Numbered from the stretch's first letter, positions 1-59,242 are shown. The stretch: 59,242 nucleotides of DNA from a virus (IMGVR_UViG_3300046170_000277:1-59242), one strand, 5' to 3'. Translations and numbers: made by a program. The notes: a model not told the origin generated them from the letters alone.

Positions 1-1
1 C

Positions 2-322
2 CCTTGGAGGTCTAAAACTGAGTTTTGTGATGCTGTAGGAATTACTCCACAGATTCTGTCAAATTTGTTCAATTCTGACATGAATCGAGAAATCCCTAAG
101 TCCATCGTTTATGGGCTGGCAAGGCTCAATTACAATATCACATGGTTTCTCTATGGCTATGGCCCTATGAGGAACCAAACTGTGGATACTGAAGTGCTGA
201 CCATGCGCCACAAGTTGGATACGTTACAGAAGATGAAATACCTCATTCAAGAAGAGGAACAAGCAATTGAAAAAAGATCAGTTCTCAGAGAAAGGGAGGC
301 AGGATCTGGAACAGTTGTGTGA
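2..322 (+). CDS. XRE/cI-like helix-turn-helix regulator, 5' truncated by the window edge
   Basis: Frame is open from base 2: PWRSKTEFCDAVGITPQILSNLF...REIPKSIVYGLARLNYNITWFLYGYGPM. HTH pattern with the typical 'WLLxGxG' tail; lies just upstream of the integrase. Confidence 0.7.
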   Translation, partial: PWRSKTEFCDAVGITPQILSNLFNSDMNREIPKSIVYGLARLNYNITWFLYGYGPMRNQTVDTEVLTMRHKLDTLQKMKYLIQEEEQAIEKRSVLREREAGSGTVV

Positions 323-481
323 AGATATAGGAACTTCGTTTGACTGCATTGGAGCAGCACAAGTTTGTGATCAAAATGCCACAACCCTTAGAAAGCTGTG
401 GCAAGCTATGAGTAATTATTCTGATCTGAAAGAAGCAAATCAGAATCTATTTTACAGACAGGTCTATAATCTTATGACCGA

Positions 482-1669
482 ATGGGCAGAGACAAAAAGT
501 GGTTTGGCATCGACACCAGACGTGGGTACTTTTATGGGCGTTTCTACGGGGACAAACGGAAAACCCTTAAAATAAAGCTGATTGATCAGCAAGCCCTGGA
601 GTTCAAAGAAACCAAACGTGGACTGGTCAGAAGATCAGATCGTGAACAGTTGGCCCTGCTGCAAGTTCTTCATGCTGAAAAGCAAAAGGAACTGGATAAC
701 AAAAAGCAGGCTGAACTGGATCAAGGTGATGTACTGGCCAATCTGTTTGAACAGTGGCTGCAATCTGTGGCAGATCTGCGTGAAGTCAAAACGCTGAACC
801 ACTACCAGGATGCAGTCAGGCATTTCTTCACAGTCAATCCACCCAAGCTGAGAACTTCCGAACTAGGATCTGAACACTTCTTGAAGTTGGCCAGATACCT
901 GGGGAAGAAGTTTTCTGAAACCACAGCCAATTCCTACCTTCGTGATCTGCGTGCAGGCATCACGTGGCTGCATGATCAGAAGTTCATCAGTGATCAGCCA
1001 AAAATAACATTCTTCAGAATCACAAAAAAGGATCCTGGCGTTTTCACTTCAGAAGAATTGGAAACCATGCACGATCATCTGAAAGTCAAACTGGAAGAAC
1101 CAGGAAGATTCAGAAGAAAGTGGATCCTCATGATGAGAACCTACATGGTACTCAGATGGACTGGTATGCGTGGTTCAGAATTGCTGTGGCTCCAGTGGAA
1201 GAATGTGGATCTGGAAGCCAGGAAAATCAGCTTGAAGGATCATGATGAAGATGGGTTCAGAATCAAGAACAGAAAAGAAGAATCCATTCCAATAGCAGAT
1301 CCATTGCACGTGTTTCTGTGGAATCAGCAGTTCAGTGGGGAAACCTGGGTGCTGGATGATGGCAAGGGCAACCGATACTGGAAGCACTTGAATGAACTGA
1401 CTTCTGCCATGCGAAAGTTTCAGCGTTCCCTGGGAATCAAGGATGTGAAACCACTGCATGGATTCAGAGCCACACTAGCCACCCAATTGACAGACATGGA
1501 CAACGCAAACATCTACCACGTGCAGCAGTTGTTGCGTCATGCTAGTATCACCACAACAATGGGATATGTAAACAAACAGCACCAGGAAATTTCAAATCTG
1601 GTGAACCAGTTAAATGAGCAGCCAACCAGGGCAACTTTGAAGCTGGTGAATGGTTCCAAAAATGACTGA
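482..1669 (+). CDS. int: Tyrosine recombinase (phage integrase)
   Basis: Catalytic motifs TGMRGSE (R), KNRK (K), HGFR (HxxR) and LLRHASITTTMGY (H, Y); 395 aa; adjacent to attP. Confidence 0.95.
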   Translation: MGRDKKWFGIDTRRGYFYGRFYGDKRKTLKIKLIDQQALEFKETKRGLVRRSDREQLALLQVLHAEKQKELDNKKQAELDQGDVLANLFEQWLQSVADLREVKTLNHYQDAVRHFFTVNPPKLRTSELGSEHFLKLARYLGKKFSETTANSYLRDLRAGITWLHDQKFISDQPKITFFRITKKDPGVFTSEELETMHDHLKVKLEEPGRFRRKWILMMRTYMVLRWTGMRGSELLWLQWKNVDLEARKISLKDHDEDGFRIKNRKEESIPIADPLHVFLWNQQFSGETWVLDDGKGNRYWKHLNELTSAMRKFQRSLGIKDVKPLHGFRATLATQLTDMDNANIYHVQQLLRHASITTTMGYVNKQHQEISNLVNQLNEQPTRATLKLVNGSKND

Positions 1670-1683
1670 ACATCCTGCCCAAA

Positions 1684-1907
1684 TTGGCGCATTTTAGGCG
1701 CATCAATTTTCCATTTCCTACCTAGCCCACACCACCACTGGTGTGTGGCCCTTTGACCATACTGGCTTCTAATCAGTAGGTTCCAGGTTCAAGTCCTGGT
1801 GGGCGCACACCAAAACCACCTTTTTTAAATTGGCGCATATTGGCGCAACCACTTTAGTTGTAATTCTGATTTCATTCTCATGATGATTCTGGCGCAATAT
1901 TGGCGCA
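1684..1907 (+). repeat. Putative integrase arm-type sites: three tandem pairs of (T/A)GGCGCA flanking the att core
   Basis: Pairs at about 1685-1702, 1831-1847 and 1890-1907, one left and two right of the tRNA fragment. Confidence 0.7.
1761..1807 (+). other. attP core: 3' half of a tRNA-Arg(UCU) gene
   Basis: ACTGG-CTTCTAA-TCAGT anticodon arm (TCT), T arm CCAGG-TTCAAGT-CCTGG and acceptor 3' strand TGGGCGC-A. No 5' half upstream. About 90 bp after int. Confidence 0.85.
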
Positions 1908-1949
1908 TCAGTTTAGTGGAACGTTTCGGAACGTTCCGGCACCTAAGTG

Positions 1950-1984
1950 AAGTAATTTATTCCAACCAGGAAGTAATTTACTCC
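1950..1984 (+). repeat. Direct repeat GAAGTAATTTA(T/C)TCC x2, possible accessory-factor site in attP
   Basis: Two 15-bp copies 20 bp apart beyond the right arm sites. Confidence 0.4.
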
Positions 1985-1987
1985 CCC

Positions 1988-2095
1988 CTACATTGGCACT
2001 TCCACATGTAGGATTGTTTCCAGAAGAAACAGTGCACCCAGGATGGCAATCATGGCCAACAGCCAGAACCAAAGATTAGATGGATTGTCTCGCAT
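1988..2095 (-). CDS. Small membrane peptide (35 aa)
   Basis: MRDNPSNLWFWLLAMIAILGALFLLETILHVEVPM, one hydrophobic segment. Confidence 0.4.
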   Translation of the reverse strand: MRDNPSNLWFWLLAMIAILGALFLLETILHVEVPM

Positions 2096-2187
2096 GACTT
2101 TCAGATTGTCTATGGTTGGTCTTTCCACTTGATGTGAATACTGGCACGCAACATATCAGAAAATGATTGTGGTGCCAGATTTAAGAA

Positions 2188-2322
2188 CTATTTGGTGGGC
2201 TTCTTCTTCGGTTTGGGAGGTGGCCAGCATTTGGCGCAGACGTTTTGATGGTTGAACTGGATTCCCATGTAGCAATTGGAACCAATCCATCCACACTTCA
2301 CGCATGTGATTAGAACTGTCAT
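2188..2322 (-). CDS. Small Zn-finger-like protein (44 aa)
   Basis: MTVLITCVKCG...CAKCWPPPKPKKKPTK, two CxxC motifs. Confidence 0.4.
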   Translation of the reverse strand: MTVLITCVKCGWIGSNCYMGIQFNHQNVCAKCWPPPKPKKKPTK

Positions 2323-2337
2323 GTCATGGCTGTGCTC

Positions 2338-2562
2338 CTATGAAATACAAATTTTCAGAACTTCCTGGGAACCATTAGGATCCTCAACATAAACCCCATA
2401 GCCAACATTTCCTGCCATTTCTTCCAGGCTCCATCCCAGAAATTGTTTAAATTGTTCTAGTGCTTCCACTTTCGTGATCTGAAAGTAGTAAATTTCACCA
2501 GAACAGGCTGGTGTACTCATCACCACTTTCCTGGTTTTTCTGATAGCAGTTTTCAGATTCAT
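2338..2562 (-). CDS. Hypothetical early protein, paralog of 22940-23194
   Basis: MNLKTAIRKTRKVVMSTP...EI..F.ITK resembles MTLKDAIKQANKIFISTP...EI...F.VTK; GGAG SD. Confidence 0.65.
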   Translation of the reverse strand: MNLKTAIRKTRKVVMSTPACSGEIYYFQITKVEALEQFKQFLGWSLEEMAGNVGYGVYVEDPNGSQEVLKICIS

Positions 2563-3050
2563 GGTTGTGCTCCTTCGGTTTGGGTGTCAACTGTGGCCAT
2601 TCGGCCAAGCCAGCCAAAAGGCATCACACAGCCTTCTGGCAAAACAAATACATGGTACTGGTCAGCCATGTCCACCAGCCTACTTTCACCAGGGTACAAC
2701 ATCACAGCTTCACGCTCTGGCCCACAGAAGTGATTCTTCATGGCCTGGAATGTGGCCCAATCAGAATGTGGTTTGTTTTCCTTGTGCTTGATGGACAACC
2801 AGGAGCACTGGCCCATCCAGTCAGGGTTCAGCACAATCTGGTCTGCCTTTTCACCATGTCTGACCTTCACCAGATAATCACCAAACACTTCATAGGGAAC
2901 GTCATCCCTCATTTGCTGCTTGGCAATCTTCCTGGCTTGGTTGTAGGTGACTGGTTTCCCATGCTGCTTCATCAGTCCCATGATCAACTTGGTTCTTCCT
3001 TGAAGATCATTGGATTTTCTATAGCTATTCATTAGCTGAACAATGCTCAT
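2559..3050 (-). CDS. Conserved phage hypothetical protein
   Basis: WLSIK...DWATFQAMKNHFCGPEREAVMLYPGESRLVDMADQYH, a motif I recognise from many phage proteins; coupled to its neighbours by overlaps. Confidence 0.7.
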   Translation of the reverse strand: MSIVQLMNSYRKSNDLQGRTKLIMGLMKQHGKPVTYNQARKIAKQQMRDDVPYEVFGDYLVKVRHGEKADQIVLNPDWMGQCSWLSIKHKENKPHSDWATFQAMKNHFCGPEREAVMLYPGESRLVDMADQYHVFVLPEGCVMPFGWLGRMATVDTQTEGAQP

Positions 3051-3322
3051 GGCTGTTCTCCTTCCTTCTCAACTCTGTTGTAGTATTCCCACTGAATCTT
3101 CAGAATTCGTGGCTTTACAGCAAACACATTTCCACAATCATCATTTGGGCAATACAGCTTTACAAAGTCATCTCTGCAAACCTTCACAGCTTCTTCTTGT
3201 GTGTATTTCCAATTGTCCAAATCCTTAAACCAATGATTGACTTTTGTTTGGCAGTTGGGACAGTGCGCTTCTATTTTGTGAAGTAGCGCACCAACTACCG
3301 AATTTTGATAGTTGGTGCTCAT
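3047..3322 (-). CDS. Zn-ribbon hypothetical protein
   Basis: CPNC...CPNDDC; GGAG SD; overlaps the next start. Confidence 0.6.
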   Translation of the reverse strand: MSTNYQNSVVGALLHKIEAHCPNCQTKVNHWFKDLDNWKYTQEEAVKVCRDDFVKLYCPNDDCGNVFAVKPRILKIQWEYYNRVEKEGEQP

Positions 3323-3324
3323 GA

Positions 3325-4692
3325 TTATTCTCCTTCGTTTCTGACGTTGGTGGTGTGTGATGCCATCAGTCTCCAGCCACTATCAAACTGATTGTTGGCA
3401 ATGGCTACTTCACTGAATTTGTAGACGTGATGGGTGACTTCAACAATTTCACCATAGATGTTTTCATCATCTTCTGAAACAGTGCCCAGGGCACACTCAA
3501 AACGTGTTTGGGTGCCATCATAGTGGTTGATGTGCAGTGGAAAGGCATCAGTGCCCACTTCCTTCAGAATCATGCAGAAGTTTGGAACCAGGGCCAGCAG
3601 ATCATTGGCACATGCAAAGCCTTCAAACTGATGAGTGTGAACAGTTTCATCTTCTGGATCCCTTGTGACGATTTCACGAATCTGCCACTCTTTGGGTTGC
3701 CAGGGCAGAGCGTGCTGGCTGCTGCCTTGATCCCCTACAACGTCCACTCTGATCTTCCTGCCATGCTGGTTGTAGACACGTCTGATGGTTCCATGAACGC
3801 CACGATCCAGATCTTCATGATGCAGAATCTGTTTGGTGAACTGTGTCAATGAACCATCTGCGTGGCAGAAGTTTTCTGGCATATTGAAACCTGTCAAAGT
3901 TGGTTCAAACCAGTCAGGCATGTCTTCCCAAGAACCCAGGTATTTCATGACGTGCCAGACATCTTCTGTGTCACCACGGTCTTCAAATTCTTCGTAAAGT
4001 TCATTGAAGTCCACTTCTGTGTGTCCTTTTCCATAGGTCACAGTCTGAGGTTGGCCAAATGCTTTGTTCCATCCAGATGGCTTGAAAAAGATGTCTGGAA
4101 ACTTCTGCAGATCCTTCTGTTCAATCCCCAGGAATTCAGCCAGCTTTTCCTTCTGTTCTTGAATGCCTGGGTTGTCAGACTTGGTCTTCAGATAGTCTTC
4201 AGCATAGTTGGGGAAGGTGCTGCAGATCGCATTGCGTATGCCCACCAGCCTGCTGATCTGCTTGGCCTGTTCATCATTGATAAGCTGATCTGTGTTGTTC
4301 AAAGCAGCAGTCTCCACTTCACCAATCATCTGCTGAATGTGGATGATGATGGGCCTGCCAAATTCATAGTCTAAGCAGCCAGTGTCAAACTGCTGAACCA
4401 GCTTCAGTGCATGGGCTTCCATTGCCTGCTTGATCACAGTGTGAACATCCATCTGTATCTGCATCTTCTGGCGCATTTCATCAGCCACCAGTTCCTTCAG
4501 TTCTGACTCAGTGCCACTGGATCCTTCCAGTTCCAGGCTGAATCCGTTGACTTCATCATTCTTGGCAAACACCACTTTCAAGTCAGTGTTGCAGCCTGGG
4601 CAGTTGAATGGCACCTTCATTGGCCCTTTCCCTTTCCCTCTGCGTCTCTTTTCAGCCAGTCTTGGATGAACGTAGTCTTTATTTAGTCCCAT
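3325..4692 (-). CDS. Hypothetical protein (455 aa)
   Basis: Long ORF in operon context with an N-terminal CPGC; no family recognised. Confidence 0.7.
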   Translation of the reverse strand: MGLNKDYVHPRLAEKRRRGKGKGPMKVPFNCPGCNTDLKVVFAKNDEVNGFSLELEGSSGTESELKELVADEMRQKMQIQMDVHTVIKQAMEAHALKLVQQFDTGCLDYEFGRPIIIHIQQMIGEVETAALNNTDQLINDEQAKQISRLVGIRNAICSTFPNYAEDYLKTKSDNPGIQEQKEKLAEFLGIEQKDLQKFPDIFFKPSGWNKAFGQPQTVTYGKGHTEVDFNELYEEFEDRGDTEDVWHVMKYLGSWEDMPDWFEPTLTGFNMPENFCHADGSLTQFTKQILHHEDLDRGVHGTIRRVYNQHGRKIRVDVVGDQGSSQHALPWQPKEWQIREIVTRDPEDETVHTHQFEGFACANDLLALVPNFCMILKEVGTDAFPLHINHYDGTQTRFECALGTVSEDDENIYGEIVEVTHHVYKFSEVAIANNQFDSGWRLMASHTTNVRNEGE

Positions 4693-4798
4693 TTGGTTCC
4701 TTTGTGGTATGGGTTAGGTAGTGTTGTGAACAGCACCAGAATTGATGATGTTCATCACAGCACCTATGGGCCAGCCTTGCAGCCAGCCCTGGTGAATG

Positions 4799-5869
4799 TT
4801 AAGCAGCCATTTCTTCAGCCAGCTTCATTGCTCTGGTGGCCAACTGAGCACCTGGGCCAAAGTAGTTGTTTTCAAACCGTGTGGTTGGATCCTTGGCCTT
4901 CTGCTTGTGGGTTGCAAACCGTGTCACTGAATTCAGTGCATGGTTGAAGGTGTCATGGGCTGAACTTGGAAGGGTGTGCCGTTCTTCTTCATGACAGTTG
5001 AACAGGTGGTTCAGATTGTAGCTGACCTTGTCCATCTGCTCTTCAAACTTCATGTTGTCCAAGATCAAGGCTTGTGGATCCCTCCAAGGAAGCTTCAGAC
5101 TTCTTCTGAAGTAGTTTTCCAGGCTTTTCTGATTCACTGGCACCTTGCCCAATCTCTGAAGGGTGGCTTCCATGTCTTTGAATCCAGCATAGGCTTGTTT
5201 GGTGATGTCCTGCACTTCCTTCATGGCTTCATCAATTCCTGGCCTGTGCTTCAACTTCACACCCATTTCATGGCCATGCTTGATCAATCCTGGTAACTGA
5301 TTGGCACAGGCTAGTCTGTAGGCAACTGGCTGAATGATCAGGGCTGTTCTTCCATCATGGCCCCAGGTCATCAGCAGGTATGGCAGGAATGGGTCATCTG
5401 GAAGGGCAAACAAAGGCTTTCCAGCCATGCGTGCCATCATCCAGCAACGCTTCCCATTCTTGAAAGTTCCAGCACTCTCAAACATGGCCAGCCCAGAATC
5501 AAAGAATGGCTTGAACCAGTCAATGGCCTGCTCGTTTTGAACAATCACAAACTTCTTTGTGGTGGTTCCGAATTGATCCATTGGGTTGTCCTTCCTGCGT
5601 AACCCAACAGAATTCATCCATCTTGTGGATCCATCACTTGGTGCTGTGTGCAGTGGCACTGCTTCCACTTCCCAATCAAAGCCTGGGTTGGTCTTCAGCC
5701 CATCAATGCTGGTTCCGATGTCCAGCCCATCAAAGCTCACTCCACCTCTCCAGCTTTTGTCAGGGTGCTTGGTGATTTCATCAAAGTAGTTCACAGCCAT
5801 GTCTGAAGCCTGCAGATCAAAGTCAGACTTGGCTACTACGTCCATTTTGGGTTGGGTCATGGTTGTCAT
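4799..5869 (-). CDS. DUF932/DUF945-family phage/plasmid protein
   Basis: DWEVEAVPL, VQNEQAIDWF, FESAGTFKNGKRCW, YLLMTWGHDG, RLACANQ and KLKH motifs. Confidence 0.85.
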   Translation of the reverse strand: MTTMTQPKMDVVAKSDFDLQASDMAVNYFDEITKHPDKSWRGGVSFDGLDIGTSIDGLKTNPGFDWEVEAVPLHTAPSDGSTRWMNSVGLRRKDNPMDQFGTTTKKFVIVQNEQAIDWFKPFFDSGLAMFESAGTFKNGKRCWMMARMAGKPLFALPDDPFLPYLLMTWGHDGRTALIIQPVAYRLACANQLPGLIKHGHEMGVKLKHRPGIDEAMKEVQDITKQAYAGFKDMEATLQRLGKVPVNQKSLENYFRRSLKLPWRDPQALILDNMKFEEQMDKVSYNLNHLFNCHEEERHTLPSSAHDTFNHALNSVTRFATHKQKAKDPTTRFENNYFGPGAQLATRAMKLAEEMAA

Positions 5870-5960
5870 GATGTTCCTTGTGGTTTTGGGTGATTGTGTG
5901 AACAGCACTGACTGAATTGCCAATGCTGTTCATCCAGCCACCCAGGTGACTGGTTTTGGG

Positions 5961-6335
5961 TTAAAATTTTGTTTGGGTGCCATCGCCACCAATGGCGTAT
6001 GTTCCAAGGCTTCCACTGTAGAGATGAAGCTGATGACCAATCAGCATTTTGATTTCATCATTGTTGAGTGTTGGCCCCAGGTTTGGAGAAATGACTCTGG
6101 GAATCACCCAGATCTGTGGGGTATCTCCAGGCTTGGCAATGTCACCGTTTCGTGTGGCTCCACCGTAGGTGCACACCTTTTTGATCATGGTGGCCTTGAA
6201 CTGGCCTTTGAACTTGCCAGCCTTCAGAACTGGCATCATGTCCAGAGCGTCACCGAATACCTGACGAACTGCATCAGCGTTGATTCGGGCATCAATGATT
6301 TGGTAGGTGAATTTTGCGTAGTGTCCTTTTGCCAT
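5961..6335 (-). CDS. Hypothetical early protein, paralog of 6701-7114
   Basis: Shared GH.A.F, GK.KG..K, K.CTYGGA and IA.PGD.P motifs. Confidence 0.7.
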   Translation of the reverse strand: MAKGHYAKFTYQIIDARINADAVRQVFGDALDMMPVLKAGKFKGQFKATMIKKVCTYGGATRNGDIAKPGDTPQIWVIPRVISPNLGPTLNNDEIKMLIGHQLHLYSGSLGTYAIGGDGTQTKF

Positions 6336-6388
6336 GTTGTCTCTCTGTGGTAGTGGTTTGGGTTGCTGCTCAACCTGAGCATGTTTTT

Positions 6389-6417
6389 AATATACACAGC
6401 CTGTGAACAGATTGCAA
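6389..6417 (-). promoter_or_regulatory. sigma70-like early promoter with operator palindrome
   Basis: TTGCAA-17 bp-TATATT on the - strand; TACAC-N5-GTGAA at 6393-6407. Confidence 0.7.
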
Positions 6418-6455
6418 GTATTTATTTCTGTCCACAGGTGTTTTTTTTTGGGCTG

Positions 6456-6704
6456 TTACTTAAACCACTTGGGATCTGCTCCAGCCTTGATCAGCCTGCG
6501 TTTGCAGCCTGGGCCTATATGGAAGCCACCTTGGGAATCTGGATTGTTTGGATCATAGTCTGGTGCTGTTGGATCAAGAATTTCTCCATCAGTGTCAACC
6601 TCCACCATTGAACAGGTCATGGTGGCTGTGATGGGTTTCTGGCATAGAATGCAAACGTTTTTGGCATGTTCTGGGTTGTCTCTCACGAAGTCAAAAATGT
6701 TCAT
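6456..6704 (-). CDS. Small Zn-binding hypothetical protein
   Basis: CILCQKP...HIGPGC; GGAG SD. Confidence 0.6.
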   Translation of the reverse strand: MNIFDFVRDNPEHAKNVCILCQKPITATMTCSMVEVDTDGEILDPTAPDYDPNNPDSQGGFHIGPGCKRRLIKAGADPKWFK

Positions 6705-7114
6705 TGTGATTCTCCAGCTTTTGGGTTTTCAAAAAGACGGATGGCTTCACCATCTTTGGGGTATCCAAAATTCCCCCACGTGTTTGAAACCAGCACAGAT
6801 TCAGTCATCATTTCCTCTTCACCCCACTGCTCTATTTCCCAGGCAGGCTTTGCAACCACCATGATCAGTGGTTCATCCCCTGGTCTGGCAATGCCACCAG
6901 TGAAGCCCATCTGACGTGATGATGTATATGCGCCACCATAGGTGCATGTCTTGATGACCAAGGTGCCTTTGTTCTTGCCCTTGTTCTTTCCTCGCACAAA
7001 CTTGGGAACAAACTGTTCCACAGAACCTGTGCCAAAAATCTGCTCAGTTTTGTCAATTCCAAGGTCAGATTTCAAATCGAATGTTTTAAATTGGAAATGT
7101 GCCCAATGTCCCAT
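6701..7114 (-). CDS. Hypothetical early protein, paralog of 5961-6335
   Basis: CTYGGA motif; AGGAG SD lies inside the repeated leader. Confidence 0.7.
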   Translation of the reverse strand: MGHWAHFQFKTFDLKSDLGIDKTEQIFGTGSVEQFVPKFVRGKNKGKNKGTLVIKTCTYGGAYTSSRQMGFTGGIARPGDEPLIMVVAKPAWEIEQWGEEEMMTESVLVSNTWGNFGYPKDGEAIRLFENPKAGESQ

Positions 7115-7425
7115 GATCTATCTCCTGGTAGTGGGCCAGCTTTCGCCAGCCCTGGTTTGGGTTTCAACAGAATTCGTTTGTCCACTCTTCAAAGATGTCC
7201 ATAACTTCCAGCTTGGTGGATCTGGCCAGTGCTTGATATGGCAGCACTGATTCTGTTTCTGTGAATTCCACATACTCTGGCAAGTTGTCCATCAGATCTC
7301 TGTAGTAGACTTTGATGGCTATTCCGTTTGCTAGCTTTGCTGGAAAGGTTTTCAGTGGTGTTGTGATATTGCCCATGATCTATCTCCTGGTAGTGGGCCA
7401 GCTTTCGCCAGCCCTGGTTTGGGTT
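7110..7425. repeat. Perfect 54-bp direct repeat (7110-7163 and 7372-7425) flanking one gene
   Basis: Identical CCCATGATCTATCTCCTGGTAGTGGGCCAGCTTTCGCCAGCCCTGGTTTGGGTT at both positions. Confidence 0.95.
7164..7376 (-). CDS. Hypothetical protein (70 aa) between the 54-bp repeats
   Basis: SD and ATG are supplied by the repeat; the stop abuts the second copy. Confidence 0.7.
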   Translation of the reverse strand: MGNITTPLKTFPAKLANGIAIKVYYRDLMDNLPEYVEFTETESVLPYQALARSTKLEVMDIFEEWTNEFC

Positions 7426-7738
7426 ATGCTGCAACTGCAGCTTCATTCATCCAGATTGAATCCATGATTTCATCAGTTGGGTGCTCACCTTCCAGGGTGA
7501 ACTTCCTGGTTCCTGGTAAGGTCAGCCACTTCTCTGCAGCTTTCTTGGTCTTGGCATGTGAGCACTTCACCCACTCACCATCTTGAATCATCCACAGAAG
7601 GAAGTTCTGCTCTGGCTTTGGGTTCTTGACCATCTTGAATCCCTTACCGTTGCAAGGGAAGCAGGTTCCAGCCATCACGTGATTGAAGTGCTTCAGTGTT
7701 CCTTTACCTGCACATTTGCCACATGTTACTTTTTTCAT
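7424..7738 (-). CDS. DnaJ-type CxxCxGxG Zn-finger early protein
   Basis: CGKCAGKG...CFPCNGKG; AGGAG SD. Confidence 0.75.
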   Translation of the reverse strand: MKKVTCGKCAGKGTLKHFNHVMAGTCFPCNGKGFKMVKNPKPEQNFLLWMIQDGEWVKCSHAKTKKAAEKWLTLPGTRKFTLEGEHPTDEIMDSIWMNEAAVAA

Positions 7739-7794
7739 TGCCTGTCTCCTGGTGGTGGTGGTTTGGGTGTTGAACTCATGTCCAACTGATAAGA

Positions 7795-7906
7795 ATATTA
7801 TTTCACACCCTGTGAAAGAATGCAAGGATTATTTCCAACTGTTTTTTCAGAAGCCTTTTTTTGTGCGGAAAGAACTACTTGCAGTTCACCAGAAGTGAAC
7901 TAAGGT
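7795..7906. promoter_or_regulatory. Divergent promoter pair, each with TTCAC-N5-GTGAA in the spacer
   Basis: Leftward TTGCAT (7820-7825) with palindrome 7802-7816; rightward TTGCAG (7879-7884) ... TAAGGT with palindrome 7885-7899. Confidence 0.55.
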
Positions 7907-8056
7907 GGATCCATCAGAACCAGGAATCATCCTTTTTTGACTCTATGTTTTGCAGACAGAAGTTGCATGAAGGAAACGGTTCTCAGACATGAGATGAAAG
8001 TGGAACCAACAAATCAAAGGCTGCTAGTCTGCAGCCCTGTTGGATTTGTCTATTGT

Positions 8057-8530
8057 CTATGAATTACTGCCCTGGTTCTGGTCTTTGTTCATTTCCAACT
8101 GCACCAGATGTTCGAGCACCAACTGCTTTGACATCTTCAATTCATCCGCAAGTGCAGCCCATTGGTTGTAAGTGGCTTGATCTGGTGAAAAGCTGGCATT
8201 CTTCAAACCCAATTCAGCCTTCTGTTCATTGCGCTGATAGTAGCCATGACCAGCATCCGTCTTTTCACGCATTTCACTTACATTTGCGTTCCAGATCATT
8301 TCATTCAATAACTGCCTGCGTTTCACACCAGCTTCTTCTGCTTTCTTATTCAGCCAGTCCCTCATTTCATCACTCAAAGCTACTGTGGTGTAGAGCAATT
8401 TTGGTTTTTTCCTTAGTGGCTCCAATAGCTTGGCAATCTGCATGGTTGCAATCTGCTGGCGAATCTGTGGGTCAGGGTACTGCTCCACAAAGCTTTCATG
8501 AACGCTTCCTTCAATTTCAATCACTGCCAT
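8057..8530 (-). CDS. Putative tandem ribbon-helix-helix DNA-binding protein
   Basis: Two strand-helix-helix patterns: TTVALSDEMRDWLNKKAEEAGVKRRQLLNEMI and NASFSPDQATYNQWAALADELKMSKQLVLEHLV. Confidence 0.55.
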   Translation of the reverse strand: MAVIEIEGSVHESFVEQYPDPQIRQQIATMQIAKLLEPLRKKPKLLYTTVALSDEMRDWLNKKAEEAGVKRRQLLNEMIWNANVSEMREKTDAGHGYYQRNEQKAELGLKNASFSPDQATYNQWAALADELKMSKQLVLEHLVQLEMNKDQNQGSNS

Positions 8531-8704
8531 TTTTCCCCAGGTGGTTAAGGTTTCAAATGCCTTGCATTATATACCAGGAAAACTGCCTTGTCTATGTGTA
8601 GTCTACGCCAGTGGCGCACCATCCCAAATCCCTAATATTCACAGATAGTGTATTGTTTGCATATATCTGGCTTGAAACTTTGAACATTTTGAACAAAGTC
8701 AGCA

Positions 8705-9277
8705 ATGATTAATTCAATCTCTGAAATTGTAAGACACACCATCCAGCCACATGGATTTCATGCTGGAACACCCTGCAGCATGATCAGACTTGCTGACTCT
8801 CCAGGCTTTGGTGTGGTGGCAGTGGAACTGCAGGAAGTGCTGCACAATGAATGGGTGGTTCTGAAAGGAAGGGACACTGAAGCACTCACCCATCCAGATA
8901 TAGATGCAGTCATTCATCTGCTCAGAGGATGGGGCAAGCGTGTCATTCTGGAAACCAATGGAACTGTGGACTATGATCTGCGAAAGGTCATGAACTGCTG
9001 GAAAGTGCTGACACCCAAGGAACACCTGGGAACTTCTGAAGTGAAGGAGAACTGGTGGGAACGTGCCAATGAAGTCATCATCACCATCAGAGATGAACAA
9101 GACTTCAAACACTATGAAGACAGACTCTGTGAAGCACCCAATGAACAGGAAATCTGGTTGCAGCCCTTTGGAATGAATCCAGTGGAAGAATCAAAGGAAA
9201 TCATGTTCATTCTGGAAAAGTATTCCTGGTTTAAGTATCAGCCAGAAACCAGGGAAAGACAGGTGTACCCAACATGA
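8705..9277 (+). CDS. QueE-like radical SAM fold protein lacking the CxxxCxxC cluster motif
   Basis: HTIQPHGFHAGTPCSMIRL, LETNGT, W..TPK, ANEV and IWLQP follow QueE motif order; the cysteine loop is absent and GGEP is replaced by GRDTEA. Confidence 0.7.
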   Translation: MINSISEIVRHTIQPHGFHAGTPCSMIRLADSPGFGVVAVELQEVLHNEWVVLKGRDTEALTHPDIDAVIHLLRGWGKRVILETNGTVDYDLRKVMNCWKVLTPKEHLGTSEVKENWWERANEVIITIRDEQDFKHYEDRLCEAPNEQEIWLQPFGMNPVEESKEIMFILEKYSWFKYQPETRERQVYPT

Positions 9278-9861
9278 AAAATGATGTGACCTGGGTGGAC
9301 ATCCAACACGTTCAGCCCTGTGATTGGAACTATAAGCTGGAAGGCACACCAGAAGAACTGGAGAAGCTGAAGAATTCCATCAGCAAAGATGGCTCTGTGG
9401 GTGTGCTACCTGTCAGAACCATCAAAGGTAAAACCCTGGAAGTCATTGATGGAAACCACAGACTGCAAGCACTTCAAGAACTAGGCTGGACTCAGGTGCC
9501 TGTGGAAAACTTTGGATCCATTTCAAAAGCTGAAGCCATCACCATTGCCAGAAGAAGAAATGAAGAGTGGTTCCAAACCGATCCATTCAAATATGCAGAA
9601 CTACTGAAGAATGATGTGCTGACTGAATTCAGCCTGGAGGAACTGACCAACTTCATGCCAGAATCAGAAGCACAGATGAAAGCCCTGCTGGAATCACTAG
9701 ACTTCAACCTGGATGATGAAGAACCACCAGCCAGTGAAGGCAATCATCATGACACTGCCATGCGTTTCATCAGATTGGCTGTGCCAGAAAACAAGGCTGT
9801 GGAGTTTGAAGAGGATTTGAAAGACTTCCTTCAGCAACACCCTGACGTTCAAATGAAATGA
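9274..9861 (+). CDS. ParB/Srx-like N-terminal domain protein 1
   Basis: PCDWNY, LKNSISKDG and EVIDGNHRLQAL motifs. Confidence 0.85.
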   Translation: MKNDVTWVDIQHVQPCDWNYKLEGTPEELEKLKNSISKDGSVGVLPVRTIKGKTLEVIDGNHRLQALQELGWTQVPVENFGSISKAEAITIARRRNEEWFQTDPFKYAELLKNDVLTEFSLEELTNFMPESEAQMKALLESLDFNLDDEEPPASEGNHHDTAMRFIRLAVPENKAVEFEEDLKDFLQQHPDVQMK

Positions 9862-10427
9862 AAAAAGAAACACTAGCTGAATTCCTTTTGACCACCAGGA
9901 TTTTTCCCAATCCCTGGAATCCAAACAAAACCAGCACACGTGTAGATGCTGCCATTCTGGAATCTATCAGAAAGTATGGCTTCATTGATCCAATCACAGT
10001 CAGACACCATCCCACTGAACCCTTCTGCTATGAAGTCATTGATGGTGAACATAGATTGGAAGCAGCACAAACCCTGGCACTGCACCAGATTCCTGCCATT
10101 GTGCTGAATCTGAATGATGCTGATGCCAAAAGCCTGACCATTATAGCCAATGAAACACGTGGAAGGGCTGATGATATTGCTCTGGGGTTACTACTTGAAG
10201 AACTGCAGGATGAAGCTGGTGATGGTGCACTGGTGGGCCTGCCCTATTATGACCAGGAAGTGGAAGAACTGATTCAGAAAGCCCATGCCCAAAACAGTGA
10301 ACCTCTGGAAGTGGAAGCACTGCCCAGACGTGTGACTATCAAACATCCAGCCCTGGGCTTCAATGAATTCATCACTGATCTGCAGGCATGTTTGCAGAAT
10401 CACCCTGGTGCTACTCTGACCATTTGA
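9858..10427 (+). CDS. ParB/Srx-like N-terminal domain protein 2
   Basis: PNPWNPN, ESIRKYGFIDPITVR, EVIDGEHR and ANETRG motifs. Confidence 0.9.
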   Translation: MKKETLAEFLLTTRIFPNPWNPNKTSTRVDAAILESIRKYGFIDPITVRHHPTEPFCYEVIDGEHRLEAAQTLALHQIPAIVLNLNDADAKSLTIIANETRGRADDIALGLLLEELQDEAGDGALVGLPYYDQEVEELIQKAHAQNSEPLEVEALPRRVTIKHPALGFNEFITDLQACLQNHPGATLTI

Positions 10428-10431
10428 GCCT

Positions 10432-11142
10432 ATGGCAGAAACAAAAACACGTTCACGTTCAAATAGTTTGGATGATACTGCCAGGAAGAAACGCTTTGAG
10501 CAGTTGAAGAATAAGGGAAGGGTGACGCAATACGAATTTTGGGTGGAACCCTACCTGGAAGAAATCAGCACCCTGGCCAAGTTTGGATGGTCAGATAAAA
10601 GGATTGCAGAACACCTGACTGTTTCACCAAGTGCTTTCATCCAATACAAGAAAAAGCACCAAGAACTTTTTGAAGCGTTGACTGAGCACAGAACTAGGGG
10701 AATTTCTCAGATACTGAATTCTTTGGCACAACGTGCAGAAGGATACGATTACGAAGAAAAGCTGGTTCAAGCCACTAATGACCCAGGAACTCAACGGGTA
10801 ACAAGGCAGACAACCAGAATTACAAAAAAACACGTTGTTCCAGATACTGCTGCAGCTAAGATTCTGCTGGACGTTCACCCAGATGCTGACCACTTCAAAC
10901 GCTCTGATGGTTTCAGCATAAAAGAGATCAGCGAACACACCACCAGGATCTATGATTTGCGTGATGAACATGGCTGGAATGCTGCCAGAACTGCCAGGGA
11001 ATTTGAGAAGATTGGAATGAAGCTTCCAGAATCCTTGAAGATGGAAGTGAAGCATGAACTGGAAGTGCAGGGTGTTGATCAGTTACCCACTCCAGTGATC
11101 AAAATCATGATGAACGAAACTGAAGACAGGCTTGACGCTTAA
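10432..11142 (+). CDS. terS: Terminase small subunit
   Basis: HTH-like N-terminus, LAQRAEGYDYEE and KKHVVPDTAAA motifs; directly upstream of terL. Confidence 0.75.
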   Translation: MAETKTRSRSNSLDDTARKKRFEQLKNKGRVTQYEFWVEPYLEEISTLAKFGWSDKRIAEHLTVSPSAFIQYKKKHQELFEALTEHRTRGISQILNSLAQRAEGYDYEEKLVQATNDPGTQRVTRQTTRITKKHVVPDTAAAKILLDVHPDADHFKRSDGFSIKEISEHTTRIYDLRDEHGWNAARTAREFEKIGMKLPESLKMEVKHELEVQGVDQLPTPVIKIMMNETEDRLDA

Positions 11143-12410
11143 AAATTCACAAAACGTGGATGGAGCAAGGGCAGACCGTGACACGGTTATCAGACCACTG
11201 AGCCACCAGAAGAAGGCACTGCTATCGAAAAAACAGGAAATCTTCCTGGGTGGTGGTGTGGGTGCAGGCAAAACCCAAACAGGTGCCATCTGGGTGCTGC
11301 TGAAGTGCATGGAAACGCCACTGGATGTCTATGGGCTGATTGTTTCAAACACCTATTCCATGATCTATGACACCAGCCTGCGTGTGTTGTATGAGAAGCT
11401 TCAATCATCTGGGATGGTGGTCAGGCCAGCAGAAATGCCACGTGGACGTGGGCCAGCAGACATCCTGGTCTGGAATGGATCCCACTATGTGAGGAATCCT
11501 GGTCAGAAGCCTGGAACACTATGACCGATTGAGTGGGTTGGAAGTTGGGTGGATCTGGACTGATGAAGTGTGGCTGACCAAGCCAGAAGCAATTGATGTT
11601 CTGAATGCACGTTTGCGTGATACCAGGATGGAGAACAGGCAGATCCTTTTCACCACCACCTTGGATGCACCTGACACTTGGATGCACCAAAGGTTCGTGG
11701 AGAAGTTCAACCCAGAACTTCAAGATGTGATTTATGCCAGAACTGCTGACAATCCACATCTGCCAGAAAACTATGTGGAAACACTGAAAAGCACCTATTC
11801 AGAAGCCATGTTCAAAAGAATGGTGCTGAGTGAATGGGTAACGCTGGACACAGACCAAGTTTACTATGCGTTTGACAGGAAGAAGCACGTGGCACCTGTG
11901 GAGCCAGAAAACAATCTGCCACTGTTATGGGCGCATGACTTCAATCTAAGCCAGGGCAAGCCCATGAGCAGTGCAGTGATGCAGTACCACCACCAGTCTG
12001 AAACATTCACCATCATTGATGAAATCATAATTGATGGAGGAAACACCCATGATTCAGTGGATGAATTCCAGAGCAGATGGGCAGACTGGAAAGCTGGTGT
12101 GATCATCTATGGTGATGCCACTGGAAATTCCAGAGACACCAGGAGCAGAACCACTGACTTTGAAATCATGAGGCAGGCAGGATTCAGAAACCAGAAGGTG
12201 CCCAGAGCCAATCCACCTGTCAGGGAACGCCACAACTGTGTGAACGCTTTGCTGGAAGATGCCACTGGACGTGTGAGGATCCAGGTGCACCCAAGATGTA
12301 AGACCGTTATCAAAGGCTTTGAAACCACTGCACTGAAAAAAGGCTCCAGATATTTGGAAGATGACAGTAATCGCAACCAGCACGTTTTAACTGCAGTAGG
12401 TTATTGCTGA
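11132..12410 (+). CDS. terL: Terminase large subunit (one +1 frameshift near 11494)
   Basis: Walker A GGGVGAGKT, Walker B WIWTDE, nuclease motifs HDFN and IYGDATG. Removing one base gives YVRILVRSLEHYDRLSGLE. Confidence 0.9.
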
Positions 12411-12541
12411 TGGTAGTGAGAATCCCAGAAGACCACCAAGTTTAGTGCAGACAGAATTCAGATATTGATGCCCTTATAAGTGGCTGATCTTTGTGCTAGA
12501 ATATTCACATAAGCTGAACATTTATAGCATGGAGTTGGAAG

Positions 12542-13202
12542 ATGGACAAAGTCAGAAGAAACATCTGGTGGAAGTGGTACAAGCCAGTGAAGCAGGACTG
12601 TGTGGAAGAATGGCAGACGTTTGAGAATTTCCACACGTGGTACACAGCACAGGGAACAGATGGGCGAGTGACCAAGCTGGATCCCAGGAAGCCACATGGC
12701 CCTGACAACACTGAACTGGTGAAGGGCAGGAATGGGGAACAGTGCAAACGCAGGCTGGCCATCCTGGGGAACTGGAGAGTGATGCACAGAAGGGTGGCCA
12801 CCTTATGCCAGCTATGTGAAAAAAGGAATCCAGGTTTGCGAAGAATGGCAGACGTTTGAACCCTTCTACATGTGGGCATTAGACCAGGGATGGAAGAAGG
12901 GACTGCAAGTGGACAGGATTGACAACAATGGGAACTATGAACCAGGGAACTGCAGACTGGTGGATGATGTGACCAACAAGATCAATCGTGTTTCATGTCA
13001 GCAATACGCAATCATGACTTCAGATGGTGTGGTTCATCCTTCACTGTCAGCCTGCATGGAATACTTCAAAAACCGCAGTGACAGGGACATCACAGAATCC
13101 ATGAAAACAGGAAAGCATTTCTGGGACAGAAGGAACTGTGAACCTGGAATGAAACGAGGACGTGTTAAGGTTTACGCATACAGACAGGATTATCTAATTT
13201 AA
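12542..13202 (+). CDS. HNH-type endonuclease with tandem duplicated domain (+1 frameshift near 12800)
   Basis: CVEEWQTFENFHTW...KLDPRKPHGPDN followed by GIQVCEEWQTFEPFYMW...VDRIDNNGNYEPGNC. Confidence 0.75.
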
Positions 13203-13209
13203 GGCCAGC

Positions 13210-14586
13210 ATGAACCCAGACGCAAGACACCCAGAGCACCGCAACAAGCTAAATTTGTGGCTTAGATGTAGGCATATGTTCACTGGTGAAGATGCCATCA
13301 AAAAGAACGCTAGGCAGTACCAATACGTGTATAAGCCCACCAAGATGCCTGACACTGTTTTCTATGATTACGTGAGCAGAGCCAGCCTTCCTGGTGTGTT
13401 TGAATCAACTATTTATGGCAGGCTTGGGGATATATTCAGAAAGGCACCCATCATTCAAGGGCCAGATGAACTGGTGGACTGGTGTGAAGATGTGACCATC
13501 AATGGCCAGGACATGACCATGATGGCTTCCAAGGTTCTGCGTGAACTGATGATCACAGGCAGATGTGCAATGGTGCTGGATTTTGACAACCAGGAACAAC
13601 GGCACACCATCAGTTTCTATCAAGCTGAAGACATCCTGCACTGGTCTGATGTGCGTGGCCAGGAAATGGTCAGATTGAGAGAAGCGGAATACAGTGCTGA
13701 TGAGTTTTCAGAAGCTTCAGAAAGGCTGATTGACATCTACATGGAAGATGGAAGGTGTGTGGCTCAGAGACATCAGAAGATTGATGGGAAATGGCTGACA
13801 GAAGAAACTTCACCCACCAGGGCTGGTGGAAGCCTGGATTTCTTCCCTGTGGTGGTTGTGAATTCAGATGAAGTGGGGATGGCTGTGAATGAACCACCCA
13901 TGCTGAATCTGGCCAACTTACTCCTGGGATTCTTCAGAAATTCTGCAGACTATGAACAAGGGCTGCACGCCATTGGGGTGCCCACTCCAGTGGTTACTGG
14001 TTTACGTCCAGAAGAAGCACAGTTCAGCCTTGGCCCTTACACACCCATTTTAATCGAATCCCCAGACGCAAAAGCCTATTATCTGGAATTTGCTGGTGCA
14101 GGAATCACCCATCTGAAAGAGGCAATGGATGAAAAACTGCTCCAAGCCATGATGATGGGTGCAAGGCTTCTACAGCCCAGAAGACAAGTGGAATCAGCAG
14201 AAGCAGCAAAAACCAGGATGGGTGCAGAGACTTCACTGCTGAACAGCCTGACCAGGGTGGCTGAATTATCTGTGGAACTGATCTTTGAAATGTGGCTGAA
14301 ATGGAGCAACCGGAATGCTGCAGAAACAGACTACAGCTATGCTCTGAACCGTGACTTTGTGGAAGAATCCTTTGATCCAAATGTGGTCAGAGTGATCAAT
14401 GAATCAGAGATGTCTGGTGTCATTTCACCACTGACTGCTTTCAATCTGCGAAAGCGTTTTGAAATCTATGAGGATGGAACCACGTTTGAGGCTGAACAGG
14501 ATCTGATCGAAACATCATCACCCATCACTGAAAGGTTGGAACCTGCACCAACCAGGGTGGACAACCAGGAAGATGAAGCAGCCTAA
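13210..14586 (+). CDS. Portal protein (DUF4055-like)
   Basis: GEDAIK, YVSRA, PPMLNLANL, SADYEQGLH and MGARLL...ESAEA motifs; 458 aa after terL. Confidence 0.9.
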   Translation: MNPDARHPEHRNKLNLWLRCRHMFTGEDAIKKNARQYQYVYKPTKMPDTVFYDYVSRASLPGVFESTIYGRLGDIFRKAPIIQGPDELVDWCEDVTINGQDMTMMASKVLRELMITGRCAMVLDFDNQEQRHTISFYQAEDILHWSDVRGQEMVRLREAEYSADEFSEASERLIDIYMEDGRCVAQRHQKIDGKWLTEETSPTRAGGSLDFFPVVVVNSDEVGMAVNEPPMLNLANLLLGFFRNSADYEQGLHAIGVPTPVVTGLRPEEAQFSLGPYTPILIESPDAKAYYLEFAGAGITHLKEAMDEKLLQAMMMGARLLQPRRQVESAEAAKTRMGAETSLLNSLTRVAELSVELIFEMWLKWSNRNAAETDYSYALNRDFVEESFDPNVVRVINESEMSGVISPLTAFNLRKRFEIYEDGTTFEAEQDLIETSSPITERLEPAPTRVDNQEDEAA

Positions 14587-14588
14587 TC

Positions 14589-15728
14589 ATGCCACAGTGG
14601 TCTGAAACACTGGAAGATCTGATCTTCACTGAAGCAGCATCCCTGGCAACCCTGGAAAGCAGCACGCTGAAATCTGTGCTCTATCCTGTTCTGAAGGAAG
14701 CACGCCAGGAACTGCAGAACATGATTCGTGAAAGGTGGGAAGATCTAAGCATGACTGACCAGTGGCGAACCAAGGCATTCAGTGACACGTTCACCAATAT
14801 GCTGGATCAAATAGCCCTGGCACCATTGGAAGCTTCCATGACACCCATGCTGACCAATCTGGCTCTGGGAACCTATGCCCAGGCTGGTGGTGAAATTAAC
14901 CAAGTGCTGAAGGTTCAGCTATTCAGCAGCACGGCACCACCAGCATTTTTCCAAAAGGTCATGGACAGGGCTTTGATTGAAGGCCAGCCACTGTTCACCA
15001 ATCCACTGAAAGACGGTTCCCAATCCTGGTGGATGAACCTGCGAAGCAGCACCAGGGACAGAATTTCCAGGGAAGTCAGGAAATCATTGGTGCTTGGTGA
15101 ATCTACACAACAGGCCACCAGAAGGCTGATTGGCACCCACAGAAACCAGCTTCCCACAGGTGGATCCTTGGGTGTGACCAGAAGACAGGCTGAAGCTGTA
15201 GTCAGAACCAGCATCCATGCAGTCACAAACGCCACCAGAAGCCAGTTCTATGAAGACAACACTGATGTAGTCCAGGCTGTGCAGTCCCTGGCCACATTGG
15301 ACAGCAGAACCACCATTTTGTGCAGATCTTATGATGGAATGAAGTGGAAGCTTCCTGACTACATCCCAATGGGTGCACATGGGAAAACCCACATTCCACC
15401 ACCACGTCATTTCAGATGCAGATCCACCATGATGCCTGTGTTGGCTGGCCTGGATGAAATAGACAGGAAGGTGAAGGAGAAAGGGCTGAAGCTGGAAGAA
15501 AACGTCAGGGCCAGTGCAGATGGCCCACAAACCAGAAGGCTTGGCACCATGCAAGGATGGATGGCCAACCAAAGTGTAGAAAAACAGGAAGCCATGCTTG
15601 GCAAGACCAGAGCAAGGCTGTGGCGTGAAGGCAAGGTGAGTTTGCGCCAGCTAGTAGACAACCAGGGCAGAGTGTTAAAACTTGATGAACTGGAAAAGCT
15701 GGCTGGATTGCGATCATTGCCCAATTAA
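14589..15728 (+). CDS. Minor head/morphogenesis protein (SPP1 gp7 / Mu F-like)
   Basis: AEAVVRT, ATLDSRTTILCRSYDG, PPRHFRCRS and LG..RARLW motifs. Confidence 0.9.
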   Translation: MPQWSETLEDLIFTEAASLATLESSTLKSVLYPVLKEARQELQNMIRERWEDLSMTDQWRTKAFSDTFTNMLDQIALAPLEASMTPMLTNLALGTYAQAGGEINQVLKVQLFSSTAPPAFFQKVMDRALIEGQPLFTNPLKDGSQSWWMNLRSSTRDRISREVRKSLVLGESTQQATRRLIGTHRNQLPTGGSLGVTRRQAEAVVRTSIHAVTNATRSQFYEDNTDVVQAVQSLATLDSRTTILCRSYDGMKWKLPDYIPMGAHGKTHIPPPRHFRCRSTMMPVLAGLDEIDRKVKEKGLKLEENVRASADGPQTRRLGTMQGWMANQSVEKQEAMLGKTRARLWREGKVSLRQLVDNQGRVLKLDELEKLAGLRSLPN

Positions 15729-15760
15729 GGGCTATTTTTAACCAGCAAATCTGGGGTGAT

Positions 15761-16519
15761 ATGCTGAAAGCGTTTGTTCAAGACATCGAAGAAGTGGATG
15801 AAAATCTGCGTGGATTCTATACCAAAGCAGATGATGATTCTGGCTATAACCTGGAAGTGGATTTGGATTCCCAGAAGGACATGAGAAAGAAGGTCAAGGA
15901 ATTCAGAGACACCAACATTCAGATGACCAAGCAACTGCAGGAACTGAAGGAAAAGATGGAGCCTTTTGCCAATCTGGATCCAGAAGAAGTGCAGGCTGCA
16001 TTGCAGGCACAGCAGAAGGTGCAGGAAGCGGAACTGCTGCCACGTCAGGATGTGGAAAAGCACATTGCAACCAGACTGGAATCTGAAAAAGCCAAATATG
16101 AACAAGCACTGGCTGAAGCCCAGGAAGTGGCCAGCAGCAGTCAGAACAGGCTGAACCAGCTTTTGATCGAAAGAGACATCACAGAAGCCATCAACAGGAT
16201 AGGACAGCTTCAGAAGGGTGCTCTGGGTGATGTGCTAAGACGTGCCAGGATAGACATCGAAGTGAAGGATGGGAAACTTCTGGAGAAAGACACAGGGCTG
16301 AATCTGGACACAAAGGAATGGGCCATGAAGCTGATGAAAGATTCGCCATTTTTCTTTGTGCCAAACTCAGGAATCAGCACCAAGGGTTCTGGATCTGTTG
16401 ATGTAGAAACCAACCCCTGGAAGTCAGAAACCAAGAACCTGACAGAACAGGGCAAGATCTACAAAGAGGATCCAGGCAAGGCCAAAAGGCTTGCAGCAGA
16501 AGCTGGTGTGTCAATCTAA
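15761..16519 (+). CDS. Capsid scaffolding protein
   Basis: Coiled coil with EFRDTN and C-terminal NPWK...NLTEQGKIYKEDPGKAKRLAAEAG. Confidence 0.8.
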   Translation: MLKAFVQDIEEVDENLRGFYTKADDDSGYNLEVDLDSQKDMRKKVKEFRDTNIQMTKQLQELKEKMEPFANLDPEEVQAALQAQQKVQEAELLPRQDVEKHIATRLESEKAKYEQALAEAQEVASSSQNRLNQLLIERDITEAINRIGQLQKGALGDVLRRARIDIEVKDGKLLEKDTGLNLDTKEWAMKLMKDSPFFFVPNSGISTKGSGSVDVETNPWKSETKNLTEQGKIYKEDPGKAKRLAAEAGVSI

Positions 16520-16579
16520 GCAGCAGCCTGTTTGAAATCATGGGGCATTTTGTTCATTTTGTTCACCTGGAGTGTATAG

Positions 16580-16996
16580 ATGGCTTTAGTTCATATTGAC
16601 GCAATCACCACAAGATGCCCTTTTTGTGGCCTAACGAACCGCACCAAGTTCTCCACAAACGAATGGGTTTCTGCTGGCTTTGCCTACGTGGTCAAGTGTG
16701 CGAACAACTACCCACCAGACCATTCAGATCAATCACTGGTAGGACAACCCTGTGAAAACCACTATGTGGCCAGTATTGAGAAATTTAGAACCATAGCGAA
16801 AGCCTGGAAGACTGGTGTTGATTTCGATCCTTTATTTGAAGAAGACAGCATTGTCTATTTGGATCCATACCCAAGTGAACCAGAAGTGGTGAATGGCACA
16901 CAGGAACCACCAGAGGAACCTGTTGTTTCAGAGCCAGAACCAGAAGTGGATCCAGAGCCAGAAGCACCCACACCCACTGGTGGAACTCTGGCATGA
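16580..16996 (+). CDS. Zn-ribbon protein with acidic Pro-rich tail
   Basis: CPFC...C...C plus EPEPE tail; GGAG SD. Confidence 0.6.
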   Translation: MALVHIDAITTRCPFCGLTNRTKFSTNEWVSAGFAYVVKCANNYPPDHSDQSLVGQPCENHYVASIEKFRTIAKAWKTGVDFDPLFEEDSIVYLDPYPSEPEVVNGTQEPPEEPVVSEPEPEVDPEPEAPTPTGGTLA

Positions 16997-17062
16997 TTGC
17001 CTTCATCCAGACGTGGATGGTGGTTGTTTACTTTTCCCACTTCTTCTTCAACTAAGGATTTT

Positions 17063-17365
17063 ATGGCAGTTCCAGACCGTGTGAAAAGCACCATGAAAAG
17101 GCTTGGGCTGAAAGGTGTGAACAAGCCCAAAAGATCAACATCTGGGGGCAAGTCACATGTGGTGATGGCCAGCTTCAAGGAAGGTGGTTCCCAGAAGTAC
17201 AAGCTGATCAGATTTGGTCAAGCTGGTGTCAGTGGTTCCCCAAAGAAAAAGGGTGAATCCAAAGCCTATGCAGCCAGAAGAAATTCCTTCAAGAAAAGAC
17301 ATGCCAGCAACATTTCCAAGGGCCGCAAGTCAGCAGCATGGTGGGCTTCATCTGTGAAGTGGTGA
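17063..17365 (+). CDS. Small basic conserved viral protein
   Basis: KLIRFGQAG...RRNSFKKRH...SAAWWASSVKW motif. Confidence 0.75.
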   Translation: MAVPDRVKSTMKRLGLKGVNKPKRSTSGGKSHVVMASFKEGGSQKYKLIRFGQAGVSGSPKKKGESKAYAARRNSFKKRHASNISKGRKSAAWWASSVKW

Positions 17366-17541
17366 TGGAAGCTGAACCCCTGGAAGAACAGGATGATCCA
17401 CTAGACCAAAACATCAGATCCACCCAGATGCTGATGTTGCGTGATTGCGTGGCTGATCTGGTTGCTATTCTCAAAGAGCAGAATCAGAGAATCAGCACAC
17501 TTGAAAACAAACTAAGAACACTTGAAAGGGTGAAGCCATGA
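17365..17541 (+). CDS. Small coiled-coil protein
   Basis: Overlaps upstream stop and downstream start. Confidence 0.5.
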   Translation: MEAEPLEEQDDPLDQNIRSTQMLMLRDCVADLVAILKEQNQRISTLENKLRTLERVKP

Positions 17542-17708
17542 AATGGATTTGGTGGTTGATTATTATCGTTTTTCTACTATCTGGCTGCAACAGTCAGCCC
17601 TTCTGCCATTTGAATGCTACCAACCTCTACATTAAGCGTGACCCATGCAGTGATGCACCACCCACACGTGAAGAATCACGCAGAAGAAGATCCGCTCACA
17701 GGCTCTGA
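17538..17708 (+). CDS. Small predicted lipoprotein
   Basis: MKWIWWLIIIVFLLSG|C lipobox. Confidence 0.55.
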   Translation: MKWIWWLIIIVFLLSGCNSQPFCHLNATNLYIKRDPCSDAPPTREESRRRRSAHRL

Positions 17709-17710
17709 AC

Positions 17711-18032
17711 ATGAACAAAAAAAGGCTTATGTCTATCGTCACCATCGTTGTGTTGGCTGGAATTTTCACCACTCTTTTCCTGGGGTATAGTGGCTACTGA
17801 AAACGTGTTTGACCTGGATAATAAACCCCTAGTTTGGGGGCAACAAATCAAGATCCTTTCAGATATTTGGATGGATGCAAGGGCCAAGGGTATTCTGTGC
17901 CAGGAATGGCAGAACAACCATCAGAAGTTTCGTGGTGTGGTAGGTGTTCCCAACCACCCAGATGACAAGCTAGTCAGAGAAGATAGCAGCAAGCTGATGA
18001 GTCCTTGGAATTTCAAGTGGATCCACAAGTGA
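17711..18032 (+). CDS. Membrane-anchored protein (probable +1 frameshift at GGGG 17782-17785)
   Basis: MNKKRLMSIVTIVVLAGIFTTLFLG joins IVATENVFDL... if one G is removed. Confidence 0.45.
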
Positions 18033-18147
18033 AGGCTCCAAAGAATTCCAGACGTGATCAGTTTGATGATTTTTTTGGAAAGTTCATGCTGATCACATCC
18101 CTGGCTGCAGTCTTCCTGGGAATGCTGTTGTTGCTGATGGGTGAAGT

Positions 18148-18324
18148 ATGAAGGCAATGGCTCTGTGGATCCTTCTGGCTTTCCTGGTGGGCTGTTCTTC
18201 CTGGGCTTCCTGTGGCACCACCAGAAACACCTTCCTGGGCTTCACGTGGCATTCTAAGAACTCAGTTATGTGCAAGGAAAGACCAAACAGATCAACACCA
18301 GCAGTGGGCTGGAATCATGAATGA
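18148..18324 (+). CDS. Small predicted lipoprotein
   Basis: MKAMALWILLAFLVG|C lipobox. Confidence 0.55.
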   Translation: MKAMALWILLAFLVGCSSWASCGTTRNTFLGFTWHSKNSVMCKERPNRSTPAVGWNHE

Positions 18325-18393
18325 TCATAAATTCATGTTCTGGTTTGTACTGGTCTGGATGTTTGGGGTGTGCTTCCTGGTGTGGTTGTTCAA

Positions 18394-18654
18394 CTAATTG
18401 CGTTTAATGGCACGATTGAAGTCTGTGCTTTTCAGCCTGCCTGCTTCTGTGGAATCTGACAGGTAAACAGCCTGTTCCAGCTTGGTGATGATCTTGGTCA
18501 GCTTGCTGACACTTTCAGCATCATCTTTTTCCAGTTCCAGCTTCATCATTCTAAGCTTCAAAATCTGTGATCTGATGGTCTGATTTGCTTTCAGAATATC
18601 TGAACGCTCTGGTGGGTTCTTCAGCATAGCAAATTCAGTTGGCTTTGGATTCAT
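18394..18654 (-). CDS. Hypothetical coiled-coil protein
   Basis: Overlap-coupled to the DUF1289-like gene. Confidence 0.55.
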   Translation of the reverse strand: MNPKPTEFAMLKNPPERSDILKANQTIRSQILKLRMMKLELEKDDAESVSKLTKIITKLEQAVYLSDSTEAGRLKSTDFNRAIKRN

Positions 18655-18839
18655 GGTCTTCCTGGTGTGGGTGAAGCTGGATCCACTGCACGATCCAGCA
18701 AGGTCTTCATGATCTGCTTCCGTTGAACTTCAGAGAAGTCACGCCAGCCCTTGATTTCCTCCAGGGAACGTTTGCAGATTCTGCAGTGGGTTTTGGATTC
18801 ATTCAGTTGGCAGTGTGCTGTACATGGGGAAGACTTCAT
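18651..18839 (-). CDS. DUF1289-like Cys-rich protein
   Basis: SPCTAHC...CRICKRSLEEIKGW motif. Confidence 0.8.
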   Translation of the reverse strand: MKSSPCTAHCQLNESKTHCRICKRSLEEIKGWRDFSEVQRKQIMKTLLDRAVDPASPTPGRP

Positions 18840-18842
18840 GAC

Positions 18843-19397
18843 TTACATGTGCTCCAGCATCAGATGATCTGTGGAGTGTGTGACCTGTGTGTAGTTGAAA
18901 GCCTTTCCAATGATCACTTCATCCTTCACTGTTGAAGCCTGGGCATGGCGGAAACACTTATTGATTTCATGCAGCCAGAATTCAATCTGATTGGCCCAGG
19001 CTGCTGGCTTGTAGTGGCCACACCTTTGGGCATATAGGAAATAACCATCTGCTGGCATTCCTGTTTTTTTCAGCACCACCAGGGAACTGAACAAAAGCGT
19101 TTCCTCTGGCTTTTTTGCCATTTCCTGTGCCTGTAGCCTTCCAAGCACTCCACTGACTGTGTGCCGTGTGAATTTGTTGGTGAACAGCACCCTGTTCAGT
19201 TCCTGGGCAAATTCCAGATAAGTCAGAGCGTTTCCACGTTCTGCAATCCGCAAAAGAATCATCCTTGCAGCCATGTCTTCCACCATTGCACGTGTGTTGA
19301 TGGGCAAGCGTTCATGGGGTTCAAACTTTGGGCTGATTGCATGGTTCTGAACCAGTCCAGTTCTTGGGCTGATCCTGGTTTTCTGTTTCACTCTCAT
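18843..19397 (-). CDS. Putative winged-helix protein resembling a domain seen with restriction-type nucleases
   Basis: LTYLEFAQEL...GVLGRL...LFSSLVVLKKTGMPADGYF. Confidence 0.55.
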   Translation of the reverse strand: MRVKQKTRISPRTGLVQNHAISPKFEPHERLPINTRAMVEDMAARMILLRIAERGNALTYLEFAQELNRVLFTNKFTRHTVSGVLGRLQAQEMAKKPEETLLFSSLVVLKKTGMPADGYFLYAQRCGHYKPAAWANQIEFWLHEINKCFRHAQASTVKDEVIIGKAFNYTQVTHSTDHLMLEHM

Positions 19398-19658
19398 GAT
19401 GTGGCTCCAGGGTTGGGTTCTGGCAGGAAGCTTTCCAGGGCTTTTCTTACTTGTTCCAAGCTGTGCACTGAAAGAATCAGCCTGGGGTTCTGGTCAATCA
19501 TGGAATCCAGTTCATACTTGATCACGTCAAGATCTCCCAAGGCTTCTTTGACAGTCTTGTATTGTTTTAGTGGCATGGGCATGGCTCCAGTTTGGGTTTG
19601 GGTTACGCTCAAAAGTGAGCATCGAACCATCCAAGCTGGATGGCTCTGTGCTGACTTC

Positions 19659-20442
19659 TCAGGCTGTTTCTGTTTCCTTGGTCTGCTGGTTTTCCAGGTG
19701 CTGCTTTGCTGCTTTGTACATGGCCAGCTTTGCGTCTTTGGGTAGGTTCAGAAAGTTCTTGGCCACTTCTTCACCAAAAGCTTTCTTGACATCACCAGCT
19801 TCAAATTCCAGCACCTGGGATTCAGCCTTTTCACGTATTTCTCTGGCCCTTTTCATTTCACAGGATTCAAAGCAGGCTCTGCCAGTTTCTGGATCTGTCC
19901 AGAACACCATCGTGGCTGTTTTGCGTTTTTCCAGAACCTTTCCAGTGCTCTGGCTGATTTCCTGGCCTGCTACAGTTACCAGGAAGCTCATGGGTGACAG
20001 TGTGGAATCATCTGGATCCATCAGATTTGTTGCGATGCTTTCGCCACTGGTGATCAAATCAGTCAGACAATTACCTGTGATTGATATATGTTCCAAGGAA
20101 GCTGATCTGATCAACTACCATGTGATCTTCTGGAAGCCATGCCACTGGAATCAGTCCATTGGGGTTTTTCTTCTTTGCTTCAATCCAGAATGAAGCCCAC
20201 TTGCTTGGTGCAATCTGCTTGGAAAGCTTGTCATGATGGTCATTAGCCCAGGCTAGGAATTCATTCTTCAGTACGAATTCAGCGTGCTGGAACACACCTT
20301 CCAGCATGGTCTGCCAGTCTTCCAGCGTCATGGCTGTGCCACCTATTGATGTGACTTCCTTGAAGGTACTGATGCGGCTTCCATCTGTGTCATTTTTTGT
20401 GTTGATGTAGAAAGTGGCCTTGGTTTCTTTGTTCGTGCTCAT
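19659..20442 (-). CDS. Hypothetical protein (two overlapping ORFs, probably one gene with a +1 frameshift near 20115)
   Basis: ORFs 20071-20442 and 19659-20114 overlap in +1 register; the second has no good start. Confidence 0.5.
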
Positions 20443-20473
20443 GGTATTGCTCCAGTATTGGTTTGGGTTGTTT

Positions 20474-20521
20474 GCTTCAAGTGAAGCATCGAAGGCACCC
20501 AGGAAGATGCCTTCTGTGCTT
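20474..20521 (-). repeat. Structured post-stop-codon element, copy 1 of 10
   Basis: - strand: TGA gtc AAGCA CA GAAGGCATC..GGTGCCTTC GA TGCTTCA ct TGAAGCA, then the AACCCAAACC box. Confidence 0.9.
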
Positions 20522-20524
20522 GAC

Positions 20525-20854
20525 TCAGTAGCAGTAGTCTGCAGATGACCAGTTGGCCCTGGTAGCTGTGAACACGTTTCCACGTGCACAGTTCTTGGTT
20601 GGGCTTTTCCAATCTCTGGGCTTCAGAATATCCCCAGATTTGAACTTGCCATCATCCTTGATGCAGATGAATGAATGAACGCTAGTGCCAGCAAAAACCT
20701 TGATGTATTTCTTGCCAGTTTCAGCACTCAGTGACTTCTGGAAGCGTTCCTGCTGTGTGGCTTTCCACTCAGCATCTGCGATGTCACTGCTGAACGTGTT
20801 GTAGTCTGCGCTGATCAGATTCAGATAATTTTGAATTGCTGTTTGAAGTTCCAT
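20525..20854 (-). CDS. Conserved phage early protein
   Basis: GKKYIKV...SVHSFI...GDILKP.DWKSP.K..RGNVF motif. Confidence 0.8.
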   Translation of the reverse strand: MELQTAIQNYLNLISADYNTFSSDIADAEWKATQQERFQKSLSAETGKKYIKVFAGTSVHSFICIKDDGKFKSGDILKPRDWKSPTKNCARGNVFTATRANWSSADYCY

Positions 20855-20913
20855 TTGTCTGCTCCGAAAGTGGTTTGGGTTTGTGTTGGCTGTGTTGCCA
20901 ACCTCTGAATCTA

Positions 20914-20942
20914 ATTCTATACACACCACGTGAACATTGCAA
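20914..20942 (-). promoter_or_regulatory. sigma70-like early promoter with operator
   Basis: TTGCAA-17 bp-TAGAAT; TACACACCACGTGAA at 20920-20934. Confidence 0.8.
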
Positions 20943-20950
20943 GGAAAAAA

Positions 20951-21256
20951 TCACATTGCGGCTATTTTTGTTTTCAGATGCTCTGGAACCTGCTTTTCAT
21001 TCCAGTTTCGTGTCAGTGTCACGATATGGGTCAAAGCCTGTTCCACTCCACAGCCCAGAAAGAAAGATCTGAACCCTTCATCATCCACCTGTGATCTTCC
21101 TGGCCCATCAAATCCATATTTAGTCAGGTCAGTTTTGGTGTTTAGATAGTAGCACTTGGCACCATAACGTGTACCACTAACCACCACCTTTGGCAGTGTC
21201 AGGTCAGTCTTCAGACCAAGAACAATCAGTTTGATGAATAGCTGGTTGAATTGCAT
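20951..21256 (-). CDS. Hypothetical early protein
   Basis: GGAG SD after element copy 2. Confidence 0.65.
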   Translation of the reverse strand: MQFNQLFIKLIVLGLKTDLTLPKVVVSGTRYGAKCYYLNTKTDLTKYGFDGPGRSQVDDEGFRSFFLGCGVEQALTHIVTLTRNWNEKQVPEHLKTKIAAM

Positions 21257-21288
21257 GTTGGCTCCAATGGTTTGGGTTTGGGTTGTTT

Positions 21289-21337
21289 GCTTCAAATCGA
21301 AGCATCAAAGCCACCCTGGTGGATGGCTTTTGTGCTT
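21289..21337 (-). repeat. Structured element, copy 2
   Basis: AAGCA CA AAAGCC..GGCTTT GA TGCTTC gattt GAAGCA. Confidence 0.9.
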
Positions 21338-21345
21338 TGGTCTGA

Positions 21346-21573
21346 TTATCCCCAAGTGATCAAGATGGTGTGCTTGTGTTCCTCTGTGGCAATGGCCCAT
21401 GCCTTTGCTGTGTAGCCCTTGTATTCCATCCTGTTGCTGAAAGGGTTGAAAGTCTTGGCAACCTTCAAGCCTGCTTCCTCGCAAGCCTTGGCAACCTTCT
21501 TGTCTGCACCAATGTAGGCATAGCCATTGTTTGCATTCTTGATTTTGTTAATTGCTGATTTTGCTCGTTCCAT
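21346..21573 (-). CDS. Hypothetical early protein
   Basis: First gene after the promoter at about 21631-21659. Confidence 0.65.
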   Translation of the reverse strand: MERAKSAINKIKNANNGYAYIGADKKVAKACEEAGLKVAKTFNPFSNRMEYKGYTAKAWAIATEEHKHTILITWG

Positions 21574-21630
21574 TTTTGAATCCTGGTTTGTGGTTTGGGT
21601 TTGTTGCCCTGTGTCGCAACGTCTGAGTAT

Positions 21631-21659
21631 ATATTTACACACTACGTGAAAGACTGCAA
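21631..21659 (-). promoter_or_regulatory. Early promoter with operator
   Basis: TTGCAG -35, AT-rich -10, TACACACTACGTGAA at 21636-21650. Confidence 0.7.
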
Positions 21660-21675
21660 GGAAAAAATGAAATAT

Positions 21676-21987
21676 TTATTCATCTTTAAACCATTCAACA
21701 ATTCGTGTGATCAGTATTCCTTGAACAGCATAGAAAAAAACAATGATGATACCAGCAGCCACAGTTTCCAAAAAAGTGGTGTACCAGGGAACCAGAAAGC
21801 CGGATTCAATTGGGATCATTTCCAGATGCAAAAGCAGAAGAAATGGTGGCATTACAAACAGTGTGAAGCCAATGCCAAACAAGCTGGCCATGATAGTGCC
21901 ACCAATCACCATGAATGCTAATTTCAGCAGGATGAAGGGCACAGCAAAGATGGCACCCAGGATGAAAAGAAAAAAATTTATCATCAT
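21676..21987 (-). CDS. Multi-pass membrane protein
   Basis: Three hydrophobic segments; GGAG SD. Confidence 0.65.
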   Translation of the reverse strand: MMINFFLFILGAIFAVPFILLKLAFMVIGGTIMASLFGIGFTLFVMPPFLLLLHLEMIPIESGFLVPWYTTFLETVAAGIIIVFFYAVQGILITRIVEWFKDE

Positions 21988-22015
21988 TGTCTCCAGTGGT
22001 TTGCGGTTTGGGTTT

Positions 22016-22064
22016 GCTTCAAATCGAAGCATCAGCACCACCATTGCTGATGATGCTTGTGCTT
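22016..22064 (-). repeat. Structured element, copy 3
   Basis: AAGCA CA AGCATC..GGTGCT GA TGCTTC gattt GAAGCA. Confidence 0.9.
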
Positions 22065-22068
22065 AGAT

Positions 22069-22389
22069 CTAGAATCCAAATTTGTGCCGCATGGCGTTGT
22101 CAAACCACTTGGCTTCCACTGGCCCATGCTCAATCACTTCACCATAGACTTTGGAACTGATCACAGCATTCTTATAGATCACATAGGCTGTGACATAGCC
22201 ACCAAGTCTGGCCTGTGGGTCTGTCATGTACCTTTCTTTGAACATCTTGTTTGCGTAGCGTTTGGCACCCAGAAGATTTCCTTCATAGCTGAATTCTTCT
22301 CTGGTTTGATAATCCCCTGGCACTGGCCCACGTGCCTTCAAAATGATTTTAAAAAACCATTTAAAGCCCTTCAGATCTTCATGGTTCAT
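22069..22389 (-). CDS. Hypothetical early protein
   Basis: Bounded by element copies 4 and 3; YEGNLLGAKRYA resembles YEGTFLGAKKAA of 23701-24042. Confidence 0.65.
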   Translation of the reverse strand: MNHEDLKGFKWFFKIILKARGPVPGDYQTREEFSYEGNLLGAKRYANKMFKERYMTDPQARLGGYVTAYVIYKNAVISSKVYGEVIEHGPVEAKWFDNAMRHKFGF

Positions 22390-22418
22390 GTTCTGTCTCT
22401 GTTGATGGTTTGGGTTTG

Positions 22419-22465
22419 GCTTCAAGTGAAGCATCGAAGGCACCACTTGGGTGCCCTCTGTGCTT
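22419..22465 (-). repeat. Structured element, copy 4
   Basis: AAGCA CA GAGGGCACC..GGTGCCTTC GA TGCTTCA ct TGAAGC. Confidence 0.9.
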
Positions 22466-22468
22466 GAC

Positions 22469-22825
22469 TCAGTAACCCCAGAAGCCTTCAGTCAGGGTGA
22501 AGGGCTTGTTCCAGTTGCCCACGCTCCAGTGCTCGTAATAACCAACATCAAAGTAGTCAGTCATGTGGTCACTGTTGTCATGGTTGGCCACTGTCTCATG
22601 AACCAGCTTTCGCATTTTCACCAGGATGTTGCCATCAGCGTATTTTTCCAGGTTGAAGTAGTTCAGTTGCGTGTATTCTTCACACCCAAAGTTAGTGGGG
22701 CCAGCCAGGATGGTGATGTTCACACCACTGCAGTGGTGCTTGGTCACTGAAAGTTTGAACTTTGGGAAAGCTTTTTTCAGTGCTGTTCTGATCTTCTTAA
22801 CTTGGTCTGAGTTGATGTAAGCCAT
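22469..22825 (-). CDS. LPD29-like phage early protein
   Basis: MAYI...KIRTALKKAFPKFKLSV...V.ITILAGP...SDHMTDYFDVGYY motif. Confidence 0.7.
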   Translation of the reverse strand: MAYINSDQVKKIRTALKKAFPKFKLSVTKHHCSGVNITILAGPTNFGCEEYTQLNYFNLEKYADGNILVKMRKLVHETVANHDNSDHMTDYFDVGYYEHWSVGNWNKPFTLTEGFWGY

Positions 22826-22888
22826 TGATTGTCTCTGTGGTTGGTTTGGGTTTGTGCTGCAGCCTCATTGCCGCAACCTCTGATTATA

Positions 22889-22917
22889 ATATTACACACC
22901 ACGTGAAAGAAGTGCAA
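22889..22917 (-). promoter_or_regulatory. Early promoter with operator
   Basis: TTGCAC-17 bp-TAATAT; palindrome at 22893-22907. Confidence 0.8.
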
Positions 22918-22939
22918 GGGTTTTTTCACTTTTTTTTAA

Positions 22940-23194
22940 TCAGCCAAAAGTTATTCGGAGATTGTCTGGCTGATTCATGTTGTCTGATCCACTCCAGAGC
23001 CAGTTTACCTGGACACCTTCAGCATCTTCCATTTCAGCCATGTCATCATCCATCCACTCTTCAAGTTCTTCCCTGACTTCTTTCTTGGTCACAGCAAAAA
23101 GGAATTCATCACAGATCTCTCCATTCTTTGTGAAAGGTCTGGGCGTGGAAATGAAGATTTTGTTGGCCTGCTTGATTGCATCTTTTAAGGTCAT
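22940..23194 (-). CDS. Acidic hypothetical protein, paralog of 2338-2562
   Basis: AGGAG SD; D/E-rich C-terminal half. Confidence 0.65.
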   Translation of the reverse strand: MTLKDAIKQANKIFISTPRPFTKNGEICDEFLFAVTKKEVREELEEWMDDDMAEMEDAEGVQVNWLWSGSDNMNQPDNLRITFG

Positions 23195-23231
23195 GATTCT
23201 GCTCCTGTGCTGGTTTTGGTTTGGGTTCAAG

Positions 23232-23278
23232 GATCCACTAAGTGAATCATCAGAGCCACCAGGGTGGCCCTTGTGATT
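23232..23278 (-). repeat. Structured element, copy 5 (AATCA variant)
   Basis: AATCA CA AGGGCCACC..GGTGGCTCT GA TGATTCAC tta GTGGATC. Confidence 0.85.
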
Positions 23279-23281
23279 GAC

Positions 23282-23593
23282 TCAGGCTGGAGTGGTGCCA
23301 CCCTTGCCATCATACTTGTGATGGGCTTTGATGGCCCACTTGTCAAAGATGGGCTGGCCATCTGGTGTTTCATCTGTGGCAATGTAGGCCACAGTTTTCA
23401 GCACCTTGCCATATCTGAAACCATCCAGTGTCCAGATCAGATGTGGAAGCTGGTCTTTGTGATCAGCACCCCATCCAGCTTCCTCCAGGTTGGTGCTGTA
23501 TTCAAACAGCACTGACGTTTCCTTGTTGTCGAAACGTCCCAGGATGGAACCGTTGCCAACGTTGAAGTAGGTGGTGCTTGATGCGTGTGCCAT
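23282..23593 (-). CDS. Conserved phage hypothetical protein
   Basis: LFEYS...PHLIWT..GFRYGKVLKTVAYIATDE motif. Confidence 0.7.
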   Translation of the reverse strand: MAHASSTTYFNVGNGSILGRFDNKETSVLFEYSTNLEEAGWGADHKDQLPHLIWTLDGFRYGKVLKTVAYIATDETPDGQPIFDKWAIKAHHKYDGKGGTTPA

Positions 23594-23654
23594 TTGGAAA
23601 CTCCGAAGGTGGTTTGGGTTTTGGGTGCCGCTCTGTGCTGCACCCTATGAATAT

Positions 23655-23683
23655 AATATATTTCACGTGGTGTGAAAAAGCAA
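23655..23683 (-). promoter_or_regulatory. Early promoter with inverted operator
   Basis: TTGCTT-17 bp-TATATT; TTCACGTGGTGTGAA at 23662-23676 is the reverse complement of the copy at 24392. Confidence 0.75.
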
Positions 23684-23700
23684 GGAAAAAAAATAGTTTT

Positions 23701-24042
23701 TTATCTGCAGTGCCACTTGGTGGCCATTTCATAGTCATCAGTCTTGTTTTTTTCCATCCACATGACTTTGGATCCTTCCACAGTGTTGTACCATCTGGAG
23801 CCATTATCATACTTGTTCACCTTGCCATGCCTTTTGCCAGATGTGGCCAGCCATTTGGTATCCAGAAAAATTTCAATGGCTGTGAATGGATGGGTGTGGT
23901 TGCATTCAGCCAGTAACTTGAAGGCTGCTTTTTTTGCACCCAGGAAAGTTCCTTCATAGATCTTGATGGATAGTTCTGTGTCAGCTTTGAATTTTGCAGA
24001 AATAACTTTGTTTGAAACTATTTTGATGGTGAACTTTTTCAT
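23701..24042 (-). CDS. Hypothetical early protein
   Basis: Follows element copy 6. Confidence 0.65.
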   Translation of the reverse strand: MKKFTIKIVSNKVISAKFKADTELSIKIYEGTFLGAKKAAFKLLAECNHTHPFTAIEIFLDTKWLATSGKRHGKVNKYDNGSRWYNTVEGSKVMWMEKNKTDDYEMATKWHCR

Positions 24043-24074
24043 GGTGCTGTTCCTGGTTTGGGTTTGGGTTGTTT

Positions 24075-24123
24075 GATTCTGAATGAATCATCAGCACCAC
24101 CCTGGTGGATGGTGCTTGTGATT
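24075..24123 (-). repeat. Structured element, copy 6 (AATCA variant)
   Basis: AATCA CA AGCACC..GGTGCT GA TGATTC attca GAATCA. Confidence 0.9.
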
Positions 24124-24126
24124 TAC

Positions 24127-24330
24127 TCAGAGAGTGATGACGTGAACAAATTCACCATTCTTGGCTGATCTGTAGAACATGGCATGCTTGGTTCCTTTGG
24201 CGTTTACTCCATTGTAAACATCACCATCAAACCCTTGGCTGATCAGATGTGCTTTCAAGTTGGGTCTGTCACCAGATTGCTTTGTCAGAGTGAAAACTGT
24301 TTTGTTCTTGGTTGCTGTTAAGTTTGTCAT
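24127..24330 (-). CDS. Hypothetical early protein
   Basis: AGGAG SD; first gene after the promoter at about 24387-24415. Confidence 0.65.
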   Translation of the reverse strand: MTNLTATKNKTVFTLTKQSGDRPNLKAHLISQGFDGDVYNGVNAKGTKHAMFYRSAKNGEFVHVITL

Positions 24331-24386
24331 TTTGTTTCTCCTGGTTGGTTTGGGTTTGTGCTGCTCTGTGCTGCACTGTTGAAATA

Positions 24387-24415
24387 ATTATTTCACACCA
24401 CGTGAAATAGTGCAA
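24387..24415 (-). promoter_or_regulatory. Early promoter with operator
   Basis: TTGCAC -35, AT-rich -10, TTCACACCACGTGAA at 24392-24406. Confidence 0.7.
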
Positions 24416-24903
24416 GAACTTTTTTCAACTTTTTTCTGGATTCCACCATTGTGTTTGTCCTGACTGGCTTTCTCCAGGTTGCGTTTCAAGCTGTAGTCAA
24501 CTGGCTGATAAAATGGGCCACGTGAAAAAGCCTTCACTGCCCTTGCTGCTGCCATCAATGGGTTTTCATCCAGTGGTTGGAACTTGTGGCTGCACTGGCG
24601 CATCATGAATGCCCTGGTGTCCCTTTTGGAGATCACCAGAATGGTTTCTTCCTTTGGCTTTCCATTCGTGAAAGATGGGTGCTGAAAAAGCCTGCTGACT
24701 TTCCAGATGTTTTTCACCCTTTGCCAGCTTGTACGTGTTTCCAGAAGCTTGGCCTGCATCATTTCCTGGCCATCTGGATCATACAAAAACATTCTGTTGA
24801 AGATAGATGATGGTGGTGAATAGCTGTGGATGGTGCAGGCATTGGGCAGCACACAGATGGTTCTGTGCAGTCTGGAATTCTTGACCATCGTGTAGAATTG
24901 CAT
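24388..24903 (-). CDS. Hypothetical early protein
   Basis: GGAG SD after element copy 7; the 3' end runs into the next promoter, so the end is uncertain. Confidence 0.55.
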   Translation of the reverse strand: MQFYTMVKNSRLHRTICVLPNACTIHSYSPPSSIFNRMFLYDPDGQEMMQAKLLETRTSWQRVKNIWKVSRLFQHPSFTNGKPKEETILVISKRDTRAFMMRQCSHKFQPLDENPLMAAARAVKAFSRGPFYQPVDYSLKRNLEKASQDKHNGGIQKKVEKSSCTISRGVK

Positions 24904-24929
24904 GATGTCTCCATGTTTGGGTTGGGTTT

Positions 24930-24977
24930 GCTCTAAGCAGAGCATCAGCACCACCCTGGTGGATGGTGCTTGTGCTT
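24930..24977 (-). repeat. Structured element, copy 7
   Basis: AAGCA CA AGCACC..GGTGCT GA TGCTCT gctt AGAGCA. Confidence 0.9.
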
Positions 24978-24980
24978 GGC

Positions 24981-25217
24981 TCAGATGTCTGCTGCTTTCG
25001 CTAGGTTGCTGCAGACTGTTTTGAAGTAGTCCTTCAGTTCCTGGTTGGTCTGAAGCTTCCACTGGAGTTCAGAATTTGAAAGCCTTGCTGACTTAGCAAA
25101 AGCATCAAAAACTGTTGGCCCACATGTGCATTCTTTGGCAGTCATTCCCAATTCCAGAGAAAGTGCACCAAGGAATCTGCAGATTGCTTCACGTTCTGGG
25201 CTGAGTTGAATTTCCAT
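24981..25217 (-). CDS. Hypothetical early protein
   Basis: GGAG SD; downstream of the promoter at about 25277-25305. Confidence 0.65.
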   Translation of the reverse strand: MEIQLSPEREAICRFLGALSLELGMTAKECTCGPTVFDAFAKSARLSNSELQWKLQTNQELKDYFKTVCSNLAKAADI

Positions 25218-25276
25218 CTTGTCTCCATTGGTTTGTGGTTTGGGTTGGGTTGGCTTTGCTGCCAACCACTGTGTAT

Positions 25277-25305
25277 ATCATTACACACTGTGTGAAACAG
25301 TGCAA
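25277..25305 (-). promoter_or_regulatory. Early promoter with operator
   Basis: TTGCAC -35; TACACACTGTGTGAA at 25282-25296. Confidence 0.65.
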
Positions 25306-25312
25306 GGGTTTT

Positions 25313-25492
25313 TTATCTTTTTTTTGCCAGCCTGGGCACTGCTGAAGTTCTTTTCCTTCCCAGGTATCTGCATTTCATTTCCAGACTTCCAGAAGGGCAG
25401 GAAATCCTTCTTTTGAATCTTCTGTCCAGTTCCACAATTCTTTCGTAGTCCATTCGGTAGTAGTTTGGATCAATCATCAATGCTTCATTCAT
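25313..25492 (-). CDS. Small basic hypothetical protein
   Basis: ATG follows element copy 8 and the leader box; 59 aa. Confidence 0.45.
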   Translation of the reverse strand: MNEALMIDPNYYRMDYERIVELDRRFKRRISCPSGSLEMKCRYLGRKRTSAVPRLAKKR

Positions 25493-25520
25493 GGTCTGTC
25501 TCTTTGGTGGTTTGGGTTTG

Positions 25521-25570
25521 GCTCTGAAAGTAGAGCATCAGCACCACCCTGGTAGATGGTGCTTGTGCTT
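25521..25570 (-). repeat. Structured element, copy 8
   Basis: AAGCA CA AGCACC..GGTGCT GA TGCTCT actttc AGAGC. Confidence 0.9.
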
Positions 25571-25575
25571 TACTC

Positions 25576-25827
25576 TTAGATGTTTGGATCCTTGACTGCA
25601 TCGCATATCCAAGCACATCCTGTCCATGCTGGCCACTCTTCACCATCATCATCAGTGAAGGTTCCATCTACTGTGGCTTCTGCATATACTTCATCAGCAG
25701 TGAAGTAAACCATGAAGGCTTCCACACCATCTGCTGCTTCATTCCAGATGAACTTCTTTGCTTCAAAAGCTGTGTTGAAGGTGGCTTTTGAAAACATGGT
25801 TTGAACTTCGATTGCTTGATTCATCAT
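25576..25827 (-). CDS. Acidic hypothetical early protein
   Basis: First gene of the island, after the promoter at about 25885-25913. Confidence 0.65.
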   Translation of the reverse strand: MMNQAIEVQTMFSKATFNTAFEAKKFIWNEAADGVEAFMVYFTADEVYAEATVDGTFTDDDGEEWPAWTGCAWICDAVKDPNI

Positions 25828-25884
25828 GGTCTGTCTCGTTTGGTGGTTTGGGTTTGTTCTGCGTTGTGCCGAACTGTTGAAATA

Positions 25885-25969
25885 ATTATTACACACCATG
25901 TGAAAGAATACAAGGGGAAATATTCACTTTTTGAAAAAAACTTTGTTTTCACTGTCCACACTGTGTGAA
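25885..25969. promoter_or_regulatory. Early leftward promoter plus a second operator-like site toward the capsid gene
   Basis: TTGTAT -35 with palindrome 25890-25904; TCCACACTGTGTGAA at 25955-25969 just before a rightward TTGACA. Confidence 0.6.
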
Positions 25970-26129
25970 CAGATAGGCTTGACAACTGCATTCAGACTGC
26001 TAATAGCTATTAGCTAAAATTCTTCATTGCTGCTGGTGCTCTGGTCTACGGTGTAGCCCAAGAACGTCAAGCACACTCAGACGGGGTCTGAGGTTCCTAC
26101 GAATCAACCCTGTTTTTGAGAGTGCTAAA

Positions 26130-27089
26130 ATGGCTGCAACACGTCTTTCTGATGTAATAGTTCCAGAAGTATTTGCCCCATATACAGTCCAGCGTTCTGC
26201 TGAACTTTCAATTCTTGCCCAAAGCGGACTACTCACCACAAATTCAACCCTGCAGGGGATGATCAATGGTGGTGGATCTACGTTCAATCTACCGTTTTTC
26301 AATGATCTATCTGGTTCAGATGAACTGATTGAAGATGGCACAGCCATCACAGTCAACAACATCACCACAGACCAGCAAATTGGGGTATCCCTGGCACGTG
26401 CAAAAGCCTGGGGTTCTAGCTTCCTGGCTCAGTATGTTTCTGGGGAAGATCCAATGGCAGTCATTGGTGATCTGGTGGCCCAGTATTGGGTACGCAGAGA
26501 GCAGGACACAGTCCTGGCCATCCTTGGTGGTTTGTTTGGTGCTGGTGGCCCACTTACCCAGGCCAGTCACAGCCATGTGAACACACAGGGCACCACAGCC
26601 ATTGACAATGACATGATGATTGACACGGTCAAATTGCTTGGTGATGCGTATGGCCAAGTTTCCACCATTGTGTGCCACAGCCACATCTATCACGCATTGA
26701 GAAAGCTGGATCTGGTGCAGTATGTTTCAGAGCCATCTGGCTTGAATCTGAACCAACCAACTTACATGGGCATGAGGATCCTGGTGGATGATGGAGTGCC
26801 AGAAAGTGGTGGATCCTATACCAGCTATGTTTTTGCACCTGGGGCCATCATGTATGCCAACGCCAACCTGGATGCACAGGATTCTGTTGAAGTGGATCGT
26901 GATTCACTCAGGTCAGAAGATGTGTTGATCAACAGAAAAAGATGTATCTATCACCCAGTTGGCTTCAAGTGGTCAGGAACTGCTGTTGGAGCCACACCAA
27001 CCAATGCTGAACTAGGTGCTGCAGGATCGTTCACTGCTGTTTATGAAAGCAAGAACATTCCGATGGTGGCACTGACCAGTGGGGTCTGA
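26130..27089 (+). CDS. Major capsid protein
   Basis: TRLSDVIVPEVF, GGSTFNLPFFNDL, RAKAWG, DPMAVIGDLVAQYW, TYMGMRILVDD and HPVGFKW motifs. Confidence 0.9.
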   Translation: MAATRLSDVIVPEVFAPYTVQRSAELSILAQSGLLTTNSTLQGMINGGGSTFNLPFFNDLSGSDELIEDGTAITVNNITTDQQIGVSLARAKAWGSSFLAQYVSGEDPMAVIGDLVAQYWVRREQDTVLAILGGLFGAGGPLTQASHSHVNTQGTTAIDNDMMIDTVKLLGDAYGQVSTIVCHSHIYHALRKLDLVQYVSEPSGLNLNQPTYMGMRILVDDGVPESGGSYTSYVFAPGAIMYANANLDAQDSVEVDRDSLRSEDVLINRKRCIYHPVGFKWSGTAVGATPTNAELGAAGSFTAVYESKNIPMVALTSGV

Positions 27090-27091
27090 CA

Positions 27092-27304
27092 ATGGGCATG
27101 ATTAGCTTTCGGGATGTTGACACGAAAAAGCCCATTCGGCCCCAGAGTGAGCCTATTCAAAAACAGACCACTGCTGCTGTGTCCAGTCAGACTCCTGCAG
27201 TAGAAGCAAAGCCTATTGAAGACAAAGCTGAAGAGAAGCCAGCACCACGTCAACGTGGGGGTAAAACTTCATTTGCAGCACCAGAAAAGGATAGCAGCAA
27301 GTGA
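27092..27304 (+). CDS. Small low-complexity protein after the capsid gene
   Basis: Starts 2 bp after the capsid stop; MGMISFR N-terminus. Confidence 0.55.
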   Translation: MGMISFRDVDTKKPIRPQSEPIQKQTTAAVSSQTPAVEAKPIEDKAEEKPAPRQRGGKTSFAAPEKDSSK

Positions 27305-27511
27305 AAAGGGTGAGCAGTGCAGATTGGTTGGTCTATCTCACCTCAGAGCCAGTGAATGGATTCACACCAAGAGCACCCAAGGCACTGCCCACTTCAATGT
27401 TGATTCTGGAAAGCATCCTTTGCATTCCCGTTCTGGTTTCTTTGATCATCTTGATTCCACCATGCTTTCTGGCAGCAATGCTGATGCGTGGTGGCATCAG
27501 TTTTCTGAAAC

Positions 27512-28021
27512 GTGTTGCCACAGATTTACGTGCATCAGATCAGAACCCTAGTTGGTGGCATTGATTCCAATAGCTACCTGGATTTTATAGAAGCAGAAGA
27601 CTACTTCAGTGCTGATGTCTATTTCCTGCCAGTGTGGAAGGGAATGGATGAAGAAGCACAGATTAGTTGGTTGCGTTTATCTGCACGAATGCTGGACAGG
27701 TTTGGAACCTACCTGGGTAATCGTCAGTACCAGGGACAAGCCCTGGAATTCCCAAGGTATCCAGTTCTTGATGAGATTCCACAAGCGATCAAACACGCAC
27801 AAGCTGAACTGCTGATTTTCCTGGTCAATAACAAGACCAGTGCTTCAGCCCTGGACACCAGGGAAGTTTCAGAAATGAGTGTGTTGAATGGCTTGTTGAA
27901 GCTTGAATACAGTGGAGCCAAAGACCATGAAGCTGAACGTGTGGGTGGTGGATCCATCAACACAGTCAGGCTGATCCTAAAAGATTGGCTTTCACCAACA
28001 GTCAGGTGGGCACGTGGCTGA
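27512..28021 (+). CDS. Head-tail adaptor (DnaT-like domain)
   Basis: SNSYL...AEDYF, QALEFPR and IPQAIKHAQAEL motifs. Confidence 0.8.
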   Translation: MLPQIYVHQIRTLVGGIDSNSYLDFIEAEDYFSADVYFLPVWKGMDEEAQISWLRLSARMLDRFGTYLGNRQYQGQALEFPRYPVLDEIPQAIKHAQAELLIFLVNNKTSASALDTREVSEMSVLNGLLKLEYSGAKDHEAERVGGGSINTVRLILKDWLSPTVRWARG

Positions 28022-28430
28022 TGTTGCAGGACTGCTGCAGAAACAGATTGGCCAGCTATTCAGTGCACAGGGTGTGGGTGGTGTTTCCCTGCAAACCACA
28101 GCCATGATTGAAATCTGTGAAGCTGGTGGATTTGATCCAGGCACAGCCAAGCCAACCACAGGCAAGTTTTTGAATTGGTCATCTGGAGAATACACAGATG
28201 ATCAGCCACCCAAGATCAGTGTGATTCCCAGGACACGCAGGAACCAGCAAGTTCCAGAAGTGACTGTGCAGGATTCCCTGGTGCTGCTGACTGAACCGAA
28301 TGACAAGATCAGCCCACAGCTTTTGATTGGAAAGAAGCTTCACTGCATGGGCAGGCAGTACAACGTCAGTGAATGTTCACCCACCTACTTTGGCGGAATG
28401 GAAGTCATCTGGGAGATTGTGTGTCAATAG
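28014..28430 (+). CDS. Probable head closure protein
   Basis: Position in the neck module; FDPGT motif. Confidence 0.55.
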   Translation: MADVAGLLQKQIGQLFSAQGVGGVSLQTTAMIEICEAGGFDPGTAKPTTGKFLNWSSGEYTDDQPPKISVIPRTRRNQQVPEVTVQDSLVLLTEPNDKISPQLLIGKKLHCMGRQYNVSECSPTYFGGMEVIWEIVCQ

Positions 28431-28873
28431 AGAATGAAAAAGCCTGGATGGAAGCACTTCAGAAAAACGTGGAAGCCATGTTCCAAAGGAAGCTGAACAT
28501 GATCAGAACTGCAGCCTTTGCAGCCTATAGGGACATCTTGGTGGAAAGCCCTGTGGACACAGGCAGATTCAGAAGCAATTGGATGATCAGTGTAGGCCAG
28601 CCAAATCTGTCCACAGTGGAAGGATCCAGCAGGCAGAAGGGCCAGTCTCTGGATGGTTCAGAGACAACCAAAGCCAATGCAGCCCTGGCAGAGTGGGGCA
28701 GTGATCTGACAAAAGGCACCATTTACATCAGCAATTCCTTGCCCTATGCAGACAAGCTGGAAAACCAGAACCACAGCAAACAGAATTCTGGGTTTGTAGC
28801 AAGGGCCAAACGGAATCTGGCCACACGTCTGAAGGCCATTGATCAAATCACCCTGGATGAAGTAGCCAGATGA
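28421..28873 (+). CDS. HK97 gp10-like neck/tail completion protein
   Basis: SPVDTGRFRSNWMIS...IYISNSLPYADKLE..HSKQ..GFV. Confidence 0.85.
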   Translation: MSIENEKAWMEALQKNVEAMFQRKLNMIRTAAFAAYRDILVESPVDTGRFRSNWMISVGQPNLSTVEGSSRQKGQSLDGSETTKANAALAEWGSDLTKGTIYISNSLPYADKLENQNHSKQNSGFVARAKRNLATRLKAIDQITLDEVAR

Positions 28874-29373
28874 GTTGGTGGGATGAAGCAGAAGCAGAAG
28901 CAGCAGAGCAAGTTCCAAATGGTCTGCAGAAGCTTGACACCAGAAGCAGTGTGGAAAATCAAGTGATGGCCAAGATAAATGATGAGTGGAGCAATCGGAC
29001 TGCCATAAACTGGTCAAGCATGAACGTGCCCTTTGATCCATCAGACAAGCGGACACAGTACCAGGACAACGAAACCATCTTGTTTCCACAGTTGAACCAT
29101 ATCAGTTCCAGGTCAGTGGAATATCCAATCACAGAATCAGCCATTGTGTCTGATTATCAGCTACGGCTGAACCTTCTCACGGTTCCCAACTCAGGCATGG
29201 GACATGTCCAAGAGCATGTGGAGCATTTGAGGAATTTGTTTGAATTGAAATCCTTCAGTTTCGGTGAAGCTGATCTGGATTTTGAAATTTTAGAAGCAAG
29301 AACGGGTTTTCTAAGTTCCACAGGTGATCATTGGGAAACACCAGTTTCAGTCTTGTTCACAGCTATCCAGTAA
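28870..29373 (+). CDS. Probable tail terminator protein
   Basis: Synteny between the gp10-like gene and the tail tube gene. Confidence 0.6.
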   Translation: MSWWDEAEAEAAEQVPNGLQKLDTRSSVENQVMAKINDEWSNRTAINWSSMNVPFDPSDKRTQYQDNETILFPQLNHISSRSVEYPITESAIVSDYQLRLNLLTVPNSGMGHVQEHVEHLRNLFELKSFSFGEADLDFEILEARTGFLSSTGDHWETPVSVLFTAIQ

Positions 29374-29382
29374 AGGGTTCCC

Positions 29383-30603
29383 ATGCCAATGAATAATAAA
29401 ACGGTTAGATCTCGCAATCGAAAACTGTTCATCACGAATGAAACTACAGCAGGTTCACCAGTGTTTCCTGGTACTCTTGATGCGTTTCTGGCTTCAGAAA
29501 TTGCTAGCTTCAGCCAGGAAACAGAAACAGCCACAGTGAATGAATACACAGACCAGCTTTTGGCCAAAACAGAAGTGGTGACTGGCTTTGGGTACGCCAA
29601 CCCAACCATGACCATCCACCCAAGATTTGGAACCAATGTGGGTGATCTTCCTGCAGAAGCCATCCTGCTGAAAAACTTTTTTGGAAAAGAAGATCAGACT
29701 GTAGGCACAAGCGTCAAATATACCTGGGAAGACCATGATGACACCCTTTGTGCGTGGCATCAGATCACAGATGTGATTCAGCAAGTAGCTTGCGGAATGG
29801 TGGTCAGTGAACTGAATTTCAGCATTGGGAAAAAAGACCTGCTGGCTTATGAATTCACGCTGATGTCCAACCAGATCCAGAACAATTCACAATGTGAAAT
29901 TCCTGCAGGTACTGCTTCCATTCCTGCTGGTGCCAATGTAATGGTGGATGTGGACACACAAGCCAGCTATGTGGCCAACCCTGGAACCAAGTTTGATGTG
30001 TATGACCTGACAGACACCAAGGTGGATTCAGATGTGGAAGTGGTCAGTGTCAGTGGAACGCAGATCGAATTCCTGTCCACTGGTACTCAGTATGATGCTG
30101 GCTTTGTATTGAAGCCAACCCTTCCTGCTGGAACCTATAGCACACAACAGCCTTTTGCACCTACCAAGGCCAGTGTCTATCTAGGGCCAGCCAATGAAAC
30201 CCTGATAAATCTGAAGGTTCCTGCCAACGCATTCCTGACCAGGGAAATCAGTGTCAGCATGAACAAGAATCTGCAGACACCCACAGAAGATGAATTGAAT
30301 GGTTCACTCTATGGTGGCGCAAGCTACGAAATAGATGAACCCAACATAGAAATCAGCAGCACGCTGAACATGAAGCCAGGAACAGGCAGACTGCAGGAGC
30401 AAGCAAAGGTGGACATGCTGAGAAGCATAGCCATTGAAATCCCATACTTAACCAGAAGCATGGTGATGTATCTGCCAGAAGTGTTCATGACAGTTTCTGA
30501 TGGTGGTGACAATGCTGGCGCAATGCAGCAATCTGTCAGTTTTCGGAATCACAGATCAAATGCTGCTAATGATGCAGGCAGATTTGAGCTTTGGTTCTAT
30601 TGA
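29383..30603 (+). CDS. Major tail (tube) protein
   Basis: Synteny; N-terminal ETTAG and GMVVSELNFSI; no sheath gene present. Confidence 0.75.
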   Translation: MPMNNKTVRSRNRKLFITNETTAGSPVFPGTLDAFLASEIASFSQETETATVNEYTDQLLAKTEVVTGFGYANPTMTIHPRFGTNVGDLPAEAILLKNFFGKEDQTVGTSVKYTWEDHDDTLCAWHQITDVIQQVACGMVVSELNFSIGKKDLLAYEFTLMSNQIQNNSQCEIPAGTASIPAGANVMVDVDTQASYVANPGTKFDVYDLTDTKVDSDVEVVSVSGTQIEFLSTGTQYDAGFVLKPTLPAGTYSTQQPFAPTKASVYLGPANETLINLKVPANAFLTREISVSMNKNLQTPTEDELNGSLYGGASYEIDEPNIEISSTLNMKPGTGRLQEQAKVDMLRSIAIEIPYLTRSMVMYLPEVFMTVSDGGDNAGAMQQSVSFRNHRSNAANDAGRFELWFY

Positions 30604-30629
30604 GCAAACGCAAGCGTAAAAGAGGACAA

Positions 30630-31462
30630 ATGGGGCAAGCAAATGACTTTTCATTCATGTCAGTCAGCACTGGTTCTTTCAGTGCTGAATTTCGTGGAAT
30701 TGAGTTCACCTATCGGGTGCCAACTGCTGAAGAAGAAGATGAATTCACCAGCATCCAGTTCAGACAGGTCACAGAAGGCAGATCACTGGCAGACACCCTG
30801 GCAGGCAGCAAAGCAAAATCAGCAGAGAAGAAGCAGGAAAAGGTGATTCCATTTTCCAAGCTTCCACTGAAACGATTCCAGGCACTGTGCACAGGCTGGA
30901 CACCCAACTTCCAGGTGAATGGAACAGATCTGCCTTTTTCACCTGAGAATGTGCAGACGATCATTGAAGATTTGCCAAAGCTTGCACAGCAAGTGGATTC
31001 CGTTGTCTGGGCAAAGTACACAGAAGCCCTTGAAGAAGAAGAGGGAAATTAACGAAATGGCTTCAATCTGAAACTGGAAAGCTTCAATTCCTGGGGGAAT
31101 CTGAAGCGCATGGAATCACGATTGAGCCAGCCACACCCTGTTTGAAGGGTTGGTGTTGCCTGGATGAAGACAACCTGTGGGAATTGCAGGAGCAAGAACC
31201 ACCATGTCATGTCTGCCCACGCAAAGATTTTCAGCTAACACGTGCCAATGAAAGGCTGGTCAGAGTTTGGCGAATGCTTGACCTGACTGGCAGAGACAGG
31301 ATGTGGGAAGCTGGTTTCTTGCGTGAAGAAGCCATTGACAGGGCTTTGACCAGATACCGCATCAACTCACCACAGATGTATGAACGTCTGCTTTACATGG
31401 ATGTTTTCTTTGTAGAGTTTAGGCAGGAAAACAAGCCAAAGGAGGCAAAGAAGAACCAATGA
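30630..31462 (+). CDS. Tail assembly chaperone G (30630-31052) and G-T via a programmed -1 frameshift
   Basis: Slippery heptamer G GGA AAT at 31043-31049 just before TAA; the -1 frame is open to 31462; lies between tail tube and tape measure. Confidence 0.85.
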
Positions 31463-31603
31463 TTATTTGCTTCCACCTTCCACAAGCTGAAGCCACTCAG
31501 AATCCACGTCAGTGGGTTTCCATCCAGGGTGGCTCCACTTCATCATTTCCAAACAAAAACGGCACTGGCAACGCTCTGAAGCGTTCAGTGGATTGGTGTG
31601 CTC

Positions 31604-34600
31604 ATGGCTGAAGAAGTCTTACAGTTAGGTATTGACCTAGAAAAGATCATTCGAGAAATGAAGCAGTTGGAGGATCGTTTTGCCAAGCAGTTCCCCAAAG
31701 CTATAGATGAAGCTGAAAAAAGCCTGGATGACTTTGAAAAGGAAATGAAGAAGTCCACCAGGGATGGCCAGAAGCAATTCGACAAACTAGGCAGAGCAGC
31801 CAAGAAATTTGGTGATGATTCAGAAGATGCTTTTGAAGATGCCAGCACAGGTGCCAGGAAGTTTGGGAAGCAGTTGGACAGGCTTTCTAAGGATGTAAAG
31901 AGGATCACAAGTGGGATCCAGACAATGGCCCAGAAGACTGCCATGCTAGGCAAAGGGCTGACCAGCTTGAAAGCAATTGCTGGAGGTGTGGCTGCAGCCT
32001 GGGGGATCAAAGAATTTGTGATGTTTGGGGCCACGTATGAAAGAAGCATTGGAAAACTGAGAGCAGTTTCTGGAGCACTTCCAGATGAAATGCTGATCCT
32101 GAGAAAAGCAGTCAGGGAAACTGGAGCCACCACAGAATTCACAGCCAGCCAAGCAGCAGAAGCAGCAGCAAACTTGGCCGCAATGGGAATGCCTGCCAAG
32201 GAAGTAGCCGGAAACTTGAAGCTGATGGTGGCTGCATCCCAGGCACTGCAAGCACCCATTGAAGACGTTTCCAGAATCATCAAGCAGCAGCAAAACGTTT
32301 TTGGTCTTTCCACAGCAAAAATAGCCAACACCCTGACTGGAGCCTACACAACCAGTGCTGCCAGTGTTGAGAAGTTGGACGTAGCTTTGCGTCTAGGCTG
32401 GTAGTGCTGCCAAGAATGCTGGACTCACCTTTGATGAAACTATCGGAACCCTTTCATATTTCATAGATCGTGGACTGACTGCAGAGCGTGCTGGTACTGC
32501 TTTGCGTGGTGTCATGGCCAGACTGATCAAGCCCACCAAGATGGCCCAGGAACAGATGGAAGCCCTGGGGTTCAGCTTTGATGACATCAAGGACAAGAAA
32601 TTCAACGATCAGATGAAGAAGATTGCTCAAGGGCTGCAGCAAGTTGGCTCTGAGACAGAACGCAATCGAATTCTGATGAATCTGTTTGATGTGGAAACTG
32701 CTGGTGCTGCTGGAACGCTGATCAGAGGGTTCTTGGAAGGCAAGGAAGTGGTCAGTGAAATGGCTGAACAGGTAGGGCAATGCCACCACAGCAATGAAGA
32801 CTGCAGATGAAATTGCCAATGATCTTCTGGGCAAAATCAGAGGATTGGGCAGTGCACTGCAGGACAGGGTTTTGGAAGCTTTCCAGATGTTGGAGCCACT
32901 GCTGAACAGGGTAGTCAGCAAGGTGACTGAAATGGTCAGAAGTCTGACTGATGAAGACATGGCCAACATGATGGAAACGGTGGTGGGTGGTCTGCTGGTG
33001 GGTGCAGAAACCTTCTACAATCTGATAGTGGGTGCCATCAACAGCATTAGTGCCTTAATCAATTCTGATCAACTGAGAAAGCTTGGACAGCTAGGCGAAA
33101 CACTGATGAAGGCAGTGGTTGGGCCATCAGCACAAGACCAGAAAACAGAACTGCAAGGCAGAGCCAATCATCTTTATGGGGAAATCAAAAAGCTGGAAGA
33201 AGAACGTGCAGCAGCCAAGGCTGATGATTCCCTGACAGGTCAAGCATCTGAACTGCTGCTAGGTTCTGGTAAAGACAGCTACCTGGATAGTCTGAAGAAG
33301 GAACTGGCAGAGATCGAAAAGGTTCTGGACAACCTGGAGAAAAAGACAGGCAAGGCATTCAAAGCACCAAAGCTGGCTGAAGCCCTGGGTCTTTCCACCA
33401 ACTGGAAAGAAGATCTGATGGCAGACATCAGAACCCACATGGGCAAGCGTGCCAAGCAGAAGGGCATGAACGTAGAAGATGCCAGCAACAAGGCACCAGA
33501 CCAAGTCAATGTGGATTATGGTGATGAAAGTGGCCTGGAACTAGACAGATCCAAGACAGCAAAGCAGAGGGCAAAAGAGAAGCTTGGTGATCTAGGTGGT
33601 GAAGATGGAATCCAAGTTCCAAAGCACCTGGAAGCAATGATTCCAAACCTGGAGCACTTCCAAAGCCTTGCTGAAGATACGCAGAAGACCATTCTGGAAG
33701 CCATGCAGACCAGCCTGGAACTTACAGAAATGCAGAACTTTCAAGCTGGACAGGCTGCTGGTGCTGCTGCACTGATGGCTGAATCTGGAAGGATCCAGGC
33801 AGAGCAGTTGATCAAGCCTGCACTGATGCAGCAGGCACTGACTGAAAACTTGGAGCGCATTGGCGAAATTTACAAGGATTCAGAAGACAATGTGGAAACC
33901 CTGGTGGAACTGCAGAAGGTCAGGGTGGATCTGGAAAACCAATTCGGTGCAGCAGTCAAAGCTGGCCAGGGTGATCACGCCAGGAACTTAGACCAGCAAC
34001 TGAAGATGGTGGAAGGTGCATTGGCAGGCAGTCAGAAAATGGTTCTGTCTGAATCCCAAGCAGCCATCTTGACACAGAACAGGGTTAGCCAGATGGAAAC
34101 CCTAATGAATCTGATGGAAGACATCAATGCCATCAACGCAGATGATGGGAAAAATGCTGATCAGAACTATCTGAAAATAGCAGAAGCTTCAGCAGCCCTG
34201 GCAGATCTGGAATCCAAGGAACAAGGAACCATTACAGCAGAAAGAAGGGCACAGCTAGACGCAATCTGGAAAGCCCTTGGACACACTGAACAGATGGTGG
34301 TTGAAGCTGAAAAAGCTGCACAGATCAACATTGGTGAGCAGTGGGGCAAAGACATCAAAGCTTCCCTGGGGATTCTGGGTGACATGATGGACAACCCTGC
34401 AGGCTTCCAAGAACTTGGATCAGATCTGGCCCAGGGTGCCAAAGATGCCTACAAAGCGTTTAATGATGCGCCAGAAGGGGAAGGTGTGGGTGCTGCTGGT
34501 GCAGCAATTTCTGGAGCAATGGAAGCCAAGGCTGGTGGGCCAAAGGCAATGGCAGCAAATGCCATCATGAAGCTGATCCAGAGGCTAGAAGTATTTGGCG

Positions 34601-37600
34601 AAAGCCTTGAACTGACGTTAGGCAACAGCATCAAGATGTTGAATGCCATTTTCTCACCCATCACCAATGCACTGAAGGAAATCAACAAAGCCCTGGAACC
34701 AGTGTGGCAGGCACTTGGTGAGCTTTCCCAGGTCATCTTTGACGCATTCACACCCATCAAGCCACTGGTGGCAGTCATCAAAGGCTTTGCCAAAATCTTT
34801 ACCAGTGTGTTCAAAGGACTAGCCAGTGGATTGAAGCCACTTACACACGCAATGGATCAATTGACCAGAATCATTGAAAGCATTTTTGGTGGCTTTGGTG
34901 GTGGATCCTTTGGCCGGAATATCGAAGACCTGGAAAGTGCTTTGGAAACTGTTCGTGATGCTCTGGCAGACATGCGATTTGGAGACATGAACCCAGCAGA
35001 TGCTGTGACCAAACTGAATGATGCTACGAAAGAATATGAAGAACTAAGAAAGAAAGCGTTCAGTGATGGAGCATCAGAAGAAGACATCAGCAAGTTCACT
35101 GAATTTGCCAACACGTACCTGGGACTTTCTCAGGAAGTGAACAAGTCATCCAGCCAGTATGTGAAAGACTTTGAGAAAGTGAAGAAGGATCTGACAGGAC
35201 TGGAAGGCAAGCTGGTCAATGCCATTGATGGTGCTGATGAATTGGATGGAATTGGCAGTTTTATTGACCAACTTCTAAAAGGCTTGTTTGGTTTTGTTGA
35301 AAAGATAGCAGAAGCCATTGTGGCAGCAGTGGGCAAGCTACTAGAAGGCGCAATCAACCTGCTGGCCTATATTGCCAAAGCGATCATCGACAAGGTCAAA
35401 GAAGCACTGCAAGGTGCCTGGGATTTACTCACACAGATTGCCCAGGCCATCTGGGATGCAGTCGTAAAAGCATTGCAGGGTGTTTGGAATCTACTCACAC
35501 AGCTTGCCCAGGCTGTTTGGGATGTGATTGTTCAAGCCCTGCAAGGTGCCTGGAACCTGTTGACGAAATTGGCCCAACTGGTTTGGGATGTGATTGTTCA
35601 AGCATTTGAAGGAACCTACAACGCTCTGAAGCCACTATGGGACAAGATCTGGGGTGTGGTGGAAGCAGGATTCACTGGTGTCTATGATGCACTGAAAGCC
35701 TTGTGGGACATCATTTGGGGTGTTGTGGAGCGTACCCTGGGTGGTGCCTATGATGCCTTGAAAGCTTTATGGGACAAGATCTGGGGTGTTGTGGAAGATG
35801 GCTTTGGTGGTGCCTATGATGCGCTGAAAGCCCTGTGGGACAAGATCTGGGCTGTGGTAGAAGCAGGCTTGACTGGATACCACAACGCTTTGACAGAACT
35901 CTGGCGGATCATTTGGAATGTAATTCAAGAAGGACTCAAAGGTACTGTGAACCTGTTGCAGCCTTTGCTTGATGTGGTCAAGGATGTTTTTGAACGTGGA
36001 TTCAGTGGCACTGTGAACTTCCTGGGTGAGCTACTGAAACAAGTGGCTGGTGCACTTGAACGTGGCTTTGGTGGTGCTGTGGATTTCCTTGGTGAATTAT
36101 TTCAGCAGATAGTCAAAGCACTGCAGAATGGATTTGATCAAGCCTTCAACTTTGTAGATGCACTGACCAAAGAAGTGGTGAAAGCACTTCAGAAGGGTTT
36201 TGACCAAGCTTGGGACTTCACGGTTCAACTCATCACAGAAGTAGGCAAAGCACTAGCCAGTGGGTTCAATCAAGCCTGGAACTTTGTTGAATTACTGATG
36301 ACTGAACTTGGCAAAGCCCTGACTGCTGGCTTTGACCAAGTTTGGAACTTTACAAAAGAACTGTTGAAGGCAGTGGGCAAGGCATTGGCTGAAGGCTTTG
36401 ACCAAGCCTGGAACTTCCTGGTGGATTTAACAAAGGAAGTGGTGGCAGCACTTGCACGTGGTTTTGGTGGTGCTGTTGACTTCCTGAGTAATCTACTGAG
36501 TGAAGTGGTTGGAGCACTTCAACGTGGTTTCCAGGGCACCAAAAACTTCCTGACACAACTTTGGAATGAAGTGGTGGCAGCACTTCAGCGTGGTTTTCAA
36601 GGCACTGTTGACTTTTTGGGCAGACTGATCAGTGAAGGGCTGAATGCCATCACACGTGGCTTCCAAGGGCCAATTGACTTCATTGGAACTTTGTTCAGTC
36701 AGGGTGTGGCTGCTATTACCAGAGCACTGTCTGGCCCTGTCAGCTTCCTGCAAACCATGATCACAGGTGTGACAGACTTTATCCAAAAAGGGCTTTCTGG
36801 AGTGTTTGATTTCTCCCAGATGGTCATTGACAAGATTGGATCCATGCTGCAGGGAGGAAAGAACCTTTTGCAGTTGATTCTGGACAAGATCATGACTGCC
36901 CTTGGATTGAAGGGCAACAGTGGCAAATTCCCAATCCTTCCCAACCCACTGAAGTTCCTTGGTGGGCCAGATAACTTCCTTGAATTATCCTACAGCTTTG
37001 GAAAGGGTGGTTCTACTGGCATCATGGATGGTTCGTACACAGATGGTGGAATGGCAAAAGGGCCAAGCCACCAGGGTGGAATCATGGGTGTCACCAAGTC
37101 AGGTGCACCCTTCCTGTTTGAAGGTGGTGAATTCATTCTGAACAAGAAAGCTTCCCAGGCAATTGGGCCAGAACTTCTGGGCCAACTGAACAGGATTCAG
37201 AGCAGAAACGAAACAGATGTGTTTCTGAAGAACATGGGGATCATGGCAGATGGTGGGTTCCCAGATGCAAACAAGCCAATCAAGTCTGACAAATGGAAAC
37301 ACGATTTTGGAGGCCCACAAGATGGCCACTTCAGATTCCAAACTGGTGGAAATGCTGATGGCTATTTGGATCTGCTTCATCTGAACAATCCACTCAGTGA
37401 TTTCTCTGGCCCAGAATACTGGTACGCCAGAATGAAAGCTGATCTTGCACAAGGGGATCTGCGTTTTGAGCAAAATTTGATTCCCACAGACTTGTTCCAG
37501 TATGGTGCTGGTGGCTTGGTTGGTGGTGGTAGACTTCCAGAGTTTGGTTTTGGTGGAAGCCTTGGTGGGATCATTGATCGTGTCAAGGATGTTGTAGATA

Positions 37601-38616
37601 ACACAGTTGGCAGAGGTGGTGCTGGTGGTGTGGTTCACAAAGCCCTTGATCCAGTACAGAAACTTCTGCGCCAGTTGGCAGGCTTTGACAGACCAAAATC
37701 TGGAGGGTTTACAGAGCATGGCCCAGACACAAGAACACAGCAGGAAAAAGAAGGCTATGGTCATTGGGGTATTCCTTGGGAACCTGGGGTTCCAAAAGGT
37801 GGAACCTTAAACGATCCAGGGAAAACCAAATTTCCAGATTACACATCTGGCCACAGCTTTACCAAGGGAATGGAAATTGGCTTCAAAGGTGGTCTTGGTG
37901 ACCATGATTGGTTTTATGATCTGATCAAACTAGACAATCCTTTCTTTGAGTGGGTTGAAGGGATCACTGGCTATGTGGACAAGTCAGTGAAAACCATCAT
38001 TGGCTATTTGCCTTGGCCCTTGAATAGCGTTGCAGAATGGGGATACAAGACAATTTCTGATCCTGTCTATGGTCTGGTGAGGGACATGGTTGGGCCAGAA
38101 GATTTGAAGCTTGGCATCAAGGGCAAGATGCTGGACTTCTGGAATAGTAAGCTTTCAGCAAACTTTGGTGGTGACGTTTTGGATCAAGTTGGCTTGAACA
38201 GTTTGCCACTGCCAAAATCTATAGCTGGTGATTTCTCCAAGTATGGGATGGGTGGACTGGTCAATGGATTGCCACACAATGCTGGAGGAACCAAGGCTGA
38301 ACTGGAAGGTGGTGAATTTGTCATCAACAAGCAAGCCACCCAATCCTTGGGTGTCAACACCCTGGAATCCTTAAACGCACATGGTGGGGCCATCTTTGAC
38401 AGGCAAAGCGATCTATTGACCAGGATAGAAAAAGCCATTCTGAGTAGATCTGGAGGTTCTGGAGAGCAACCAGAAATTATTGTGAATGTTTACACAGACA
38501 TGAAAGGGGAAGCCCAGGCTGCTGTGAATAGCTTCAGAACAGAAATCAAGCAGAGAGCAGCCAGGATCCCAACTGGCAGCACGAAAGAAACCTACTTGCC
38601 AGTGAGTGTTCTATGA
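31604..38616 (+). CDS. Tape measure protein, TP901-like (~2330 aa; +1 frameshifts near 32397 and 32776)
   Basis: TTEFTASQAAEA...LAAMG and AERAGTALRGVMARL motifs, aromatic-spaced helical repeats, two C-terminal EGGEF(I/V) motifs. Confidence 0.9.
35330..36870 (+). repeat. 22-residue (66-bp) tandem repeats within the tape measure gene
   Basis: ALQGAWDLLTQIAQAIWDAVVK / ALQGVWNLLTQLAQAVWDVIVQ / GFTGVYDALKALWDIIWGVVER..., about 20 or more units. Confidence 0.85.
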
Positions 38617-39647
38617 TTTTGGCAGAAATCAAAGTTGGTGATGATTGGTATTATTGTGCTGAAACTGATTTTGAGGGTGAGCACTTTTATTGGCCATTTT
38701 TGCTGGACATGAGCACCTTGGAACTTGGGCCAATGGGCAATGGTGGGCTGATTGGTGTCAGGCTCGGAAACCTGACTTTGACCAGGGATCCACACAATAA
38801 TAAGCACCCATTTGGTGGTGAACGCTATCAGCTTCTGATGAATAGCTACAACCAATATCTGTGCAAGCTGGTGTGGTCAAAAACCTGGGAGACTATCCAT
38901 GAAGGAGCAATGGCCCTGACCAGCACGAAAGACCAGGATCTGACTTTTGCTCTCACACCACCCACCTATCAGCAGACACTGAAGCACAGCAGCATCACAG
39001 AAAAATGGAACTATGTGGAAAAGGTGATTCCAGGCACACCAGTCAAAGTCAAAACATCACTTAATCATGAATATGTAGTTGGTATGCGTGTGGTTTTCGC
39101 AGAGATGACAGGCCCAGGCATTGAACTGAACTACACACCCAATGATGACAATTGGTATGTGGTTGGATCTGTTTCTGGTGATGAGATTGGAATCTATGAC
39201 CAGGATAATCAGCCATTGCCAAGCACTGACATCACTGATGGTGATTGTGTTTTTGACAATGGTGATGCTGATCATTCCAATGATGGGATACCCAAAAACA
39301 GGATGGGCATTCCAGCCCTGGTGCCCTTCACACATGGAACGGTCTTCCACAAAACGCCAGTGATCAGACGCAGCAATACAGAAGTGGCTAACCCCAACAT
39401 GCAAGTGACCAATCCTGCAGTTCCACTGGAAGTCTATGAAGATGGTGTTCTGATCCTGTCAACAGATTCCAGCAGCCCAGAATATCCAAACAGGTATCCA
39501 ACAAACGAAGTGATTTACTTGAACAGTGGCATGGGAAGTGGCCAACTCAGCATTTGTGGCAGAAGCCGAAATGGTGGAACCCTGACTGACTTGTTCACCT
39601 ATTTTGCCACAGAACTTGGTCTTGGTATCAACACAGACAAAATCTAA
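38613..39647 (+). CDS. Tail tip/baseplate protein
   Basis: Overlaps the tape measure stop; beta-rich. Confidence 0.6.
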   Translation: MILAEIKVGDDWYYCAETDFEGEHFYWPFLLDMSTLELGPMGNGGLIGVRLGNLTLTRDPHNNKHPFGGERYQLLMNSYNQYLCKLVWSKTWETIHEGAMALTSTKDQDLTFALTPPTYQQTLKHSSITEKWNYVEKVIPGTPVKVKTSLNHEYVVGMRVVFAEMTGPGIELNYTPNDDNWYVVGSVSGDEIGIYDQDNQPLPSTDITDGDCVFDNGDADHSNDGIPKNRMGIPALVPFTHGTVFHKTPVIRRSNTEVANPNMQVTNPAVPLEVYEDGVLILSTDSSSPEYPNRYPTNEVIYLNSGMGSGQLSICGRSRNGGTLTDLFTYFATELGLGINTDKI

Positions 39648-39649
39648 TC

Positions 39650-39814
39650 ATGGCAGTAGAAGTCAGCAACAAAATCTTCAACTACAACGCAACAGAGCCA
39701 TCACCCTACGAAATTGCAGAAAATGTTGAAGTAGAAGTTGAAGAAAACTTTGAATTGGAAATCACCATCACTGCAGCATCCACCAGTGAAGATGAACTGA
39801 GGCTGATGCTGTGA
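39650..39814 (+). CDS. Small acidic protein (54 aa)
   Basis: MAVEVSNKIFNYNATEPSPYEIAENVEVE... fills the gap exactly. Confidence 0.5.
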   Translation: MAVEVSNKIFNYNATEPSPYEIAENVEVEVEENFELEITITAASTSEDELRLML

Positions 39815-40365
39815 GTGAATCAAATTCCTTCATCATTGATGAAATTGGCAAGATAGCAGAATCAGCCAACCATCTGGTGGTCATCAAAAGCAATCAGCTT
39901 CATCTGGTAAACAGGAACCAGGATGCTTCAGCAGTGCTGGAAACTTTCAGAGCACCTGTTTTGCTGAAGATTGACATCAGCCAGGGAATGCCCATCAGAA
40001 GAATCAAATCTGAATATCAGCAGAACATTCCATATCCACACAGCAGAAGACTGGAAAGGCAGACGCAAACCGTCAATTTGCAGATTCAGCCCTATGGTCA
40101 GGATGTGGAAGTTGATTCACTCAGTCAGGTAGAAACAGAAGTGGGGAAGTTCCTTTCTGCGTATTATGAAATTGTGAAACGTCCACGTTGTTCAGCGACC
40201 TTGCAGGGTATCTTCAGTTTTGGAATTGGTGATGTTGTAGAGTGTTTTGATGAAATGCTGGAAACGCTTTCCAGAATCACCATTGATGTAGTTCAGTGGA
40301 ACTTCAAAGAAGAAACCACAAAGCTGGAAGGTTATTCCCAAATTACCCACATGAAGGAATACTGA
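39811..40365 (+). CDS. Tail tip protein
   Basis: IGDVV motif near the C-terminus; synteny. Confidence 0.6.
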   Translation: MSESNSFIIDEIGKIAESANHLVVIKSNQLHLVNRNQDASAVLETFRAPVLLKIDISQGMPIRRIKSEYQQNIPYPHSRRLERQTQTVNLQIQPYGQDVEVDSLSQVETEVGKFLSAYYEIVKRPRCSATLQGIFSFGIGDVVECFDEMLETLSRITIDVVQWNFKEETTKLEGYSQITHMKEY

Positions 40366-41318
40366 TGCGAGTGATCTACAAGGAAAGTGGAATCAGCATG
40401 TCTGCTGTGACTGGTTCCATTGATTCAGCATATGACTTGCCAAACATGTCTGACAGCTATCCAAGGCACGCTTTCATCAGCAGTGGCCCTGTGGAAACGC
40501 TTCAATTGACATGGCCAAACACACCCAATGCTATTTTCTTGGGGCATGTCATGGCTGAAGAAGTGACTTTCCACTTTGATGAAGGCACCACCATCACCAT
40601 CCCAAACAGGATCAACTGGCACAGAGTTTTTGCACGTGGCAGGAAGAAGCTGACAGATGACATCTTCCTTGAAATTCCAACTGGAGCCACAGGGGTGAAC
40701 ATTGATCTGAAGAACACCCTGGATGTTTCGGAAGGCATAGATTCCTTTCTCAGCAATGGAACCAATGGTTATTTGTCCAGCAGTGGAATGCCTGCACTTT
40801 ACCAGGAATTTCCACAGTTGCGTGTTGGATCCTTCCTGGTGAATGGAAGCACCACCTACCAGATTCGTGAATTGCGTGGAATTGGTTCTGGAAATGATGA
40901 CGTGAAGCTGGTGACAGGAGGAACTGCAGGGTTCACCATCAGCAAGGTGATGCTGCCAGTCAGTGTTGGAATTCTGCGTGTGGGCTACATGCGTGAATTC
41001 CCCAACCCAACAGTGGGGATGGTGATGACCACCAACGATTATGGTGCCAGAAATGAAGTGCATGGTGCCCAGACATATCTGCCCAGAACCACAGCCAAAT
41101 CTTACAGTGTGCCAATGACCTTGACCAATGAACACAAGGATTTGTTCATGGAAACCTGGGAAGGATTGCGAGGCACACCAGTGGCCACTGATCTGCTTCA
41201 TGGATTGGACAAAAGGCTGGTTGGCTGGATGACTTGCATGAACCTTCCAGAGTTGACTGCTGAAGCTAGAAGATATAACTATTTCCAAACAAGTTTTGAA
41301 ATCAGAGAAGTTGGCTAA
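40365..41318 (+). CDS. Distal tail-like protein
   Basis: Synteny; ends in FEIREVG. Confidence 0.6.
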   Translation: MRVIYKESGISMSAVTGSIDSAYDLPNMSDSYPRHAFISSGPVETLQLTWPNTPNAIFLGHVMAEEVTFHFDEGTTITIPNRINWHRVFARGRKKLTDDIFLEIPTGATGVNIDLKNTLDVSEGIDSFLSNGTNGYLSSSGMPALYQEFPQLRVGSFLVNGSTTYQIRELRGIGSGNDDVKLVTGGTAGFTISKVMLPVSVGILRVGYMREFPNPTVGMVMTTNDYGARNEVHGAQTYLPRTTAKSYSVPMTLTNEHKDLFMETWEGLRGTPVATDLLHGLDKRLVGWMTCMNLPELTAEARRYNYFQTSFEIREVG

Positions 41319-41352
41319 TTTACGCCAAAAAGTACACACGGAGTGAACAGAG

Positions 41353-42432
41353 ATGGCACTTTCCACACTGAAGGTGAACAGAATCACCAGCAGAGCGTTG
41401 ATCACAAAAATTCAGATTGATAATGACCTGGATCTGAATGGCAACAAAATTCTGAATGTTTCGGAACTAACTTCTGGGAAGGTAATTTCACCAGCAGCCA
41501 CCACCCTGGAAGCTGGTTTGATGGGCACAGCAGACAAAACCAAGCTGGATAACATTGAAGCGAATGCAGATGTGACCACTGCCACCAATGTGACTGCTGC
41601 TGGAGCCATCATGGATGATGATTTCACAGGTGATCCATCCATCACTACTGGCTATTTGAAGAAGACTGGAGTGAATGCCACCACTTCAGATCCAGAATAT
41701 GCACTGAATGACACAGTAGTGGATGATGATTTCATTGATGGGAAGATCGGGGTTTTGCGTTCAGATGGAACCCAGATCAGCTTTGATAATAACACATATC
41801 TGACCACCAATGAGCCAATAGCAGTGACAGGCCACGTGGAAGGAACTGGCAGCAGTTCACTGTCTTTGACCTTAACCACTAGCGCAATCACAGGGCAGAC
41901 ACCATACACCACAGTCAATGGATCAGATGACAGGCTTTTGGTGGCTGTTAGACGTGCAGATGGCACCTATGTTCTGGGACAGGTGGCACCCAGTGCTGTG
42001 GGTGGTGGAGGTGGTGGAGGTGGTGGATCTGTAGGAAGTTTCAATTCCGGTCAAGGAATCAACAGAATTGCTGGTGAAACTGGGACAGCAGTGACCTTGC
42101 AGCCCAATCAGTTTCTGATTCAGAACCAGCCACTGGTCAAGGGTGACGGAAGCAGCCCTGCAATAGATGGAAATGATGAAGTTCTTTTGAACAGGCCATC
42201 CATTGGAATGCTGGCAAAGACTACAATGAACCACCTGGGCACCTGGGTTGTGAACACATTTGGTGGAGGTGGTGGAGGTGGTGGAGGTGGTGGATCAGTC
42301 AACGTGACTGGATTGGCCATTGAATTTGATATTGATGGGGATGGAAATTTGACACTGACACACACTGGAGGACTGACCAACAATGAGATTTACATAAACA
42401 ATAATTCTGAACTTGTGGCTGTGGTGACTTGA
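41353..42432 (+). CDS. Tail fibre/virion protein
   Basis: DLDLNGNKI, AGLM..ADKTKLDNIE and ADVT.ATNV.AAGA.M motifs; poly-Gly linkers. Confidence 0.75.
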   Translation: MALSTLKVNRITSRALITKIQIDNDLDLNGNKILNVSELTSGKVISPAATTLEAGLMGTADKTKLDNIEANADVTTATNVTAAGAIMDDDFTGDPSITTGYLKKTGVNATTSDPEYALNDTVVDDDFIDGKIGVLRSDGTQISFDNNTYLTTNEPIAVTGHVEGTGSSSLSLTLTTSAITGQTPYTTVNGSDDRLLVAVRRADGTYVLGQVAPSAVGGGGGGGGGSVGSFNSGQGINRIAGETGTAVTLQPNQFLIQNQPLVKGDGSSPAIDGNDEVLLNRPSIGMLAKTTMNHLGTWVVNTFGGGGGGGGGGGSVNVTGLAIEFDIDGDGNLTLTHTGGLTNNEIYINNNSELVAVVT

Positions 42433-45372
42433 TGGGTGCCATCGTTATTGATCGCATCATCCCAATCTGGCGTGATGACTGGAACCCGATTGGTGCAGCC
42501 AGGGATAAGGTCAAAGGTTCATGATGTTGTGAGTTGGAAGGGTAGCACCTGGATCTGTGTTCAGGAGCACACAGCAGACAATGACCCAAACTATGGGACA
42601 GAGCCTGGGGGGATTTATACCAAATATTTGTGGCTGAAGCTGGCTGGTGGGTTGGACTGTGTGACAGGTGGCTGGAATAACTCCACGCTATTCTATGTTG
42701 GAAACTGTGTGATTCATGGTGCAGCCAGTTGGCTCTGTAGAATCAAGCATACCAATGAAGTTCCAAATGAATCCCCAGATTTCTGGTTCCCTGCAAGCAA
42801 GGCTGCAGTCTATTGGGGTGGTGTTTTTGATGCCACAAAGGACTACGTTGAAGGCAGTGTGGTGCTGTATCAGAATTCTTTATACTACACACTGAGCAAT
42901 ACTTCTGGCTTTCAGCCTACATTTGGGGATGGATTAACTGATTTTCAGATGCTGGTGCAAGGAATTATTGGCTCTGGCAATTATCAATATTTGAGCACCT
43001 ACACCACAGGGGAACTGGTGCGTGTTCGTGGTGAAACTTCTTCCCCAAAGTTTGGTGGTTCCCTGTGGGTTCAAAGAACCAGGGCTGGCGCAGGCAGTGC
43101 CCAAACACCACACAATGATCCAAGCTGGATCAATTTGGCTGCAGGGTTGGATTTTGCGGATGCACCAAGCAACACCACAAGATACTACAAAGGTGATGTT
43201 TTAAAATATGGGGATGATATTTGGGTGGCCAATCAAGACTGCATCCTGGGTGATACGCCAGCCATTGATCCAGCCAAGTTTGCCAGAATGGTTGACCAGA
43301 CCATGCTGGACAAGATTGTGGAATATGACACATCGAACCTTCCCAACAGATTGCGTGTTCGATTCAAGAGGGCAGACAGTTTCATGCCAGCAAATCAGCC
43401 AGATTGGTGGAATCTTTATGGCTATCCAAAACCAAGCACAACAACACCAGGAACAGGAAGCACACCCACAACAGGGACAGGGCTGGATCCAGGTGGAACT
43501 GACCCAGACCTTCCACCAAAGGATCCAAACGCCACAGGTTCAGTTTTATTCCCAGAAGGTGAAACCACAGTGGATATGCTGCTGATTGGAGGTGGTGGTG
43601 CTGGTGCAGATCCTGACTTGATTCATGTGGATGACAATGGAACACCAACCCACATCTGGAGAGGTTGTGGAGGTGGTGGTGCTGGTGGTGCTCTATCTGT
43701 TGAAAACTTTCCATTGAATGGGAAATACAAGGTTCAGATCGGCCAGGGTGCCACGCATTGGGACAGGCTTGGTGGAATTACCAAGCTGATAGATAAAGAC
43801 AATAATACGATTTACAAGGCCACAGGTGGGGGCAGTGGTGGCCACACAGGTTCCAGCAGTGGTGGTGAAAAAGCTTACCCATTCCCCAAGCCAGATGGTG
43901 AAGGTGAAATTGGCCAGTGGTGGGCACAATACACCTGTGAACCAATAGCACCAGAGGCTGGTTTTCGTGGTGGACGTGGTGACACCAGTGGCTTCACTGG
44001 TGGAGGTGGTGGAGGTGGTGGTGCTGGTAGTGTTGGAAGTGATGCAACCGTGGAAGCTGGAGGTGCTGCAGGTAAGCCAGTGAAGTGGTTGGATGACAAG
44101 GAATATGCTGCTGGTGGCCCAGGCTGCAGACAGATCAGATTTGAAGGTGTCCAGACCAGCACAAATCCCTGGTTCCGATATGGTCAAGCCTATGATGACG
44201 CACCAGGAAATGGTGGCAAGGGTGCCATGCTTGTAGAGGCTGACTGGTCTATGAAAAAGACAGTTGCAGCAGTCAAGGGTGACAAGCTGGATGATGATGC
44301 TGGCAGGCCATTCTGGGGAATGGCTGGTGTCTTTGTCATGCGTTTCAAAACAGGTGCATGTGACATCACTGATGGAGCACTGAAGGCAGTGAAGACCACA
44401 GATGACCAGGGGAATACCTACTATTATTTTGGAGAGGATGACGAATTTGAAATCAGAGCCAATGTTGATACAGATCCAAACGCCACAGAGAACACAGGAG
44501 TGGCCAACTTTGGTGCTGGTGACATAGATATTCTTTTGGTGGGTGCTGGTGGTTATGGTGGCAACAGATCACTGTTCTATTCACAGCCATTGCTGGACTA
44601 TCCACATGGTGGTGCTGGTGGTGGTGCTGGTGGTTATGTAAGCATTGAACAGGTGGCACTGTCAGATGGAACCTATCAAGTTTTTGTGGGTGGTTCTGCA
44701 GGATGGGATGGAACCAGGAACATGACCAATTCCACCAATCCACTACAAGGTGGTCACACGATCCTGAGAGATTCCACTGGAATCATTGGCATTGCCTATG
44801 GTGGTGGTTATCCAGCTTACGTGGGCCATCAAGGAAGTTCTGCTGGTGAAGTTGCCAGCTACCAAAACACAGTCAGGGCACAGCATCAGACAATTGAAGA
44901 ACCAACAGGCACAAGCACAGGCCCAATGTTTGGGCACAAGGGTGGACGGTCTGCAAATCCAGGTGGCTATACTGGATGGGGCGCTGATTCTGGTGGTGGT
45001 GGAGGTGGTGGTGCTGGTGGCCCAGGTGGTGATGCTATTGCTGGCACTCAAGGTGGTGATGCTGGAGCACCCAGGACATGGCTGGATTTAAAGGACTATG
45101 CTGCAGGGGGTGCTGGACAATCAGGAAATGGAACATATGGACAGCAATACCCAGACGCACCAGGAAATGGTGGACATGCTTCAACACCAAATAATTCAGC
45201 AAGTTCAGCACCAGCACCAGCACAGGATGGAATCTTCATCATACGCTATCAAACTGGAGCCTATTCAATGGCCACAGGGCAAGGACAGCAACCGGAAGAC
45301 AGGGCTGATGGATACAGTTATTTGGAAATGACTGAAGCTGACACTTTAATCATTTCAAGGCTAATACCGTAA
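42432..45372 (+). CDS. Large fibre/adhesin with Trp-rich carbohydrate-binding-like repeats and two Gly-rich domains (+1 frameshift near 42510)
   Basis: Probable true start MGAIVIDRIIPIWRDDW at 42432; repeats of W...Y..G.VV...GS.W; duplicated (M/I)LL(I/V)G(G/A)GG.G...YAAGG.G...DAPGNGG domains. Confidence 0.75.
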
Positions 45373-45385
45373 AGGAAGGAGCAGA

Positions 45386-46372
45386 ATGCCAGTTTTGAAT
45401 CTTGGCAGAGTGCGGCCCGTTTTTCGTGGCGCATTCTCAGAAATGCAAGGTGATCAAGTTTCCAAATATGATGTGGTGACACACTCAGGATCAGCATGGT
45501 TCTACATCAGTGACACACCTTCCACAGTTGACACAGATCCAGTCAATGGGAATCATCCTGGCACTGCGAATGATCTGGGATATTGGAAGCATCTGGCAAA
45601 AGGGATTGAAGTGGTGGGCAGTTGGTCAGATGGAACCACCTATTTTGAAGGCCAAGTGGTCAGTTTTGGTTCTTCCAGCTTTGTGGCACGTCAGAAGGCA
45701 CCAGCCAACAATAACCTGGATCCTGCAGCACATCCAAATTACTGGATGGAATTTGCTACTGGCTTTGGAAGATATGGTGGCCCATACGTGTCTACAACTG
45801 GATATGGAACTGGTGATATTGTAGTACATGATGGTTCTTGTTATATCGCATCAAAAGCAATTCCACCAGATGGTGGTGGCTCCAGTAGGCCAGATAGAAC
45901 ATTGGATTGGGACATGGTGGCCCAGGGTTTCCACTTTGTTGGTGATTGGGAAGATGCCATCACTACCGTCAATCATTTTGGAATTGGGAGTGTGGTCAAA
46001 CACAGGGCCAGTGCTTATGTGTGCTCAAACAGGCTTGGAGCATCTAAATCAGACAATCCTGCAACCAGTCCAGCAGTTTGGACACTGCTGACCAAGGGCT
46101 TGGCTTTGGGGAATCATACAGACACAGCCTTGCAAGGAATCTGGCAAGCCACGCAGAACTATTATGAAGGGGAACTGGTCAGCTACAAAAATGGAATCTA
46201 TATTGCCAACAGGGTTGTGACTGCTGGAGAAAGGCCAGGAGAAAATCCAGATCCAAATCTGGAAGGCTGGACTACAGTATTAGCAGTTGATGAACGCTAC
46301 ATCCAACAGAAATCTGTGACAGCAACACGCATACGCTACAGATTCATTGGCTACACTGGTGATGGTGTTTAA
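45386..46372 (+). CDS. Virion protein with carbohydrate-binding-like repeats
   Basis: LNLGRVRPVFRG N-terminus; about five Y..GDVV...GS.Y...P...W repeats. Confidence 0.75.
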   Translation: MPVLNLGRVRPVFRGAFSEMQGDQVSKYDVVTHSGSAWFYISDTPSTVDTDPVNGNHPGTANDLGYWKHLAKGIEVVGSWSDGTTYFEGQVVSFGSSSFVARQKAPANNNLDPAAHPNYWMEFATGFGRYGGPYVSTTGYGTGDIVVHDGSCYIASKAIPPDGGGSSRPDRTLDWDMVAQGFHFVGDWEDAITTVNHFGIGSVVKHRASAYVCSNRLGASKSDNPATSPAVWTLLTKGLALGNHTDTALQGIWQATQNYYEGELVSYKNGIYIANRVVTAGERPGENPDPNLEGWTTVLAVDERYIQQKSVTATRIRYRFIGYTGDGV

Positions 46373-46374
46373 GA

Positions 46375-47280
46375 ATGGGAACAGTCCTACGTGATCGTGG
46401 GGAATGGCAAAAGGGTGTTACCTATTCAGAATTTGATCGTGTCAATTATCGGGGCACGCTCTATGTCTGCAAGTATCCAGAAGACCACAAGGCTGAACTG
46501 GCAAACTTGCCAGCTTCTTACGAAGGGCTTTCACAGTATTGGGTAACATTAACCGATGCACTTGATCAGCTTCCAGAAGTTCAAACGGTTCCAGCCTTCA
46601 AGGAAAGACGTGTTCTGAGAATCTGGTTTCCAGATGAAACCTATTTCAAGGGCCAGAACGTATTTTTCCAGTTTGAAATCTGGGAATGTTTGGAAAGGGC
46701 AGAGCCAGAAGAATCACCAGAAACACATCCTTGGAAGTGGAAGTCTATTCAAGGAAGTGGTGATGAAGATGCAGATGAAGGATCAAATTCAGAAGGAAAA
46801 ACCCCACCCTATCCACACTATGAATTTAGTTTTGATTCTGCTTTAGTTTGGGAAATTCAGCACAACTTCAGTTGTCGCAGGTTTTACATTGAAGTCTATG
46901 ATCAGACAGACAGACAACACTTTGGATGGATCAGAGAAATCAATGATGAAAACATGATCAGCTTGCATTTTAATGAAGAGGTTTCTGGCTATGTGAAGAT
47001 ATGGCCCTTGCAGCCAAAAAACAAAGCACTGAATGACCTGGGGAGCATCCCAACCTGTCAAACAATTCCCATTTATGAGCAGGATGTTGAGGTGGCCAGT
47101 GATGAATGGATCATCACCCACACTTTAAATCAAAGAACCATAAAATGTTTGGTGTTTGATGACCAGGACAGACCACACTTTGCATTTCAGAAGTATGTTG
47201 TGAACGCTCAAATGGTGAAGCTAAATTTCGTTTATGGCTTCACTGGCTTGGTGCGTTTGATTCCAATGACTTCTTCATAG
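46375..47280 (+). CDS. Virion structural protein
   Basis: RGEWQKGVTY..DRVNYRG repeat plus two W.I.HN(F/L)-type modules. Confidence 0.7.
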   Translation: MGTVLRDRGEWQKGVTYSEFDRVNYRGTLYVCKYPEDHKAELANLPASYEGLSQYWVTLTDALDQLPEVQTVPAFKERRVLRIWFPDETYFKGQNVFFQFEIWECLERAEPEESPETHPWKWKSIQGSGDEDADEGSNSEGKTPPYPHYEFSFDSALVWEIQHNFSCRRFYIEVYDQTDRQHFGWIREINDENMISLHFNEEVSGYVKIWPLQPKNKALNDLGSIPTCQTIPIYEQDVEVASDEWIITHTLNQRTIKCLVFDDQDRPHFAFQKYVVNAQMVKLNFVYGFTGLVRLIPMTSS

Positions 47281-47408
47281 TTTGAAAAAGTCAAATTCTA
47301 GTAACAATCACGCTTGAAGTTTCACGCCAAGTGGATAGAACTTCAATGGGGCACAATGGGGCAAAACTGTGATTTCACAAATAATCTTTCCTAGCTAGGA
47401 GAACGAGA

Positions 47409-48911
47409 ATGGCTTCCTATCCATTATATCATGGAATTGAACTGGCCCTTAATGCCCAGATTCACAATCTGGTTTTTGAAACACGTGCAGCAGATCCAGC
47501 CAGTGGTGAACTGACTGCTGGCCGCCAGTGGTACAACAGCACAGACAATGTCTTCAGAATGGTTGTCATTGACAGCAATGGAGCACTGGCTGTTCGCACA
47601 TACACCACAAAAGAAGCTTTAGATGTAGAACGTGCACGCATTGCTTCCCTGGAAAGTGAAACGTTCTACGCTGATGGTCGCAGAGCGATGTCAGGTGATA
47701 TTGATGCAGCAACCAACACCATCATTAATTTGGCTGCACCTGTCAATGACAGTGACGCAGCAACTAAGCTTTATATTGATGACAAGTTTGCCAGCCTGGG
47801 ACATGCGTTTGAATACTGTGGCAGCATCACTCCAGGTGCAGATGCCAGCACAGCTTTTGACGCAGATACACTGTCACAGAAGGCTGCTGGTGACTACTAC
47901 AAGATTGTTGGTGATGGTTATGTGAAGATTGGCTCTGCTGCAGCTTTTTATGTCAACACTGGTGATTCCTTGGTCTGGAACCCAAATGGTGGCCTTGACA
48001 AGTTTGACAACACGAATTCTGAAGTCTTTGGAACCACAAACTTCATTGAATTGAGTGGTAGCACAGACACAGGCTTCACAGTTGATGTGGCCCAGGGTTT
48101 CAAAGACCGAATGACCACAGTAGAGACACGTGCTGATGACATGGATTCTCTGGTTGCAGCAAGTCAATCATCCACTGGTATTGCTTCTGATGGTTCCTAT
48201 GTCCCATCTGCTGGATCAAATTACATTGCCACAGCAAACAGTGTTCATGATGCGACTGTCAAACTGGATGCAGCCTTAAAGACCACCAGTGATGCACTTT
48301 CTACAGAAACCACCAGAGCCACCAACGCTGAAACGGTTATTGATAACCGTTTAACCACTGTTGAAGATCAGGTTAATGGCAACATTGGTGACAAGAGCAG
48401 TTTAACCACTGATGACAAGACCAATCTGGTTGCTGCGATTAATGAGGTTGACGCAGAAAAAGACAGCAACAAGACAGCTTCTGAAGATCGTGACAGCACA
48501 ATCAGAACTGCCTTGGGTATTGATGCAGTAGGAGCATGGTCAAAAGGTGTGATCAACACCAGTCTGAATCCTGGTGATGTTTCTACAGCTTTGAGCAATG
48601 TGGAAACAGCAGTGACTGATGGCCAAGCAAGTCTGAACAATCGTGTGAATGATTTGCTGGCTTCCATTAATGGCAAGATCTACAAGTACACTTCTGCTTC
48701 AGCAGCCTTGGCCCATAACTTTGCCCACAACCTGGGAACCACAGATTTGAATGTTCAAGTTTGGGTGCAGGATCCAAGTGGAGCATGGCGTAATGATATT
48801 GTTCCAGTGACTGTTGTGGATAACAACAACATTGGATGTTTGTTGACCACAGCCATGAGTGTGAAAATTCTGGTAACAGCAGTAACAGCAGCCACAGCAA
48901 ATGCTGCTTAA
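47409..48911 (+). CDS. Fibre-like virion protein
   Basis: IINLAAPVNDSDAATKLY, LTTDDKTNLVAAINE, coiled coil and C-terminal HNLGT. Confidence 0.75.
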   Translation: MASYPLYHGIELALNAQIHNLVFETRAADPASGELTAGRQWYNSTDNVFRMVVIDSNGALAVRTYTTKEALDVERARIASLESETFYADGRRAMSGDIDAATNTIINLAAPVNDSDAATKLYIDDKFASLGHAFEYCGSITPGADASTAFDADTLSQKAAGDYYKIVGDGYVKIGSAAAFYVNTGDSLVWNPNGGLDKFDNTNSEVFGTTNFIELSGSTDTGFTVDVAQGFKDRMTTVETRADDMDSLVAASQSSTGIASDGSYVPSAGSNYIATANSVHDATVKLDAALKTTSDALSTETTRATNAETVIDNRLTTVEDQVNGNIGDKSSLTTDDKTNLVAAINEVDAEKDSNKTASEDRDSTIRTALGIDAVGAWSKGVINTSLNPGDVSTALSNVETAVTDGQASLNNRVNDLLASINGKIYKYTSASAALAHNFAHNLGTTDLNVQVWVQDPSGAWRNDIVPVTVVDNNNIGCLLTTAMSVKILVTAVTAATANAA

Positions 48912-48968
48912 TTAACTGATTAACTGGCTCCAGCAATGGAGCCATCACCAGAAAAAGGAGTTCTTAAA

Positions 48969-49577
48969 ATGGCAGAAGTTTACAAAAGTGTAGAGACAGG
49001 AGAAGTCACTACAGATCCACGCTTGTTTCCCACCTATCGGGCAGGAAATACAATTCAGTTTCATGGGCATGTAATTATTCCGAATGTTCCAGAAGGTGAA
49101 GACTTTCCAGAAAAGGCTTATGACGGTGAAGTTTTAATGAAGCAAGGGCAGATGTGGAACTATGGCACCATGTCTGGCGTGACTGCATGGCACCCAGTTA
49201 CACCACCCAAAAGTGTGTATGTGCACAATCAAGCAGTGCCTGCAGCCACATGGTATGTGATGCACGGGCTGGACACACAAAGCATCATTGTGACGGTCTA
49301 TAGTAATGACACAGCAGATGGAAGCTATCGGCTAGTAGCGAATCCACCAGTGGGCTTTACCGATGACAATAATGTTTTTGTTTCTTTCTCCACACCAGTT
49401 GGTGGAAGGGCAGTCATCATGTCCCAGGGTGGTGCTCCAAGTGCTTCCCAAACTTTGATTCCAAAGATGCAGGAAGTGTTGGGTGGTGGTGGCTTTGAAA
49501 GCTCAGTTGTAGAAGCAAATGATGATGGCACTCCAGCTAAAGTCCGCATGAAAATGACTTATTCACAAGACTACTAA
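48969..49577 (+). CDS. Virion structural protein
   Basis: YVHNQAVPAATWYVMHGL...F..PVGGRA module. Confidence 0.7.
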   Translation: MAEVYKSVETGEVTTDPRLFPTYRAGNTIQFHGHVIIPNVPEGEDFPEKAYDGEVLMKQGQMWNYGTMSGVTAWHPVTPPKSVYVHNQAVPAATWYVMHGLDTQSIIVTVYSNDTADGSYRLVANPPVGFTDDNNVFVSFSTPVGGRAVIMSQGGAPSASQTLIPKMQEVLGGGGFESSVVEANDDGTPAKVRMKMTYSQDY

Positions 49578-49589
49578 CAAGGATCTGAA

Positions 49590-50381
49590 ATGGCTTCAGC
49601 ACCAGCTATTGAATTAGAAGTTGATTATTTAGTTTACAAAGACAGTTCTGGCGCAGAGGTTGTGCAGTCTGTCAGGGAAATGGCAGCACCAGTTGGTGGA
49701 ATTCAAGCGTTTGCCATGCCTACGGCACCAGATGGTTGGCTGATCTGTGATGGCTCCAACAATCTGCTTATCAGTGACTTTCCTGCACTTTATGACGCTT
49801 TAAGTGCAGACATTGACTGCACTGTAGGCAGTGGCAGCACAGTGGTCACTGTCAATGATGCAATTGGCACAACAAACATGTCAGTAGGTATGGGAGTGCG
49901 AGGTGTTGGGGTTCCAGTAGGAACAACGATTGTGCAGATTAATACTGGCAGTACCTTTACCATGAACAATTCAGCAAACGCTAACAACACGGCAGCACTA
50001 AGAATCATGTATTGGGGAACAGGCGCAAATCTAAGCACCTTCAAAATCCCAGACATGAGAGCAGAATTTTTACGTGGTTGGGATCAAAACAGAGGTCAAG
50101 ATACTGGAAGACGGTTTGCTGAATTCCAAGATCATGGTATTCCACGAATGCATGGTGGTTTCAGCAACGATCACGGTCATAATGGTATTGGTGAGCAAAG
50201 TCCGGTTACTAGTGGCGAAAGGGTTCTTTATGGTGCTGGCGGAACATCACCTTGGCGACAATCGATTGAACGAGTAAATAATTCCAACAGAATGATGGCT
50301 TTTGATTCTAATCGAGTTATTCCAGCCACAAATGACGTAAGACCAAAAAACACATCTGTTCAATACTGCGTGAAATACTGA
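49590..50381 (+). CDS. Tail fibre protein with tail collar domain
   Basis: PVGGIQAFA..APDGWLICDG, TFKIPDMRAEFLRGWD and RPKNTSVQYCVKY. Confidence 0.9.
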   Translation: MASAPAIELEVDYLVYKDSSGAEVVQSVREMAAPVGGIQAFAMPTAPDGWLICDGSNNLLISDFPALYDALSADIDCTVGSGSTVVTVNDAIGTTNMSVGMGVRGVGVPVGTTIVQINTGSTFTMNNSANANNTAALRIMYWGTGANLSTFKIPDMRAEFLRGWDQNRGQDTGRRFAEFQDHGIPRMHGGFSNDHGHNGIGEQSPVTSGERVLYGAGGTSPWRQSIERVNNSNRMMAFDSNRVIPATNDVRPKNTSVQYCVKY

Positions 50382-50390
50382 AAGGTCAAC

Positions 50391-50819
50391 ATGATTGGAT
50401 ATATTATTGGAAATGGGAATGCGGTGGTTTTACAAAAGAACCCTTGGCGTGACGAGTATTTGATTCCAGAAGATGTGACATTGGAAAAACCTCCTTCATT
50501 TGATGAGGCAAAAGAAACGGTTTCTTTTGCGGATGGGCAATGGAATGTTGCTGAAATCGTAGAGGAAGAAAATTGGCAACCTAACAACAACATCGACCCA
50601 ATGGAGAACTTCCGAATGGAAAGAGATGCCCTTTTGAAGCAATGTGATTTTAGAGTGCTGCCTGACTATGCAGGATCAGATCAGGAAGCATGGAAATCCT
50701 ATCGTCAAAAGTTGCGTGACATGCCAGCACAGATTGAATCTGGGACTTTGCCTAAACCTACTTTAGATGCAAATAATCTCCCAACAGAATATCCTAAGTG
50801 GCCCACACTTCCATCATGA
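50391..50819 (+). CDS. Tail fibre assembly chaperone-like protein
   Basis: RMERDALLKQCD...DY...WKSYRQKLRDMP...WPTLP. Confidence 0.85.
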   Translation: MIGYIIGNGNAVVLQKNPWRDEYLIPEDVTLEKPPSFDEAKETVSFADGQWNVAEIVEEENWQPNNNIDPMENFRMERDALLKQCDFRVLPDYAGSDQEAWKSYRQKLRDMPAQIESGTLPKPTLDANNLPTEYPKWPTLPS

Positions 50820-51127
50820 CCAACACTTTTTTCTGGATTGTGTTGGCTTTGCAACCTGGCGAATTTCCAAGCATTCAGATCAATAATTTCATGTCAAGCT
50901 GTGGCATGAGTGTGCGAACAGAATTGATGAAAAGTGGCTGGCCACAGTATCCTGCAACACTGCAAGCAGTTCAGCAGTGTTCATGTGTACTGGACAAGAT
51001 CAGAACAGACCACAGTCATCATGAATATGTGTACTTGAAACCTGCTGAACAGAAAAAGCTTTCACTAAAATATGCTTATGAATGCGTAGGCTTAGAAAAA
51101 AAGCAGGAGAATACAGAACCAATCTGA
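50816..51127 (+). CDS. Exported Cys-containing hypothetical protein
   Basis: Hydrophobic N-terminus; C...CSCVLDKIR...C. Confidence 0.6.
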   Translation: MTNTFFWIVLALQPGEFPSIQINNFMSSCGMSVRTELMKSGWPQYPATLQAVQQCSCVLDKIRTDHSHHEYVYLKPAEQKKLSLKYAYECVGLEKKQENTEPI

Positions 51128-51172
51128 CTTTGTTACCTGGGGCACTTTATAAACTGGAATCTAAGAGGCTAA

Positions 51173-51703
51173 ATGGATCCAAATTCCATGATTCCACAAA
51201 CTGGAGAAGTTGCCATGCAAGGTACTGAAATCATTAGTGTTTTTGCAGATCTAGGGGGCACCTTGGGTGCCTTGGGGTTTGCCAGTTGGTTGTGTGTGTA
51301 TTTGCTGAAGATGCACGATTCAGAACGCCAGGAAATGAGGAAGGCATTCACGTCAGAGCGTGCCAGGGTGCAGGAAGAACGTGAAAAAGAACGTACTGAA
51401 TTTGCAGCAGAGCGTCAGCTACATTTGTCAAAAGATTCAGACAATGATGCAGCCATGCGTCAGAGCCTGGAGAAGTCACAAGAGCAGTTGCTTTCAGTAG
51501 TTGCAGCAAACCAGCAGCAGATGAAAGAACTTGGTGACATCATGAAGCAGCATTCAACAGATCTGAAGGCACTGATGCTGGAAATCAAGATGGCCATCCA
51601 CACAAGCTTTGAAAAGATTGAAGACAAGTGGGATGGGGCAGACAGACGGGGAAACGAGGAAAGGCGGACATCATCCACGTCACGTTCCAGAAAACAGGCA
51701 TAA
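51173..51703 (+). CDS. Single-TM coiled-coil protein (holin-associated candidate)
   Basis: TM LGGTLGALGFASWLCVYLL followed by coiled coil; near the lysis genes. Confidence 0.55.
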   Translation: MDPNSMIPQTGEVAMQGTEIISVFADLGGTLGALGFASWLCVYLLKMHDSERQEMRKAFTSERARVQEEREKERTEFAAERQLHLSKDSDNDAAMRQSLEKSQEQLLSVVAANQQQMKELGDIMKQHSTDLKALMLEIKMAIHTSFEKIEDKWDGADRRGNEERRTSSTSRSRKQA

Positions 51704-51740
51704 TTCTTTGAACATTAAATATTTCACATCATGGGAATAG

Positions 51741-51911
51741 ATGGAAGACAGAAGGGGTAATCCTGGCAGAAGAAGAAGTGATCCAAGTGCTGAAAGGTTG
51801 GTGGATTTAGTCACCCAAGTTCTTGGATCCTTAGAGGGTATTGCTTTGGCTATTGGTGAAGTCAGAAAAGAAATAGCAGAGCAAAACAAGCGGACTGATG
51901 GGGGGCATTAG
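51741..51911 (+). CDS. Small hypothetical protein
   Basis: MEDRRGNPGRRRSDPSAERLVDLV..., 56 aa. Confidence 0.45.
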   Translation: MEDRRGNPGRRRSDPSAERLVDLVTQVLGSLEGIALAIGEVRKEIAEQNKRTDGGH

Positions 51912-51961
51912 TTCATGTTTTTTTCATGGGGCATTTTTCAAACTCCACCTGGAGCAATTAA

Positions 51962-52324
51962 ATGACAGTGAAATCTTTTGATTTTGAAATAGTGCAGCAG
52001 CAAACCCATGACCTGGAAGTTGAATTCTATGATGCAGACAATCTGCCCAGAGCACTAACAGGGTTTGACTTTAAGCTGGACGCAAAGATAAATCCCAACT
52101 CACCAGAAACTGTGTTCAGCCTGACCAGTTCATCTGGCCAGATTGCTATTGATGGAACGGACACACACAAGCTTCATCTGTTGATAGATCACAGCATGTC
52201 CAAGCAGTTAAGCTTCACCAAAGCCTACTATGATCTGATCCTGTTTGACTCAGGAAAAACCACAGTGGAAGTGATCATGAGTGGCACCGTGACGTTGTCC
52301 AAGACCATCACACGTCTTCCATAA
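51962..52324 (+). CDS. BppU N-terminal-like virion protein
   Basis: DFEI.Q...LTGF...YYDL...V...GTV pattern. Confidence 0.65.
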   Translation: MTVKSFDFEIVQQQTHDLEVEFYDADNLPRALTGFDFKLDAKINPNSPETVFSLTSSSGQIAIDGTDTHKLHLLIDHSMSKQLSFTKAYYDLILFDSGKTTVEVIMSGTVTLSKTITRLP

Positions 52325-52379
52325 AAACCAAGGATCCTGGGCTTTCTTGGCCCAGGTATTCACATCATGGATATAGATC

Positions 52380-52754
52380 ATGGCAATTGTGGAATCATCA
52401 GAACATTTTTCCAGGGATGAATTGGCCTGCAGACACACAGATATTTGCTTGATGGAAGAATCTTTCCTTCAGAAGCTTGAAGCTATTCGTGAAGAATATG
52501 GAAAGCCCATGCGAATCACCAGTGCGTTCAGAGATGAAACCCATCCAGCCCAGGCCAGAAAATCCAACCCCAAAATGGGCTACCATACAAAGGGAAGAGC
52601 AGTGGATGTGCTGATCAGAGGAACTGATGCAGTGATCCTGCTGGAGATTGCTTTGAAGCATGGAATGCGTGGCATTGGAATCAATCAAAAAGGTGGATCT
52701 GGGCGTTTTCTTCATTTCGATGACCGTGACGAATATATGATTTGGAGTTACTAA
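52380..52754 (+). CDS. Endolysin, peptidase M15 family
   Basis: HFSRDELAC, ITSAFR, HTKGRAVD and FLHFD zinc peptidase motifs. Confidence 0.9.
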   Translation: MAIVESSEHFSRDELACRHTDICLMEESFLQKLEAIREEYGKPMRITSAFRDETHPAQARKSNPKMGYHTKGRAVDVLIRGTDAVILLEIALKHGMRGIGINQKGGSGRFLHFDDRDEYMIWSY

Positions 52755-52951
52755 TGGTCACAATAGTCACAATCATTTATGTGGCTGCTGTTGCGTGGCC
52801 ATTCGTGTACTGGATGACCAACTGATGCTGGTGTTTTGGTATCTGTATTTTGCTCTCATAGTTTGGGCAGGAACTACAGACACAATCATTTCACAGCCAG
52901 TTCAGTGTGGTCTGTATAATTGCTGAAACGAGGACAACCGAATGGGGCAGA

Positions 52952-53254
52952 ATGAAAACTTGGATTATACTTTTGGCAGGTTTGCTGGTTGGCTGTTCTG
53001 ATGGTGGAGGAACTAAAGACACAGAAAAGTCACCACCCATCAACATCAACATTTCCAACGTCAATGGGAATGAAATTGAAGTCAGGTTGAGTAGTAAGGA
53101 AGCAGGGGATAATGTGACAGTCACCACCACAGTCACACAGTCAGACAATGAAACAGAAGTCGAGTGCACTGTCTTGAGCAGTGACAATGGCTCTGACAAT
53201 GTGACCTGTCCAGACAATGTAACAGCAGGGCTGAAACTATGGTTGGACTACTAA
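52952..53254 (+). CDS. Predicted lipoprotein
   Basis: MKTWIILLAGLLVG|C lipobox; in the lysis region. Confidence 0.65.
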   Translation: MKTWIILLAGLLVGCSDGGGTKDTEKSPPININISNVNGNEIEVRLSSKEAGDNVTVTTTVTQSDNETEVECTVLSSDNGSDNVTCPDNVTAGLKLWLDY

Positions 53255-53616
53255 CACCACTGATCAGTTTGGCCACAACATGGTTTGATGGTCAGCAAAA
53301 AAAGAGTGAAGCCAAAGTCCAGGCTGAAGTAGCACTCAAACAGGCTGAAGCTGAAGTGTTCAAGCGGAAGGCAACATCAGAAGCTGATTGGGATCTGGAA
53401 GCCATGCGTGGTTCCCAGGGTAGTTGGAAAGACGAAGTGCTCCTGGTTGTTTTTCTGGTGCCATTTTTAGCCAGTTTCATTGGGCCACTTCAGCCTTATG
53501 TTGTGGCTGGTTTTGGAATCCTGGCAGACACACCAGAATGGTACAGATATTCTCTGGGAGTGATGGTTGCAGCCAGCTTTGGGGTCAGGAATTTCATGAA
53601 GGTGATGAAGAGGTAA
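53239..53616 (+). CDS. Holin-like membrane protein
   Basis: SWKDE then two TM segments, P.WY and ASFG.R motifs. Confidence 0.7.
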   Translation: MVGLLTPLISLATTWFDGQQKKSEAKVQAEVALKQAEAEVFKRKATSEADWDLEAMRGSQGSWKDEVLLVVFLVPFLASFIGPLQPYVVAGFGILADTPEWYRYSLGVMVAASFGVRNFMKVMKR

Positions 53617-53617
53617 C

Positions 53618-54031
53618 ATGGCAACAGCAGCAGCAACCAAAAACAAGCCAGCCTTGTGGAAGCGGATTGTTGCACAGGTTAAGTCAGAGAATACTGCAGG
53701 CACTGGAAGTGGTCGCTGGAGTGCCAGGAAAGCACAGTTGGCAGTGGCCAGATACAAAAAAGCAGGCGGATCCTACAAGGGCCGCAAAAGTGGAAAAAAC
53801 TCTTTAAGTAGATGGTCAAAACAGAAATGGAGAACTTCAGACGGTTCACCATCCAGATCAAAGGGCAAAGCCACCAAACGCTACTTACCAGACAAAGCCT
53901 GGAAGTCGATGTCCGCTTCAGAGAAGCGTTCAGCTAACAGATCCAAGGCTGCTGGTGATCGCAAAGGCAAGGCTGTGGTCAGCCTACCAAAGAAGCTGAA
54001 GAAGAAGGTGGCAAGACATCGAAAAGGCTGA
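53618..54031 (+). CDS. DUF5872-like basic protein
   Basis: G.WSARKAQL....YKKAGG.Y, L..W.KQKWRT and RYLP..AW motifs. Confidence 0.8.
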   Translation: MATAAATKNKPALWKRIVAQVKSENTAGTGSGRWSARKAQLAVARYKKAGGSYKGRKSGKNSLSRWSKQKWRTSDGSPSRSKGKATKRYLPDKAWKSMSASEKRSANRSKAAGDRKGKAVVSLPKKLKKKVARHRKG

Positions 54032-54085
54032 ATGGAAGTTAGTGGAAGGGCTGTGGTGTTCTGGGCTTGGGGCGTTAAATGCTCA

Positions 54086-54126
54086 GAAGGCACGTCAGCA
54101 GCCTTTTTCCACTGACAGGTGCCTTC
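54086..54126. terminator. Hairpin between convergent late and early transcription units
   Basis: GAAGGCAC-GTCAG...CTGAC-(AG)-GTGCCTTC; no clear U tract. Confidence 0.4.
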
Positions 54127-54156
54127 AATTGATCTTCAGAAGAAATCCTGCTGAAG

Positions 54157-54387
54157 CTAGTTCTGAATGATCAAATCCTCCCATTTGAATCTGGTGCTAC
54201 AGCCAGGAAGTTCATCATCCAAATTTTTTCTGATACTCATTGGCAACTGGCGCATGGCTTGATTTTGAACTGTCTTGATCAGCTTGCCCTTGCTTGAATT
54301 CTGCAGCAAATTTTCCTCCACTTCCACATCCACCAGCACACTGGTCTGTTTCACCATTTCCACTGGAACACGTACCTGGATTTTCAA
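54157..54387 (-). CDS. Hypothetical protein
   Basis: TTG start overlaps the HNH stop; GGAGG SD. Confidence 0.5.
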   Translation of the reverse strand: MKIQVRVPVEMVKQTSVLVDVEVEENLLQNSSKGKLIKTVQNQAMRQLPMSIRKNLDDELPGCSTRFKWEDLIIQN

Positions 54388-54905
54388 GCGGCCTCCCTGG
54401 TTCTGCGATTGTTGTTTTGCGTCTTTGCATCTGCCCACCTGAGATTTCCTGGTTCATAGTTTCCATCATTGTTGATGCGGTCTAATGAATGGCCATCTGG
54501 TCTTGGGCCAAGCTTGGTTTCTATCCATGTGACAAAGGCTTCTGCATCATTGAACCACGCAGGATCCATTTGAATGCCACGTCCACCATAGTCTTTGAAG
54601 CGTTTGTGATTTGGGTTGGTGGTTATTTGTTTGATCCGATTCCAGATTGAGTACAAACGGTGATATGCTAGGCCATGCTTTGTGGCATACTGCTGACCTT
54701 TATGCCTTTCAGAAGTGAGTTCACGTTGTAAGCAGCCACAGCTTTGAGTTTTGCCACTTCTAAGAAGCCTTCCATCTACAACTTTCATGGTTCCACAATC
54801 ACACTGGCAAAGCCATTTAGCCATACCACGTTTGCTGTTTTCGGCACGTTCCAGAACCACCAATCTGGTGAAGAGTTTTCCAGTTAAGTCTTTTAATGCG
54901 CTCAT
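54384..54905 (-). CDS. HNH homing-type endonuclease with N-terminal Cys domain
   Basis: DLTGK.F.RL.V, WLCQCDCG, SCGC, YGGRGI and SLDRINNDGNYEPGNLRWAD...N.N. Confidence 0.9.
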   Translation of the reverse strand: MSALKDLTGKLFTRLVVLERAENSKRGMAKWLCQCDCGTMKVVDGRLLRSGKTQSCGCLQRELTSERHKGQQYATKHGLAYHRLYSIWNRIKQITTNPNHKRFKDYGGRGIQMDPAWFNDAEAFVTWIETKLGPRPDGHSLDRINNDGNYEPGNLRWADAKTQNNNRRTREAA

Positions 54906-54931
54906 AATTTCAGAAGTAGTTTTGGGTGGGG

Positions 54932-55083
54932 TAGAAGCAGGACAGCTTGGAAGACGTAGGCAGAAGTGGATGTCACAACATAAACACCCACAAAATCTTC
55001 TGTATTGCTTTGGCACAACATGGGTTCCAGATGGCCGATAGCTTGACATCTGGCAGATAAAAAAGCCTTGGCCCTGCTTCCTA
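54932..55083 (-). ncRNA. Candidate multibranched structured RNA in the leader of the HNH gene
   Basis: Closing stem GAAGCAGGGC/GUCCUGCUUC encloses three hairpins; G-U pairs favour the - strand; TTGACA upstream at 55104-55109. Confidence 0.5.
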
Positions 55084-55143
55084 TCAACCACACCAGGGAT
55101 TACTGTCAAAAAGAAATGCAGTGATGTGGTCAATTCCTGGTAT

Positions 55144-55596
55144 TCAGATGGTGACTGGTGTGGATCCTTCTGGCACTTCTGCCACTTCTGGGTCAGATGG
55201 TGCTTTCAGATCCAGGGTGGCTTGTGCTTCAGCTTCAGCCTGTTGTTTCTTGGCAATTTCAGTGGCTTCTTCCATAGCTTCTTCAATCACTTCTGGTGTG
55301 ACAGGTTCTGGCTCTGGTTTGGTTTCCACCACGTTCCATGATTGGATCAGTTGTCCAGCCAGTTCTGTGGTGCAGTCCAGAAGCACTTTGTTGTCATTGC
55401 CATTCTTGAAGCCAACCATGATTTGAAGCCTTTGAATGCCATTGCCCAGATCTTCAGAATCCACCACAGGATGGTTCTTTTCTGGGTTCACCAGCTTGGG
55501 TGCATGTTGAAGGGAAAGCCCTTTCTTCTCCAGTTGTGCTTCATGGGCTGCTTCCAGTGCCAGCAGCAGGTTTTCAGTGTTGATGGTTTTGGTCAT
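55144..55596 (-). CDS. Acidic hypothetical protein
   Basis: AGGA SD; operon context. Confidence 0.6.
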   Translation of the reverse strand: MTKTINTENLLLALEAAHEAQLEKKGLSLQHAPKLVNPEKNHPVVDSEDLGNGIQRLQIMVGFKNGNDNKVLLDCTTELAGQLIQSWNVVETKPEPEPVTPEVIEEAMEEATEIAKKQQAEAEAQATLDLKAPSDPEVAEVPEGSTPVTI

Positions 55597-55606
55597 TTGG
55601 ATCCTT

Positions 55607-56074
55607 TCACCAAGTTTGTGGATCTGGCTGGTCAAAGTTGAACCACCAGCCAATCAGATTCTCATCCATGTCATGCCATCCAGCCCAATGTGGCTTCCCA
55701 AAACGGTAGCCATCTGGCTTGTTGGGACTGTTGTCAATCACATCCATCATTTCATCAAACAGAAAAAGGCATTCATCATTGTATTCTTCACCTTCCCTGG
55801 CCCAGAAAAGATGATCATGATTCTGGAAAGCTTCCACAGGCACAGGAAAATCATCAGCCTTGATCAACTGAGCCAGTGCCATTGGATGGCAGAACAGCAT
55901 TTCCTTCAGCAGTGCTGTGAAAACTGTGTAGGCTGAATCTGTTTGGAAGGTGCAGATGATTTTGTTTTCCAGCCCAGAATCCAGATCCAAGTGCTTCATG
56001 ATATTGCTCTGATGAGCCAGGAAGTCATCCCTGTGGTGCAAGTAAATCTGCAGACCTTTCGTGAATTCTAACAT
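55607..56074 (-). CDS. Acidic hypothetical protein
   Basis: PDGYRFG...IGWW motif; overlaps the upstream stop. Confidence 0.65.
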   Translation of the reverse strand: MLEFTKGLQIYLHHRDDFLAHQSNIMKHLDLDSGLENKIICTFQTDSAYTVFTALLKEMLFCHPMALAQLIKADDFPVPVEAFQNHDHLFWAREGEEYNDECLFLFDEMMDVIDNSPNKPDGYRFGKPHWAGWHDMDENLIGWWFNFDQPDPQTW

Positions 56075-56502
56075 GCTACTTCCAGGGCTAGTGATGGCTG
56101 AATTTCTTCCACCTGGAAGCAGTCTTTCAGCATTGCTTCAACAGTGGTGATGGGTCGAAGTCTGGAATCAAAACACAGCTTGTATCCACGCACCTGGAGC
56201 AGTCCACGCAATCCTTCCCAGGATGTTCTGCGTATTCTGCGTTTTACTTTCTTGAAGTTCTGGAAGACATCTTCAGCAGTGATTTGCCAAGCACCTTGAT
56301 GATAAATCAGCAGTGCGTTGTTTGATGGTGGCCAGGATGTTCTTCTGAGTTCCAGCCTGGGTTCTTTGCGTTGTCGATCACCCAAAGAAATCACCAACTT
56401 CTTTCCACCCTTCCGTAGAGTATGGCCAGCTTCACGCTCTATCTGCCACATCAATCTGGCCAACAGATCCACGTTCAGCCAGATCCTTTTGTTTGGTTCC
56501 AC
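56068..56502 (-). CDS. Basic hypothetical protein
   Basis: GGAG SD and AAACCCAAACC leader. Confidence 0.6.
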   Translation of the reverse strand: MEPNKRIWLNVDLLARLMWQIEREAGHTLRKGGKKLVISLGDRQRKEPRLELRRTSWPPSNNALLIYHQGAWQITAEDVFQNFKKVKRRIRRTSWEGLRGLLQVRGYKLCFDSRLRPITTVEAMLKDCFQVEEIQPSLALEVAC

Positions 56503-56523
56503 ATGTTCTCCAATGGTTTGGGT

Positions 56524-56748
56524 TTAGTACACAAACCAGATGAAGCGTTCACCCACTTCAAAGGTTGTGCAGGCATCACATGGTTGACGTGATGCTTTCA
56601 ATGCCCTGGCACTGTCAGCAGATTCCAGGGCACCAAGTAAATTGATTCTCTTCAGTCCACTTTTAATGTTCCTGTCAGCCGATTGCCCACCAGATTGTGC
56701 GTGGTGGCAGGCTTTGCACAGCAACAGGTGCTGCTTGACTTTCAGCAT
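56524..56748 (-). CDS. Small Zn-finger-like protein
   Basis: CKAC...PCDAC....GERF. Confidence 0.6.
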   Translation of the reverse strand: MLKVKQHLLLCKACHHAQSGGQSADRNIKSGLKRINLLGALESADSARALKASRQPCDACTTFEVGERFIWFVY

Positions 56749-56996
56749 AAATAGGTTGCAGCAATTGGCGCATGGCAGCAGAACGCTTCATGTTCCAGTT
56801 TTGTTTTGCTCTCCAATGGTTAGAAATCTTTCTTGGTATAATAGTCATCCAATGACTCCAGTGAAGGTTTGGGTTAGTTGTCTATCCACTTCATGTGAAT
56901 AAAGACCGTGAACGTGACAGTGGGGAGTTGAGAAAACCACTGCATTGTTTCGCCACCACCTGGATTGGGAGGGAGAAACCAAAGGGAGAAGTCATG

Positions 56997-57197
56997 TCAG
57001 AAGGGCAACTTCTGATTCATGAATTGGGTGAAAGTCCAGGTGGTAGTTCTCACGGTCTTCAGTGCCTGCACTCTGAGGTTCTCTGACTTGCCCAGATGAA
57101 GAACTAGCAAGCCATCTTCCACCCAGACAACAGCCAGGGCTGGCTGCTCTATGGGTGACACAGTCTGAAGCAGACTATGCACTTCACGTGTATTCAT
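56997..57197 (-). CDS. Hypothetical protein
   Basis: Starts 1 bp after the upstream stop. Confidence 0.5.
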   Translation of the reverse strand: MNTREVHSLLQTVSPIEQPALAVVWVEDGLLVLHLGKSENLRVQALKTVRTTTWTFTQFMNQKLPF

Positions 57198-57198
57198 G

Positions 57199-57408
57199 TC
57201 AATCTGTTTCCACCAGATTCATCATCAGATTGTGCTGTTCACACATGTGATGAAGTTGATCCCAATCACCAATGACTCTGACTTTGGTGGTGTTGGTCTT
57301 TCTGTCCTGGGTGGCTTTGAGTGCTTGAAATCCATGAACACGTGATAGTGTCAGGATTGCCTGCCAATGCAGTTGGCCATGAATATGAAGCAGTTGCTGT
57401 GATTGCAT
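57199..57408 (-). CDS. Hypothetical protein
   Basis: AACCCAAACC leader and AGGA SD. Confidence 0.55.
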   Translation of the reverse strand: MQSQQLLHIHGQLHWQAILTLSRVHGFQALKATQDRKTNTTKVRVIGDWDQLHHMCEQHNLMMNLVETD

Positions 57409-57575
57409 GGTGATCTTCCTGGTGGTGGTTTGGGTTGTGTGCTGGCCCTTAAAATCCCAGCACACTACTTGAAAGGTGGCGTTCCTCAACAACACCATTC
57501 AAGGTTCATCAAGAATAACAAATCAGTTCTGATCAATCAAGTCAAATTACTGATTTAATTATTCTTATCATGGTT

Positions 57576-57947
57576 TTAGGCTGGCACTGCTTCAGCAGTT
57601 GTCACACCAAGCTTTTCCAGCTTTTGGGTGTTAGCCAATAAGCTTTCCAGGTGCTTGATTCTGTCCAGCAGCAATTGCTTTTCCTCATTTTCCAGCTTCT
57701 TTGTTGAACGCATTCCGCCAATCCCATACAGCAGCCATTGTGTGTTGTAGCCCAGACGTGCAAGGCCAGCCAGCACACTTTTGGGAATATCACGTTCACA
57801 GTTAGGGTGAAGAATATTTCCCAGAACCTGTGGGCTGATGCCCAGGGCTTCACACCATGCTGTTTTGGTGTGGTATGGGCTGCTTTCGTAGATTTGCATC
57901 AGCCTTTCAATCACTGCTGATCTAAAAGAGATTTTTTGATGTTTCAT
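57576..57947 (-). CDS. XRE-like HTH protein, paralog of the regulator at 2-322
   Basis: KTAWCEALGISPQVLGNIL...RDIPKSVLAGLARLGYNTQWLLYGIGGMR. Confidence 0.75.
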   Translation of the reverse strand: MKHQKISFRSAVIERLMQIYESSPYHTKTAWCEALGISPQVLGNILHPNCERDIPKSVLAGLARLGYNTQWLLYGIGGMRSTKKLENEEKQLLLDRIKHLESLLANTQKLEKLGVTTAEAVPA

Positions 57948-57984
57948 GGCACGTGTCTCCAGGTTTAGAGTTTCTAGTTGATAA

Positions 57985-58033
57985 GCTTCCAATTGAAGCA
58001 TCAGAGCCACCCTGGTGGATGGCCCTTGTGCTT
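57985..58033 (-). repeat. Structured element, copy 9
   Basis: AAGCA CA AGGGCC..GGCTCT GA TGCTTC aattg GAAGC. Confidence 0.9.
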
Positions 58034-58036
58034 AAA

Positions 58037-58615
58037 TCAGCACTTAACTGAATCATAGAGGTAAGTGGCTGCTTCCTGCAGTTCTTCAGCATACTTGCGT
58101 GGAAGATCAAACATCTTGGAATCATCACAGTAAGTGTGGCACAGATGCCCCCAATCTTTTCTGGCCCATCCAATGGTTTCCAGTGGGTAGCTATTCCCAT
58201 CAATCAGCTTGACCAGGGCAGTGAATCTGGTGCTGCCAGCTTTCTGAAGTTCCAGAATCTTGGCTTCCAGGGCTTCAGCACGTCTGTTTTGCATGAAGTC
58301 TTTGGAGTAGTCTGCCCACTCATGGGTTGGCTCCAGCCTTTTGAAGATTCTTGACCACTTCAGCAGATTGGTGACATGTGCGTGCTCACCAGATGCAGTC
58401 ATAGAACCGGATAGCATCAGATCCACACTGATGACTGTTTCACCTATGCTTTCCATGTAGGCTATTTCACCCACCACAGCTTCATTGATGCTGGTGTAGG
58501 TTGGTCTTTCCTCACCCATGCAGTTTTCATCTAGTTCACAGGTCAGTTCTGGTGTGTAGATGGTTGCGTTTTCGGTCTTGCTGGCTGACATGTAGAAAGT
58601 GATATATGCGCCCAT
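58037..58615 (-). CDS. Hypothetical early protein flanked by near-identical element copies
   Basis: AGGAG SD; 192 aa. Confidence 0.7.
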   Translation of the reverse strand: MGAYITFYMSASKTENATIYTPELTCELDENCMGEERPTYTSINEAVVGEIAYMESIGETVISVDLMLSGSMTASGEHAHVTNLLKWSRIFKRLEPTHEWADYSKDFMQNRRAEALEAKILELQKAGSTRFTALVKLIDGNSYPLETIGWARKDWGHLCHTYCDDSKMFDLPRKYAEELQEAATYLYDSVKC

Positions 58616-58645
58616 TGTGTTTCTCCTGGTGGTTGGTTTGGATTA

Positions 58646-58695
58646 GCTTCATGATTGAAGCATAAGAGCCACCCTGGTGGATGGCCCTTGTGCTT
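58646..58695 (-). repeat. Structured element, copy 10
   Basis: Differs from copy 9 at one base over about 47 bp. Confidence 0.9.
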
Positions 58696-58698
58696 AAA

Positions 58699-58902
58699 TC
58701 AAGCTGTGACCTGAGCAATCCACTTTTTTCCATCCTCTTCACCACCAAACCAAACTTGGCCTTTGGCGTTTTTAATATCAACAGTGGTCAGTTTGTAGTT
58801 GTTCAGTACCATCCATGCAGCCATTGCCATTCTGAAATCAGAATCCATGTGTGGGCAAAGTACATTCAGTCTTTCTACGAAGAAGTTGAATTTTTCTTTC
58901 AT
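58699..58902 (-). CDS. Hypothetical early protein
   Basis: GGAG SD; first gene after the promoter. Confidence 0.65.
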   Translation of the reverse strand: MKEKFNFFVERLNVLCPHMDSDFRMAMAAWMVLNNYKLTTVDIKNAKGQVWFGGEEDGKKWIAQVTA

Positions 58903-58957
58903 TGTCAGTCTCCAGTGTTGGTTGGTTTGGGTCAGTTGCGTTGTGCAACTGAGAATA

Positions 58958-58986
58958 ATTCTATACACGTGGCGTTTAAATAGCAA
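58958..58986 (-). promoter_or_regulatory. sigma70-like early promoter with degenerate operator
   Basis: TTGCTA-17 bp-TAGAAT; TACACGTGGCGTTTA in the spacer. Confidence 0.7.
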
Positions 58987-59012
58987 GAAAAAAAATGAAG
59001 TTTTGTGAAAAA

Positions 59013-59242
59013 TTATTCACTGGCTTCAAAAGTCTTCATGATTTCATGCACTTGTTCCACATTCCTGACGATATGATAAATACCACCACCACGTTCAAAC
59101 TCCTTCTGGAATTCCTTCTGCTTCTCTGTCTGCCTGCCCTTGTCAGTCTTGACTTCCAGAGCCACAGCAGTGCCCTTGAACATTGCCAGGATGTCCGCAA
59201 AGCCTGCCATTGAATTTGGTCTGAAGGTGCCATCTTGGAGAG
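59013..59242 (-). CDS. VRR-NUC (PD-(D/E)xK) nuclease, 5' truncated
   Basis: GFADI...ALEVKTDKGRQTEKQKEFQ...GGIYHIVR. Confidence 0.85.
   Translation of the reverse strand, partial: LQDGTFRPNSMAGFADILAMFKGTAVALEVKTDKGRQTEKQKEFQKEFERGGGIYHIVRNVEQVHEIMKTFEASE

Follow-up and report, generated by a model that had tools for sequence, protein, structure and literature searches.

Repeated intercistronic RNA hairpins of an uncultured marine phage resemble T7/T3 RNase III signals and encode a predicted alternative 5' hairpin

The window analysed here is a 59,242-nt stretch of viral DNA (IMGVR_UViG_3300046170_000277) from an uncultured marine phage, in which 11 copies of a short structured element lie between small genes, all on the minus strand. 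Each copy is flanked by two ORFs of the same strand, with 76–89 nt separating the upstream stop codon from the downstream ATG. When run against the window, a covariance model built from the copies gave 11 strong matches and no more, each of them on the minus strand (56–91 bits); the next minus-strand match scored 17.7 bits, and matches to the reverse complement reached at most 31.5 bits. An earlier note on this DNA had listed ten copies, all of which are present at the places given; the values quoted there as starts mark the final base of segment c, numbered on the plus strand. The eleventh copy, at 19607–19660 (−), had been missed.

Within the element, a segment b can pair with an upstream segment a (helix P1, between an outer helix P0 and an apical helix P2) or with a downstream segment c. 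Copy 1 (58646–58702, −) takes the UGA stop codon of the gene at 58699–58902 into P0, followed by P1, a CA/UA loop and P2; its b (GCUUC) and c (GAAGC) are separated by a 6-nt loop. The same b and c are found in copy 2 (57985–58040, −), which lies downstream of the gene at 58037–58615 and precedes an atypical leader that lacks the CCCAAACC box. Copies 3 (25521–25577, −) and 4 (24930–24984, −) carry b GCUCU and c AGAGC; in copy 3, P1 is down to 4 bp and b:c is still 5 bp. All three segments are changed in copies 5 (24075–24130, −) and 6 (23232–23285, −), with a AAUCA and b GAUUC in both and c GAAUC in the former and GGAUC in the latter, where P2 has 8 bp and the b:c loop 7 nt. GCUUC and GAAGC recur in copies 7 (22419–22472, −), 8 (22016–22071, −; stop codon UAG) and 10 (20474–20528, −). 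In copy 9 (21289–21344, −) the stop codon, UAA, stands just upstream of P0, and the newly found copy 11, with b GCUCA and c UGAGC, has the lowest model score (56.3 bits).

The MFE fold of every copy is a single long hairpin of 21 pairs with a 2x2 and a 1x1 loop (11/11). From the base upwards it comprises P0 (4–6 bp), formed between the stop-codon region and the b–c loop and stacked under P1; P1 (4–5 bp); a CA/GA 2x2 internal loop; and P2 (8–10 bp), capped by a tetraloop that is mostly ACCA. The earlier description of segments a, b and c agrees with this anatomy, and the P2 variants quoted there match the sequences of the copies; P2 is longer than the 6 bp assigned to it, and the P0 pairing had been overlooked. 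Fold energies range from −24.5 to −33.2 kcal/mol, with z-scores of −3.0 to −7.0 (11 copies), and for each copy none of 200 shuffles folded as well as the native sequence.

Covariation was analysed in an alignment fitted to the model structure (A3), which contains 11 paralogues from one genome. Pairing of the long hairpin is retained in 95.2% of 231 cells, compared with 30.6–44.6% when the partners were slid by 1–3 columns. Double-sided changes occur in 12 of the 21 pairs, and the covariation score was reached by none of 500 shuffles. Segments have probably been exchanged among the paralogues, and such exchange within one genome means that the independent covariation events are few; copies 5 and 6 may owe their three-way change to a single event. 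Of the 231 cells, 30 are G-U pairs, and in 10/11 copies the minus-strand RNA folds more stably than its plus-strand counterpart, bearing out the earlier proposal of a structure formed at the RNA level on the coding strand.

The stems vary with compensation around a fixed internal loop, in which C13 and A40 are invariant and A14 and G39 reach at least 90% conservation; the apex of P2 is also nearly constant (CCAUCC ACCA GGGUGG in five copies). Such conservation would suit a binding site for a phage or host RNA-binding protein, with a role either in translation, as an operator, or in antitermination, in the manner of nut/put signals. We find this reading hardly credible: nut and put sites are placed just after promoters, unlike the elements; no RNA-binding or nuclease family was found among 39 window proteins scanned; and the top external matches of the elements, described below, are RNase III sites.

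The second pairing is regular too. A full 5-bp b:c helix with a loop of 4–7 nt can form in 11/11 copies, and each of the four b types (GCUUC, GCUCU, GAUUC and GCUCA) is accompanied by its own complementary c. When the downstream regions were permuted among copies, b:c pairing in 11/11 was reached in 3 of 20,000 trials. The two pairings around the common segment b are mutually exclusive, as the earlier note had recognised, and compensatory change keeps both; the joint change AAUCA/UGAUUC/G(A/G)AUC reported there is present in the copies at 24122 and 23277.

By MFE folding, the long hairpin dominates at equilibrium, and formation of b:c is predicted to require that the 5' strand be removed or occupied. 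With the 5' strand cut away or its first 15 nt blocked, b:c appears in the MFE structure of 8 of the 10 copies folded, together with P2 in the blocked state. The stop codon lies within P0 or 1–8 nt ahead of it in 11/11 copies, and because of this position a terminating ribosome would melt P0 and P1, making termination a possible trigger of refolding. The elements might be ribosome-operated switches without cleavage, along the lines of the earlier note, in which termination lets b:c form and alters translation or transcription of the next gene; the position of the stop codons, the blocked folds and the covariation of both pairings are consistent with this. However, the predicted accessibility of SD and AUG is equal in the full, 5'-blocked and cleaved states of the 10 folded copies (for example, an SD unpaired probability of 0.46, 0.49 and 0.49), and there is therefore no sign that a switch controls translation by exposing the ribosome site. 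No U run follows b:c in the copies, so this helix is not an intrinsic terminator. A switch without cleavage, which would also leave unexplained the similarity to T7/T3 RNase III sites and the start of b:c exactly at the homologous cut (see below), is in our view unlikely.

The elements alternate with intergenic regions of a promoter type. One of these, at 22843–22917 (−), contains a sigma70-like promoter (TTGCAC-N17-TAATAT), a 5' hairpin near the assumed start and then the CCCAAACC leader; nine more have their −35 at 58986, 25913, 25305, 24415, 23683, 21659, 20942, 7825 and 6417. Ten promoter-type leaders have a hairpin at about +1 to +6, from which the AUG is 27–31 nt away in 9/10 and 29 nt (by hand) in the tenth. 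In the element copies the distance from c to the AUG is 24–37 nt, with a median of 30, and the position of b:c corresponds to that of the 5' hairpin in the predicted primary transcripts of the same arrays. The arrays of co-directional small genes would consist of bicistronic units ordered promoter, gene, element, gene.

A search of Rfam, which the earlier note had recommended, revealed no family matching the elements, with zero matches at the gathering score in the whole window and a single chance plus-strand match at E ≤ 1 in 19400–26000; no related elements were found in the other sequence records searched. The view that the element belongs to no known family therefore holds for Rfam, but relatives do exist among the RNase III signals of phages T7 and T3, which were identified by reciprocal searches. 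The covariance model from the 11 copies (R1) was run against the whole T7 and T3 genomes, on both strands of T7. Its top match in T7, at 5848–5921 (19.1 bits, E 0.026; runner-up 9.6 bits), falls between genes 1 and 1.1, where the RNase III site R1.1 is located (PMC6121014). In the whole T3 genome, the best 4 of 11 matches correspond to annotated RNase III recognition sites, of which the genome has 10; they are R4.7 (24.9 bits, E 0.0012), R1.1 (23.0 bits), R6.5 (14.9 bits) and R0.5 (12.5 bits), each match beginning at the annotated first base of the site. Controls gave a best match of 12.6 bits in lambda and zero matches at E ≤ 1 in 34 viral loci (350,766 bases). The scores against T7 and T3 are modest (12.5–24.9 bits) and partly reflect generic hairpin dimensions. 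Conversely, a covariance model from five T7 early sites (R3) gave 9 matches in the window at E ≤ 10, all on or overlapping element copies; the 6 on the minus strand lie on 6 different copies, the best of them (20.7 bits) on copy 9.

The likeness extends to architecture and position. The substrates of E. coli RNase III extend over about two turns of helix, and internal loops restrict the enzyme to one bond and leave protective 3' hairpins (PMC3867540, PMC1540722). With 21 pairs and an internal loop between the stems, all 11 copies lie within the corresponding size of ~20–22 bp, or two turns. The T7/T3 sites (R0.3–R18.5, with R1.1 as the model substrate) are likewise intercistronic and occur in host-RNA-polymerase transcripts, and no terminator-like U run separates the units of the arrays. 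In both kinds of site a lower stem and an upper stem of ~10 bp, with an internal loop between them, make up a hairpin of about two turns, and near the loop the two have in common the letters ..CAAG..CAUC....GGUGGC..U.AUG.UU.. The internal loop is 2x2 (CA/GA) in the elements but asymmetric (4/5 nt) in T7/T3 sites (PMC6121014). The elements further differ in having the upstream stop codon built into the lower stem, and in their carrier, an integrase-bearing tailed seawater phage without close relative rather than a T7-like podovirus. Read by the proximal- and distal-box pair rules for E. coli, which may not be those of the host, 8/11 copies retain a U-G where the R1.1 distal box has one, and the pair beside it is an invariant C-G in the copies and U-A in R1.1.

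RNase III cuts T7 RNA at what we take to be coordinates 890, 1468, 3138, 5887 and 6448, the bond in R1.1 presumably being UAU|GAU. On that coordinate, T7 U5887 aligns with position 41 of the copy model, and the predicted downstream product therefore begins at the first base of b; in copy 10, the T7-equivalent cut would fall between 20488 and 20487. Because this cut would come exactly before b, b:c would become a flush 5'-terminal hairpin. A helix of 5 bp flush with the predicted new 5' end is available in 11/11 copies, where it is conserved and covaries, compared with 2/12 T3/T7 sites and 5.9% of random window positions.

The explanation that we favour as probable is processing of the RNase III type, in which each element would be an intercistronic signal that carries its own 5' cap hairpin, a function close to the "processing" that the earlier note had named among several options. 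On comparative grounds they would probably be a variant of the T7/T3-type signals, with the b:c cap hairpin as the new feature. In the proposed pathway, nascent RNA would fold into the long hairpin, P0 and P1 forming the lower stem and the 10-bp P2 the upper stem on either side of the invariant CA/GA loop, in total about two helical turns. Host RNase III would then make a single cut in the 3' side of the internal loop, at the counterpart of the T7 R1.1 bond, between U41 and G42 (..GAU|GCUUC..). P2 would stay on the upstream message as a 3' hairpin, while b, the 3' strand of P1, having lost its partner, would pair with c. In the downstream message, the new 5' end would thereby coincide with the first base of a 5-bp hairpin lying ~30 nt ahead of the AUG, the layout of primary transcripts from the neighbouring promoters. 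We infer that cleavage takes place, at which bond and by which enzyme, and that both hairpins are protective.

More tentatively, and with somewhat less than even confidence, we suggest that the elements are a self-contained "cut-and-cap" module, in which selection has shaped the 3' strand of an RNase III signal so that, after the cut, it refolds as a hairpin beginning flush at the new 5'-monophosphate end. Each cistron in a bicistronic unit might then receive a protected 5' leader like that of a primary transcript, and the three-strand design (a, b, c) may be held by the three-way covariation. Since the lower stem contains the upstream stop codon, the cut could also be timed or gated by ribosomes that terminate there. 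No description of a three-strand design for RNase III sites was found in the literature searched. A more passive role would be that of an uncut, REP-like barrier against 3' exonucleases guarding the upstream cistron, with b:c as an overlapping but separate 5'-UTR hairpin; the stability of the hairpins fits this, as does the protection of mRNAs by 3' hairpins (PMC7509114). Such a barrier is nonetheless improbable, given that 11/11 copies retain b as a part of P1, two of them through joint change of three segments, and that the invariant internal loop and its T7/T3-like surroundings would be superfluous for it.

Processing with a cap hairpin has partial parallels elsewhere. The 5'-terminal stem-loops of the ompA type (Emory et al. 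1992, as cited in PMC7509114), which stabilise bacterial mRNAs, also place a short hairpin at the 5' end or a few nucleotides from it, ahead of an unstructured leader and SD, but the hairpin of the element would arise only after an endonucleolytic cut, from a former strand of the cleavage signal. The plastid intercistronic expression element (IEE; PMC2230500) is likewise short and converts polycistronic transcripts into monocistronic mRNAs that are stable and can be translated, in a different system and by a different mechanism. If the proposal is correct, T7-style RNase III signals extend beyond T7-like coliphages, and an unrelated phage, marine and uncultured, would use them as portable punctuation of its operons; one short sequence would encode both a cleavage substrate and the protective 5' end of its product, a natural, compact insulator part for synthetic operons. 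Several conserved stem-loops between genes in the early mRNA of Bacillus phage SP82 are also cut by host RNase III. Identity of the elements with SECIS or stop-readthrough signals, which would call for UGA throughout and an open extension in frame, was rejected, the stop codons being UGA in 8, UAA in 2 and UAG in 1 of the copies and the in-frame extension to the next stop 1–113 codons.

The genes flanking the elements are mutually unrelated while the elements are alike, only one element-flanking pair being detected (E 2e-4) when 30 array proteins were compared all against all. The P2, a/b and c variants occur in mosaic combinations, and one contig of run X4 fuses the copy at 21289 to the leader that follows the copy at 57985, a junction weakly consistent with the earlier idea of a gene-exchange site. 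These features could be expected of a DNA-level recombination site that shuffles gene cassettes, like the PeSLs of T4-like phages or the attC sites of integrons. We regard this as highly improbable, since the G-U pairs and strand asymmetry point to RNA, a GTTRRRY-type core is absent from the element ends in alignment A3, the junction comes from a single low-depth contig, and recombination between repeats can be a by-product. PeSLs (promoter-early stem-loops), a sigma70-like early promoter plus a terminator stem-loop, resemble the elements as short conserved regulatory cassettes between small, unrelated, non-essential genes in plastic regions (PMC2839356, PMC4122927), and recombination between copies is plausible for both. 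PeSL identity was rejected because the elements have neither promoter hexamers nor a terminator-like U run; unlike in PeSLs, the promoter in the promoter-type spacers of the window stands before the hairpin and not after it. The sole integrase (482–1669), beside tRNA-Arg, matches phage integrase PHROGs. attC sites have conserved R''/R' core sites (GTTRRRY) at their ends and an integron integrase nearby, and attC identity was rejected for want of a GTT-type core. The breakpoint of the run X4 contig coincides with the 3' end of c. An island of accessory genes is inserted in the head module; the element marks its borders, and this island may be a hotspot of cassette exchange.

The ten copies of the element described in the earlier note were all found where it had placed them, and an eleventh lies beyond these at 19607-19660. 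A covariance model built from the 11 copies (R1) recovers exactly this set in the window, all on the minus strand and at 56.3-91 bits; the next minus-strand match scores 17.7 bits, and reverse-complement matches score at most 31.5 bits. Folded alone, each copy (11/11) forms a single long hairpin, with energies of -24.5 to -33.2 kcal/mol and z-scores of -3.0 to -7.0. At its base is P0 (4-6 bp), in which the stop-codon region pairs with the segment between b and c; this segment had been described as a loop. Above P0 follow a 1x1 mismatch, P1 (segment a with segment b, 4-5 bp), a 2x2 internal loop with CA opposite GA, and P2 (8-10 bp), which is capped mostly by ACCA. Neither the internal loop nor the pairs that close it vary among the copies.

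In an alignment of the long hairpin guided by the R1 structure (A3), standard pairs occupy 95.2% of 231 cells, compared with 30.6-44.6% when the partners are slid, and G-U pairs account for 30 cells. Double-sided changes were observed in 12 of 21 pairs, and the covariation score was reached by none of 500 shuffles, the 11 copies coming from one genome and not being independent of each other. Minus-strand RNA folds more stably than plus-strand RNA in 10 of the 11 copies (means of -26.8 and -22.9 kcal/mol), which identifies the element as a structure of the coding-strand RNA. When contigs from seawater runs, which are short and of low depth, were compared with A3, substitutions in the copy at 25569 (positions 25554, 25558, 25563 and 25571) all preserved minus-strand pairing. 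The element is a real, strongly structured and strand-specific RNA present in 11 copies. A search of Rfam gave no family match, either at the gathering score or at E<=1, as the first impression of an unrecognized RNA family had suggested.

The record, 59,242 bp long with an estimated completeness of 68%, is present in many seawater metagenome runs, and related seawater populations share 35-95% of the region's sequence words. An integrase gene (482-1669) adjoins a tRNA-Arg gene, and the plus strand carries portal, head-morphogenesis and major-capsid genes. For the major capsid protein, neither IMG/VR nor genome contigs nor cultured phages yielded a close relative, the closest cultured-phage match showing 41.6% identity. 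An ORF at 11529-12410 (+) aligns only to profile positions 96-210 of large-terminase ATPase domains; the N-terminal part is either missing or located upstream in another frame. Small genes on the minus strand form two arrays, one at 19.4-25.9 kb, which separates the head-morphogenesis genes from the capsid gene, and one at 56.6-59.0 kb. The head module is interrupted at 18000-26000 by the minus-strand accessory-gene array, with a head-morphogenesis gene at 14589-15728 on one side and the major capsid gene at 26130-27089 on the other. Pfam analysis of the array proteins identified one LPD29 domain and one DUF7717, the rest being mostly of unknown function. Comparison of these proteins with each other revealed no paralogy, and duplication of gene-plus-element units was rejected on this ground.

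Within the arrays, two types of intergenic spacer alternate. Promoter-type spacers open with a sigma70-like promoter (TTGCAx-N16/17-TAxAAT-like), followed by a hairpin of 5-8 bp at roughly +1 to +6 and then by a CCCAAACC leader box, an SD and the ATG, while element-type spacers begin with the element, followed by leader, SD and ATG as in the promoter type. This makes each array a succession of promoter-gene-element-gene units, with one promoter-gene-element-gene-element-gene unit in all, and no terminator-like U run was found between units. The whole window has 28 leader boxes on its minus strand and none on its plus strand, where the structural genes do without it. Ten near-consensus sigma70-like promoters, with -35 elements at 58986, 25913, 25305, 24415, 23683, 22917, 21659, 20942, 7825 and 6417 (-), all carry a short palindrome, CAC-N3/4-GTG, between -35 and -10 (for example, TTCACGTGGTGTG), which has the appearance of a shared operator for a single repressor. 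The genes starting at 7376 and 7114 have identical leaders (7375-7430 (-) and about 7115-7165 (-)), in which the CCCAAACC box precedes a GGGCUGGC-GAAA-GCUGGCCC hairpin, reversing the usual order. Runs of (CCCAAA)n directly 5' of GGAG and ATG also occur in four unrelated IMG/VR viral contigs (L293, L298, L306 and L309), so that CA-rich leaders of this type exist outside this phage as well.

R1 was then searched against the whole T7 genome on both strands with filters off. The top match, at 5848-5921 (19.1 bits, E 0.026), falls between gene 1 (end 5822) and gene 1.1 (start 6007), and the second-best scores 9.6 bits. According to PMC6121014, the R1.1 RNase III site of T7 sits between these two genes. 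The T3 record has ten stem-loops annotated as RNase III recognition sites, and the top four of 11 R1 matches in T3 are the annotated sites R4.7 (24.9 bits, E 0.0012), R1.1 (23.0), R6.5 (14.9) and R0.5 (12.5), each alignment beginning at the annotated first base. The maximum score in the lambda control was 12.6 bits, and unrelated viral loci totalling 350,766 bases gave nothing at E<=1. For the reverse search, a model (R3) was built from five early T7 RNase III sites, at what we take to be their T7 coordinates, and these sites fold as expected. Against the 59-kb window, R3 gave nine matches at E<=10, all on or overlapping element copies. The T7/T3 sites share with the element its dimensions and the letters flanking the internal loop (..CAAG..CAUC....GGUGGC..U.AUG.UU..), whereas the loop itself is 2x2 in the element and 4/5 in R1.1. 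The match between the element and these sites is clear in rank and modest in score.

The weak best match in lambda (L315), at 35451-35506 (+), falls in the interval from the N start to nutL; this is presumably also the place of the N-leader RNase III hairpin, to which the R1 match is on the opposite strand. Within the window, long hairpins with internal loops at 4690-4805 (-) and 5865-5965 (-) share GAUGAACAGCA.../...UGCUGUUCAC, fold at -38 and -37.5 kcal/mol, and score weakly with R1 (17.7 and 14.8 bits); these hairpins may represent another type of processing signal.

Segment b comprises five bases from G42, in the variants GCUUC, GCUCU, GAUUC and GCUCA. A perfect 5-bp complement, segment c, was found 4-7 nt 3' of b in all 11 copies, each b type having its own matching c; the b:c helices are fully Watson-Crick in 10 of 11, and three of the five pairs show double-sided changes. 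When downstream regions were permuted among copies, all 11 were matched in only 3 of 20000 permutations. These pairs were counted by script; the covariance-model alignment made for b:c (A4) misplaces c in five copies, making its value of 73.6% paired an artefact, and MAFFT on the b-to-c segments also leaves c unaligned. Covariation in both helices bears out the proposal that b pairs with a or with c in mutually exclusive fashion. In the three copies with GCUCU or GCUCA, the fifth P1 pair is lost and all five b:c pairs are kept, which indicates that b:c is itself under selection. A single event, spread by conversion, may underlie the joint change of a, b and c, which is seen in two neighbouring copies. 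Equilibrium folding favours the long hairpin over b:c, and of 10 copies folded with the 5' strand blocked or removed, 8 show b:c in the predicted fold.

In the R1 alignment, T7 U5887 corresponds to model position 41. We take U5887 to be the last base 5' of the R1.1 cut, between UAU and GAU; the equivalent bond in the element would therefore lie between ..GAU and GCUUC.. (positions 20488 and 20487 in the copy at 20474), and b would supply the first base of the downstream product. Flush with this predicted new 5' end, a 5-bp helix is present in 11/11 copies, compared with 2/12 T3/T7 sites and 5.9% of random window positions. The distance from the end of the b:c helix to the ATG is 24-37 nt (median 30); in the ten primary transcripts, that from the end of the 5' hairpin to the ATG is 27-31 nt in nine and, measured by hand, 29 in the tenth. 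We favour, with moderate confidence, the reading of the element as a predicted T7/T3-type RNase III processing signal with an additional conserved post-cleavage 5' hairpin. In this pathway, the long hairpin would be the substrate, and one cut would separate the cistrons, leaving P2 on the upstream message as a 3' hairpin; the freed b strand would then pair with c, giving the downstream message a 5' architecture like that of the primary transcripts. PMC3867540 and PMC1540722 describe E. coli RNase III substrates of about two helical turns (the enzyme of the phage host may differ), internal loops that confine cutting to one bond, and 3' hairpins left by cutting that stabilise the upstream RNA. 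That hairpins at the 5' and 3' ends protect RNA is established (PMC7509114), and the element's own hairpins may be protective.

A translational switch acting by unmasking is not visible, since predicted SD and AUG accessibility is equal between the states. A ribosome terminating at the upstream stop could modulate the predicted cutting, since it would inevitably melt P0 and P1. SECIS or readthrough function was excluded, as UGA, UAA and UAG all serve as stops and the in-frame extensions follow no regular pattern. A start-codon role for the invariant AUG in b was rejected, because with respect to the gene it stands in frame 0 in 5 copies, frame 1 in 4 and frame 2 in 2. The earlier note had also raised a gene-exchange site, and DNA-level recombination at the copies may well occur: element segments appear in mosaic combinations across copies, and a single low-depth contig from seawater run X4 joins the copy at 21289-21344 to the leader (about 57955-57984) that in the window follows the copy at 57985 and belongs to an HTH-like gene (57576-57947). 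The junction coincides exactly with the 3' end of c, and we interpret it as cassette reshuffling in a population variant. Recombination nevertheless seems to follow from the repetition of the element and not to be its selected function.

No relatives of the element were found elsewhere in searches of IMG/VR, metagenomes, genome contigs and phage records. An IMG/VR pattern for the main element type gave 62 stretches, on inspection all chance; a looser one gave at least 119, which were left out of this comparison. Metagenome (51 stretches) and genome-contig (39) patterns yielded no element-like hairpin among the 40 most stable, their sole repeated match being a recurrent Bacteroidota RNA. The promoter/operator plus leader pattern gave 0 matches, and a double leader box with GGAG gave 34 loci, mostly CCCAAA repeats, in which R1 was empty. 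Searching one element by blastn against 50,697 phage records returned eight matches, all chance. Contigs of the seawater runs X4, X6 and X7 lack one base at 20074-20076; without it, the ORFs 20442-20071 and 20114-19659 would fuse into one gene ending at the eleventh copy.
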